From an uncultured Methanosarcinaceae archaeon (GTDB taxonomy: Archaea > Halobacteriota > Methanosarcinia > Methanosarcinales > Methanosarcinaceae): DNA of 64,000 bases. The DNA is taken from positions 116,578-180,577 of the forward strand of contig CAWHXP010000008.1 of assembly GCA_963833425.1 (NCBI GenBank), read 5' to 3'. Position numbers and translations under genes: made by a program. Positions 1 to 64,000 of this stretch are shown here, piece after piece. Numbering within the stretch: the first letter of the stretch is position 1; each line of letters starts with the position of its first letter. The notes beneath the pieces were generated by a model. That model searched no databases. It was not told the origin of the DNA and was given only the letters and a program-made list of their open reading frames with translations.

Positions 1-922
1 CACTCACTAAATAATAAATATATCTTGTTTGCTTTACAACTTTTGTATTCTAGTTCCAAGTAGCAACTTTTAGATAAAAAATGTTGCAGTTTTTAAAAAT
101 TTCCATTGAATTTTTTGGAATCTTTACTTTTCTAGAGATAAAAATAGCAACATATTAGCTTTTATTGTTACAACGATTTCAGTAAAACAGATGTATTTCT
201 CGGAATTAAAGCGATAAATGTTTTCCAATACTAGCTAAAATGAAACTAAATGCAGAAGTTTAGACACAAAAAAAACTGTGCATCAGTAAAAACAATAAAT
301 CCTGTTTTATTTGGTGAAGAAAAATCTGTACCTAGTCAGTCAAAATTTACAGAACTTTTGGTATATTACCGATTTAAACTGCACACTTCATAACATTTTA
401 TATATTTAACAATTTGTTTATATTTATATATAATGATTATTAATTCTTAATAGTATAATATTTTGTATAAATAAACAAAGCTCAATTAAATATTATTGTC
501 TCACGATTAAAAATGAATCAAGTTTCGAAACAACCTACACTCAAAATATGAAGAAAAGTCTCAAAGAATAACTTATTCTACTGAATATAAGAGAAGATAA
601 TTTTCGAAAAATGATACAGTTAATGAATTAGTAGTTATGGTGTAAAATGAGATGAGAAAAGTTATTCAAACAGGTTATCACAAAAATTGACCCATTTTTA
701 TAATTGGATAATAGGCATTGTTGACTTTAAATTTAGATAATTAATTATTCTAAAATTAAGGCATAAATTGACCATATAATAGAATATCTTAGTCCCATTG
801 TAGAATCAATTTTAGTTTTGAGACTTCCTAAAAGACTATTAATTCGAGAGAATCAATAATTTGTGTATGTGTTTCGAAAAATAAAGAAAATTAATTATGT
901 AGCCAATTTAAGGAGAATAAAT

Positions 923-1647
923 ATGCCTAATTATACAGATGATGTTCAAACCAATGGAAAGTTTATTACAGGATCCTTCGGATCAAATGGTGAAATCGAT
1001 TTTAACAGTATCCAATCTAGTGAATTTAGTTCAAAGTATTTAAGCATAATTGATGACCACGGAATTTTAAAAATTTTAGAGACTATAATTGTTCATATTG
1101 AGCACAGAAACCCAGTAATAAAAAGTCTTCTGGAAATAGATTCATCGACAGGTAATGTTGGCATTGGGGTATCAAATCCTCAAGCAAAGCTGGATGTTGA
1201 TGGCACTATTAACGCTTCGCAAGATGTTTATGTTGGAGGTCAAGACTGTGCCGAAGATTTTGAAATTTCGCTAGCAGAAAAAGTTGATCCAGGTACGGTT
1301 ATGGTTCTCAATGATGATGGTAAATTGGTACAAAGTAAACATCCATATGATAAGCGCGTAGCTGGAGTTATTTCTGGATCTGGTGATCTCAAACCAGGCC
1401 TTGTTTTGGGTAGGCAGCCAGGCCATGTAGATAGAGTACCACTTGCCTTGATGGGACTGGTGAATTGCAAAGTAGACGCAGAATATGATCGGGTAGAAGT
1501 TGGCGATTTGCTAACAACCTCAGAAAACCAGGGCATGCTATGAAAGCAAGTGATCCTACAAGATCGTTTGGTACGGTAATTGGCAAGTCTTTGAAGCAGT
1601 TAGATGTTGGACAAGATATTATACCAATTTTAGTATCTTTACAGTGA
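923..1647 (+). pseudogene. Tail-fibre/intramolecular-chaperone-like protein (GNVGIG repeat plus C-terminal DxAEDF...VGDLLTTS...GHAMKA...IPILVSLQ domain), split by one frameshift
   Basis: AGGAGA RBS precedes ATG 923. The ORF stops at 1543, but adding one A to the GAAAA run at ~1523 continues it as PGHAMKASDPTRSFGTVIGKSLKQLDVGQDIIPILVSLQ* to TGA 1647. Confidence 0.65.
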
Positions 1648-2586
1648 TTGGAGGGTTTCAATGGAGAGTCTAAAAGCTGCCCTGCAAGAATTATCAAACT
1701 TTCGTCCAGGCACTAACCTCAACAGTATGAGTGCCGGTGCTTCATATGTCAATATGACTCGTCCTATTAGTTTGAAAACGATGATAGAAAATATTGATAA
1801 ACGCGGTCGCTGCGCCGAGCTCAAGTGCGGAGCTGGGACCATTCTATACTCGTCGTCGACGATCATGACAGTCCTGAACCGAGAGCCCAGTTGCACCGAG
1901 TCTGGATATATCACTGCGGAGACGGCGAACAGTTTTTATGGCCCATTGCCCTCGGCGCCGGGAAAAAACTTCATTCAGTCCTTCTTGGCCATCGACGAGG
2001 CTCCGATAATTCACAAACCTGGCAAATCACGCCCTCCGCTGGTTCTTGGCAACCGTTAGCAATAAATGACTTAATCTCATGTCCTACAACAGACTGATAA
2101 TTAATTTTAAGTGAAAATCGCCCTAACTCACTCGAGAAAGTGCCATAAATAGCCCCACAATCGCTCTTCTCATGCTCTATATATTACCAGAATTTACATT
2201 TTATTATGTTTTTTTTCAATTATTAGTACCTTGATTTATATTATTTTAAAGTAATAAAAGTATACGAACAATATCTCGTGGGTACTTACCGTGCAAAGCC
2301 GGCAAAATATGGGGATTCAGTTTTGTCGGGAAACGACTTATTCTCAGGCGATTTGTGAGACTTTTATTGAGAGTTTCATGTAATAATTGCCCGGCTTAGA
2401 AAATGTCTCTAACGACCTTATAATGGCTCATATTTGATTTGATTCGACGCATATAAGTCCCGCTTGCATGCAGAACAAAAATAACTCAATATTAAATACA
2501 AGCTTAGCTAATATTAATCATAAAAAATAAAAAACGGTGTTCACAATGGCACGTCCATCATTACTATTATAAGGGGTGATTTTAAT

Positions 2587-2733
2587 ATGGCAGAGGAAAA
2601 AGATCAAAGTGAACAGGAAGAACTTAATAAGAATTCTCTGGAATCATTGCTTAAAGAAAAGCAAAGAAAACAGGTTCGTTCAGATTATCGGCGTAGTCTG
2701 GGCAGCGAAGCTGGTAGAAGATATAAGGAATGA
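2587..2733 (+). CDS. Small charged hypothetical protein (48 aa, MAEEKDQSEQEELNKNSLESLLKEKQRKQVRSDYRRSLGSEAGRRYKE)
   Basis: GGGGTGA RBS upstream, protein-like composition; below the ORF-track cutoff. Confidence 0.5.
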   Translation: MAEEKDQSEQEELNKNSLESLLKEKQRKQVRSDYRRSLGSEAGRRYKE

Positions 2734-3309
2734 GTTAATAAAAAAAAATATTAAAGTATAACGATTTAATAAATTATGCAGAACAGATCGATAAGCTTTC
2801 AAAAATAAGTTAGATACTGTTGGTGTGTTCAACATCAACAGTATTTCTCTACCCAATTCATGATGAACTTTGATTTACATAATAGTCAATTTTCACAACA
2901 CTCATACCCATATACCAAGTTCTATCATATTGCAATTGAGCATTCTTTGGATGTGCGTTTAATAGATTTACTATTTTTTTGTCTCAATGTCCCTGCCTTT
3001 AACAATTTCTATATCCTGATAGACCAACGAATTATTAAATATCGTTGAACTATACGCATACTTAAGCCCATTAGAAATCAAATTCTAATCACTTGGATTT
3101 GTAGTTATCTTTTGATCATCATTAAATAGATATATAGTTACAGATGAATATGCATAACCCGATGAAACTACTTTTAGGCAATTTATTAGTACCCGTTTAT
3201 CAACTCCTACTCCCGCTCCAACACGCTCCAATGTCAAAGCAAAAAAATCCATAAAACTTTGAGAAATAATATTTACTTAGGACTATTAAAAATATTTTGA
3301 TAGTCCTAG

Positions 3310-3517
3310 AAGGATCAGGCCACCTAGAATTTAGAATTGAATATAGGGTTAGTATGTGCTGCTTTTTTAGGAAAAAGCTCAATGTTAAATTTGTGAAGAT
3401 TCCAAAGTATAGTAATAACATTATTAATATTTAATTTTTTTTTGATTATGAAAAATCTTATGTTCAATTCTTTTTCGTTTAGCAACTGTTTTTCGTATGA
3501 TTAATTTGAAGTAATTA
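3310..3517 (+). repeat. Dispersed upstream module, copy A
   Basis: ATCAGGCC...AATTTAGAA...TGCTTTTTTAGGAAAAAGCTCAATGTTAAATTTGTGAAGA aligns by eye to 42284-42368. Core TTTTTCGTTTAGCAACTGTTTTTCGTATGATTAATTTGAAGTAATT at 3471-3516. Confidence 0.75.
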
Positions 3518-3625
3518 GGATAATAAAAATAACTCTAGTTCGGTAAGTATATTTTCAATATATGAAAAAAGAATAAAATTTACAACATCAGCTGATTCAT
3601 AAAAATAAATTAGAGTGTGTATCGA

Positions 3626-3760
3626 ATGGGAAAACAAATATTAAACAGAACAAAAAATATACTGGTTTTTTACTGGTGGTGGTTTTGTAGTATCAGTGAC
3701 ATCTGTGGCAGTAAGCGCTGCCCCCATCATGGTGGACATCATCACCACCATCATCAATGA
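3626..3760 (+). CDS. His-rich miniprotein (ends PHHGGHHHHHHQ); probable scrambled signal peptide
   Basis: 44-codon ORF. Alternative frames read LLVVV and VVSVTSVAVSAAP, which resemble a signal peptide. Confidence 0.45.
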   Translation: MGKQILNRTKNILVFYWWWFCSISDICGSKRCPHHGGHHHHHHQ

Positions 3761-4025
3761 TATATCTAATCAAAACAATCACTGAATCTAAGCACTACTG
3801 TGTATGAAATTAAACAACATAATAGCCATTTTAAAAACTTCAAAAATAAATTTTACACTTTTTTGTCAGCAAACACTCTAAAGAGCAATGGTTAGCAAAA
3901 TAGCCGAAAGGATTTAAGATGGATAGAAGCTTCGAAAAGTAGAATGCAAATAACCGCAATGACAAGCGAAATAGGCTTTATACAAATAGCTGACGTATAA
4001 TTAATTATCTCTTGGGAGGTTAAAT

Positions 4026-4204
4026 ATACCTGACTTAATAGGCCTTGCAATATTTTTTTTAATATTTACTCTGATTTCGTATATATTAGGTGCACAGGGG
4101 ATTGAGGTTTTTCGATGGAAATCGCAAAACGGCTTATAATAATCTTTGTTATACTTGCTATCATCTCGGCTTTGTTTCTATCTGCTTTAATACCTACTGT
4201 TTAA
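4026..4204 (+). pseudogene. DUF1328 (UPF0391) small membrane protein
   Basis: GGGAGGT RBS, start decayed to ATA; reads PDLIGLAIFFLIFTLISYILGAQGI / FSMEIAKRLIIIFVILAIISALF with one frameshift. Confidence 0.7.
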
Positions 4205-4620
4205 AATAATTCAAAATCCAGAAAATAATATCATAACCGTTTTTACTTTTTTGGTCTCATATTTAAAGGCAACAATGTTTCTGTAAAGCCTGAGGAGTAT
4301 TAAAGTTTTTACCTTCTGCACAGTTTTTGTATAAAATCTCTGTATTTTCAGTTTTAATCAAAAATTTTAAGACCATTTTTATCTGAATTTTAAATAAATT
4401 AAAGATTTATTGAAGCCATTACATAATGAAAAGTTAAAATATTGCTATTAGATCAAATTAGGCACTAGCCTAATAATGAAGAAAAACGGGAAAATGAGAT
4501 GAGCATCAGATCGATTCTAAAAAAAGCAAATTTAGGCCCTAATTGATACATTTTGTTCCGACATTTACGAACAATCTGTTTTTCAAGATTGATCTGATTT
4601 CCAAACAAACTCTTAGAGGT

Positions 4621-5328
4621 TTAGTTTCGTTTTATGGCTATGTTAGTATTTTCCTTTACCAACCTGCCTTTTGAAAAATTGTATGTTATAAACTCACCTG
4701 TGGAGAAGCTGACTTCTCTTATATCCTTGTCAGAAATATTTTCAATATATTTGACTATAGATCTCAAACTGCCCAGATGGGCACAAACTATCACATTTTT
4801 TCCGTCTTTCATTGCAGGCATAACTTTTTGCTCGAAATAAGGCACAACACGCTCATACACAGCTTTGAGACTCTCACCTTTCGGTGGGCCTGGCTTGAAA
4901 TCCCAGCGCCAGGAAGCAAGCCTTTCAGGACCATATTTTTCTTCCATTTTCTGCTTTTCTTTGCCCTGAAGCTCTCCATAATAACGTTCGTTTAAAGCAG
5001 CTGTAAAGTATACTGGGATAAGACTTTTGTCGAGTTTTTTGGGGCAAGAATACCATTCGATCTTTCCTATTCCGTTTTCATCACCTACCTTTTCATGGAT
5101 CAAAATTCCTGTTTTTTTCTGCCTTGATAATATGACTAAAAGAGTTTCTTGTGTTCTGACAAGGTTTGAGGCAAAAGCAAGATCCATTTCTTTATCTTCA
5201 ATTTTTACCGCACAATCAAGAGCTTCTTCAATTCCTTTTCTGCTAAGAGGAATGTCCATCCAGCCTACAAATCTGTCATCGGGCTTCAAAAATGGCTCCC
5301 CATGCCTAACAAGTATAAGATATCCCAT
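4621..5328 (-). CDS. gpmA: 2,3-bisphosphoglycerate-dependent phosphoglycerate mutase (histidine phosphatase family)
   Basis: LILVRHG, LNERYYGELQG, PPKGESLK and NVIVCAH motifs; start set at MGYLILVRHG. Confidence 0.85.
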   Translation of the reverse strand: MGYLILVRHGEPFLKPDDRFVGWMDIPLSRKGIEEALDCAVKIEDKEMDLAFASNLVRTQETLLVILSRQKKTGILIHEKVGDENGIGKIEWYSCPKKLDKSLIPVYFTAALNERYYGELQGKEKQKMEEKYGPERLASWRWDFKPGPPKGESLKAVYERVVPYFEQKVMPAMKDGKNVIVCAHLGSLRSIVKYIENISDKDIREVSFSTGEFITYNFSKGRLVKENTNIAIKRN

Positions 5329-5394
5329 AGAATCGCATTCCAAAAAATTGCACAAACAAATTTTGACAATCTTCAACACTTACTGATATTAAGT

Positions 5395-5500
5395 AGTTAT
5401 TTTAAATTAATTTTAAGAAAAATAATTCCTGAATAAAATTTATTTCCTTATAAGATATTTTAACACGGACAATAATTTGATATAAATATTTTTTTTATAA
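5395..5500 (-). repeat. Dispersed upstream module, copy B (upstream of gpmA)
   Basis: Reverse strand TATCAAATTATTGTCCGTGTTAAAATATCTTATAAGGAAATAAATTTTATTCAGGAATTATTTTTCTTAAAATTAATTTAAAATAACT closely matches 26334-26420. Confidence 0.8.
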
Positions 5501-7111
5501 GTATCCTTGACTAAAATTTTTCTCTGTTGTTTCACTGATGCATACGTGTATAGCAAAATTTATGTATCTGTATTATATTAATCACTATTTTTATCAAATG
5601 AGAAAATTGATTTTGAGAGTATCAAAATTTTCTTACTGGTCTTAACTTATAGATAAAGTATAGAAATAACATTAAAAACTTTTTTTGGAATTCTTTCTCA
5701 AATCTGTTTACTGTAGTAAAAAATTGAATGTAGAGTATGATTCAGTTTAATTAGTTTCAGATTTTCCATGAGCTCCAGATGTTCTAGGAGTCCCATAAGT
5801 TCCATGAGTCTTGGATCAGCAACATTTCTTTAATCTATATGAAACTTAGGTAATTAGAATATTTTAGCATAAAAATATGCAGTGTTGTACCACATGATCA
5901 AAAGATTATCTTTTTCCTGCTCAGTTACAATGAATGATTTTGTACAGTAATGATACCAAATGTCTAGCTTACGAAATCGAACTAGTCCTCGGGGATCACA
6001 GATCATTTTTTCCAGTACTGCTTAAGCACTGAGTACATGTGTGTACACAAGCACAAAATTGCCTATACCATGAGTCGTATTCATTTTTGTGTACATACTC
6101 GAAAACAAAAACGCGATAATGTATATCTTCCAATAGATCTGTACTTATGTTATATTTAATCAGGTAGATGTTGACAGATGCGATAATCAAAGGCTTTGAA
6201 CGAGTCCTGACTATGCAGGAAGCGGCTAATAATTCTAAGGGTAAGTCGGATCCAATAGTGCTGCAAGAAGCCTGAATCAGGGAGATACACGAGCAGACAA
6301 AGTCAATGTTAATCATATAGACGTCAAGATAAGGATTAACTCAACAAGCCAAAATAGACGATCTAAAAACTCGCATCCAACCACTTCATGGCTAATTGGA
6401 TGTTACGGGAGCCGCTGCACACTTCGATTGAATAGACAGAAATGCTGGATGAGAGTGTTTACAAAAATGCTGTGCATATTCAAAGTTTAATTCCTTAAAA
6501 TAAGAGGGTAAACATCAATCTGCTTCCAGCTGATGCAGAAACAAGTAAGGCATGGCAGAAGTTTTGCCAAGTTAAGCTGTCATTAAACCAGAAGACAAAT
6601 CCAAGTCTTTATTTATCCCTGAGTATTCATTCTTAAATTCTTGCACAAAAATTTAATGTTTCCAGCAATTAAAATCTAAATGCGATGCTACGTAATTTAT
6701 CAATTTTAGTGTCATAAAATCGTTGTGGTTCAAATTATTTCAGCACATTAGATCATAGATATTAAGATCTTAATGTATATGCAAGAATTCTCAAAATGAT
6801 ATTTGTGCATTAGATCCAATAAACTATATAATAAGTTTTAGATATTTCTAAATATATTGACAACTTTCAAACAGTGCAAAATCTTGCTTTATTGGGGGCA
6901 TAAAATGAAAGACGAACTGGATATAGGGCTGCTTTCTCGAATAATGTTATAAGCCAAAATCAGGCTGCAGACAAAATGACAGTAGATGTTTATGACTTAT
7001 ATGGTAAAAAATTAATAGAAGGAGTTACGCCGGCAAATTCAGTCCACGCTCTTGAATCGATTTCTATAACATCGAAAGAGAAATAAAAATTCCACTAAAA
7101 TATTAAATAAG

Positions 7112-7142
7112 TGGGGATGATTTTAATCCCCATACTATTTTT
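7112..7142. terminator. Hairpin TGGGGAT...ATCCCCA followed by a T-run
   Basis: Inverted repeat plus T tract in the intergenic region downstream of serS. Confidence 0.4.
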
Positions 7143-7358
7143 GAATAAAATGCAAATTACATTGCAATAATTGAGAAAGCTTGTAATTTTTAGATATGTG
7201 TGTACAAAGATGCCATTTTATTTATATTACTATATATTATTTTTAGGATTGTTCAGATGGAGTACTCAATAATAATGACAACTTTGTATACTATGACAAA
7301 GTATAGTTACTGATTCATGTAGTTAAAAAAATAGGGATAAAACAAACTCCTCTAAGTT

Positions 7359-8672
<1,314 letters not shown>

Positions 8673-8882
8673 TCAGACTATAAGCCTATTATGAAAAAAA
8701 GTTATGTGCAACTTTTCTGCAAAACCATGACTCTAAAGAAGTTATTAAGTAGAAAATTTCAATTGAAAGAACTGTACATAAAGCAGCGTTAGGAATAAAA
8801 AGACACCCATCTCAAAAGAAAGACGATACAAATATAAATAATTGAAACTATTTTTACATGTAATTTAATGTGTTTTATGAAT

Positions 8883-8977
8883 TACAAGTAAAATAATATG
8901 TATTATTTAATAAATTTATTTTAACTTGTATTGTTATTTACAATTAAATAACTCATATGATTAATAACAAGTAAAAA
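8883..8977. promoter_or_regulatory. Putative operator: ACAAGTAAAA repeats (direct and inverted)
   Basis: TACAAGTAAAAT at 8883, inverted ATTTTAACTTGTA at 8918, AACAAGTAAAAA at 8966, just upstream of satD. Confidence 0.4.
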
Positions 8978-8999
8978 ACAATAATGGCGTTGTATCATT

Positions 9000-9668
9000 A
9001 TGAGAAAGAAACTGTTTGTTGTACAAGGTGATATTATAGATTCCCGAAAAATAAAAGATAGGGATGAATTTCAATATAAACTGGATTCTGCCTGCAAGCG
9101 CATAAATACAAACTTTGAAGAAGACATCCACGGAAATTTAAAAATAATAAAGGGTATAGATGAAATTGAAGGAGTCTTGGAGAAGATATCAAGCATTTAC
9201 AAAATAATTACCATAATCCAGAAATCAATTTATCCTCAAAAGATTCGCTTTACTGTAGTATACGGGTATATTGATACTGCAGTGGATTCAAAGAATGTAG
9301 AAAAAATGGATGGCCCAGCGATGCATAAAGCAGCAGACCGAATTATGAAGTTGAAAAAATCGAGTTTTTTATTTGACATTGATACAGGGAACGCCATTAT
9401 TGACCCACTTCTAAAAGGGCAGATAAATCTTTTAATTTTTTATAAGGCCAAATGGACACCGAGAAGAAACCAAATAATAGAAAATTACACTGTGCATAAA
9501 AACCAGGCTATTGTAGCAGAAGAATTATCAATAACCCAACAAGCTGTGTCGGATTCTCTTAGAAAAATAAACTGGGAGGAAATCAATTTAATGGAAGAGG
9601 AATTAAATCATGTGCTGGAACTCTACAATGATTCCATCTTGAACGAAGGAGATTTAGATGGGGTTTGA
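9000..9668 (+). CDS. SatD family protein with C-terminal HTH
   Basis: VVQGDIIDSRK, GxDEIEG, MDGPAMHKA; C-terminal NQAIVAEELSITQQAVS HTH. Confidence 0.85.
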   Translation: MRKKLFVVQGDIIDSRKIKDRDEFQYKLDSACKRINTNFEEDIHGNLKIIKGIDEIEGVLEKISSIYKIITIIQKSIYPQKIRFTVVYGYIDTAVDSKNVEKMDGPAMHKAADRIMKLKKSSFLFDIDTGNAIIDPLLKGQINLLIFYKAKWTPRRNQIIENYTVHKNQAIVAEELSITQQAVSDSLRKINWEEINLMEEELNHVLELYNDSILNEGDLDGV

Positions 9669-10074
9669 AAATATTTTGGACTATATGCGTACTTATTGGC
9701 AAGTTTTTTTGCTGATCTCAGCATCTTATTTATTTTTGATTTTAACAAGTGGGTATGTTCTCAAGTTTATTCTGTCTTATGTTTCAACAAAAAGAAAAAA
9801 CGAAATCAAAGACGATGTTATCCCCGATGATTCTAAAATTAGAGATACGGGCGTTATAGTTGGTAAATGTGAAAATTTACTTATACCCACCTTAATAATC
9901 TTGGATGCTTACACAGCTTTAGCAATTATATTTACAGCAAAAACGATTGTCAGAGCTGAAGATATGAAAAGTGAAAATACACTATATTTTTTAGCCGGTA
10001 CAATGATTAATTTTACTTATTCCGTCTGTATAGGAATTATTATGAAAATTATAATATTTATCTACTTTGGCTAA
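9658..10074 (+). CDS. Membrane protein, usual satD partner (SatE/DUF3307-like)
   Basis: Overlaps satD end; TGVIVGKCEN, AKTIVR and YFLAGTMIN motifs; hydrophobic helices. Confidence 0.75.
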   Translation: MGFENILDYMRTYWQVFLLISASYLFLILTSGYVLKFILSYVSTKRKNEIKDDVIPDDSKIRDTGVIVGKCENLLIPTLIILDAYTALAIIFTAKTIVRAEDMKSENTLYFLAGTMINFTYSVCIGIIMKIIIFIYFG

Positions 10075-10123
10075 GATCTTTTATAAAAATCCAATTTAGA
10101 ATAAATGATATTCTCATTTAGTC

Positions 10124-10252
10124 GGGACTTACGCGATTGAACCAAGGATCGAATAGCACAAACATTCAATCGATTAGATTATGAACATGTGGTACCAAAT
10201 TAACCACAATAGACTTTGCAGTTGGAGCTAATTTTTCAGTTGAAAAGTTACT
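10124..10252. mobile_element. MITE-like element, GGACTTACGC-end family
   Basis: Left end GGGACTTACGCG is shared with 22823, 46616 and 53064; right end degenerate. Confidence 0.5.
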
Positions 10253-10836
10253 ATCTTAATAAGCACCGAAAATGAATGTGACTTCCTTAAATAACTATTT
10301 TCCAAATATAATTTATGTGCGTCGCATTTAGAAAATGATCTTGAATTACCCACTCAAAACATCGAATAGCCGTATATTTCTTAATTCATGCTCGAATCAC
10401 TTTTTCTGACTTTTAGTTAGATCATAGTAAATATATAGTATAATACTCATCCATCAACACCGTGTAATAGACGACTTAACCATAGCCATAGAGAAAATTG
10501 TTTTATTCAAATGTTACCATATTCCCTGCGGTTGAGGGCACTATATCTGACAAGGAGCCAGAACATACTCTTTTTACAAATAGCTGTGATCTGGAGCATT
10601 ATCCGAAAACAAAAAACGTAGTTCACTTCATTTCCCAAAAAAGGTTGTATATTCGAGATCAAGTAGACTCTTGGAATAACAAAAGGTATCTTAACTTGGT
10701 AATATCCGTTGTTAACAGAGAAAAAGGACTAAACCGGTTTTAATTTTATTGAATAGGTGATGCTCGATAAAAATACATGTTAAGATTAATTTATAGAAAT
10801 AAAATGGCAATTATTATAATAAAAATAATACCAAAG

Positions 10837-11121
10837 TCAATAAGCTTGATTTTCATTTTTTTCCCAGAACTTCTCGGCTTCTTCCTCCATTTCTTCCAGC
10901 CTGTCATAGTAATCCGAAAACTCATTTAAATGAGCCAAAGCTATTTTTCCTGTTATTATAGGATCATCATTAGTAACGTTTGTCAGGGGGTCTTTGGTCC
11001 CGTGTTCCAACTCTACATCCATGCCCCTGCGGAACTGATCGACATCAAATTGATCCCATTTTATTCCCAGTTCATCCCCAACTGCCTTTGCCTCTTGTGC
11101 CGTAAATTGTTTCTTTGTCAA
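10837..11121 (-). CDS. DUF5661 family protein
   Basis: QFRRGMDVELEHG...TNDDPIITGKIALAHLNEFSDYYDRL motif. Confidence 0.85.
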   Translation of the reverse strand: MTKKQFTAQEAKAVGDELGIKWDQFDVDQFRRGMDVELEHGTKDPLTNVTNDDPIITGKIALAHLNEFSDYYDRLEEMEEEAEKFWEKNENQAY

Positions 11122-12617
11122 GTTGATCCCTTCGACCAGAATTCAATTTTTGATTAACGATTTAGTTTCTGATCTATATTTAATATGATTTATACTTAAA
11201 GATTATCCTGTAAAAACCTTTTATATATTTTATCTATTGTTGAGCTTTAAAATGAAGCTATGGTGTGCTAAATGGCCTTCTGAGATGCCGACAAATTTAG
11301 TTATGTTCAGATGAAAATAACTAAATTTGAAATATATAGAGTTTTGATTCAAATTTTCTTGTGATTTGCATAATACTCTCCCTTAATTACGATGGAATTT
11401 TTTTAGACATTTATAGTGAACTCGAAATTGGAACATTGATGAAGTGCTGCTAAAACTTTGGAAGCATAATTTAGCTCATTCTATGTGCAAAATAAATTCT
11501 TTGAAATACCTTGTTTCACTTACATTCACTATTATATTTATTTTCAATACTTTGAAATTCTTCCAAATGAAAGAGTACTTGATTCACCAAACAGTAAGTT
11601 TTACCTAAATGATTATGCCCTAAGATAAACCTTTAAAAATGTTAATTGAGCATATCTACTCGATTTTTCATGAAAATTGCCTTGAAAATGATGGGAATAT
11701 ATATTGCCATACAGAAATCAATTTTTTGACAGATTTATTGGCATTGGTATTGATTTCAAAAAGGGAACTGGTTCCAGATATCCATTTCAAGAAACTACTG
11801 TCGAGAATTTCATAAACTCCTCCACATTTGAGTATTGAGTGGTTTTGATATCCTAACAATAATTTTTACTCATGAAAAACTCTTATTAACTTTGTTCTTT
11901 GAAAAGAATATACAACTATCTTCAGTCAATTAGAAACAAATTTACTGAAATTTATTCCTTAATTAATTCGAATCTTTTTGTACCATTTTTGAGTTCAGAT
12001 TTTAACAAACAGTTTTGAAGCAGGCTTGGAGTTAAAGTAATCATTATTTTCAAAATACTGTTTTACAGCAACAGCTGGTCTTTCTGGTGGGAGCAGTCAG
12101 TAATAATAGCTCCTGTGTGCATTGTAACAAGTATAGGTTACAGGATTAAAACTCAATAGTAATGGTAGCCGATCCTGTGAAAATCGAGTTTCTTGGATCT
12201 GTTAAGATCATTATTGATATAATTTCATTTGTTATAATTTTAAACGTATTTTGATTGAAATAATTGAAAAAAAGAAAAGTATGTGTATAAATCAAAAAAA
12301 GATTCACTAATGGATTAGATCTACAAAATAGAAGAATAACTGGCAAATTCTGTATGAAAATAAAACTATCTATATAGAGATCAAGGTAAAAAATAATTAA
12401 GTTGATAAATTTATAAATATTCTATTTAATTTAATGTTGTATTAGCCTTATTTTAGGCAAATCATAATATCCAAAAAGGAAAAAGTAAATTATATTTAAA
12501 CAAAAATTGTATACAATGGCTTTAATTTAAACAGCTATAATTTTAATGTTGATGAATATATATTTAGATGTAGCGCTATATGTATATAATAATAACTCTG
12601 GCGGCAATATTATCTAT

Positions 12618-12754
12618 TTAGAGCCTATCCGAAAACTCATAGGGCATTTTGTAAAAGTTATAATGAGTCTATAGTGTCAAGTATCCATTCTGGTTGTAAT
12701 ATTGCCGTTTATAAAAGTTTCAAAGTAATCACAAAACTTATCTATAGGCTCTAA
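12618..12754. mobile_element. MITE-like element with TTAGAGCCTAT terminal inverted repeats
   Basis: TTAGAGCCTAT (12618) and ATAGGCTCTAA (12744) form a perfect 11-bp IR around a 137-bp element. Confidence 0.65.
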
Positions 12755-12806
12755 TTGGGACTTCAGATTCACTTATGATTTCAAGACCTCAAAGTAAACA
12801 ATGGCT

Positions 12807-13200
12807 TCACCCCCTATCCCCTGCCTTTGAAGCTAATGTTTCTATGATGGCGATATTTTGTAACAACTCCTGAGGCAAACCATGTCGTTCCTTTATGTAG
12901 GCAGACCTGTTGTACGAAACCCAAACTTTTCCCTTGCCATCTTTCCAAATTAGAATCTTTAAAGGTAGGTCGATGGCCGTACTGGGAGCAGCTATCATAA
13001 GAGGCGTCCCTGCATTGGGGCTGCCAAAAATCAGCAGTTTGGTGGGTAGCATGCTCATTCCCACCTTTTCCGCTGTGGTTGACCAGCGCAAACAGAGTAA
13101 TTCCCTTGAATTCCAGAATATTCTTGAGCCTTTCCACTGTCTTTTCGACCGAGTGATTACTCGGTTTCTTGATGATTCCGTTGTCTGTTGTTGATGCCAT
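12807..13200 (-). pseudogene. DUF302 family protein, frameshifted
   Basis: SNHSVEKTVERLKNIL...LFALVNHS in one frame; LLIFGSPNAGTPLM...AIDLPLKILIW...VWVSY in another. Confidence 0.85.
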
Positions 13201-13476
13201 GTTGGTATCCCCTCACTGCTTTTGGAATACATATTAACAGACACTTTGTAATCTTAACGTCGTTATTTTGCTTTTTTCTGTTATCATATGCAGTCTTTCA
13301 AACAACCCGAGCCATAGATGGCTACTCGTGCAATTCAGCCTCAGCAAGACCATTAGCCTTTGGTTCCATGGCTCAAATAGAGGCATCACCAAGTATCCGG
13401 ATGGACTTAAACCTGATGCTTCATAGATGATAACAGGTAGAGATCCTTTGAGGTCGCTGTGAAAATGATGGTCACA

Positions 13477-13689
13477 CTACCTGCGGAGCAACAGGATGAA
13501 AACGATTGCCATTAGTCCCAGCAGAGCCACCAGCCCAGCTACTAGGCCAAGGCTAATTAAGGCAATTCCAGTTCGAAGCCAGGAGAGAAACGTTCTCTAG
13601 TTCGCGAGATGAGTTCTTGCTCGGCTCTCCAGCGAGGTCCGTTGTTCGCGCTCCTCCCGATTCAGTGTCTCACGCTCATTTTGTATCAC
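13477..13689 (-). pseudogene. DUF202/YidH family protein with in-frame TAG and probable internal deletion
   Basis: AGGTGG RBS, GTG start; RTHLAN*RTFLSWLRTGIALISLG matches the LANERT motif with E replaced by amber at 13597-13599. Confidence 0.75.
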
Positions 13690-14166
13690 GTTTTCCACCT
13701 GCTCGCTGGGATATTTGTTGAGCTTCAACAAGCCTTTTCTATCTGTCCTTTAACGAGTTGCAAGCTTTCTCAAGCAACTTTTTTACTCATTAACTAGTTT
13801 TCCTAAATAAACATGCGCATTTTTTAAAGTTTTCTCTGCTTCTTTGCGCCAGGTTGTGTCTGCGGGTGCAGAAACAGAACCTTGCGGATCATGCATGTTT
13901 AGATATTTCTCTTCATATATATACACAAAACAAAATTTGGATTATGTCTTTGGATCATTATTTAAATTTGAAAACTTAATATATTCTCTATTTTTGAGAA
14001 AGTGTAGATTGAAATTATACATGCGAGTTTTAACATTATATAGTTTAATCCATTCTATTTTAATGAAGATTTTATCTTTTTTAATTAACAAGATATTTTA
14101 GAGGATTTTGACAACTCTCTGATTTTCACGAGTTTTCCATATAGCATTATATAGGCATCTTCCAAA

Positions 14167-14434
14167 GTCTAGATTTTTGGGCTCATTTTATCCTGGAATT
14201 TTATATGTGATCCATCCGCTTTGCTGGTACTACTAGTAGTTTATCATTGGGGCTAGCCCAAAATTCATTTTAGTTTTAATCATTTAGGTTTTTCATAGAC
14301 AAGATTTAGAGGAGCAAATTTCGAATTTTGGGATGAATCCTCAAATAAAATACATATCATGGAAATAGTTGCATAATCCATCTCTTCACTAAAAAACCGG
14401 CACTCTTATTTTTATTTGTTGTTCTAAGAGAATA
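14167..14434 (+). repeat. ~270-bp direct repeat, copy 1 (3' end of the membrane gene, MITE and flank)
   Basis: Aligns by eye to 18802-19071. Confidence 0.92.
14249..14341. mobile_element. MITE-like element with CCCAAAATTC/GAATTTTGGG inverted ends
   Basis: IR visible; second copy at ~18886-18978. Confidence 0.55.
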
Positions 14435-14440
14435 AAGTTT

Positions 14441-14670
14441 GTGAAGACATCCAAAAATAATAAAAACATGATTAATATAAAATTATGTTTGGGTCTTACA
14501 ACATTTTATGAGTGACTGGATTAATTCTGAGACTATAAATTGCATTGTAAATATTAAATTGTTGTTCGGGTTTGAAAAATTTTATGTGAAAATAAATTTT
14601 ATTAAGAAACGATTTTTTGTATAATTCATTTGAAATAAATAAGGAGTTAATTCTACATTGTAGCTTAAAG
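14441..14670 (+). repeat. Dispersed upstream module, copy C (upstream of the YcaC-like gene)
   Basis: GTGAAGACATCCAAAAATAATAAAAACATGATTAATATAAAATT matches 42361-42404; core AAATTTTATTAAGAAACGATTTTTTGTATAATTCATTTGAAATAAAT at 14594-14640. Confidence 0.8.
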
Positions 14671-14809
14671 TGACCAAAAGAGAATGAGGTATAACTGCTA
14701 GTTTGCATGCGCATTGGAATAATTGTAGACAGTTTTGATAAAACTTCGATTTCAACAAATGCTTTTATTTTATTATATATACAAATTTCTTTCATAGGAA
14801 GAAATTGCA

Positions 14810-15425
14810 ATGACAAGTCTACATATACGTGATCAGGTGAATGATCAGCTGCTTACTCCGAAAAATGCGGCGCTTATAATAATTGACTACCAGCCGGTTC
14901 AGATGGCCTCTATAGCCTCTATGGACCGTGAGCTTCTGGTCGACAACATCGTTCGCGTGGTTAAAATAGCGCAGGCATACGAATTACCGATAGTGCTGTC
15001 GACTGTGAACGTGAACAACGGTATCAACAAACCGACAATCCGTCAGTTGCAAGAAGTGCTAACCGGGATCGAGCAGCTGGACCGCACGACGATCAATGCC
15101 TGGGAAGACAACGAATTGTTCAAGTATTCAAGGCAACGGGCCGCAAGAAGCTAATTATGACCGCACTGTGGACTGAAGCATGCCTCATGTTTCTTCGCTT
15201 GACGCAATACACAACGGCTACGAGATCTATGCAGTAGTTGATGCGGTTGCCGGCACATACGTCGAAGCACACCGGGCGGGGCTGAAGCGGATAGTCCAGG
15301 AAAGTGGGAAACTAGTGAGCTGGGTACAACTCATCTGTGAGCTTCAGCGCGACTGGATCCGTAAGGAAAAAGTGGAGCTTTTCAAGCAAATTTTGTTCGA
15401 TCCCATAGAACCCTGGAGCGAGTAG
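14810..15425 (+). pseudogene. Isochorismatase-family (YcaC-like) hydrolase, frameshifted
   Basis: LLTPKNAALIIIDYQP, DRTTINAWED, ALWTEAC, VSWVQLICELQRDW spread across three frames. Confidence 0.85.
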
Positions 15426-16015
15426 AATATTTCATCGAGCGCCGAAAGCGCAACGCTTCGTGGAGGAAAAAAAATTGTTCAAGCTAATTGCCTACAGTTG
15501 GAAGAAGCATTAAATTCGCTTGAACTGTGCTTGAAATCATTGTAGGTGCGTTTTTGTGCCGTCGCCACTCACCAATGGAGAGATTGTTGAGAAGAAGCTC
15601 ATCTACTATGTGATTCAGCTGATGAAACATATCAGTTTGATGTGAAAATGCTGATAACTGAGCTTTTAATGCAAAAAAAGTCTTTGCAAGGCCTTCTGTT
15701 ATAATAAAGAAAAAATTTATTACAGTAACCTCTAAAATCTTCAAGACTTTTAATGCCTAAATCAGCAAAGAGCTGTGGAAATTTGGTGTCGGAGCCCTAA
15801 ATAGCATGGTTGGATCATCTATAGCAGACGCTATGCTATTGGTACCCAGGGGATACGTGATGGAAGCCGCCAACTAAGAAGGCCATATCGTTGCCTTCGG
15901 CTTCCATAAATAAATGATTATGTTATTTGAGCAGTTGATTTGCAGCCTTTCAAACAAATCGGGCATCTAGCACGAGTAAATTATTGTATTAAATGAAAAC
16001 AGCGAGAACGAAACT

Positions 16016-16768
16016 ATGTGTACGGCAGACAAAATGAACTCAGAAAATAAGGGATCTGGATATAAGGATATGCAGTATATGGGCCATCATACGGGCCTGG
16101 AACATCAAATGGGGTGGGTTGAGCTGAAAAGCCTTCCCTTAATAGGGGATAAGATTCCCCATGTGGAAGTTAAAACCACTCATGGGATGGTTAAGCTACC
16201 GGATGATTTTTCTGGGAAATGGTTCGTTCTTTTTAGTCATCCAGCAGACTTCACACCAGTCTGCACAACTGAGTTAGTAGCTTTTGAAAATAAGCGGTCT
16301 GAGTTCGAAAAACTCAATTGCCAGCTTATAGGTCTTTCCATTGATCAGGTGTCTTCTCACATGAAGTGGACGGAATGGATTAAAGAAAAGCTGGGCGTGG
16401 AGATTAAATTCCCCCTCATAGCCGATGATCTGGGCAAAGTTGCATCTAGGATGGGTATGATTCATCCCGGCAAAGGAACAAACACTGTCCGAGCTGTCTT
16501 CATAGTAGATCCCCATGGAGTTGTTAGGATCATACTCTTCTATCCACAAGAGATAGGTAGAAACATGGACGAGATTCTGCGCGGGTTGAAGGCACTACAG
16601 GTTTCAGATGCAAATAAGGTGTCTACGCCGGCTAATTGGCCCAACAGTGATCTAATAAAGGACGAGGTAATCATACCTCCACCATCAGACGAGAAGACTG
16701 CAAAGATGCGTGTAACCGGTGGAAACATTGTCTGCTACGATTGGTGGTTCTGCCATAAAAAGCTTTGA
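16016..16768 (+). CDS. Peroxiredoxin (Prx6/archaeal type); true start may be a downstream Met
   Basis: [30 protein letters not shown]-terminal CYDWWFC. Confidence 0.95.
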
Positions 16769-16800
16769 GAGATGGACTATAGAGGAGGCTCAACTTAATC

Positions 16801-17504
16801 ATGAAGAAAGAAATGGGAAAAAAAATCGAATTTAAAAGCCGACTCCATGAAGATAACTGTGAGCAAGGATGGCCCATATATAGTGACCTGTGGAGTTCCC
16901 CTTGAGTACCTCGGAAATTTGCAAAGATGAAGACAACGATCGCCTAATGTGGCGTGAAGTCGAGAAATATCCACTAAAGGAAGATTATGCTATATGCCGA
17001 TGTGGTCACTCCGAGAATAACCCGTTCTGTGATGGGACACATTCAAAGATACACTTTGAAGGAACTGAGGCAGGAGACTGTGTACCTTATAGTGAAGGTG
17101 CAGATGTTATCAGCGGCTCTAAGCTAACTCTATATGACAATAAGCATCTTTGTGTGCATGCGGGATTTTGCACACGGGCAGGGAGAATATGGAACCTACT
17201 TCAACAATCCGAAAACTCTGAATCTCGAGATATTGCTATTGAAGAAGCATGCAACTGCCCTTCTGGTAGACTGGTAATCATTGACACTGTCACTGGAAAG
17301 ACCATTGAGCCTGAACTTGAAAAGTCCATAGTCGTCATGGAGGCCCCTCACCGTGGCGAGAATGGTCCCGTCTGGGTACGTGGTGGCATCCCGATAGAAT
17401 CCGCAGATGGTAAACTGTACGAGATCAGGAATAGGATCACTATTTGCAGGTGTGGGAAATCACAGAACAAACCTTTCTGTGATGGAAGTCACGTGCAGAT
17501 CTGA
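16801..17504 (+). pseudogene. CDGSH iron-sulfur domain protein with divergent 4Fe-4S domain; N-terminus frameshifted
   Basis: Two CRCGxSxNxPFCDGxH motifs, CVHAGFC and CPSGRL. N-terminal MKITVSKDGPYIV (ATG 16847) is out of frame through extra bases in A and C runs. Confidence 0.8.
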
Positions 17505-18093
17505 GAAGGATGGAAAAAATGAATGCGTGTGCAAAAGGAGTTTGAATTTACACTTTATCTCTGTTGGCATCTGTTTACAGTAATTGCTCTGGCAATCCAT
17601 CCCAACACCATCAAAAAATCTCCTCAAATGATCTTTTGACAATTACTTGATCTCGACTGCACTTAAGTATCACTGGTGTATATTGCATCATGGCGTAAGC
17701 TTTTGGTTCTTGGTGAACTTTAGAGTTAGGCTAGGTCGTTTCTAGAGTATTGAAGCCTAACAACAAAAGAGAGCGATTCGAATCCTAAATAGTCTGTGCA
17801 AGCTAGGTCTTGCTAAAGGGACGAAAAATTGGTGAACTTAAAAGATGAAAAATTCGAGCTGCTAACGGATAAAAATAGTTTTTTGGTCCTGTAGACCACC
17901 AACATGCGATATTTAAAAGTGTCAGTTCAGGAGACAAGACACAATCAAAAACGCAGCTTTAAAAGCGACAAAAGCTAGAGAGTATCTTAGAATTCCGGTT
18001 TTTTTTGTCGCCTATTAATCACAAATAAATGTGGGGCTCCATTCCAAAAATTACCAAGATATTCCAGAATCAAGAAGTATTTGTACGAATTAT

Positions 18094-18375
18094 CCGGTTT
18101 TTGAGGGGTTTGACGTCAATGCGGTCATAGGTGCTAGTGGAGCAGTGAGTTTTCTTGAATGCGAGGCCACCATAGCCATTATTGCCCAGGCTGGTGCGAA
18201 GGTGCGTAATTGGTGGTCAATTGGTGCAGAACTTCAAGCTGATTGGCGCATGGATGAAGCAAAATGATGGCCTTATGCTATGGTTTTTAGAAGCATCTGC
18301 CTAGTTGGGCCACTTGTTGGATAGTGCGACTGCCTAAACAATGGACAGATGGCCCCTCCAAAGAAGAAAGAGTAA
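18094..18375 (+). pseudogene. C-terminal fragment of a second isochorismatase/YcaC-like protein
   Basis: GFDVNAVIGASG...AQAGAKVRNWWSIGAELQADWR. Confidence 0.55.
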
Positions 18376-18416
18376 TCGATGTTTTGAGCCTGAATAGATT
18401 CAAAATGTGGTAGAGA

Positions 18417-18887
18417 ATGTCTTTCACTGAAGCACAAGAACTGTTTTCATTATTCTTTGCAGTTTATTTCGCTCTGATAATAGACCGTTCTCATGAAATG
18501 TATAAACCTTGGGACACTTATAACGCCTGGAAGGGAAAGTCTCACAATATAAAACGTTTATTAACGGCATGGATTATTTTGTTTATCGTACCACTATTGC
18601 ATTTCTCAATCTTATTTGTCCTTCTAGGATTAATTGACGTTCGATTAGATATGACAATTAACGGTATTTTAAATGTTGCTTCGATCGGCTTGGGTTCATT
18701 TTTTGAATTTGGTTACTTCAGAATATATGAAGCTTTTCTACATAGATATTCAGAATCTTTTTTCACAGATGAAGATAGAATACAAAAAGAGCGTTTGATT
18801 CGTCCGGATTTTTGTGCTCATTTTATTCCTGGAATTTTATATGTGATCCTATCCGCTTTGCTGGTGCTACTAGCAGTTTATCATTGA
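18417..18887 (+). CDS. Hypothetical multi-pass membrane protein
   Basis: 156-aa intact ORF with about 4 hydrophobic segments. Confidence 0.75.
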   Translation: MSFTEAQELFSLFFAVYFALIIDRSHEMYKPWDTYNAWKGKSHNIKRLLTAWIILFIVPLLHFSILFVLLGLIDVRLDMTINGILNVASIGLGSFFEFGYFRIYEAFLHRYSESFFTDEDRIQKERLIRPDFCAHFIPGILYVILSALLVLLAVYH

Positions 18888-19071
18888 GACTAGCCCAAAA
18901 TTCATTTTAGTTTTAATCATTTAGGCTTTTCATAGACAAGATTTAGAGGAGCAAATTTCGAATTTTAGGATGAACCCTCAAATAAAAAATATCCCATGAA
19001 AATTGTTGCATAAACGATCTCTTCACAAAAAAGCCGACATACTTATTTTTATTTGTTGCTCCGAGAGAATA
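18802..19071 (+). repeat. ~270-bp direct repeat, copy 2
   Basis: Aligns by eye to 14167-14434. Confidence 0.92.
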
Positions 19072-19528
19072 GATTAAGCGGATATAATATTCATCGGACT
19101 TGACAAATGATATGTATCTTCTCCAATTAACTCGTAATCGACCAGTTTTAGATCATCTCTGACTGTAACAAACTTTTTCACTTTTTCATCAAAACTTATT
19201 GCAATTCATAAGGACTTTTTGATCCACATTTCAGTGATCTAGAGAAGACATGCTTCAGTGAATGAAAGCACAAACATTTGTTCCAATGGAAACTTAATCA
19301 TGAAAAATATCAATCTCTTAATGATGGAGACCTTCTTTAATGACGGAGATCTTATTATTAGGTGCCCACTAAATGACTCCGGATGAGGTTTGCGTTCCTA
19401 TTTCAGCGCATATTCACACCCTTAGTGCAGCAGTCAATTTTGTGGTAGTACTCATGGATTTCAAAGCCTATGTACTTAGGAAACTTGGAACAATAGCTTA
19501 ATTTAATGCCAAATAACAATCTTAGGAG

Positions 19529-20323
19529 TTGAGTCATATGGTTAGAGATTTATTTATGTTTGCAGGCTTAAATGAAAATTCACAGATTTTATGGTTCAAG
19601 ATTATTTATTCGAAAGAGCTCGGATCTTTATCCTTAATAACTGATTTTTTCGAAAAAGAAAATGCTTTCATCATGTTTGGTCATCTCGATAATTTTACAC
19701 AAAAAATGGGGGAATATTCGGTATTCTCTGAACTTACAAAAAATATTGATCCTGAAAATCTAGCCAGAAAGATAAAAAGTCTGGAAGTTGTAAGTGAAGT
19801 AGAGTACGGGATTTCAAAATATGGGATGATTTATTCCGTGAACTTTCCCCTTAATGTAGCAGGAGTTAGGGGAGTCATAGCAAGAGCATTCACGATTGTT
19901 GATATCATTAAAAATCTCATCGAAAATGTACCGGGTGCAGAGGGACTTCTCACCATTTCAGGGCTTAAGGAAGGGATCCATGTGTCAAAATACTTCAAGA
20001 GCATCATGCAGATTGATGACAGCAATTACGCAAGCGTTCTTGAGGAGGTATACCGAGCTACAGGTTGGGGAATCCTTGAAATTGAATGTGATCCAAAGAT
20101 TTACAAAGGAAAAATCATCGTGAAAGACTCGTTTATAGCCGATGTCTATGGATCTGCGGACCAGCCTGTTTGTGCCTTTATGAGCGGTTACTTTGCTGGT
20201 TACTTGACTGATTATTTTGGGAAGGATATCAGTGTAAGGGAGGTTAGCTGTAAAATCACAGGAAAGAAGGTATGCGAACATGTAATTTCACTGGCGTCTT
20301 CCGGAACAATCCAGGAATTCTAG
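19529..20323 (+). CDS. V4R (4-vinyl reductase) domain protein with N-terminal ACT-like region
   Basis: AGGAG RBS; GWGILE...DSFIA...PVCAFMSGYFAG...REVSCKITGKKVCE. Confidence 0.85.
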   Translation: MSHMVRDLFMFAGLNENSQILWFKIIYSKELGSLSLITDFFEKENAFIMFGHLDNFTQKMGEYSVFSELTKNIDPENLARKIKSLEVVSEVEYGISKYGMIYSVNFPLNVAGVRGVIARAFTIVDIIKNLIENVPGAEGLLTISGLKEGIHVSKYFKSIMQIDDSNYASVLEEVYRATGWGILEIECDPKIYKGKIIVKDSFIADVYGSADQPVCAFMSGYFAGYLTDYFGKDISVREVSCKITGKKVCEHVISLASSGTIQEF

Positions 20324-20486
20324 GTGAGAAGGATAAGCTGTTATCAGACACAAGAATGCCATTGAGAATGATGAACTGCTTATGGGGAAGAAAGGAGAAT
20401 TCTATGTGAGAAGGATAAGCGGTTATCAGATACATGAATGCCATTGAGAATGATGAACTCTTATGGGGAAGAAGGGAGATATCATA
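20314..20486 (+). repeat. Two-copy tandem repeat, 82-bp period
   Basis: GTGAGAAGGATAAGC...GAATGCCATTGAGAATGATGAACT...TTATGGGGAAGAA at 20324 and 20406. Confidence 0.9.
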
Positions 20487-21084
20487 GGCTTGATCCATCT
20501 CCACAAGAGTCAAGCTCATCACTTAGAAAATCCCCTCGCCTGAATCAATTCAGGGGAAAACTTCTTTGGAAAAACGATGACAATTGGCATGGCATCCAGA
20601 ATCACTTAGAAGATACCAATATCTTATCCACAAAACTTTACCATGGTTCGGAAATCCAAATTTTTATTCTTATCCTGTACATCTGGAAGTGTTTTTTTGT
20701 GCTGAAAATAAAGGCATTCCTTAACATTAAGATATGTAGGTAAACTTTCTCTGAAAAACTCTCTCCTATCTTAAAGAGAAATAAGGCTTCAAAAGTTTTC
20801 GATACAATACTACCTGTACAATCTCTTTACTATACTTTTCTCAACAGTTTCCAAGTAAGTGTGAATCAAAATCATGTATTTCAGTATGCAGCGGGATGCA
20901 TAGCCAGTTTGCTATCCTGAAATCCAGCAATTCGACACAAATTACAGTGTGATCAAATATTCACGAGTTCTATTCAGGTGTAAATAGTGATTTCATTGGA
21001 TATAATGCTGGGTGAATGATTGCTAAATTCAGGAAAAATTTCGCATAAAATTCAATGAGAGGATTCTTCGCTTTCTTCACGATT

Positions 21085-21999
21085 TCAATTTCCACTTATT
21101 TCAAGCATCCTATCCAGTGCTTTTTTCGCTTTCATCTTTATCTGGTTAGGTACATGGAGCTCATATTCCATATTCTGAAGGCTATTATGAATGGATTCGA
21201 GTGTGATTTTTTTCATGTTGTAACAAAGAGCCTTCTCAGATGCAGGATAGAACTTTTTATCCGGATATTTTCTTTTCAGGATCTGAACAATTTCCTTTTC
21301 GGTTCCGATTATAAAATCCTTTGAATCTGATTTTCCAGCTTCTTTTATAATCCCTGAGGTACTGAGAATATTGTCTGCAAGGCTCAGGACTTCAGGCCTA
21401 CACTCAGGATGTGCAAGGAATTCGGCATCCGGATATATTTTTTGTAATTCTTTTATATTTCCATCACTGATGCTGTCATGAACGTGACAAAATCCAGGCC
21501 AAATATGTACTTTTTTATTGGTATGAAGGGATACAAACTTTCCCAGGTTTTTATCAGGGATAAAAATGATTTCCTGAGCTTCAATAGAGTTTACCACATT
21601 TATCGCATTTGCAGATGTGCAGCATATATCAGATTCTGCTTTTACTGCAGCTGAACTATTTACATAGCATACAACTGCTGCATCAGGTTTTTTTTCTTTC
21701 TCACGTCTGATAGACTCCACAGTTACCATGTCCGCCATTGGGCATACGGCATTTGGAACTGGTAAAAGGACTAGCTTTTCAGGAGAAATTATTGATGCCG
21801 ACTCTGCCATGAAATGTACACCTGCAAAAACTATAACCTCAGCTTTTGAGTTCAATGCTGCCTTACAGAGTGCGAGGGAATCTGCAACAAAATCTGAAAC
21901 ATCCTGAACTTCTCTCCGTGTGTAAAAATGTGAAATTATTATTGCATTTTTCTCTTCTTTAATTTTGTTTATTTCCTCTGCAATTTTCTGGTTTTCCAT
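21085..21999 (-). CDS. nadA: Quinolinate synthase
   Basis: VADSLAL, GVHFMAES, CPMA, YVNSSA, CCTSAN, CHVH, AHPEC, CYNMKK; start set at MENQK. Confidence 0.95.
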   Translation of the reverse strand: MENQKIAEEINKIKEEKNAIIISHFYTRREVQDVSDFVADSLALCKAALNSKAEVIVFAGVHFMAESASIISPEKLVLLPVPNAVCPMADMVTVESIRREKEKKPDAAVVCYVNSSAAVKAESDICCTSANAINVVNSIEAQEIIFIPDKNLGKFVSLHTNKKVHIWPGFCHVHDSISDGNIKELQKIYPDAEFLAHPECRPEVLSLADNILSTSGIIKEAGKSDSKDFIIGTEKEIVQILKRKYPDKKFYPASEKALCYNMKKITLESIHNSLQNMEYELHVPNQIKMKAKKALDRMLEISGN

Positions 22000-22822
22000 A
22001 ATAATCTTGTTCCTCAAAATGCAGGGGTAGACCTGCAGAAAATCTGTTTTCCAATCTTTTACTCTCTTTTTCCAATTCCACTTACTGTACAATTCCTTGC
22101 CTTATCAACATTTAATTCGCGAAAAGATTTCTAAAAATTTTCTATAGCAAGAGGCTATTTTCCAAAAATTTGCCCCGCTTGGGATAGGTATTAAATCGCT
22201 TTTTTGCCTGAACGGTACTTATACTCTTGGTATTGTGTTCACTATTAATGAATATTCTTTTTTTGAAGTAACTCGAAAAACACAGCAAAGAAGCATGGTT
22301 ATTTCTAAGATATTGTTATATTCCGCCCTCGATACCATTAGAATGCTCCGTGAATCAGGAGTTTCTTTTGCTCCAGAGTAAGGTTTTTCAAAAAACCCTT
22401 ATGTCCTAATTGTCCCTAGCATCTATTTTCAGGTCACAAGTAGTAATTATTTAACTTGCATTCTCATCAATTATTTTTATTTTGATTGTTTCAGTTTTAT
22501 TTTCCGAATTTGGAGAATGCAATTTTTCATCTACGGATTTTATTTTATCTCTTCCGGTATGCAGTTCATGATTGAGAATTACTTGCTTAGATTGCTAGAA
22601 TCCATTAATTAAAATCTGCAAGTACTATTTCCAAAGCACCTGCAACTCCTAGATAGATTAAGATCGGAGAACTTAGCCTTCTTATCCCGGTGACAAAGAA
22701 CCTTGCTTTCCGTATTTTTCATGATCCTTCCACAAAAACATTATTTTCCGAATATATTTTCAGCTATATTTTCCTTCATTATAGTTTTTCCGCAATTTAG
22801 ATTCGTTATATTCACAAATAGC

Positions 22823-22936
22823 AGGACTTACGCGATAAAGCCCAAAATAAGGGGTAATATAAATTATGTTTTATCGAATATATTCGACAAATTAATACTT
22901 TTCGCTACGATTTCCCGGTTAAGCTGCATGAGTCAT
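22823..22936. mobile_element. MITE-like element, GGACTTACGC-end family
   Basis: AGGACTTACGC ... TGCATGAGTCAT (degenerate inverse). Confidence 0.5.
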
Positions 22937-23269
22937 AAATAGCTAATTTTGTCCAAGTCTCAATAAAATTTCGTTAAACCTTAAATTTCGTCATATGCAT
23001 ATAAACGGTATATATGGGCTTCGTGAAGATAAGAGATTCATCGAATTCTTAATATTTTTCTTTTTGTAGCCTACTTTTTATAGTCTTCTTTCTCCATATC
23101 CTAAATGTTATGCATAAACCACAAAATCTTCCTTTTTTCTATTTAAAAGATATTTTTCAGAGTATTTTTTACCTGAAAGGTCATAAAATATATAAATAAA
23201 ATATCAGATATAAAAGTCGAACGCTTAAATATATAAATTTATATTGCCACCATATTAATGGTGAATACC

Positions 23270-23674
23270 ATGGTAAAATTAACTGAAGAAATGAAAATTG
23301 CTTTCTCAATGGTGAAGATCTTTCCTGTGGCTACTGCCTCAAAAGATGGAATTCCAAATGTAGTACCTATAGGGTTCTGCCGGCTCATAGATGACGAGAC
23401 CGTCTGGATTGCAGATAATTTCATGATCAAATCGCTGGCAAATCTGGAAGAAAATCCTGTTGTTGCATTCTATATATGGGGTCCAGATACAGGCGGTTGC
23501 TTCCAGATAAAGGGTAAAGCGGAAATTATTAGTGCTGGAGAAAAATTTGAAAAAATGAAGGAAATTGTGCATGCAGCAAAACCCGGACTTCCTGCAAAAA
23601 AGCTAATAGAAATCAAAATTAGTGATGTCTATCAGTGCTCTCCCGGTCCAGGTGCAGGTAAAAAATTGATATGA
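23270..23674 (+). CDS. Pyridoxamine 5'-phosphate oxidase-like FMN-binding protein
   Basis: VATASKDGIPNVVP, IADNFMIKSLANLEENP, FQIKG, SPGPGAGKKL. Confidence 0.9.
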   Translation: MVKLTEEMKIAFSMVKIFPVATASKDGIPNVVPIGFCRLIDDETVWIADNFMIKSLANLEENPVVAFYIWGPDTGGCFQIKGKAEIISAGEKFEKMKEIVHAAKPGLPAKKLIEIKISDVYQCSPGPGAGKKLI

Positions 23675-24029
23675 TCTAAACTGAATATATGTTAGACAGA
23701 GATGATTGCGACTAAATAGCATCCTAATGTATCTAAATCGAAAAATGATGATATAACTTTGACTTTATAACTAGCTGAAGTCAAAGGAAATCCCTTTCTT
23801 TGTTTTGAAAAAATCCACATATTTTTGCTAGGGTGCAAAGAAAGGGATGAAATTTACAATGCGTTTCAGAACGTTGAACGGGAAATTTCCTGTAGTAGTG
23901 TAAGCAAATAAAGAAATTACTCATCTTATAAAAACCCAAATTAGTTATTCTACATATTAAAAGTTAATAAGGGTAGGTGCATAAACATTATAGAAAACTA
24001 AAAATTAATAGAAAATACATAATAAATTC

Positions 24030-24216
24030 AAAATCCCCAGATTTCTAGTGGGGAAACAAAAATAATAATCTTGTTTTCTTCAATAAATTTAGTGTAATTT
24101 TTTATAAATTTAAAAAGATATTTTCCAGTATAGCGTTTTAGGCGTCCCAGCTTTCTCTGAGGCAGGAGCTGCAAATAATATTATTTCAGGACTGCCCTTA
24201 GGCGTTGAGAGTAATC
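24030..24216. mobile_element. Possible non-autonomous IS200/IS605-type remnant
   Basis: CCCCA...TGGGG hairpin at ~24035-24053 and GCCCTTAGGCGTTGAGAGTA at ~24194 resemble IS605-family end motifs. Confidence 0.3.
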
Positions 24217-24327
24217 TTTTACCAAAATCTGAAAACTTTACAGAAGAATTTTGATGACAATCTGTAGTTTCTCGATACAAGGTGCAAGAAGGCGGCGCTT
24301 TTAGATGCAGTATGTGGGAAAATCATC

Positions 24328-24860
24328 ATGAGGAGAGAACAATTTTTATTTGCACGAATAGTTAATGGCGGACAAACTGGCGTTGACAGAGCAGCTCCTG
24401 ATTCAGCAATGGACCTCGGAATTGACGCTAGTGGGTGGGTTCCTAAAGGGCGACTCGCTGAAGATGGACCATTGCCAACGCGATACAAGATGATCTAAAC
24501 TCCTTCTGACGACGCTGCTCTTCGGACGGAGTGGAACGTTCGTGACTCTCACACAACACTGCTCATTTCCAGTGGACCTTTAAAAAGAGGGTCGGCTCTA
24601 ACGTTAAAGATTGCAAACAAATTGACGCGGTCAGATCTTCACATAAATCTTGAGGAGCAAAATATACCTGAGTGCATTGACAAGATTATGGTATGGCTGT
24701 TAAAGGGCATTATGAGGTTCTGAACATCGCCGGCCCCAGGCTTTCGGAAGACTAAAGTATTTATGACAAAAGGTATCTTATTCTGCGTCCAGTTTTTATC
24801 ACAGCCAGGGAGCAGAGGCACAACGAAAATATTGAGCTTGCCATGAAGATGTAGGAACAA
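24328..24860 (+). pseudogene. Putative molybdenum carrier / circularly permuted YpsA-SLOG protein
   Basis: [41 protein letters not shown] at 24496 and a later frameshift. Confidence 0.85.
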
Positions 24861-26319
24861 GCTTATAACAACTTTATTCAGTGGAACCAGATTCGCTGGT
24901 TGGTTACATATTGGTTTGTTACAATTTTTGCAGGTGCAGTGCCCCTCCTTCAGTATGGTGGAATCTCTGCATTTATGGTGAGGGTGTCGGGATTTTAGTT
25001 TTTGTGTTTGTCTGTCTGTGTTTGTTTCTCATGGCAAACACAATTAAGTATCATGAAAAAAGCATTTCAGATTTTAACAAAAAATAAATTCCCTAAATGT
25101 ATCAGGCACACAAAAGGAAGTGATTCGCACAGGTTTGCCCTTCAAGTTCGAGAGCAAGGTGATGTTTAATACAGCAACATTCTTTTTTAGTCACTTATTG
25201 TGGTGCTCGGTATGATGTCGCTAATTGTTGCATCTATCCAACGCTGTAGGTGAAATGATATCCTTGAGGGCATGCTTCTTTCATTTGTTGGATGTGCACT
25301 TGGGCTATCAGGAAAACTTTACGCACTGTGCTCCAAATACTCTAAACTTAAGTGCCTCAAAAATTTAATATTCTTTGCATAGAGAGAGTTTTACCATAGG
25401 TTAGATAATACCCGAAAGGCTGGAAAATGATTTAGTTACTCAGTTATATTTCTGTATATTTTATCTCTAATTAGCAGGCTTATGAACAAAAACTTTGACT
25501 AGTCTTTGCTCTTATATTTCATTTCTAACGTTGAGTTTTTCCTACTATAAGATGTGATTGATTAAAGTTCCATATTTCAATCCTAAAAAGACATCGAATC
25601 GCTTAGTATCTAGTCCATTACATCCAAATTGTGGACACATTTCAAATGGGTAATAATACTAAAATAAACAAGGAATAGGCTACTGAAAGGCTCAGGCAAG
25701 GTTTTCATACAAATATATTGGATGAAGCTAGTTACCATAAAATAGATCCTAGCGTCGCTAAATTAATTGGATTTTAGAAAAAATCAGGGTGTACCTTGTG
25801 TGATTAGTGGTTTAGACTGCATGTTCGGTAGAGGAATGTGTGAATTTGAAGAGATCTGTGGAATTTCTATTGCATCCACCTCAATGCTCTCACTACAGGT
25901 GTTATCTCTGTGTTGGATTCCTAAGGCCCATTACTGATAATACCGTCGGATTCTCTCAAAATGGCAAAGCTTCCAAACAGATTAGACGAATTGCAGATGC
26001 CGTTGATGTAGTGGGAGCTACTATAAAAAACAGTCAATAAAGGTATGCTATAAGTTTAGTTGCTCTTAGTTCACATGCTCAAATAATTTCTCTAAAACAA
26101 TTTCTCACACCGAAATTTGGTTTAATCCAAGCAAGACATCTGAGATATCGGAATCTTCACACCTACAATAATTCAAATCCATTTGCAGATTCCTGTTTGT
26201 ATTTCACAAATAGAATTGACAATTTTCATATGCAAATTTGGACCCAGGAAATTTCAATAGATCTTCAAATGGAATCATTGCATATCATGCTGTGTTCTTC
26301 CAATTTGGTGATTATCTGA

Positions 26320-26447
26320 TAAAACATAATTAATATCAAATTGTTGTTCGATGTTAAAACATTTTATTTGGAAATAATTTTTATTCAGAAACTATTTTTT
26401 ATAATTAATTTGAAATAACTAAGTAGGTAATTACATGGTGTAGTCTA
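26320..26447 (+). repeat. Dispersed upstream module, copy D
   Basis: Core AATTTTTATTCAGAAACTATTTTTTATAATTAATTTGAAATAACT at 26376-26420 is nearly identical to 42537-42583. Confidence 0.85.
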
Positions 26448-26750
26448 AAAAGAATTTTGATAAGCACCTAAACCTTGTCAGATGCTTGCAAATGTTATAT
26501 GAAATACTTGTGAAAACTAGGAGTTAATCAAAAATCACTTAAAACATCTACATGAGATAAAGTGATAGTAGTTGACACAATAAAGTTACTACTGAACTTG
26601 TTGAATTCCTTCATCAATGTGTGATCAACGCTCCTCTGAGAGTTCAGCTAATCTCCTTCGGACCCTTCATGTCCAGTCCGATTGCCATCCTAATTCAGAT
26701 CACCGATGTTGTAATCTCATATATTCGCTTCGATGAAGATAGAGCAAAAC

Positions 26751-27244
26751 ATGACGATCAGAAAGGTCGAAATCGATCGATTCAGCTTGACATCTTCCAA
26801 GCCGTTTGAGGTGGTCGTGGCGGCGCTAGAGGCGGCGATTGGCCATCCAAATATGGATGAGTTCTTGAAGGCAACTCAGGATGCATTGACCTTTGCTGAA
26901 ATGTAAAGCATGGTCCATAGGGCCTTGGCAGAACTGGGCTGATGATGTTCATGAAACTCGATCATGGTGTGATTCTGCGTAAGGAGACTGGGCTCGACAC
27001 TCCGAAAGTCGTGCGCTTTTTGATCGGCAATCCGCTAATCATGAAAGAAATGGTAAAGCATGTTCCTGACGCTGGATCTTGCGCTCCGACTACGATTCTG
27101 GTGGATGAGCGGTCCGACGGGGTTCATTTGTCATATGACAAGATGGCCAGTCTTTTGGCCCCCTACAGAAACCCCGACGCACTTGCTGTCGCTCGGGATC
27201 TGGACTCGAAAATCGAGAAATTTCTTCGAGAGTCTGGGGTTTGA
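26751..27244 (+). pseudogene. DUF302 family protein (long type)
   Basis: MTIRKVEIDRFSLTSSKPFE..., internal TAA plus frameshift, then FLIGNPLIM...AGSCAPTTILV...VHLSYD. Confidence 0.8.
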
Positions 27245-27318
27245 CGATCCCAGAGAGTTTAATCTATGTGATTTTTGCTTCACGTGCGAAGGTCCTGCTG
27301 TGGATAAAGGAGGGAGGG

Positions 27319-27876
27319 ATGAAATTTGGGAGAACGATCGTAATTTTGTTAATAGTTTGCTTTGTGGCTTCTTTGGCCGTTACAACAGTAAGCTCCAGAG
27401 GCGGTAAAGGCGGCGAGGAGGATAAAAATATGACCATTCAGATCATAAAGGTTTTTAGCAGCGCTTTTGAATCTAATAGTACTATCCCGAGAAAGTACAC
27501 TTGTAGCGGGAAGAATATAAATCCATCTCTAGAATTCAGCGATATTCCTGTAGAGGCTAAAAGTTTAGTGCTCATACTTGACGATCCTGATGCCCCTATG
27601 AAGCTATTTACTCATTGGATTGTCTGGAATATAGCACCTATTGCAAAAATAGATGAAGACAGTGTACCAGGGGTTGAGGGCATAAATGATTTCAGAAAAA
27701 TAGGATATGGAGGTCCCTGCCCTCCTTCAGGCACTCATAGGTATTTTTTCAGAGTTTATGCTCTAGACAAGCAGCTTGGGCTAAAAGCAGGATCAAGCAG
27801 AAAAGAGCTTGAAAACGAGATGTTAGGACACATCATTGCAGAAGGGGAACTTATGGGTAAATACAGCAAAAATTGA
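27319..27876 (+). CDS. YbhB/YbcL (PEBP/Raf kinase inhibitor-like) protein with N-terminal signal peptide
   Basis: GGAGGGAGGG RBS; DDPDAP, FTHW, YGGPCPPSGTHRYFF motifs. Confidence 0.92.
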   Translation: MKFGRTIVILLIVCFVASLAVTTVSSRGGKGGEEDKNMTIQIIKVFSSAFESNSTIPRKYTCSGKNINPSLEFSDIPVEAKSLVLILDDPDAPMKLFTHWIVWNIAPIAKIDEDSVPGVEGINDFRKIGYGGPCPPSGTHRYFFRVYALDKQLGLKAGSSRKELENEMLGHIIAEGELMGKYSKN

Positions 27877-28209
27877 TTGTTTAATAATGAGCTATCTATA
27901 CAAAGAAAACGAACCATGAAAAAACATATAAAAATAAAACGTTTTTTAATAAATTCGGGGAAACATGTGGGACCAGTATTTTTGACTCTGTGTTCCATTG
28001 ATCACATTTACTGAAACACTTGCTGATACTGTATTATAGTTTACAGTGTCAGTTTGTTTGAAAAAAACTGTCAATCTATCCTTGATTGCATCATGGATTT
28101 AGGGGTTATGGATTTATGGAAAATGCTCGTCGTTTGAAGGACTAAGAGCGATAATATTATTTGTAATTATATGAGTTTAATAATATAATTAAATATTGAG
28201 AATGGTACG

Positions 28210-29875
28210 ATGAGCTTTTCGTCAAAAACTCAGGAAGAGGGGGACAAAAATAGAACATTTAATGGGGTTTGCTCTCTCTTCCGCTTTGTACGGGCAGAAA
28301 CTTCTCGAGGATTCCGAGCTAAACAAAGGTAAAGCATTCAAGACACCCAACGTACTGCGCTCGGTCTAGAGGGTCTACTGCCTCCTTCAATGAGACAATC
28401 TATCAGCAACAACAGCGTGTACTCCGGCAGTTAGTGCTCAAGACTACTGAACTCGATCGCTATATCAACTTGATTCAGCTTGTTGACTCAAACGAGACTC
28501 TCTTCTACCGGTCTTGATGTCCTATCCTGCATACTTCTTGCCTGTAGTTTACGATCCGACCGTCGGCGAAGCTTGCCTGAAGTTTGGCCACATCTACCGT
28601 CGACCCCGAATGTACATTTCGATAAAAGATAAGGGGAAAATCCGTAAGGTCCTTGCCAACTGGCCTGAGAATGTGCGCGTCATATGCTTAAGCTCAAGAG
28701 GGCGAATTCTAGGCCTAGGGATCTCGGGGCCAAAGGTATGGGCACCCCGATCGGCAAACTGCAGCTGTACGCAGCTTGTGCTGGCGTATCTCCAAAAGGC
28801 TTCTCCCAATCCTGCGAGACTTTGGAACGAACAATCGCGAATTACTCAACGATCCACTCTATTTCGGGCTCAAACGAGGCCCGCATTAGAGAAGACGATT
28901 CTTTAGTGGATGAGTTTGTAGAGGATGTCCAGGAGCACTTCAAAGAACGCTGTATCCATTTTGAAGATTGGAGGGGAATAGACGCCTTTCACTACCTGAT
29001 CGCTATCTTGACAAGTTATGTTGCTTCAACGATGATATCCAGGGCACAGGTAGCGTAACTGTCGCAGGATTGTTAAATGCTACGCGTATCACTAACCAGA
29101 AGCTCAAGGACCAACGTGACTCTTTTTCGGGAAGGGTTTTAGCTGGTATTTGAATTGCCAATATGATTGCTTCTGCAATGCAACTTGAGGGGCTATCCTC
29201 AGAACAAGCCCACAGTCGCATATGGCTGTTCAATAGCAAAGGCTTGATTGAAAATACACGCCATGATCTGATACAAGTGCAGAAGCTGTATGCGCATGCA
29301 CTTCCTCCGACTAATGATCTTCTCACGGCGATCAATTCAATCAAGCCTGCTATAATAATCGGCGTTAGCACCGTCGGCAAATCTTTCAATCAAGCCGTCA
29401 TTTAAGCTATCTCCAAGATAAATCGAAGGCTTTCATTTTTGCTATGTCGAATCCGACTGAAAGGCGGAATATACTGCTGAAGAGGCCTACCGATGGTCTA
29501 GCTGCAGAGCCATTTATGCAGTCGGTGTCCAATTCCCTCCAGTTCATTACAACGGCGATATCTTTCTGTCTGGGCAGGCGAACAATTTTTACATATATCC
29601 GGCGATCGGCCTTGCAGCCCAAGTCACACGAGCAAAGAGCATCACTTACGAAATGTTCATCGAGGCCGCGAAAGCGACGGCAGACCAGGTGACCGATGAA
29701 CAGCTCAAGAAAGGTTTGCTGTTCCCACCTCAAAGTAATATTCTGGAGAACGAAGTACGCACAGCCGTACGAATTGCTACTTTAATTTTCAATGTGATCT
29801 AGCGAGAGTCGATAAGCCAAAGTGCGTCAATGCCTGGCTACGAGTGATGCTCTACAAACATAATACAGCGACTAG
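28210..29875 (+). pseudogene. NAD(P)-dependent malic enzyme (MaeA type), many frameshifts and stops
   Basis: [41 protein letters not shown] and IIGVST fragments. Confidence 0.9.
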
Positions 29876-29895
29876 CATTTATAGGAGAGGAGAGT

Positions 29896-31390
29896 TTGCC
29901 AATTGACGTGGATATACAAAGAAAAGATGTTGAACAAGTGCCTTCAATTTTCGATCTGTCTGTCGGCACTGGAGCGACTGGCAAGCGAAAAGAAAGTGAT
30001 TCATTGGGGGAAGTTGAGATTCCCGCCGACCATTACTGGGGGGGCCAAACCCAGAGGTCTCTGCTTCACTTCTCCGTCGGCGACGACCACATGCCTAAGG
30101 AGGTCTATCATGCTTATGGATACGTGAAAAAGGCAGCTGCCCTTGTCAACACGCAGCCTACGGAAAAATACCTCAGTGGAAAGCTGAATTGATAGCAGGG
30201 TTGCAGACTAAATTATCGCAGGCATACTGGACATTGAATTCCCACTCTATGTCTGGCAGACTGGCTCTGGAACTCAGTCGAAATGAACGTAAATGAAGTC
30301 ATAAGCAATCGCGCCATCCAGCTCGTTAGTGGAAGCCTTGGCAGCAAGCTTACTATCCATCCAAATACGATGTTAACATGAGTCAGTCATCCAACGATAC
30401 CTTTCCTACAGCCATGCACAGCAACTGTGCTCGATTCAGTAACCGCCTAATTCCCGCAGTTACCGCTCTTGAAGAGTCCAGATGGACTAAAGCACGGGAA
30501 TGGGTGGACATCGTCAAGATCGGTCGAATGCGTCTTCAGGACGCAACACCACTTACAGTGGGACAGGAGTGGTCTGGCTACGCCACACAGCTCGATGACG
30601 CGTTGGCACTTGTCAAGCAATCCCTTCAAGGATTATATCGATTGGCCATAGGAGGCACTGCTGTCGGAACAGGCATGAATACCCCACCAGACTTCGGCGA
30701 AAGTGTTGCCGTCGAGATCTCCAGGTTCACCGTTCATCCATTCATCACAGCTCCAAATAAATTCGCTGCCCAAGGATCCTAGATGCGATGGTAGCCCAAG
30801 CGCGGACTTGCTTGCTTTAGCAGTCGCACTGATGAAGATCGTGAATGATCCGCGCTGGCTTGGTTCGGGACCAAGGTCAGGTCTCCACAAACTCATTCTG
30901 CCCAGTACGAGCCAGGCAGCTCAATTATGCCTGGAAAAGTCAATCCGACTAAGGAGGAAGCCATGATAATGGTGAGCATCCAGGTGATTGGGGGGACAAT
31001 GCCGTCGCATGTGCTGGTTCACATGGTAATTCCGAGCTTAAAGCTATGCGCCCTATAATCATAAGTAATATCTTGCATTCTGCACGCATTCTCGGTGACG
31101 CTTTCATCAAGTTCCGTGAGTATGGAATCAAGGGAATCATGCTCAATCGGAGCCGTATCAATGAATTTGTGAGCAATTCCCTCATGCTTGTGACAGCATT
31201 GAGTCCTGTTATAGGCTACGACAAAGCTTCTGCAATTGCCCACTGAGCACTGAATGAGAATACTACACTGAGGGAGGCTGCAGTGAAAGGAGGTTTCATA
31301 AGCGCGGATGATTTTGACAGGATTGTGGATCCGAAGAAGATGGTCAGGAATCCGCGACGCGACCTGAAGCTAGCTTCAGAGTATAGGTCC
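29896..31390 (+). pseudogene. fumC: Class II fumarate hydratase
   Basis: [46 protein letters not shown] and LVTALSPVIGYDKA in broken frames. Confidence 0.92.
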
Positions 31391-31531
31391 AACTTTACAT
31401 ATTTTCTTTTTTTGTTTATTCAGACATTCGGTATTGTAAATTCTTCGGAGGAGGGGTATATTTATAGGTCTACACTAGCTGAAAAAAATTTTCATTCCCC
31501 GAAGACTTTACAGTCCATGCTTTGAGCCATA

Positions 31532-32623
31532 TTATCTATAGACCATGGACGGGTAGTCCGTGTAGACTTTCGCGCCGCTCTCGTAGAAGGTGGCCACGTC
31601 TGGCTCGTTCAAAGGGTATTCCTGAAGCGCTCTGGCAGGTCAGGATTGGCCAGAAACGGCACTCTGAAGGTGATATTCGGCCTCACAGCTGGCAACGGCC
31701 TAGTTCCCGCTGTGGAAGTCATAGCCGCCGTTCAGTATGAACGTCCTTTCAAAAATTTCGCTATGGGTAGGCCCAAGCCGTGCCTTTGGTGGCACGAGCC
31801 CCGACCCGTCTCCGATGGGCTCGATTAAATGAATGTAGCCCAGACCTATTTTGTTCAGTTCTCTGGTGAAATAGGAAAAGGTTTCCCGGGGATTGGCGTC
31901 CGACATAGAATGCACGGTCATGTGCGGTGAGATGCGGTAGCCGACACTGTCGCCGCCCCATATCTTTATGACGGCTTTCGTGACCTCAAGTGGTAGAAGG
32001 GCTCGATTCTCAAGGCTGCCGCCGTAAATATCAGTTCGTTCGTTGGACCCGCTCCGCAGGAATTGGTCCAGCAGGTAGCCGTTAGCGCCATGGATTTCTA
32101 CACCTTCGAAGCCGGAGGTTCTGCAATCTCCGCAGCCTGCCGGAATTGCCTGAAGATGTCCGACACCTCGCCTGTCTTCATGCCCTGGGCACCTGAATTG
32201 GCTTTTTTCCACCGGGTGTGTGGACAAAGCCTTCGACGGGTAGCTCGGATGGCGCGATCGGCAGAGCGCCCTCCAGGAAGTCGGTGTGGGAGACCCGCCC
32301 CGACGTGCCGAACTGGATGAAAATTCTGCCGCCAGCCCGGTGGACACCATCCGTCACCTTCTTCCAGCTGACAACTTGTGCCGCAGAGTATATGCCCGGT
32401 GTGTGCATGTAGCCCACCCCCTGCTGGCTAACCTGCGAGCCCTCGGTGATAATCATGCCGGCCGAGGCTCGCTGCACATAATAGATAACCGTCAGTGAGA
32501 CCGAGATCTCGGCATCACCTGCGAGGCAGAGGGTCATCGACGCCATCACTATGCGGTTTGGCAGCGTGAGTCGCCCATCCGATACTGTGAAAAAAGGTCC
32601 GTGTCTCCTGGCAGGATGACCAT
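31532..32623 (-). pseudogene. Old yellow enzyme / NemA-type alkene reductase
   Basis: LPNRIVMA, YYVQRASAGMIITE, GFEGVEIHGANGYLLDQF, RTDIYGGSLENR and DYP across frames. Confidence 0.9.
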
Positions 32624-32629
32624 CTCATT

Positions 32630-32905
32630 AAGCTTGGCTGGTTGCCGATTCGAGCTTCTCCGATTTCAAAAGCTGCTTAAACATCTCTGGAATGAACCCA
32701 TGACCACTACATCGCCGATCCTGACAAATGGGAAGACGATATGGCCAGCGCCCTTCATCATCTCGGCCACTATCCTGTTTTGCTTGCTCTAGCTAGCGAG
32801 ATCTTAATCGACTAAATCGAATGGTATGCCTCTGGCCCGGAAAAATTTCTTTGTTTTCCGGCACTCTCGGCAGGTGCTTAAGGTGTACATTGAGACTTTT
32901 GCCAT
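32630..32905 (-). pseudogene. Glutaredoxin (NrdH-like)
   Basis: MAKVSMYTLSTCRECRKTK...FPFVRIG with two internal stops (TAA, TAG). Confidence 0.8.
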
Positions 32906-33115
32906 ACGCTTTCCTAATATATTGTTCAATCCTGTTTCCTTTAATTTTTTCCGTTTTCCCGCCGCATTTTGAGCGTCAGCTAGTCGTCCCGTATGACCAG
33001 TTTGTTGATTACGCCGTTGGACAGGGTATGCCACTTGTATATGTCCCAAGATCACGGATTTCCCCTCGTTCTGAAGGCTCGAGCATGCAAGTTCCTCATA
33101 GCCCCTATTCAAGTT

Positions 33116-33400
33116 TTATACAGTGGCTGCATCCCTCGGATGGTTCCTTTCACGGATGATTGGCAGCACATCCCGTTCGCAGCCCTCGATGAACTCGTAC
33201 TGATCCGGGCCTGCGGAATGAAAGTAAAGCCGGTTAAAGCCTGCATCGATGAACCGTTGTGCGAACTTCGCGTGAACTTTCGGTTCGCTGGAGATGCATA
33301 ACCGGTTCTTGATCACATTGTTCCCTACGACTGCTCAGTTCGCGGACCCAGTTCTGGTGTATAGATTTTCTGGAGAAATGTAGCTATAATCTTCGTGCCA
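33116..33400 (-). pseudogene. C-terminal fragment of an F420-dependent LLM-class oxidoreductase
   Basis: CISSEPKVHAKFAQRFIDAGFNRLYFHSAGPDQYEFIE...DVLP. Confidence 0.65.
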
Positions 33401-33469
33401 GCCAAGTACTGTTAAAATATCTTTGCAGCGGCATCCACGTAGTCGGTCTAAGCTACCATTATCTCGACC

Positions 33470-33836
33470 AGCACATCGGTAGCCTTCCGCTCCGCAGGCC
33501 TGCGCGTACCCGGTGAAATCAATGGGCTGGAGACTTATGCCATAACGCGGATTGCCCTTCCCCTGCTGCTCGAAGCGGACCATCTCCAGATAGTTGTTCT
33601 TCAGCAAGGTGACCTTGATGGGCAGGTCAGCATAAAGGCTAGTGGCCCCCTCTCGCCCATAAGCATGGTGAAGCTGTATCACCGCTCAGTCAGAAGATCG
33701 TATTCAAATCCCAAGTGATCAGCCTGTCGACCAGAATATCCATGATCGTTTCGCTCTCCTGTGGTACCGGCACTATGTTGTTCGGAGCCGCCGATCTGAG
33801 GGTAGGCTCATATTTCTGATATTTTTCGCAAGCCAT
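33470..33836 (-). pseudogene. Pyruvate oxidase-like TPP enzyme, internally deleted
   Basis: N-terminal DILVDRLITWD..TIF.LSGD is joined almost directly to C-terminal LPIKVTLLKNNYLEMVRFEQ..GNP.YGISLQPIDF..YAQACG. Confidence 0.75.
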
Positions 33837-34019
33837 CGTATCCTATCTTCTCAAGCTGACAGTTCATGCGGCTCCCGGAAAAGGTGATCTTGAATGTCGG
33901 GTAGCCTTTAGCTATTAAATTGATCTCTCAAAGGCTCGTTCTGGAACCGGACAAAATCGATAACAGGGGATTGCGACCTTTCGATAATATTGTCCAATCT
34001 CATTTTATATATTAATGAT

Positions 34020-34300
34020 ATACATGCCTATAGTTGCGTATTTTTGTAGCAGTAGTTATTTTAAATTAATTGTAAGAAAAGTAGTTTCTAAACGAAAAAT
34101 AATCCAGCATAAAAATTTACAAAATCAAAAAACAAATGAATATTAATAATTATTTTTTTATTATTTCCGAAGTCTTCATAATCTAATACTATGCATAGAT
34201 TTTGCTATAAACCTATGCATTAATTATCAGACAATAAAGAAAAATAATAAAGCAAGTTGGAAGTTTTGATAATATCCACTCATTCGTTAGATTCTTCAAA
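34020..34300 (-). repeat. Dispersed upstream module, copy E (upstream of the decayed POX operon)
   Basis: 34020-34192 aligns to 41640-41810; core AGTTATTTTAAATTAATTGTAAGAAAAGTAGTTTCTAAACGAAAAAT at 34054-34100. Confidence 0.85.
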
Positions 34301-34323
34301 AGGGAGAGGATATTTTCCTTTAA

Positions 34324-35439
34324 TTATATGAGAAGTTCTTCGTCCAATTTAGTATCTAAAAGTATTTTCTCCTTTATTTCGTTTTCTCTTTCTTTAAGTC
34401 TTAACTTTGTTCTGAAAAGTGCAAGTAAAAACCCGTAAACTGCAGGTCCGATAACCAATCCTGTTAATCCCATCGACAGAATAGGCGATACAAATGCGAG
34501 TATCGTAATTACTGGATGTACTTCACCTTTTTCCTGAGCAAGTTTAGGTCTCAAATAGTAATCCTGCAGTGTATGTAGGGCAGTACTGAATATCAATATT
34601 AGTAAAGCTTTCCTGTAATCATGAAGTAAAGCATAGTATGCTGCCAGAGGCAGGTACACAGTCGGTTGTCCAATCAATGGGCACATTGACAGGATAAATA
34701 TAAGCAAAGCCCATAGACTAGAATAAGGTATATCTAGCAGATAAAAGCCAAGCAAAGCAATAGCTCCTGCAATAACACTTGAGATAAAGTGCTGTCTGAA
34801 CAGGCCGGAATAGATAGTATCTAGCTCTTTTAAAAACAAGTGTACCTCTTCTTTATTTTTATCCGGTACAAATTTAAAAATCTGATCAATTAACCTGTTT
34901 CCAGTGAGTAGAAGATAATAAGAAAGTATAAGCCCTATTATAAAAGCTATGATATAATATGATAAAGTTGCTGTAAAAAAAATAATTACATTTTTTATTG
35001 GTGGAAAATAAGCATCTATTAAATCTGAAATTAATTGGTTAATCTCACTTCCAACGTTAAAAGAAAAAAAAGGAAAATTTGATTCTATAATTTTTATTGT
35101 TTCATTCGTACCATTTATAATGAATGCCTGTACACTCTCAGGCGAGTTTAACAAGCTTGAAATCTGAGTAAGAATAAAATAAATTATCCTTATGCCAATT
35201 AGAAAAAATAATATTAGTGTTAAAAAAACTGAAGATGCGGCTGCTATTCTTCTGTGTTTTGTTCTATTTTCTAGAAATGTATATAATGGGACAAGTAGGT
35301 ATGCAACAAAAAAGCTAAAAAGTATTGTAGAAAAAAAGGGTTTTGTTATATACGCTGCTATGACAATAAAAAATATAGTAACAATTATTGAAAATTTACT
35401 GAAGTAATCCCAGCTACCCATGTATATAATATGATTCAT
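34324..35439 (-). CDS. AI-2E (PerM/UPF0118) family transporter
   Basis: Multiple TM helices; AYLLVPLY, DYYLRPKL...VHPVITIL...GLTGLVIGP. Confidence 0.9.
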   Translation of the reverse strand: MNHIIYMGSWDYFSKFSIIVTIFFIVIAAYITKPFFSTILFSFFVAYLLVPLYTFLENRTKHRRIAAASSVFLTLILFFLIGIRIIYFILTQISSLLNSPESVQAFIINGTNETIKIIESNFPFFSFNVGSEINQLISDLIDAYFPPIKNVIIFFTATLSYYIIAFIIGLILSYYLLLTGNRLIDQIFKFVPDKNKEEVHLFLKELDTIYSGLFRQHFISSVIAGAIALLGFYLLDIPYSSLWALLIFILSMCPLIGQPTVYLPLAAYYALLHDYRKALLILIFSTALHTLQDYYLRPKLAQEKGEVHPVITILAFVSPILSMGLTGLVIGPAVYGFLLALFRTKLRLKERENEIKEKILLDTKLDEELLI

Positions 35440-36076
35440 TTGGGTATATAATTTCTTGTCACCATATTGTAAGGGATCCTGGATTTATTTTGTACTGATA
35501 TTCTATTTAGTATTCAATTCACTTATCCGAATATAATTATTTTGATTATTATTTAGCCAAATTAGTTCCAGGTGTTCCAGGAGCTCCATAAGCTCTATGA
35601 TAACAAAAACTCCAGAATTCATAGAGATAACTAAAATGCACCGCTTTTGTTACAAACTCCATGCATTAGTGAAAACAACCGAAGCAGGAGTTTTGTAGGT
35701 AAAAAGATTGGCTTTACTTTTTACTTTTTGAAGTGAAAGGAAAGTTAAATTCAGTAAATTTTTTGTTCGTTTTAGGTCGAAGCAAAAAAGATTAGAGACA
35801 TATAGCATAAGCATAAAGTTAGAACAACGTTACACTCTAAAAATATTAAATATTTTAGGAATTTATATAACTTGTTGTTCTCATCTACTGTTACATAGCA
35901 GCGATCTATTCCACGAAAACTGCCCCATGTAACACTTTGCTAAAATCAATTCATTGTAATAAAGGGATGAAATCAAAAGACTTAACTCATAGGTTCAATC
36001 TTAAATTTCTTCTATGTTAGATTGTGCACTTAGGAACTTGAATATTTTTTTAGATGAGAACACAATTACCCCACTA

Positions 36077-36171
36077 TTTTCGAAAAATTAACGAATGAAC
36101 GGATATTAATAAACTTTCCAAACTGGGTTATAATTTTTCTTTGTTGTCTGATAATTAACTATAAATTTATG
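36077..36171 (+). repeat. ~95-bp inverted copy of 34205-34300
   Basis: Reverse complement TTAATTATCAGACAACAAAGAAAAAT...TAATATCC..TCATTCGTTA matches 34220-34290. Confidence 0.7.
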
Positions 36172-37134
36172 AGAAAACATATGAATTAAAGATCATACAT
36201 TAATAAAAATTTTAAAACTATATCACAATATATAAAAATTATAAGTAACAACAATATATAGAATAAATATAATAAATTTAAAACCCCTTTATTTAAATTG
36301 GAAAATACTATTATATTTTTTTTCAAAATACTTATTTTTATAAAGCTAAGTACGATGCTGTAAGCACGCTGTTAATATTCAACCGATGCCGTGGAAAAAA
36401 GATAAGTTAAGCTTGAAGAAGAAATAATCGCATTTGAAGAACTGATTGAAAGTAGCCTCCAGAATTAAAAGAGCTTAGATATAAGGATCAAGAATCATAG
36501 CAATCTGTTAAATAAGAGCATGGATTAAAATTAAATAAATTTTTTCAATTGGATAATGAGCAACCTTGACTTTTATGCCTTACTGTTTTTTATGTACTTT
36601 TATTCACAATACTGTTAAAAAGCATAATAATTTATCTTTACCAACATTAGTTTATATAATAAAAAGTAATATTCTCTTATAGGGCATCGAAGATAACTTC
36701 TTTTGTTTTCCCAATTAATGTTACCATGCACTCCGTAATCTCAAAAAACAAACTCATTTACTTTTAAGGAACTCCTTCTTTTCAATGAGATGAGAGAAGG
36801 AAAAGCATTTCCGAAATTCTTTTCTAGAGATAGATTTTGCTATAAAACCTATGCACAATATATATATCATAGGTGCTAATTCCTGTTTTTTTAGTCAAAG
36901 AAAAATGTAATCGAATTGCCAATATATCTATAATTTAAAATTTATATTGAGAGTAAAACATATATATTGCTTAACTGTTTCTAGTTATTGCGTTAGTTAT
37001 ATGCACTTCAAATTTTTGGTATTTATTGAACTTATGCGATGCTTTCTCCAAATTCTGATATTTTGATCAATTCCATCAGAAGTAACGACCTTTGATTTTT
37101 CTAATTAATAACAATGGTAAATGAGTTGGAATGA

Positions 37135-37858
37135 ATGATCAATAAACAAAAGTTGTATTTGATAGCCTTAGTTTCAACAGCTTTGGTTTTAATGCAAGTA
37201 AGGACGGACCTTTAGGAATTGCAGTCACTCAGATGGGAAAAGTGCATATGTAACAAACTCAGGTTACTACAGTCCCAGACAACACTGTTTCTGTAATTAA
37301 CACATCCACAAATACTATTACAGCTACTGTGAATGTAGGAAACAGGCCTTATGGAGTTGCAGTCACTCCAGATGGAAAAAAGATATATGTAGCAAATAAT
37401 GACGATGACAACATTTCTGTAATTGAGGCAGATACAAACATGGTTACAGCCACAGTACGTGTCGGATCCGGCCCTATCGCCTTTGGACAGTTTATAGGAA
37501 AAACAGCTCATATAAAGTTTAAAAAAGCAAATACAAACTTAGTGCCTATATATAAGATTAACCTACAGAATTATTCAAAAGCTTGGGAAAATAAAGGAGT
37601 CACTTTATTTCTGTCTTGTGATAACCACACGATGAAGCGATAAAAGCATTTGACAAAGCAATTGAAATTAACCCGAAGAATTCAGATGCTTGGTACAATC
37701 GTGCATGTTTTTATTCTCTCATCAATAACAAGGATCAATCAATCCTAAATTTAAAAAAAGCTATTCAGTTAGACTCATCACATAAAGAAGAAGCAAAGTA
37801 AGCAAATGACTTTGAAAAACTACGGACAGATGAGCAATTTAAAGAATTTGTTAAGTAA
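37135..37858 (+). pseudogene. Secreted YVTN beta-propeller plus TPR protein remnant
   Basis: Signal MINKQKLYLIALVSTALVLM; PYGVAVTPDGKKIYVAN repeats; AFDKAIEINPKNSDAWYNRAC TPR; frameshifts, stops and deletions. Confidence 0.85.
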
Positions 37859-38214
37859 AACTAAAAAATTATTGTAATTATTTACGCTTAAGGTGCTCAA
37901 AATTTTATAATCATGAAAAACAGAGAAAAAACTTTTATTCCTTTCTTTTTTGTATATTCCATGCTTCATTTTCAAGTTTAAAAACAGTAAAAAATTGTGA
38001 TACATTATAAATCTATTTTACACTTTTGAGAAAATAATATCCTCTCGATATATACACAGTTTTTTTGTATCAAAATATATGTATTTTCATAATTTTCAGC
38101 TGAAATTAGAATATTTTTATGTGATTATGCGGAGAATATATAGTTTTTATTAAGATAGATGTCATGTTGAAAGCTATAAGTTACTACATTTATCTCGCGG
38201 AAATAAAAAATATA

Positions 38215-39347
38215 GAGGATTTCAATAAACTTCGGATTTTATTTCTTAGCAGAAATTTCTAAGATCTTCCCTCAATTTCTCTATTTAATTCCTCTTTTTG
38301 GCTTTACTTATTCTCAATTCTTTGATTTTAAAGATAGCTTCCGCTATCTTCAATATACTTTTTTTATTTTCAATGTCCTCAATTGATGGAGATTATAACA
38401 AAAAGCCGTACACAACATTTTTAGATTTACTATTTTAACAGTAGTAACAAAAATTCTTCCTGCTTTGAAAATTTCTTTAGTTACTGAATAAATTCCTTCT
38501 CATGGGACTCTTTTTGAGCCAATTCCCTTATTTCTTAATAAATCCTTTATTCCCAGAGTATGTCCTTTGACCGCTCTTTTCATTGTTGCATTATACCCTT
38601 TCGTTTTTGCTCCAAAGTATCCTCTGTCCCTATAAACCACTTCATTTTCCTCTGTCAAATCTACATACGAATCATGTACTGAAGCAGTTGTTGTTTTGAA
38701 TCTTCTGATCAGCTCATAATCTCTGTCTATTATATTATGAAGCTTATATCCAAAGTGAGACTTACCTCCCTTCTTTGTCCATGTTCCGTCTCTGCTTCTT
38801 CTTGTTTTTGCCTCATCTCTCTCCTTTTGCATGTCCTGGATCTGAATGGATAAAAGTAGCATCGTGAATCATTCCCTGCTTTATCTGTAAACCCAGAGCA
38901 TCAAGTTGGCTTTGCAACTTTCCCTATATTTTCTTTGAAATTCTCGATAATTCTCTCCCTAAATAGCCATACAGTAGTACTGTCAGGTACGTATTCCGGA
39001 AATCCAAGGAATTTCCTAAAAGAAATTCGATCTATACACTGTTTCTCAAGTTCAAAATCAGAGAGCTCATGCCATTGTTGTAAAACAAGCATTTTGAACA
39101 TCACAATGACATCAGTTTCAGGTCTCCCTTCTGAAACGGTTTTGTTAATATACATAGACTCAAGAATAATACGAAACGTTTTCCAATCAATTAAGAAATC
39201 AATTTCAGCAAGCTTATCTCCAACAGATTCAATACGTTTATACTCTTCTTTAAGAGTAAAATCAGTAAGAATTTTCATGAATATACATAAATATTGACAA
39301 ATTTAAAGTCAACCATGCTCAAGAGCATGGAGGTTATCGAAATTTTC
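38215..39347 (-). mobile_element. IS5-family insertion sequence with fragmented transposase
   Basis: GRPETDVIVMFKMLVLQQW...DRISFRKFLG..VPDSTT, DATFI, KSHFGYKLH, YRDRGY; imperfect TIRs GAGGATTTCAATAAAC (38215) and GGTTATCGAAATTTTC (ending 39347). Confidence 0.9.
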
Positions 39348-40733
39348 TTTACTTATATTTCTGTCTTCTACAACTATGTGATTGCTGTTCTCAAATATCT
39401 AAATTTCAGCAACTCTTCCAGTTTTTTACTTAGAATCTGCAATTAGATTTATCTAGCGGAGTATTTTTTTCATTCAACTGTCTCAAGCTTTTTTATCGAA
39501 TTCCTCAATTTCTTTGACGGATAAATCACTTCGCAACAAAGGAAAACAATTTTCGGTGTTCCCATAATTGCCAGATCATAGCCCCTCAACTGTATTCAAA
39601 AATTATACAAAAACCAAATGATTTTATCAAGCTCAATGCATAATGCGGATTAATGCTCTCGATCCGATATTTGCCTGCTGTTTTTCATATGCTTGCAAGA
39701 TGACAAAAAAATAGTCATGTGATAAATCTGTGTAACGGATTATAGTAAAAGTCTGTACTTGTTTTCCGTTGATGCATGTACATCTTCTCCAAGTTTCATT
39801 TTTTTATTTACCAAATAATCAATTTTTTCTCTTTCCCTCCTTATTGAGCACAGCGTTTGAAGCGTAAGATGATCGGTTTTGCATTCAGGTTATACCTGTT
39901 ATCAGAATGGTTAATGAATGAATCATAGATCCATCTGCAGAATAAAAATCGAGATCTTCATCCATTTTCTTTAAAGCTTCTAATGGTTGATAAGTTCTGG
40001 AGATTAACCAGCAGGTTCTTTTGTAAGAGTCATAAAAATAGGGGGTTCAAACCATTGTAATGTGTGCCTTATCCATTTTACTTTCATAGTGAGGATTGTG
40101 ATCAGCATGCTTATAGTATCTTGAAGCTTCGAATGGAGTTGAATCAATCTTCGCTTCCTTTTCTGATGGAGTTTGAGAATTTTTTAGCCTACAGCATCAT
40201 GACCTCATTGATTCCTTCCTCTGCAAGCCTATATTTCACAAAATGAAGAAGTTTCCCAACTGAAGGAAATTTTATCTGGTCATTTCCATCAAAAAGAATC
40301 ACAGAATAGCCTCTTCCTCTGTTGAGGAATAAACGATTTTATCTTAAGAAAGATTCTTAAAACATTTCACAACAAAGAGTTCTATCATAGAAGAAACACT
40401 GTATTTAAAGTGCTAACTTTTGTTGGTGTAAAAAGTACGTTCTACGTGCTTTGCAATATTATCAATGCAGAAAAAGTACAGAATGGGCCCATTGTGGTAC
40501 TTTCCTTGCTCAGATAATTAGCAAGCGAATCCTCGAAGAGAACTTCCATATATATATTATACTTTCCTCCGCCACGAGAACAGCCAATTTTATTGTATTA
40601 AAATTTTTCACTATCGTAGAAATGAAGATGAAGACTGAAGTTAATGAAAAAAAGACTACTTTTTTAAATCAAAATTCTAGTTTGTGAGCCTCGCATAGGT
40701 CTACTAAAAATTAAAAAAATATGAAAAGAACTA

Positions 40734-41529
40734 TCACTTCGGGTACATCTGCCGGATGAACGCCTTGTCCATGTCCGAAAGATCCGTATTATTGTTCGTC
40801 GCCTTGTGATCCAGGAATAGCTGAGCCGGGAACAGGTACAACATTATCGATTTTGGGTCGAAAAGAGGCGCATATCCCCCCTCGAACGAATATTTCTCGA
40901 GGATATTTGGTCTATTTCCTTCTTCTTCCAGTAATTAGGAGGCCCCTCGAAGTAAGCATATTCAGATCACTATCCCAGTTGAATTGCTCGTTGGGACTCT
41001 GGTGCTCGTGGATGCAGCCCAACAAGTGCCCGAATTCGGGACGACCACACGCCGCCATTCCGTATCATCGGTCGTCTAGTTGAGCCAGCCAAAGTTCATA
41101 CTCGGCCGGTCCCTGGGGGACACCCAACGCTTCCACACCTACGGTAGACCACGAACTATACCCCTCCCAAGTACGCGATCCTGACGTCTTCGTCCTGGGT
41201 ATCCACAAAGGTGATGTTGATGTTTTCATAGTCCATCCATTCGCTGGCCATCTTGATGGTCTTATCATGCTGGACTTCCGAGCCGCCGAGGAAACGGCAC
41301 TTGAGCGAATGGCCTCCAGGCCACTTTTTCCCAGTGATAATGGCTATCGGTTCGATCCCGATTGGCTGACTCGGTCGAGATCATGGAAGAGCTCGCGCGG
41401 TGACTTGAAATCCGTGCCGTGTAATGCGGCTGAGATGTGTGCTTGGTGTATCATTCTGTTGATTGGACGCAGATAGTCTGGTAAGACACGATCGCAACAG
41501 ATCTTTAGATCTACTGGCTGTTTATTCAT
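40734..41529 (-). pseudogene. Metzincin (astacin/M12-like) zinc metallopeptidase
   Basis: KKWPGGHSLKCRFLGGS, DVRIA, SWSTVG, (H)EFGHLLGCIHEHQSP; GC-rich; frameshifted. Confidence 0.8.
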
Positions 41530-41639
41530 AATGTATCCCTACTTTTACTCTCGCTTATAATTTACGAATTCTGGTATTCATTTATATGGTTTCACTTTAG
41601 TATTCATTTATACGTTTTCCGTTTATATGTACTGGTAAT

Positions 41640-41830
41640 GTACATGCATACATACATTTAATTTTATCATTGCAATTATTTTAAATTAATTATAAGGAAA
41701 ATGATTTCTAAACAAAAATTAATTCCTCATAAAATTTTTCACAATCGAAAAATAATTTAATATCAAAATTGCTTTTTATTATTTCCGAAGTTCTTAGAAT
41801 TAGCATTATGTTTTCCTAAAGAAGCAAGAT
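41640..41830 (-). repeat. Dispersed upstream module, copy F
   Basis: Core AATTATTTTAAATTAATTATAAGGAAAATGATTTCTAAACAAAAATT at 41674-41720; TTTTATTATTTCCGAAGT shared with copy E. Confidence 0.85.
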
Positions 41831-42283
41831 ATATTAATTTTTTAAGCTCTTTGCTATTTAGGATGTAGAATTATACTTTCACTTTAGAAATGAATGTGCA
41901 ATTTGCATAAGCGTTCAAAAATTTCTTGTGGAAAATCAAGTTTTTATCCGACGCTAATCTCTTTTTATTGATCGCTTTTCAACTGGATTATTATTTCAAC
42001 CTACATAAACAGCGAAAAAACAAATTTTTGCTCGTGTGACTGTAATCTCGATTATTCAATATCATAAGGATATTCTTGTTATGCCCTCTAGTAAAAGTCC
42101 AGTAAATTCAAAAAAGTATTTGAAAAGCGCAGGCAAAAATCTTGAAATATTCATTTTTGCAGTGGAACTAAGATTTCCCAAAAAGGATAAAATAATCGTT
42201 TATCAGATTTATTCAATGATCAAGGATACAATCATACATTCAATAAATTTTAATTTAACTATATAGTGTTGAAAATAGCTTTT

Positions 42284-42608
42284 ATCAGGCCTTTAAAATT
42301 TAGAAGTTAATCTAAGATTAATCGTATTGCTTTTTAGGGAAAAGTTCAATGTCAAATTCCTGAAGACCTCCTAAAATAATAAAAACATAGCTAATATAAA
42401 ATTGTTGTTAGATTTTAAAATATTTGATTGAAAAGTAAATTTTGTTCAAAAGCTATTTTCTGTTTAATTGAATTTTATGAAGCCGTAATTTTTGTTCAAA
42501 AGTCATTTTCTGCATAATTGAATTTAATTCGATCGTAATTTTTATTCAGAAACTATTTTTTGTATAATTAATTTAAAATAATTAAGAGGGTAATTGAACA
42601 TTGTATCT
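42284..42608 (+). repeat. Dispersed upstream module, copy G, with core triplicated at 50-bp period
   Basis: Units start at 42435, 42485 and 42535. Confidence 0.85.
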
Positions 42609-42831
42609 ATGAACGATCAACCAAAATATTGAGTTTATAGTAATTTACTATAGCATAATATTTCTTTAGGCGCAACAAACTTTGTGGAGATTTTACTTCG
42701 GTCGGAGAAAGTACTGGAGGAAACAAAGGATAAAAATTAACTAGTGATATTCTTTTTATCATCACATGGTGTATTATTACCAAAGTTCTTTGCAAAGTTA
42801 TGAAGCTGCTACAAGATCAAGGTGGAATCAG

Positions 42832-43098
42832 ATGACACGCTATCGCATTACAATTTTCGGACAAACTAAAGAGGCCATGGCTGACTTAGTTCGTAAACAC
42901 AAAATTCATGTCTTGCGTAACACCGTTCGCAGTAAAGACACTGGTCATGCTGTTGATGCCATCGCGCAGCTGAATGAGATTCAATTGCTCGAAGCTGCTG
43001 GTTATTCCATTCAACGTCACGAGGATGTTGATGAAGTTGGCAAAGCCCGTCAGAAAGAAGTAGGGCGAGGCAATCGGTATATTTCGGAGGAGTCTTAA
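42832..43098 (+). CDS. Small protein resembling a carboxypeptidase activation (pro) domain
   Basis: AAGGTGG RBS; TAATG overlap with the M14 gene; YRITI..DLV..VDAIA..I.LLEAAGY.I pattern. Confidence 0.7.
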   Translation: MTRYRITIFGQTKEAMADLVRKHKIHVLRNTVRSKDTGHAVDAIAQLNEIQLLEAAGYSIQRHEDVDEVGKARQKEVGRGNRYISEES

Positions 43099-44207
43099 TG
43101 CCTTACCATAACGTCGAAGAAGTAGAATCTGCTCTCTTGGTTGCGACGTCTGCGCCTTATAGAAACTTCACTGAACTTATCACTCTACCAAATCTTACTT
43201 GGGAAACCCGTCAATGCAATGCCATAAAGATTGCAAGCGGTAATAATTCTGGGCGGTCCGGTGTATATTTCCTAGGCGGTGTCCACGCACGTGAGTGGGG
43301 AAGCCCGGATATACTTATCTACTTTGTCCAACAGCTTGAGAAAGCCTACTTGAATGAAAAAGGTCTTACATTCGGCAATAAAATTTTTTCTGCCGCTGAC
43401 ATCAAAACCATTGTTAACACACTCGATATAGTTGTTTTCCCCCAAGCCAATCCCGATGGGCGCAACTATAGTATGACTGTAGATCCCATGTGGCGTAAGA
43501 ACCGTCGCACACTAGCTCCAAATGTAAATACTTGTAATGGTGCCTGTGTCGGTGTCGATATAAACCGTAACTACGATTTTCTCTGCGATTTCCCAAGATA
43601 TTTTAATCCAATGGCCCCTGTTCAAACTTCTACAGATCCATGTGACTACCAAGTTTATTGTGGGCCTTCAGCTTTCTCTGAACCAGAGACCAAGAACGCC
43701 GAGTGGATTTTCGATAACTTCCCCAATATCCGCTTTTTTATCGATTTGCACAGCTATAGCGGGGTTATTCTTTATGGTTGGGGTGACGACGATGATCAGA
43801 CGACTGATCCAAATATGAATTTTCAAAACCCGAAATACAATGGCCTCCGAGGAATTGTATCTGAAAAACCATACGCTTCAGATTATAAGGAATACATACC
43901 ATTGGAGGATCGTCGTGTTTCTGTTGACCTCGCCAATACTTTCAGGGATGGAATTAAGGCTGTTAGAGGCACCACCTACACTGTCAAACCGTCTGTAGAT
44001 CTATATCCGACTTCAGGTACCTCCACTGATTATGCCTACAGCCGTCATTTTGTTAATGGCAATAAAGAGAAAATTTTGGCCTTTACCCTTGAATGGGGTT
44101 TAGACTCATTAGAAACTCCGTTCCATCCTCCATACAACGAGATGCAAGAAATTATATATGAGACAACATCTGGCCTGCTTGCTTTTTGCCTCAAAATTTG
44201 TAAATAA
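43098..44207 (+). CDS. M14 zinc carboxypeptidase (carboxypeptidase T-like catalytic domain)
   Basis: HAREW, NPDG, WRKNR, GVDINRNY, FSEPET, DLHSY, YPTSGTSTDY, FTLE. Confidence 0.93.
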   Translation: MPYHNVEEVESALLVATSAPYRNFTELITLPNLTWETRQCNAIKIASGNNSGRSGVYFLGGVHAREWGSPDILIYFVQQLEKAYLNEKGLTFGNKIFSAADIKTIVNTLDIVVFPQANPDGRNYSMTVDPMWRKNRRTLAPNVNTCNGACVGVDINRNYDFLCDFPRYFNPMAPVQTSTDPCDYQVYCGPSAFSEPETKNAEWIFDNFPNIRFFIDLHSYSGVILYGWGDDDDQTTDPNMNFQNPKYNGLRGIVSEKPYASDYKEYIPLEDRRVSVDLANTFRDGIKAVRGTTYTVKPSVDLYPTSGTSTDYAYSRHFVNGNKEKILAFTLEWGLDSLETPFHPPYNEMQEIIYETTSGLLAFCLKICK

Positions 44208-44512
44208 GAAAATTGCTTGGTCTTGAAAATACGATTAGTATTACGATAAAAGTTTTACCCGCTGCTGTATGGCTTAAATTTTTGGGCATTAAATTTAACA
44301 GAGACAAAATCAGGGAGGTTGAAGATTAATTAATAGAGTAGAAAGTGAAAGAGAGCAATTTCTATTGTTGGAATTGCCATCTCTAAAGGCAAAAAGCTTA
44401 ATCTTAACAGCACTGTGGATATTACCCGCCTTGAGAGCAAAAGGGATTTGATCTTAACAGCACTAACGACGATGAACGTGCCACGATACTCTGAAATTTA
44501 GAGATTAATTGT

Positions 44513-46250
44513 ATGAACTACTGTAATGAGAATATTGATGAGAAAAAAATTAAGCAGAGTCATTGGTCGTGTACCACCATTGCTGTTGGAAAAGATGCAA
44601 CTTTTAATGGCTCGGTTTATAGTGGCTCACTCCGATGACGATGTTGGTGACGAGAGCGTAATCTATGTTCCTGCAGCTGAATTACCCCGATGGGTGCTAT
44701 GCGCCAGGTCTATTACGACACCACCAGTCTGGGACACAATCCTCGATGCAATGCTACCGAGCTAGGCCGCTATGTAGGAATCTCCAGAGGACCCGGTTAT
44801 CACACAGAGGATTATCTGGAAAGCAGACCATTAGGGAAAATACCTCAGGTCAGGCATACATACGCTTATTTTGATCACATTTACGGAATTATGAATGAAA
44901 AACAACTGATGATTGTGGAATGTACCTGTGGAGCTAAAATTCACCCAGAACCTGAACCCAGAAAAAATATATTATATCCGTCTTAACTTCTCGTATTGCT
45001 TTGGAACGTTGCTCCAAAGCAAAAGAAGCAGTTGAACTTCTCGGGGAGTTAATTGAGAAATATGGCCTCTACGGTACTGGGGAAACCTTATTGATTGGAG
45101 ACCCCGATGAAGTTTGGGTCATGGAGAAGTGCGGATATAAAGACTAAATAGGAAGTAAATTCTCTGAAAACGGAACAGGAGGTATCTGGGTAGCGCAAGG
45201 GTTCCAGATGCCGATTTGTTTGTCGCCGCTAATCAGTTCCGCATCCGTGATATTCATAAAGATAAGGACAAGAATTCAGAGGATCTTGATACATTCCTCG
45301 AAGCTCTTCGATGTATGTATAAACCAGGGCTGGCTGCAGCTTTCAGCCACTAAGCTAGATTGGGTCTCTACAGTAAGTTGAGGGGAATATAGACATGCTT
45401 ATTATTCACTTCCCCGAGTCTGGCGAGTGCTGAGCAAGATGGCTCCTAATTTGAAACTATCTACCTGGGTTGAGGATGGTTATACGCACGCTTATCCCTT
45501 CTCGGTAAAACCGAGCCAGAAGCTCTCAGTTGCCGATGTGGCAGCGATTTACCGTGATCATTATGACGGGATCGAATTTGATCTGTCTAAAGGACGCGCA
45601 GCAGGTCCCTTTAATGACCCCATTCGATATGAAAACAATCCAGACTAAGGTGATTCATTTAATTTAAATACGTACCACATAAAGGGCGCCTGGGAGCGTC
45701 CCATTTCTATCGTTCGATGCGGCATACTATGGATAAATCAGGGAAGAACGTTTTTACCGGATCCAATTGGTGGTGTCTCTTGGATTGGACTTGACAGGCC
45801 AAAAGCTAACTGTTTGATGCCATTTTATGTTGGCATCAATAAATTGCCAAAATCAATTAAAACAATGGACCTAAGTAAATTAGATCGCAATAGTGCTTGG
45901 TGGGTATTCAATTTTGTTGCAAATTATGCTACCATTAAATATTCATACATATGCAGGATATTTACGAAACACAAAAAGAATTGGAAAACGATTCTTATTG
46001 TGCTGTGGCCGATTTTGAAAAGGAGCTAAGTAAAAAGGGCAGTAATGATTTAACAGCTTTCTGTGAGAGTAATGCTGAAAAGATAATCTCTAAATGGTGG
46101 AATTTATCAGAAATGCTATCTTCAAATACAATAACGGCTTCATTACAACTGAGAATAACATCATGCATGAAGTCGATTATCCCGAAGACTGGCTTAAAGA
46201 TGTTGGTTACGATGAAGGTCCAATCAGTTATGAAACAAGGGAATAGATGA
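44513..46250 (+). pseudogene. C69 family dipeptidase
   Basis: CTTIAVGKDAT, VAHSDDD, GIMNEKQLMIVECT, AANQFRIR, YRDHYDG...DLSKG.AAGPF, ERPIS, SAWWVFNFVAN in broken frames. Confidence 0.88.
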
Positions 46251-46615
46251 CATTTGTCTCAAAATTGCATTTAATTCTTCAATAGGATATGAATCTAGCC
46301 TGATTCGAATTCGATAGCAATTATTTTGGAAGTTTAAATCGGGTTAACCTCTAATAAAATATCATTAGTTGAATGGATGAATTGAGTTTTGTTATATACT
46401 GTGAGAGATTGGATAATCTTCAAAAATCGCAATCAGTGCATATGAGAAACAATGTACTTAAGAACCATAATTACTAGGATTGCCCATTCAAATAATTTAA
46501 AAATATTTGTAACGGAAGTGGTTGCAGGGTTACTTATTATTTTAGTGTTACTGAAGATGGTTTTAAGAGTGTATTGTAATAATAAAATTTATCCAGAGGA
46601 ATTCCTGTTACTAAA

Positions 46616-46733
46616 TAGGACTTACGCCATTAGGCACGAAATCATGTGTAATAAATACTGTGATTTAAATTTGAATTTTGAACAGTCAAATGTTTAATGA
46701 TGATGATTTATCAGTTCAACCGCATGATTCCTA
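46616..46733. mobile_element. MITE-like element, GGACTTACGC-end family
   Basis: TAGGACTTACGC ... GCATGATTCCTA imperfect IR. Confidence 0.55.
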
Positions 46734-46929
46734 TTTATTACGATATTAATAGATGCACAGGTCTTATAGCAAAATCGATGTATGTAAGTATATTCTATTA
46801 ATCATTATTTTTATTAAATGAAAAAATGAATTTATAAAGTATCGAATTTTTCTTCCTGGTCTTAACCTGAGGATGATATAAAAAAATTCAAAAAAGTAAT
46901 TAATAATTAAAAAAATACTTAATTACTTT

Positions 46930-47217
46930 TCATTCTTCTGTTGAGTGTTTACATCCTTCTTTAGAGTTTTTACATTCTTTTGTGCAATTTTCGTGGCAAG
47001 GTAAGCAGTCTCTGAAAACATCCATGAAAGATCCACATCCACAGAAGTTATCTTCACATCCACAGACTGGGAACTTTAAGAAATCTACCATCCCGGTACT
47101 AGAATCGGTTTTCAATATTACATTTCCAAATCTCGCTGCTCCGGCGGTACTTACTAACATTAAGACCAGAGCTATTGAAAATAAGGCTAGTTTATATGAT
47201 TTTTGTTTAATTGTCAT
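46930..47217 (-). CDS. Small secreted Cys-rich protein containing CxxCH (CLPCH)
   Basis: GGGGGT RBS; signal peptide ending AGA-A; CGC..CGC..CLPCHENCTKEC...C. Confidence 0.7.
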   Translation of the reverse strand: MTIKQKSYKLALFSIALVLMLVSTAGAARFGNVILKTDSSTGMVDFLKFPVCGCEDNFCGCGSFMDVFRDCLPCHENCTKECKNSKEGCKHSTEE

Positions 47218-48515
47218 TTATTTACCCCCTATTATATATGCTTTACTTGTCGTTTGAATCTTATTCATTGTATAAATACAGAGGAAAGATAGGACAAGAT
47301 TAGTTGTTTTATTAATTTTTAAATATATATAGACTATAGAATTCCTCTTCAGAAATATAAATACCGAAGGAAAATAGAGAAGAATTTTAAAAATACAAAA
47401 AAATATATATATATATACATATATATTTATATAGATATATATCAATAAATATATTAATATAATTTTGTTTTCGTCTAGATTTGTGGACATAAGCACAAAA
47501 TAAATCGATTTATCCATTTTTTTTTTTAATAAATATTTCTTTGCTATTTATAATTTAACCTATATAAAATCTTCAAATTAAGTCTCTCCGCGTTTTCCAT
47601 ACTAAAAACAGCATAAAAAAGATGCAAAGCCAATAGTTAAGAAAATCAGCTATTAAATTCGTCAATTTCAACTACACAAAGAGGATCATTATATTGCTTT
47701 ACCATGCTGAATCGTTAAAAACTGTTTTTATGGAGTAAGGTTTGAATATGGATAACATTCTTATGAAGGTTTTAAAGGAAAAAAACCATACATTAATACT
47801 CCTAATTTTATAATCTTTAATCAAAGTTAATTTTATTCTTAAATTCGGGGATCATTTCCCATCTGATTTAAAGTCGAAATCTTCCATTGCATAATTGTAT
47901 AAGTGCTATGAGTTTTGAGACAGCCTGCTTAAAAAGAGCACAACCAAGTGGTTGGATAGTTACATAACATTCTCCAAAAATATTTTAAAATTGGGAAACA
48001 AAAGTGGAATTCTAAGAAGACGACACCAGCTTGAAAATGTTCATTATTTTCAAGGCAACTACGAAAGAAGCATGCAAGCAAATGAATATATGAGATTTTG
48101 AACAGTACCACCATACCCATAACGATGGAGTGAACGTATCCTCTTTCTTTTAGTTGGAATAGCCACAACACAGTTGGTACTTATTTTGATATTTTGGACT
48201 ACCAAATTTGTTTGTCCGGTGAAATTACTTCAAAAGCAATTTGATATCTTGGATCAATGTCACATTTAAACCCTTGAAGACTATTCATTGATAATTTTAT
48301 AAAGGGTTAAAAGACTAAATATGGACAACTTTTTTGCCTCAAATTATAAATCAATTGGATAGCCGATAAGGTGAAAAATACTCTATCCGCCTTTACCAGC
48401 TAATTGAAAAAAATTATTCGTTTTTTGGAGCTGAGCAAGAAAATGAATTCGTTGATAATTTAGAGGAAAAAGGATATCGAGATTATGCCGATAGAATGAA
48501 TTAACTGCTACCTCT

Positions 48516-50153
48516 TTATCTTTTTTTTAAGATTTCAACAGCCAATTCTCTAAGCTTGTATTTCTGGATTTTACCACTTGCTGTAAGAGGATAATTCTCC
48601 ACAAAGAAAATGTGTTTTGGAACTTTATAGCGAGATATTCGGCTAGAAGCATAATCTCTTATGTCACCTTCGGTCAGGTCTGCACCCCTTTTAAGAATTA
48701 TGAATGCTCCCACTATTTCTCCATATTTCTTGTCAGGAATACCTACTACCTGAGAATCTTTAACTCCTGGAACTTCATGCAAGAACTCCTCAATCTCTCG
48801 GGGATAGATGTTTTCACCTCCTCGAATAATCATATCTTTAATTCGGCCAGTGATCCTATAGTAACCGTTTTCATCGCAGGTTCCGAGGTCTCCACTGTGA
48901 AGCCAGCCATCTTCATCGATAATTTCTTTAGTTTCTTCAGGCATCTTATAGTACCCTTTCATTACATTGTACCCACGACAACAAATCTCTCCTACCGTAC
49001 CTGTGGGCACTGGTTTATTGGCATTCGGGTCAATAACTCTGATCTCTACTCCAGGGAAAGACGTACCTACGGTTTCAGCTCTAAGTTCAACCGGATCATC
49101 CACCGTAGTCTGGGTTATACCAGGGGAAGCTTCTGTAAGTCCGTAGACACTAGTAATCTGATAACAGTGCATGTTTATCATGACCCTTTTCATAACTTCC
49201 ACAGGACATATTGAGCCAGCCATGATCCCGGTTCGGAGGGAAGAAAGGTCGAAAATATCAAACATAGGATGGGTGTACTCGGCGATAAACATCGTAGGCA
49301 CGCCGTAGAGAGCTGTACACCTTTCTTTCTGAACTGCAGATAGCACTTGGAGAGGGTCGAAAATTTCAAGCATCACAAGCGTTGCTCTGTGAGTTAAGAC
49401 TGCCATAACCCCAAGTACAATCCCAAAACAGTGGAAAAGAGGAACAGGTAGACAAAGTCGGTCGTTTTGGGTGAACTTCTGACGGTCGCCTATTGAGAAA
49501 CCATTGTTAAGGATATTCTTGCTGGTCAACATAACCCCTTTCGGAAAACCCGTAGTCCCTGAAGTGTATTGCATATTGATAACATCATCTCCGTGCAAAC
49601 CTGCTAGTATTTCTCGAAGTTCGTCACTGGAATAGTGACTGCCAAGAAGCATAAGCTCACTGGTACTATACATGCCCCTGTGTTTTTCCTGACCTATATA
49701 AATCAAACTCTTCAGGCATGGAAAATTTTTGCTTTTCAGGCGCCCCCTTTCTAAATTTTTGAGCTCAGGGAGCAGTCCGTAGATAATTCTCAGATAATCA
49801 ACATCCTGGAAACTATCTATAAGAGCCAGTGCCTTCATATTAGATTGCTTGAGGATATATTCGACCTCATAGCTCTTATACGCTGTATTTACAGTAACAA
49901 GCACTGCACCGATCTTTGCAGTTGCGAACATAAAAGTAAGCCAGTCCGGAACATTCTTTGCCCAGATCCCGACATGATCTCCTTTTTTAATTCCAATGTT
50001 AAGAAGCCCTTTAGCAAGGTTATTAGCTCTTTCGTCGAACTGCCCGTATGTAAAACGCAGGTTTCGGTCCGGATAAACGACAAACTCGTGGTCAGGATCT
50101 AAAGCTGCTTGTTTTTCATAGTACTCCCCGAGAGAATTTTTAATAAGATGCAT
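48516..50153 (-). CDS. AMP-binding acyl-CoA synthetase
   Basis: [44 protein letters not shown]. Confidence 0.95.
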
Positions 50154-50371
50154 GATTTCAACCTCTCACGTGTATTATCTACCTTTAGAAACTGTCTGTT
50201 GTGTCCTTTAGTTATTGAAAACCGTATACTAAGACCCTCTCCACATCTTCCAAAGAATTATAGACATATTCATTCTCCATTTTTTATTAATGGACCAAAT
50301 ACATGATCAAAATGTTGGCTAAGGAGTGAAAATATTTTTAATGCTGTGAAGCTCATTTTGCGGGTGTTATA

Positions 50372-50824
50372 TCATGTACGTTCAAATAGAGCTGAGGAAT
50401 CGACATTCTTTTCATCAGTATCGATGGCAGGAAAGCAGTGATCTTTCAGAATGTCGCGTATCTTATTAGGAAGCGGCATTGATTTCTTGATCTTGAAATC
50501 GTAATAGACTAGTACTGCTTGACCTTTTGCCTTGAGTTCGCCTTCTTGCCAGGCTTCGTGCCCAACAGTAAAGGAACTGGTCCCTATCTTCACGATAAAA
50601 GTCCTAATTTCCACGTCAGACCTATAATACATCTGACGAAGAAAATCAAACTCAGTCCTGACGAGGATCAGATGCCATACATCAGGACTAAGATCAAGAG
50701 CCGGTGAAAATATACGGAATAAAGGGTTTCTCCCTGTTTCAAACCATATTGGGAGGACAGTATTATTTATATGCCCAAGCCCGTCCATGTCCCCAAATCG
50801 CGGACTAACAATTGTACTGAACAT
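50372..50824 (-). CDS. Acyl-CoA thioesterase (4HBT/YbgC-like hotdog fold)
   Basis: PRFGDMDGLGHINN..WFETGR; start set at MFSTIV. Confidence 0.9.
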   Translation of the reverse strand: MFSTIVSPRFGDMDGLGHINNTVLPIWFETGRNPLFRIFSPALDLSPDVWHLILVRTEFDFLRQMYYRSDVEIRTFIVKIGTSSFTVGHEAWQEGELKAKGQAVLVYYDFKIKKSMPLPNKIRDILKDHCFPAIDTDEKNVDSSALFERT

Positions 50825-50930
50825 TTTTGATTCCCTGTGCTTTGAAATACGATATAGTTTGATATTTTGCAACTCTATAAATTTCAGACATTTTATTTTC
50901 AGATCTTAACCTACCCTCTCCAGCTGTGAC

Positions 50931-51509
50931 TTACAAAGGAGTATAAACCACAGCCATAATTTTTGCACCCTCTTCTCCTGCTGCATGTACATCATGCGGA
51001 ACAATTGAGTCATAGTAAATGCTGTCTCCTGAGTTTAGCCTTTGAACATCTTTCCCATAGAAGATTTCGATTTCCCCTGAAAGGACATAGATGAATTCCT
51101 CTCCTTCATGAGAAGAGAGTTTGTGGCTTTCCTTGAGAGAAGGATGTATATCGATGATAAAAGGCTCCATGTGACGATCTGCTTTGTCTGATGCAAGCGA
51201 ATAAAACTCAAGAGAACTTTTCGTTGGGAATTCTGCCTTGCCAAAAAAGCGTACCACATTTCTAAGTAGCCCTGCCCTAACAATTACAGGTCCACCCAGA
51301 GGTATATCATCCAAAAAAGTACCTAACCGGACACCTAGAGCTCTGGCAATCTTCAGAAGAGGTGTTAAAGATGGAGCCAGGGATCCGTTTTCTAGCTGCT
51401 TAACCAATTCCACACTGCTTTGACTGGCTTCAGCTAGTTCTTCCAAGCTCATCTCTTGGACTTCTCTAAGCTTCCGTATCTTATTGCCAACATGGTTCTC
51501 TTTGGACAT
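50931..51509 (-). CDS. XRE-family HTH plus cupin transcriptional regulator
   Basis: GNKIRKLRE...SLEELA...[30 protein letters not shown]. Confidence 0.92.
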
Positions 51510-51722
51510 TATTATGATCCTCATACCTGATTCTAAGTAGCTGACCCTTAAGAAAAGTATAATATAAAGTCCCTTACTAGCCTTACATGTTTATTTCTTT
51601 TGCTCCTCTCTCTTATAAAAAAGATACGTAAAAATTAGTTGAAAAAATAATTGAAAAATAAGAAATTAAGCTTTCATAGAGCTGAAAAGAGAGACTGATA
51701 AATTGTCTTTGGTATCTAGACT

Positions 51723-52820
51723 TCAATCAAACTCGAAGTTGCACTTGATCCCTTCGATATCAAAGCAGAGATTACAAGACACACACCTTGCTTTTGTAGC
51801 TTTTCCGGATCTAAGTTTCAAAACAAGATCAGGTTCGCAGATAAATGACCTACTCATGGAGATCATATCAGCAAATCCGTTTTCGAGAAGATGTTCCATA
51901 ATAGAAAGGGACCTAATGCCACCTACAAGAATTACAGGTATATCCAGAGCCTTTTTTATTGCTTTAGAATATTCTCTAAAATATGCTTCTTTGGTCGGAG
52001 AGTTAATAGCTAACTTTATGGTTACCCCACTTGTCTTACATATCCCTCCGCTTACCTCGATTGCACAAACTCCAGCTTTCTCCAAAATTTTTGCAGTCTC
52101 AATGGCTTGTGAAATTTCGACTCCTATCTCTTCCCTCTGGGAGTAAGGCCGAAGACCAGCTGTTGCATTCAATTTGACCAGAATTGGAAAATCAGCTCCA
52201 ACTTGCTTTTTTATGCGTCTGACAATCTCAGTAACTATTCTTGTTCTGTTTTCCACTGAACCCCCCCAGCGATCAGTCCTTCTGTTTGTATATGCGGAGA
52301 TAAAATCACTTAGAAGAAAACCATGGGCGCAGTGGAGCTGTATACCGTCAAAGCCTGATTTTTTTGCCCTGGAAGCTGCTCTTGTGAAGGCTTCGATTAC
52401 TTCCAGAATTTCCTGTTCGGTCATTCCCCTCGGCGTAACTGCGGAGTGTATACCTTTTATTTCGGAAGGAGCTATTGGAACCGAGTATTCTTCAGAAGTG
52501 GTTGCTTGCCTCCCTGCATGCACTATTTGGAGTATTATCTTACTCCTGTACATATGCACTATTTCAGTTATCTTCTGGTAGGCTTCAATAAAGCGATCTT
52601 CATAGATTCCCTGCTGGAAAATATCACTCTGGCCTCCAAGAAGAACATAAGAATAGCCAGTTATAATTAACTTGACTTCATTTTTTGCAAGTGCCTCGTA
52701 AAGATCTCCTAGCCTTGGAGTAGGCTTTCCATCCTTTTCAGCCATGAATTCGTGTGTTGCAGATCTCACAAATCTATTCTGGATATCCATGTTACAGATT
52801 GTGATAGGATCAAAAATCAT
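51723..52820 (-). CDS. NADH:flavin oxidoreductase (OYE family)
   Basis: NRFVRSAT, QIVHAG, GFDGIQLHCAHGFLL, NRRTDRWGGSVENR, C-terminal CVSCNLC. Confidence 0.92.
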   Translation of the reverse strand: MIFDPITICNMDIQNRFVRSATHEFMAEKDGKPTPRLGDLYEALAKNEVKLIITGYSYVLLGGQSDIFQQGIYEDRFIEAYQKITEIVHMYRSKIILQIVHAGRQATTSEEYSVPIAPSEIKGIHSAVTPRGMTEQEILEVIEAFTRAASRAKKSGFDGIQLHCAHGFLLSDFISAYTNRRTDRWGGSVENRTRIVTEIVRRIKKQVGADFPILVKLNATAGLRPYSQREEIGVEISQAIETAKILEKAGVCAIEVSGGICKTSGVTIKLAINSPTKEAYFREYSKAIKKALDIPVILVGGIRSLSIMEHLLENGFADMISMSRSFICEPDLVLKLRSGKATKARCVSCNLCFDIEGIKCNFEFD

Positions 52821-53063
52821 GGCAAAAGTAGGGTAAATGAGGGTAAATAATTATCCTTGATCCCTAGAAAAAAAAAATTGCGCTCGAAATAATGTTTCTC
52901 TCAGCTTTGACAGGATAGGGGAAGAAAATCTGATCGCGAAATTTCAATTTTTAACTCGATAGGACTCTTAGTATAGTTATAAGCATTAATATATAGTTTT
53001 TCTGAAAAAGATTTATTAATAATTTTAAGTTAGAATTTATTTCAGTTTAATATCATAAAATGC

Positions 53064-53181
53064 AGGACTTAAACTGAAATGACAAAAAGACTTGCATAAC
53101 ATCTTCAGATTCACTCTTAGAACAGTAGTGATAGGAACCTGTTTTCCTTTGAATAGTTTTTCAGTTACTACATAAAGTCGT
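53064..53181. mobile_element. MITE-like element, GGACTTACGC-end family (degenerate)
   Basis: AGGACTTA ... TAAAGTCGT ends; similar length (~118 bp) to the other copies. Confidence 0.4.
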
Positions 53182-53557
53182 TACCTAGGAACCTTTTTTG
53201 AGCTAATCTTATTTATCCTCGATATTATCTTTTATTCCCAGATATGTATTTTTACTGATTTTCTCAATATTGATTCATAACCTTATGATTTTGCTGCAAA
53301 GTATACTCTACATCTGTAAAACAACGTCATTCCTTATCCGATAAATTTACATGAGAATCATGAGGTTAGCAATGGTTGTTTTGAAACTTCGTATCAGCTT
53401 ATAATTCGGTCTGTTATTCTATGAAGTTTATATTCAAAGTTTGACTAATCCCCCTCTTTTACTCTAATCCTGATTTCTTAATGACTGTGTAAATATACTC
53501 CCATTTCACCATAATTTATTTATTATCTGCAGTTCCATAGTTTTATGGGTATTTACA

Positions 53558-53764
53558 ATGAAATGCGAATCTTGTGGATTAGAAAGCAATGAAAAGTATT
53601 GCAAAACCTGTGGCGACATACTAGATGAAGTTGTCAGAGCGGTAGGAGAAGAACGCTGGGCAGCAATCGATGATTGTTCATTTATTTATCCACTAGTTCA
53701 GCGTGTGGCAAAAGGAGAGCTGGAAGTCCGTGATGTAATTCAAGCTATTGAAGTAGAAGACTGA
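53558..53764 (+). CDS. Small zinc-ribbon-like hypothetical protein
   Basis: CESC...CKTC; intact 68 aa. Confidence 0.75.
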   Translation: MKCESCGLESNEKYCKTCGDILDEVVRAVGEERWAAIDDCSFIYPLVQRVAKGELEVRDVIQAIEVED

Positions 53765-54076
53765 TTTCCGACTTTCCAAACCTCATGATTTGGGCTATGG
53801 TCTCAGAGAATGGCTACAAAGAATGTTTCGTGAATGTATTTTCGACAAAGTCAGCTAAAACAGATAACCAGAAGGTCAGATCTGAAATCTGCCGTCTCTC
53901 AAACTTTGGTACCTAATGGAGCTGAGTTTGAGACTGGCTTTTGAGCCTAGAATCAAGTAGCAAGATTGAACTGCAAGGATCAATTTTTGGGATTAAACTT
54001 GAGGTATTTTGGGATTGAATTTTAGGAGATACTTTATATTAAGCCCTAAAGCTATATTTCTTTAGTCTTAATATTA

Positions 54077-54170
54077 TAGAGAATTTAGATAAACCTTTGA
54101 TTTCCATATATACATTTATTTAAGCATTATAAATAAACAGCCAAAAATTAGAGTTTATCGAAATCTTCTA
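54077..54170. mobile_element. MITE with IS5-like TIRs
   Basis: TAGAGAATTTAGATAAAC ... GTTTATCGAAATCTTCTA, 94 bp. Confidence 0.65.
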
Positions 54171-54340
54171 TAGTTCTGAGCAGTTTCCAGCCATCTAAGG
54201 TATGATAATCCATAACAGAAAGACGTATTAGTTTGGATAATCTTAATTGCGGAATGCTCTTAATTTCTGTAGGTATTCAGTATGAGAAGAAAATAATTAA
54301 AATTAGAGGAACTCCTGATACTGCAAAAGAGGATGAAAAT

Positions 54341-54787
54341 ATGGACATCCAGAACATAAAAGTTTTTAGCAGCGCATTCGAATCCAACCATACTATCCCG
54401 AGAAAGTACACTTGCAACGCGGAGAATATAAATCCACCTCTGAAATTCAGAGGTATTCCTGAAAAAGCTGAAAGTTTAGTGCTTATAATGGACGATCCGG
54501 ATGCTCCCATGAAGATATTTACCCACTGGATTGTCTGGAATATAGTACCTATTGCAAAAATAGATGAAGATAGTATCCCAGGGGTTGAGGGAATAAATGA
54601 TTTCAGGAAAATAGGGTATGGAGGTCCCTGCCCCCCTTCAGGCACCCACAGGTATTTCTTCAGAGTGTATGCTCTGGATAAGCAACTTGGACTAAAAGCA
54701 GGAACAAGCAGAAAAGAGCTTGAAAGCGAGATGATAGGCCACATCATAGCAGAAGGGGAACTTATGGGAAAATACAGTAAAACTTGA
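54341..54787 (+). CDS. YbhB/YbcL (PEBP) protein, paralogue without signal peptide
   Basis: Near-identical to 27430-27876; GAGGA RBS before ATG 54341. Confidence 0.92.
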   Translation: MDIQNIKVFSSAFESNHTIPRKYTCNAENINPPLKFRGIPEKAESLVLIMDDPDAPMKIFTHWIVWNIVPIAKIDEDSIPGVEGINDFRKIGYGGPCPPSGTHRYFFRVYALDKQLGLKAGTSRKELESEMIGHIIAEGELMGKYSKT

Positions 54788-55609
54788 GTGTTTAAAAGTT
54801 GCGATAGCAACAGAGAAAATATCTGATGAAAAAACATATGAAAATGGCGAAGATTTTTTTAAAAATTCTGGCAAATGCATAGAAACAGCAACTTTGATGC
54901 AAAATCTTCCGGTTTTGAAGATGTTTTCTGTTAGGTTACTGGTGTTGTTGCAACTTTTATTGTCTTAGCATAGGATATTTAGAACGACCTATTTCTCCTA
55001 GGTATGCACCTTAATGCAGAGCACTCGGGGACTCATATGCTATTTTTAACCAGAGGTCGTCTACTACTCATAAGGTAATGAATACTGTTTTTAGGGCTAT
55101 AATAATGGCTTTACCTCGTAATGGGCATGTTTGAAACCCTCACAACCACTCGGAAATCTGGATATGCTAATGGTTTATGACACGAATTATCAATGAAAAG
55201 ATAAAAACTGTAACTAAATGTAAATGAAAGTTATAATGCTTATGCGATCCTATGCTGGATTGTACAACCCATTTTATAATGAAGCGATGAATTAGTGCTT
55301 AAAAAAAACAAATTGAGGTGAGAAGGTTAACGTCATAACTTGCCTTAAGTCCGATGTATTCTTAACCCTCCGTATCCCGTGATCAATAATAAATATCTAA
55401 ACACAAAATAAACTTATGCATTATGACATTTAAATCACAAAAGACGCACGAATAAACTATAAAGGTGGGTGTTCATGCCCACTATTCTTCCAACTTACCG
55501 GTTCTTTCTAAAAAACTTTCGTTATTCTTCTCGTATGCAAATTTCCGATAATTTCAGAAAAATAGATCTTTGATTTTTTTTAGACTAGTACTTTTTAACT
55601 AATCTTTAA

Positions 55610-55798
55610 TCAATCAGTAAAAATATCCTCAAAATAATCTTCTTCGGCTTCAATAATTACCTTTATCTTAAAGCTTTTCCCGTTGAATTCCAATTTTCTA
55701 ATTACTCTTTCGGCACAATTTATGAATTCAGATTCTTTTGAGAATTGTTCTATAAGATCCTCAATTTCAAGGATTTCGTTTGCTGTAAGTTTGATCAT
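55610..55798 (-). CDS. Small acidic hypothetical protein
   Basis: GGAGGG RBS before ATG 55798; MIKLTANEILEIEDLIEQF... Confidence 0.6.
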   Translation of the reverse strand: MIKLTANEILEIEDLIEQFSKESEFINCAERVIRKLEFNGKSFKIKVIIEAEEDYFEDIFTD

Positions 55799-56791
55799 CT
55801 GCCCCTCCAAAGATTTAATTCAGTTTCAACGAATTCTACACATAATTCCCTTATCCAATTCTAACTTTTTATCTGACTAAATTTGTTTTGTATTATTTGT
55901 TATAATCCTTTTGCTTTTTAAATAATTAAAGGTTTAATGTTATTAATCTTTCATTTTAACTGCTCATCCTCAATAAAAAGCCTTTTTTTATAGATCCAAT
56001 TTTCTCTCATTTCTTGAATTAGTCCTCTGACAGTGGCTATGTTATCATGTCCTCTATGATTATATTATTATTATCTACGTTGCCCGTTGTACACATACTT
56101 ACTTTCGGATCGAGTTTGAATAGCAAATTTATCTATGGAAGAGAGTCCGATTATTTATTTTGGTATGCTAGAATTAGATTGTTTATAGCAGATAATTCAG
56201 GTCAAAAAAAATCGAGTCTCTATCCCTACATTGAAAATAATTGCATTAGTATTATCGAAAATTTCTGTGTTATTAAAAAGATCAGCTCTTTTCATGCCTG
56301 TCCACTTTAATTTAAAGGCCCAACTCTGCCTACAATTTAACCCCTCAATCCTTGAAGTCGCTGGCAATTCAATTATCTCTGGATAAGTAAAGCTATGGAA
56401 TTCTTTACAAGACACTCAATCAGATGTTTATCGAAAATCCCTTTACTTGTGATTTACACTCTAAGATACGATCAAAATTATGATATATAGTGAAATTAGA
56501 TTCTTTGTTTTTGTAGGTTAGGTTTTATGCTACTGATTTCGGAGTTCACCTGCTTGAGATCCAATTGAACATCAGATATATGTAATTTCAAAATAGGCTC
56601 AACAGATAAACTCGCAGAACCAATAGTTACAATCTAAGCATAAAACTTGTTAATCAGAACTTTCCGATGTAAAAATCTTAAATCAGCCCATAATGTATGA
56701 GCTATTTAAGATTTTTTAAGATTGTAAAGATTAATTTATTGTCAAGGACATATTTATTACGATTCTTCCATACTTGAAGGATTAATTATGA

Positions 56792-56932
56792 TTGAACCCA
56801 AATGAGGAGAACGATTCTAATTCAGAAACATTGAAAAAGCAGATCATCGATCTTTTCTGGTTGTCTGTTTTTTCCCTTGTGTTTGGGATAATGATATTCG
56901 GAAAGGTATTTGGTCTATTTAAAGGGAACTAA
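56792..56932 (+). CDS. Possible single-pass membrane miniprotein (46 aa)
   Basis: TTG start; IIDLFWLSVFSLVFGIMIFGKVFGLF hydrophobic helix. Confidence 0.35.
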   Translation: MNPNEENDSNSETLKKQIIDLFWLSVFSLVFGIMIFGKVFGLFKGN

Positions 56933-59796
56933 ATCGGGAACTTGCTAGATTCCAGACTCTCTGTAATCGGACAAGAGAATTTTCGTCTAATCCTTTTAGT
57001 AACTGAACTATAACTACTACTTATGCATCTCTTATCCAGAAGTACACAACAGGATGGGATCTCATGAAGAATACCCATGAAGTGGGAAGGTTTTCCAAAG
57101 AGAATATCGACAGGCAAAACTTTCTCAGTACGCCTACATGCTGAAAAAAATATGAAAATCAACGAAAAGATGTGATGTGAAGACCAAATAGGATGTCTAA
57201 ACAGCTGTTCATGACCATGGCTTGCATCAGTATTATTCACGTCCCTCTTTTAATTTGGATTAGTTACTGTATGAGAAGTCACTGATCTGCCACCAGAGTT
57301 TTTTTACACCCTGTGGCAAAAAACTGCTGACTTCAAGCTTATGGCCCTTTTTAGCATTGGATTTACTGGTACCACATCTCCTCCCTTTGTGTTACCCAGT
57401 TTATTAGAAGTGATTAAATATTGGGGAGTTCTGAGCAGATCACATGTACGTGGATATCTAGGAAATGGACTATAACCGGCTCAAGGCTTCTGGTTAAATG
57501 ACACAAACTCGGATTAATCTATAGCGAAATTATTCTAAAAATGGCTGAAGATTAATAAGCACATGATATTGGTTTTGCCAAATATCTGTCATCTCCTTTT
57601 GACAGAAACGGATGTTAACTTTGTTACTAAAATCTACTTCATGGTTTTCTGGTCCTGCCACTGCAATTTATTTTTTTGCTTAAGGTCTGCATCTGAGTAT
57701 ACGCTCAGAAACTTTGGTGATCATACAATACGATATTTGGATGAGCAATTTTGAATTTGCGGATCAGCATAAGAGCATCGAACTTTAAGAAATAATAACA
57801 AATACATATAATATTTTCCAAACTTATCTGTCCAAATAAACTTCTTGATGCAGGTAAAACTTGCTTAGTTGGACCGAATAATCAACTGTAACGATCCTTA
57901 CACTGCCATAAATATCAGATAAAAAATAACTTGTATCGGAGTCCTTTAAAATCCGTGTGTGAACTGAAGATTCATAATACTCATTTTTCTAATGATAATA
58001 ATCTATACTAATTTTTATATTTAGTATCTAAGTGTGATTATAGTTTTTTTTTCATTTGACAAAGTATATTTGCTCATGAGTATGTTATTAGTTGCATTTT
58101 TTTCCATACTATTTATTTTAATATTTGGAAAAGATTACTATATCGTTAAATCGAAAATTGCGATAAATAATTTTATTAAGTGCAGAATCATAGTTTTGGT
58201 GTCGTAACTCGTAGAGATAACTGAGGATATTAGCCCCAATTAGCCTTATATTAAGAAATTAGTTAAAATCAAATATTTTAGTTTGGTTGATACTTCCCTT
58301 TCTTCCGAATTCCTGATTTTTCAACATAGTTTAAAGTAAATAGGTAGTTCTACCATAATCCAAAAATCTAATGTAACTCCCATCACTCCATAGTTCATCA
58401 CTCAACAAATGTTTTTTAATTGACAGTAATTTTTGAAAGATTTTTCTTTCTGTAACAATTTATTCTCAGCGTAATTCCGAAGAAATAAATTTCCCGCAGT
58501 AAAACTGGAAAGTGCACATAATTATCTTCAGTACTTTATTGTATCTAATTCAAAGCAGCATCCCTCATTAATTTCAAAATATGAATATTTCAAATCGTAG
58601 ATAATATCTTGGTCTTAAAGAATTTGGTTACGATACTTCAAAAAATAACAATTCAATAACTTATTTACAGACACACTGGTCCAAATTAAGTAGTTTCATG
58701 TTATGGTTCAAAGGGATAGCTAAAAATATAAATTAGTTAGTTAAAAATTGTTATCTTGTAAGTTTCAATCGCTTTTCAATCTGAGCATATTTTAAAAGAA
58801 TAGCATCTAACTTTATTAGTGAAAAAACAGATGTTCATTGAAATCCTCTGAACTTTGTAATTGCAACTAAAGCCAATAAAAAATTAAGGGAATTTTTAAA
58901 AGTCGCCCGAAAAATGATATAAATACTTCTAATGTCTTTGAATATGAGTTCGAGGGCGAAGGACAAATTTCCTAAATTGTGTCAATATTAGATCAAGAAA
59001 AAAATATACCTTGCGTAGGAACTATCTAAACAATTATAATTAGTTATTAGATCTCTAATTTGATTTTAATAATATATTTGATTACCAATTGATGAAAAAT
59101 AGAAAACATGATCAAACCCTATAATCAAATAAAATCAGCTCACCCAGATTTGCTCAGTGAGTCTTAGTACATAGGAGTATTGGTATTTTTGTCCTCAGCC
59201 TTGAATAATTACATTGAATATTAAGTAACAAAAAGTTTTAAGATACGAGCATTTTACAAATAACCAGTTGCAAAGGCACTATTTTTTGTAACACAATATC
59301 TAGTGCAAGATATTTTTAATATATTAACATTAGTTCTTGTTGTTGCAGCATGTAGATTGAAATCAGTAATCATTAATATATTCCAAAATATTAAGCTTAC
59401 GGAATCAAGGCATTATGCAATATTCCGCTAAAATTACTCCTTAAATATTCAATAAAATTTGATTGAGAAAGAAATCCCGAGCTTCGAAACCGAATAATAA
59501 ATAGATAAGTTCGAATATATACTCAAGAAAAAAAAACTATAAAATAGTTTCGTGGACGATATACATAATTTCGACTCCAGAACTCTAGAATATTTACTTT
59601 TTTGGAACCAATTACAAAAAATAAACTCAGATACTATATATTAAGTTTTCTCTTACAAACTATTGAAAAAAATTGTTAAATAATTATAGTCATTCAAAAA
59701 TATAGCAAATTGGAATTACTGAGATTGCCTTATAGACGTGAGTTGTGGCCACACATCGAATCCGTTCTACGAAAATAATTCTTAACTCTGATTTCA

Positions 59797-60057
59797 TTAC
59801 TTGTAAAGTACCACGATCCTTCCACGAACCTCTATCAGTGTTGATCTTGTGGCACATGCAATTACTTCAGCAATAGCTTTCAAGTCTTTTCTTTCTTCAG
59901 CACTCTTCAGTACCCTTACCTTCACAAGCTTTTTAGCTTTCATCTGCTTATTCAATTCTTCGATTAAAGTATCGGTTACCCCATTTTTTCCTATTTTAAG
60001 AACAGGGTCAATTTGGTTCGCTTCAGATTTCAATTGATATAATTTTTTCTTCTCCAT
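59797..60057 (-). CDS. YhbY/CRM-domain RNA-binding protein
   Basis: PVLKIGKNGVTDTLIEEL...LVKVRVL...RGRIVVLY; GAGGAAGG RBS. Confidence 0.92.
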   Translation of the reverse strand: MEKKKLYQLKSEANQIDPVLKIGKNGVTDTLIEELNKQMKAKKLVKVRVLKSAEERKDLKAIAEVIACATRSTLIEVRGRIVVLYK

Positions 60058-60399
60058 TTCCCTTCCTCGAATTGATAATGATAAAACTCTCACTGCCAAC
60101 AACGAAATACTTCTATTTCTACCAACTAAAATTTTATAACTGCTACGAAGAATCCATTTCCTTCTGTAAACACTTTACAATTGAACCGTATTTTACCTCT
60201 ATCTCATTTGCACCTTTATTCAAACTTACTGCGACAATGTGGATGAATAAAGTTGATTTCTCGTTCTTCTCTTCAGCTTCTATATCAATGTTTCCTAATA
60301 AACTTAGAGGCAATCAGTAAATACTCTTTTCAAAATACATCCAAATTTTTCCGCCATCTTCTCCTAAAAATTTAGCATAAAAATACACGAGACCATCTA

Positions 60400-60800
60400 T
60401 AGCACTCGCTCTCATTTCCTCTTTTCTTATAGTTGCAATTATCCCACCAACCAATTGTACACATTTTTTAACTTAGAATATCTCAATTTCAAAAAATTCC
60501 ACTTTTGAATTTCTCCCACTTTGATATCCATCTCGTCTTTGTATATTCTAACCATTTATAACTATGTGCCGTATAGTTGTGACAATTTCATTTGACAGAG
60601 CAATAGTTACCTTTGCATATATACTTGACTTCTTCTTTCGGTTAAAATACTTTTTAAACTTTCCATTTTTCTTCCTGCTGAATTAGCTATCTGCATGTGA
60701 GTCCACATTACTACCAAGGATACTCTTTTTATAATCCCCCGTTGTTAAATTCATCGCAGATAATTATATATTTGGAAAAACTCACGCCCTGGAACAAGAT
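60400..60800 (-). mobile_element. IS110-family transposase C-terminal remnant
   Basis: Decayed KFKKYFNRKKKSSIYAKVTIALSNEIVTTIRHIV and DGYQ...IEIF..GGIIATIRK resemble the IS110 C-terminus (KA.IALARK motif), as recalled. Confidence 0.55.
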
Positions 60801-62097
60801 TATTTCATTTTGACCATATTTTTTTCTATTCTGGTTCATTATTCTCTAATTTTAAAGAAGCTTCAACTATTCTCAAAATATTTTTTTGTTTCAATATTAT
60901 CAACTGATAGAGATTATTAAAAAATAATGCACAAAATCTCCAGATTAACTCTTTGTTGCTTTTCTTGTTTTTGCTTCACTTTCTCGGGATTTATCCGCTT
61001 TTGTATACTTAGGATTTTGAATGGATAACAATAGAATCCTAAATCGATCCTTCTTTTATTTTCAAACAAACGCAATTAAGTTGCTATGCAACTGTCCCAA
61101 ATTTAATCTTCTTTATAATCTTTATAATCATCAATAGTTTTTTCCTAAATAACCAGACTGTTACACTGTCTTATACATACTCACGAAAACCAAGAAATAT
61201 TCTGATAGAAATTCAGTCAATATATTTTTCAAGTTCTAAGTCTGAAAGAACGTGGCATTACTGCAAAACAAGCACATCGAAAATAATGATTAATTCAGCT
61301 TCAGATCAGCTAATGAGGCTGTTTTGTTAACAATACATAGATTTAAAAGTGGTGCGAAAAGCTTCTTCCAATTAATTAAGAAATTAATTTCAGCAGTGTG
61401 CCTCCAACTGACTGGAGATGTTTGTATTCACTATTAGGTTTCTTTCCATCCCTTTTGCTGTGACTCTTGAGATTTGATTTTTTTATTGACAAATAAAATA
61501 AAAAGAAGAATGCTTACTACTGCTACGACGGTTTTGATTTAAGCGAAACTCTAAAAGAGAAATGACCTTCTAGGGAGTTCTTTAATTTTAAGATCCAAGA
61601 CCCTCAATCTGAGCAACACCTAGGGTTTGAAGCACACAAAAGAATTTCGTCATTTTTCGATAAGCAAAGCGAATCGCTTAAAGCATATTCCATCCTTTAG
61701 GTTGAGGTGGTAGAATGCAATTTGGTTATACAAATATTTGAGACAAACTAAATAAATGGAATTAAGAGGCGCAATTTTTCAATTTTTGCATTCTTAAAGA
61801 CCGTTTTTTTCTTGACAAAAAAATTATTGATCACTTGGTTTAATAACATGAAAAAATACAACTTTTAAAGTATATTGGTTAGAATTGTATGAAAAATAAA
61901 AGAAAGTTGAATACAAAAATAGCTAGCAAATGAAAATTAACTATTCGCCTACAAAAATCACTTGATAATACCTATTTTGATACAACAGAAACTTATGATT
62001 TCTTACTAATGAGAAAATAAAAGAATTATCATTAGCCTACAGTTAATGGAAATAAACCCAACAAAACCCGTTAATCAATTTTAGTAAAGGTAGCTAA

Positions 62098-62250
62098 ATA
62101 TATCGTTTTTTAGGTTGAATAATTACTTTCCTGTGAAAGCAAAAGAGTGGAAGGACACATGAAATTTGACATTACGTTTAATTATATAGATGTAGAATTC
62201 ATTTACCTGTTTAGCAACTATTATTCGTCGAAAGTTAAATTAATTTTAAG
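62098..62250 (+). repeat. Dispersed upstream module, degenerate copy H
   Basis: TTTTTTAGG...TGTGAA... then TGTTTAGCAACTATT...AAATTAATTTTAAG; partial match to copy A. Confidence 0.4.
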
Positions 62251-62370
62251 CTGCTGTCAAATTGAGAAGATGGATAGCATTCTTGTGTACATCGATGAAA
62301 AGTGGCATACATGAAGGTAAAAAACTAAGTAAAAACAATAAATAATTGTAGAAGGTTAAAGTAAAAATAT

Positions 62371-62459
62371 AGAGGACTTCGATAAATCTCTTATATTTCT
62401 AGTCCATTACGCATCCTTATAAATATATGAAGAAATTTAGGATTTTATCGAAATTCTCT
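62371..62459. mobile_element. MITE with IS5-like TIRs
   Basis: AGAGGACTTCGATAAA ... TTTATCGAAATTCTCT, 89 bp. Confidence 0.7.
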
Positions 62460-62570
62460 GTTGTTTAAAGTAAAAAGGCAAAGTAAAAAAGTGATGAAGA
62501 TAGGTTTGGATAGAAGCAAAATTACGCTTGATATGGATAAGAGTAACTAACAAAAGGGGATCTCAAGAGC

Positions 62571-63089
62571 ATGAAAGAACAACTTGAACAGCGTTTAATT
62601 GAACTCAGGAAAGAATACGAAGCCGGGCAAAAAATAGTGGGAGATATAGAGTTAAAGCTTGGAGAACTTGAAAGAAGAAAAAATGGACTGAATGAGACCC
62701 TCCTTCGAATTAGTGGAGCAATTGATCTACTCGAAGAGGTATTGGAAAAAAGTGAGGGGGGACACGGGCAACTGATTAAAGCAGTTTTAACTTCCGAAGA
62801 TACTATAGATGTGCCAAACGTCGTGAGACAGTCCCTTGAGGAGGCCAAGAAAAGTCTGAAAGAAGCAGGACTCACAACAGGAAAGGTGATCGAGCAAAAA
62901 GGTATCCTTCCTATAGGTGTCATGGCTGGAGAAATTATCAGACAAGAGCCAAAGCAAGGTACAAAGTTACCAGCAGGTTCAGCTGTAAATCTTGTATTTG
63001 CGACAAAGGGTAAGTATCTGCCTACAATTGATAAAAAAATAGTATGTGATTCTTATTCTGGCTGCAGCTGTGAGCAAAGAAGAGAATGA
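62571..63089 (+). CDS. Coiled-coil (…ETLLRISGAI…) plus PASTA domain protein
   Basis: VPNVVRQSLEEAKKSLKEAGL.......GEIIRQEP..G..LPAGSAVNLV fits PASTA; N-terminal heptad helix. Confidence 0.85.
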   Translation: MKEQLEQRLIELRKEYEAGQKIVGDIELKLGELERRKNGLNETLLRISGAIDLLEEVLEKSEGGHGQLIKAVLTSEDTIDVPNVVRQSLEEAKKSLKEAGLTTGKVIEQKGILPIGVMAGEIIRQEPKQGTKLPAGSAVNLVFATKGKYLPTIDKKIVCDSYSGCSCEQRRE

Positions 63090-63122
63090 GATTAGGTTTT
63101 GTCTAAATCAAAATTGCGCTGG

Positions 63123-63727
63123 TGCCCCCCGCTGCAGACAACGGGGCATGTTCGCGCTAGTGTTATTGATATAGTTTTTTTTACTGAAAGTCAATTATTT
63201 TCGTTTGCTTATATCCTTGCTTCTATCCCTTATCCCCCTGATTCTGAACATAATTTATTATAACATGGAAGTGGTTCGTCTCCAACTATTTCAATATATC
63301 CTATCTAGCTCCCTAGTCTTCACCACAAAGCTGTTTTTTAATTTCAGGATATCTTTTGACGGTTATTCTGGCTGTTATTCTTTTAATAATCTGGATCACT
63401 ATTGATGGAGAAATCTTTGGCTCAGCTCCAACAAAAAGATGTACATGACCACCATCACAGCCAATCACATCAAATTCAAAAAAGTATCATTAACCAACTT
63501 CAGAGAATACGTTTTTTAAAAAATTAACTGTGTAATCATTTAAAAGGTTTTTACTGTATTTCAACAAAAAAACCATGTGATATCTAATTTAATAGACACA
63601 ACGGTTTATATGTCTTAATTTCATTTGCATCAAACGGTGTTTTAAGGATATAAATCAGTTATTTAGCAACAGTTATTGGGGTAGTTTCCACCCCCTGCAA
63701 GCTACAGGGCATTCGAATGAAATAAAA
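63123..63727 (-). mobile_element. tnpA: IS200-type element with dead tnpA (63181-63630) and terminal hairpins
   Basis: RYHMVF, GCDGGHVHL (HUH), PKISPSIVIQIIKRITAR, YVQNQG; hairpins at 63123-63148 and 63693-63709. Confidence 0.85.
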
Positions 63728-64000
63728 TGGACGATTGTCTTAGCAACTCGAGAAGATACCCCATTGAATAACCTCAGTTTTTGGTTTTCTTGAGAGTTCA
63801 GAGATCCCGATACCTTTGAAGCTCTGCTCGGAAAAATTTCTAATTAATTTTTAAGTCTTTTTAAAGTTTTTTTAAAAATATTCATGTTTAAGCAAATATA
63901 TGTGAATCTATACTATCCACATTAGAAGCTTCTAACGTTTCTACAGCGATTTAATCCCAACTGAAAACCAGCAGCTTGAGGAATCGAAAAAAAACTGTAA

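Follow-up and report, generated by a model that had tools for sequence, protein, structure and literature searches.

An AT-rich non-coding module that recurs throughout the genome of an uncultured Methanosarcinaceae archaeon (G000) is an archaeal promoter, consisting of an AT-rich upstream block that ends in a BRE and a TATA box. We consider it probable that this is the promoter of a Methanosarcina small-RNA family, and that one clade copied it in front of about 100 protein genes that are likely co-regulated, probably as a starvation- or stress-type set. The original prediction, made from a single 64,000-nt stretch of this genome (hereafter the window), had proposed a duplicated regulatory cassette or portable promoter among other readings. 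This proposal is supported and can now be sharpened to the reused promoter of a small-RNA family.

Eight copies had been claimed in the window and seven of these were recovered with nhmmer, with best-piece E-values per locus ranging from 1.7e-19 to 5e-11. The remaining candidate (62098-62250) was rejected: it yielded no nhmmer match and its best core score was -23.9, versus 18.6-58 in the real copies. A second model, built mostly from the RNA promoters of other genomes, recovered five of the seven copies among the 62 matches listed. With upstream blocks aligned and transcript starts predicted from TATA spacing, the first cassette is a long form on the plus strand (3355..3515; nhmmer 3410-3515, E 1.9e-15, core score 42; TATA-like box 3505-3515, start ~3536), and it precedes an apparently broken gene for a small secreted-type His-rich peptide (3626..3760, +). 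By its translation, this peptide belongs to the MGKQ/MKK..LAVLL family, which follows many module copies in this genome. A short form on the minus strand (5395..5499; E 7.5e-14, score 47; TATA-like 5406-5396, start ~5375) faces an intact gpmA-like histidine phosphatase gene (4621..5328, -; PF00300). The third cassette is internally duplicated (14435..14639, +; nhmmer 14536-14638 with a partial upstream duplicate at 14456-14521; TATA-like 14629-14639, start ~14660). It is followed by a vestige of the 5' leader of the small RNA, which now lies within the predicted 5' UTR (14648..14701, +; leader HMM E 0.002), and by a YcaC-like isochorismatase-domain gene split into two ORFs (14810..15425, +; PF00857 on each piece). 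Another short form (26318..26420, +; E 1.7e-19; start ~26441) precedes a split DUF302 gene (26733..27244, +; PF03625 on the second piece). On the minus strand, the cassette at 34054..34185 (nhmmer 34054-34160, E 8e-17, score 50; TATA-like 34065-34055, start ~34034) faces remnants of a TPP-enzyme gene (33335..33836, -; PF02775 on 33335-33682), and the long form at 41675..41830 (nhmmer 41675-41778, E 2.1e-17, score 48; TATA-like 41685-41675, start ~41654) faces a GC-rich broken gene that is metalloprotease-like by eye (40735..41529, -). Finally, a long form on the plus strand (42327..42582; nhmmer 42376-42582; TATA-like 42572-42582, start ~42603) precedes a small ORF and an intact M14 zinc carboxypeptidase gene (42766..44207, +; PF00246). 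In the alignment, this cassette comprises three tandem 50-bp units (42438, 42488 and 42538), with the TATA-like box at the end of the third unit alone; comparable tandem 50-bp units occur at one locus of a relative (L195 of G059), where a different gene lies downstream.

Pfam thus agreed with the initial labels for gpmA, the YcaC-like isochorismatase, DUF302, M14 and a PASTA protein, whereas the pyruvate oxidase was recognized only as a TPP_enzyme_C fragment and the M12 label was not upheld (two fragments with no Pfam match). The absence of the module before serS, nadA, yhbY and the acyl-CoA cluster was confirmed with nhmmer. All seven window copies are of the RNA-less type: the best match to the RNA domain in the window had an E-value of only 0.029. 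None of the Rfam 15 covariance models matched the module in the window, and a sigma-70/terminator scan, which is not applicable to archaea, gave nothing above shuffled sequences. Other repeats in the neighbourhood are mostly unconnected with the module.

Across the genome, whose assembly is 80% complete, we identified approximately 135 copies of the module, 116 of them without the RNA. The similarity is well beyond chance: 148 matches were found at E<=1e-3, with none in the reversed genome and none in a genome shuffled in 30-bp windows. The orientation lock originally described was observed genome-wide as a bias (112 of 139 clusters versus 2623 of 5000 in the null) but is not absolute. Of the 116 RNA-less copies, 100 point into a gene on their own strand (53% in the null), 70 of them within 350 nt (21% in the null), and 16 do not. 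The closest genes start 47-68 nt away and none starts inside the predicted promoter. Median identity to the nearest copy was 84%, within the range that defines putative mobile promoters (at least 80% over at least 50 nt). The 93 downstream genes fall into up to 63 BLAST families, an upper figure because our home-made gene caller splits pseudogenes; 47 are singletons, and the genes are mostly non-paralogous, with some paralogous pairs. Sixteen of the 63 families have 2-10 members, so plain gene-family duplication explains part of the copy number. The downstream genes are accessory and often broken. Their Pfam domains include CsbD, PfpI, MscL, DUF1269, DUF308, flavodoxin-fold, GT4 and sulfatase, and secreted His/Gly-rich peptides are also among the products. 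The suggestion that these genes are GC-richer does not hold in general (median GC 0.405 for 66 downstream genes versus 0.405 for 2491 others, P=0.8), and GC content gives no support to a foreign origin; the upper tail is nevertheless heavier downstream of the module, with 27% versus 14% of genes above 45% GC.

The RNA is approximately 180 nt long, multi-copy (up to 23 copies) and present in 58 of the 59 genus genomes. Its syntenic tandem array adjoins tRNA-Gln in two genera. The gap-free 70-bp core of the module precedes nearly every RNA copy: it was found upstream of 81 of 90 copies, in 77 cases within 50-89 nt, and of 0 of 90 controls. In the complete genome G031, all ten strong promoter matches lie before RNA genes, which represents 10 of its 11 RNA genes. 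The RNA folds into a three-way junction, with 89% of cells paired and compensatory changes at 17 of 32 pairs; newly found copies gave similar values (91% and 21 of 32). The excess of G-U over A-C combinations (126 versus 27) fixes the strand of the RNA, which folding z-scores fail to discriminate (-4.0 versus -3.8). Its loops are G-rich (UGGGGG) genus-wide; a GGGG P3 loop was found in 0 of 11 in G000 versus 14 of 15. No match to Rfam 15 covariance models was obtained for the module or the RNA (20 loci at E<=0.1; 20 loci at E<=1), and no conserved small ORF or peptide was found in the RNA: 67 of 85 copies contain ATG ORFs of at least eight codons, with frame and position varying from copy to copy, and 18 copies have none. 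A role of the RNA as a cis-leader was rejected, as the neighbouring genes differ in kind and direction. These analyses define a genus-wide family of structured methanogen RNAs, of which one member had been catalogued; neither the family nor its promoter was described in the literature that we searched.

Conservation within the core peaks at its 3' end, where a BRE (ATTAAT) immediately precedes a TATA box (TTAAWATA), as in archaeal core promoters. Further upstream, at about -45 to -90, lies a T/A-tract block with a TTGYTT-N2-AAACAA dyad, direct repeats of ~18 bp and expandable 50-bp units. In a relative, RNA-linked copies have their RNA start ~31 nt past the first T of the TATA box. One RNA run from this other species (X24) gave depths of 16.6 then 0, and 2.4 then 0.08, at predicted starts, with none over the modules, using bins placed on these starts before the reads were examined; this evidence comprises 42 reads at a single locus, with some opposite-strand reads nearby. 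The reads pile up over the first ~55 nt of the RNA. The module itself is therefore not the leader ncRNA that had been suggested, since the reads in this relative cover the RNA downstream and leave the module bare, though it normally drives an RNA. Among the runs examined on assembled contigs, X1 and X9 were flat over the whole stretch and X21 had no coverage, neither pattern being informative. We also considered whether extra basal factors read the promoter and rejected this idea: G000 (80% complete) carries one TFB and one TBP gene, and G031 carries three TBP genes. The 70-bp promoter lends itself to immediate tests, both in reporter constructs and for capturing a putative regulator.

In most Methanosarcina, the promoter and the RNA occur at a ratio of ~1:1. 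Promoter matches versus RNA matches number 1-28 versus 0-23 in 53 genomes, at least 84 versus 17-20 in four, and 58 versus 12 and 47 versus 11 in the other two. In a nadA tree covering 30 genomes, the six promoter-rich genomes group on a single branch with 100/100 support; this clade has the derived state of ~7 promoters per RNA. When G000 was compared to its relative G059, 10 of 61 G059 cores matched a G000 core within 36 nt, upstream of homologous DNA. Among the 53 G059 cores with a downstream homologue in G000, 33 had no nearby G000 core, a count blurred by paralogy and by the 80% completeness of G000. The DNA around copies is strongly rearranged between relatives. An archaeal regulon would thus have arisen through the copying of a promoter, in a case that can be traced because cultured, genetically tractable relatives retain the ancestral ~1:1 state.

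The gene-facing copies are probably active. The T/A-tract block may bind a putative activator, which would recruit TFB/TBP. Copies probably spread through ordinary DNA duplication and recombination, without a dedicated transposase, and the spreading unit may have been either the promoter together with a gene, or the promoter plus the initial ~60 nt of the RNA, which became joined to a new gene. The RNA would most likely act in trans as a decoy, its G-rich loops being offered to a protein or to C/U-rich RNA. The stress label fits the gene list and is based on gene names and one nitrogen-limitation value. More tentatively, it is possible that the clade evolved a general-stress regulon of ~100 genes that would be a functional counterpart of the SigB regulon of bacteria, with no new basal or sigma-like factor involved: mass duplication of the promoter of a multi-copy decoy RNA would have turned the RNA's putative activator into a global regulator.

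Many copies may be relics, because in the window five of the seven lie before broken genes, with scores as high as those of the other copies, and 16 of the 116 RNA-less copies face no same-strand gene. It is unlikely, however, that the extra copies are mostly inert. On that view, a decaying genome full of repeats would have duplicated promoter-RNA units along with neighbouring accessory DNA, the RNA part would then have eroded, and there would be no common regulon. Many downstream genes are indeed broken, long ORFs are scarcer around the copies (0.34 versus 0.40), at most loci the pairing with a gene is not the same in G000 as in G059, and 13 of 119 copies without the full RNA retain a leader remnant (0 of 119 when reversed). 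But decay should affect promoter and RNA equally, whereas the promoter remains near consensus and the RNA is gone from 116 of 135 copies; the orientation and distance biases are strong, and at ten loci the two species share the core position before the same gene.

We regard as very improbable a MITE- or Correia-like non-autonomous element that carries promoters at its ends and of which the module would be one outward-facing end. Close pairs of modules are divergent in nine cases, tandem in four and never convergent. The nine back-to-back pairs, 176-664 nt apart, and the confinement of the burst to one clade would fit such an element, but the pairs vary in length and most copies are single. Similarly, overall conservation falls sharply at the TATA end, but homology continues beyond it into subfamily-specific leaders and the RNA. 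Comparison of nearest copies revealed ragged ends on both sides (3' end from -1 to +270 nt, 10th-90th percentile), in line with the original observation that terminal inverted repeats are absent, and other genomes show the 1:1 association with the RNA gene in a syntenic array. Finally, the fixed arm of an integron-like platform capturing foreign genes is disfavoured and highly improbable: unrelated, patchily distributed genes do follow the module (M14 is present in 16 of 59 genus genomes) and it is missing from the nearest homologues of gpmA and M14 in other genomes (core within 900 nt at 0 of 19 best homologue loci of gpmA in other genomes, and at 0 of 14 other M14 loci examined), but there are no sharp ends and no constant junction with the downstream gene (47 to over 1000 nt away), which argues against gene capture, downstream GC is unshifted, many of the downstream families have expanded within the lineage instead of arriving as single genes, and the ancestral role of the module is that of an RNA promoter.

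The module and its RNA recall several known systems. Bacterial CsrB/C and RsmX/Y/Z are multi-copy, protein-titrating sRNAs with the loop motif GGA. Seen genus-wide, the present family likewise consists of paralogous sRNA genes under one upstream sequence with purine-rich motifs in hairpin loops. Unlike them, it is archaeal, its loops carry UGGGGG and are lost in the G000 clade, and it has no identified CsrA-like partner. According to PMC3510493, M. mazei sRNA162/sRNA171 are Methanosarcina-specific RNAs of ~190 nt whose promoter was duplicated along with them and which yield stable 5' fragments of 55-65 nt; they are single-copy in M. acetivorans and M. barkeri, adjoin an ArsR gene and form three separate stem-loops. 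Our RNA is similar in length and in the concentration of reads on its first ~55 nt, but it occurs in as many as 23 copies, folds into a closed three-way junction and has different neighbours, so it does not match sRNA162/171 as described there. M. mazei spRNA12 (NC_003901.1:1230920-1231028) is catalogued as a single 109-nt small-protein RNA with curated sORFs, one peptide and a translation efficiency of about 0.17-0.18, and its RNA increases ~4-fold under nitrogen limitation (log2FC +2.0), with the same sign as sRNA154 and glnA (PMC11456600 and its supplements); the main text does not mention a family, fold, full length or shared promoter for spRNA12. Judged by eye, this expressed RNA is orthologous to unit three in the array beside tRNA-Gln (L063), with an equal start offset. 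Its ATG is not conserved in the other aligned copies, and the family lacks the conserved small ORF expected of a small-protein RNA of this type. Finally, the module resembles putative mobile promoters (Nijveen, Matus-Garcia, van Passel 2012, PMC3575422) in that very similar sequences lie upstream of non-paralogous genes with no known IS or Rfam match. The cases surveyed there are mostly pairs, whereas our module has ~135 copies, can be traced to an sRNA promoter as its ancestor, multiplied in a burst limited to one clade and shows the BRE/TATA layout of archaea.

The repeated module is a genuine feature of this genome (G000, 80% complete). An HMM built from six of the window's copies yielded 142 matches in G000 (E ≤ 0.01), while the reversed genome had no match even at E ≤ 0.1. 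A second-round HMM yielded 148 matches at E ≤ 1e-3, representing 139 clusters, with no match in reversed or locally shuffled G000 DNA and none within the genes called by our home-made caller. The blocks of the original prediction could be mutually aligned, and seven of its eight loci stand while the one at 62098-62250 fails. The conserved stretch covers about 110 nt and its 3' end reads ...TAATTAATTTAAAATAA; the additional upstream blocks are present in some copies and absent from others, and the 3' flanks sort into subfamilies among the matches listed. Using a score cut-off with about 2-6 expected false positives, we identified 140 copies of the 70-bp core in G000, or 135 after collapsing: 16 with a full copy of a folded small RNA of ~180 nt, 3 with a partial copy and 116 without. 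The RNA domain is absent from every module copy of the window.

The module is the promoter of this RNA family. At most of 20 stretches from low-copy genomes, it was followed by a GC-richer domain of ~125 nt and a U-rich tail. The core was found upstream of 81 of 90 RNA copies (50-89 nt from the model start in 77) and of 0/90 reversed controls, and all 10 strong promoter matches in the complete genome G031 precede RNA genes. RNA promoters and window copies align without gaps over the core, whose 3' end matches the BRE+TATA consensus; a conserved YTGGAG lies ~20 nt further in the commonest subtype. Raw reads of a relative (X24; one run, 42 reads with short inserts, some opposite-strand reads close by) covered three RNAs of a tRNA-Gln array on the predicted strand, with orientation set by the neighbouring tRNA, and did not cover the modules. 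Across two predicted starts, in bins fixed in advance, depth dropped from 16.6 to 0 and from 2.4 to 0.08.

The RNA folds into a long closing stem with two hairpins. In the 26 sequences from which this structure was itself derived, 89% of the cells were paired and 17 of 32 pairs showed two-sided changes; newly found copies (20 distinct rows fitted to the model, including one spurious antisense match) gave 91% and 21 of 32. G-U pairs outnumbered A-C pairs (126 vs 27), which favours the module's strand for the RNA. The RNA model matched 58 of the 59 Methanosarcina genomes (at least 1-23 per genome), 5/5 genomes of one sister genus and 0/102 other genomes of the class sample, and no Rfam family matched the module or the RNA. 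In both genera, 2-6 promoter+RNA units arranged in tandem adjoin tRNA-Gln(TTG), followed by a gene that we take to be MtaA/URO-D-like. Named records with a hairpin of the RNA domain bear Methanosarcina/Methanosarcinaceae or related labels, apart from bacterial MAG contigs (2/65). Complete units lie on contigs that bear the labels of Bacteroidales and Gammaproteobacteria MAGs (L121 and L136) and are likely mis-binned. In G000, the RNAs kept the fold (306/344 cells paired) and lost the G-rich loops, so that a decoy role may not hold in this clade. Genes resembling PAS/sensor-kinase proteins by eye often adjoin RNA copies (L060, L065, L066, L067, L074, L075, L077), and a HEARO RNA (L061:2320-2524) and a group II intron fragment (L002:867-1006) lie less than 1 kb from RNA copies.

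Promoter and RNA numbers are uncoupled in one clade. In 53 genomes, the promoter model matched 1-28 times, near their RNA counts. It matched at least 84 times in each of G000, G059, G060 and G063, 58 times in G046 and 47 times in G045; these six genomes carry 11-20 RNAs each. A 42-letter core pattern allowing up to 3 mismatches had 18-51 matches in 6/59 genomes and 0-5 in the others. In a midpoint-rooted tree of a single gene, nadA, from the 30 closest of the 59 genomes, the six form one branch (support 100/100) adjoining G058 and G040 (27-28 promoters, 20-23 RNAs). Genus-wide, gpmA homologues numbered 4-6 in four high-copy genomes vs one in most others.

The gene-facing copies probably act as promoters. 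Among the 116 RNA-less copies of G000, 100 face a same-strand gene (null 53%), at a distance of up to 350 nt for 70 of the 116 (null 21%), and the closest genes start 47-68 nt away. Up to 63 families are represented among the 93 genes found within 600 nt, and Pfam assigned 21 of 28 chosen ones: malic enzyme, DUF1269 (2), MscL, PfpI, sulfatase, hexapeptide (gamma-carbonic-anhydrase-like), flavodoxin-fold, DUF2769, isochorismatase, DUF308, PLD, GT4 (2), DUF1254, M10/astacin-like, CsbD, TPR, pentapeptide and two weak matches. Many of the downstream genes had been described as GC-richer, and we found no overall GC shift. In the window, five of the seven copies stand before broken genes, and their conservation is no lower for it. 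An expanded G000 family encodes small secreted His/Gly-rich proteins that Pfam matches weakly or not at all, and is frequently found behind the promoter (e.g., C20:103503-103931 and C3:398227-398808). Coding density is ~54% across G000 with our caller, and series of badly disrupted genes (malic enzyme, fumarase-like lyase, FMN oxidoreductase, TPP enzyme and others) occupy 28500-33850 and 44500-46300 of the window, next to intact serS, nadA and acyl-CoA synthetase.

Of 119 copies that lack a complete RNA, 13 retain its 5' leader, including the window copy at 14639; this ties gene-facing copies by descent to the RNA gene. The overall pattern fits spread by duplication and recombination of a promoter rather than a bounded element or the gene-capture site originally proposed. 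Similarity between nearest copies (median 84%) breaks off raggedly at both sides, and the core is absent at 19 gpmA and 14 M14 homologue loci of other genomes. Almost identical cassettes stand before different genes or before none, and tandem 50-bp units arose ahead of different genes in G000 and G059. For 53 of 61 G059 cores, taken from 40 fetched stretches, the downstream DNA has homology in G000; a G000 core lies within 700 nt in 20 of these cases and within 36 nt in 10, so that some promoter-gene pairings have been inherited and many are subject to turnover. Cores lying close together formed 9 divergent and 4 tandem pairs, and no convergent pair. No additional TBP/TFB genes were found in the 80% of G000 available. 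Around two cassette copies (C3:3618 and C17:25406), 600 nt are 99% identical, reflecting either a recent duplication or an assembly overlap.

Other repeats occur in the window. The one at 11800-12086 (127 BLAST hits in G000, 97 over 60% of its length; many copies also in G059/G060/G063) is MITE-like and has no tie to the module. Two more clade-wide repeats, at 2230-2560 and 2740-3314, have 25 and 23 hits in G000, and the latter ends where the 3310 cassette starts. A 110-nt repeat at 5558-5667 may be a second promoter-like block: 4 of its 15 copies lie within 450 nt of a core, a range comprising 4.5% of intergenic DNA. Finally, a 221-nt duplication (14214-14434 and 18851-19071, 90% identity) stops exactly where the 14435 cassette starts.

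At least one member of the family has been catalogued. By eye, and from the portion of the record available, M. mazei spRNA12 is the third unit of the tRNA-Gln array, with an identical start offset. In the accessible supplements of PMC11456600, its RNA has a log2FC of +2.02, a sign shared with sRNA154 and glnA that indicates upregulation under nitrogen limitation; translation efficiency is low and curated sORFs have one peptide. The available main text does not mention spRNA12, and searching the literature for this name returned no paper. Identity with sRNA162/171 was rejected from the accessible part of their published description, and the available parts of PMC4152357 and bioRxiv 2025.10.28.685009 contain no description of the family. 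The RNA family attached to the reused promoter is apparently undescribed. Promoter reuse itself is of a known kind, reported in the available part of PMC3575422 as putative mobile promoters, mostly in pairs; the present case is a new variant, joined to an RNA family.
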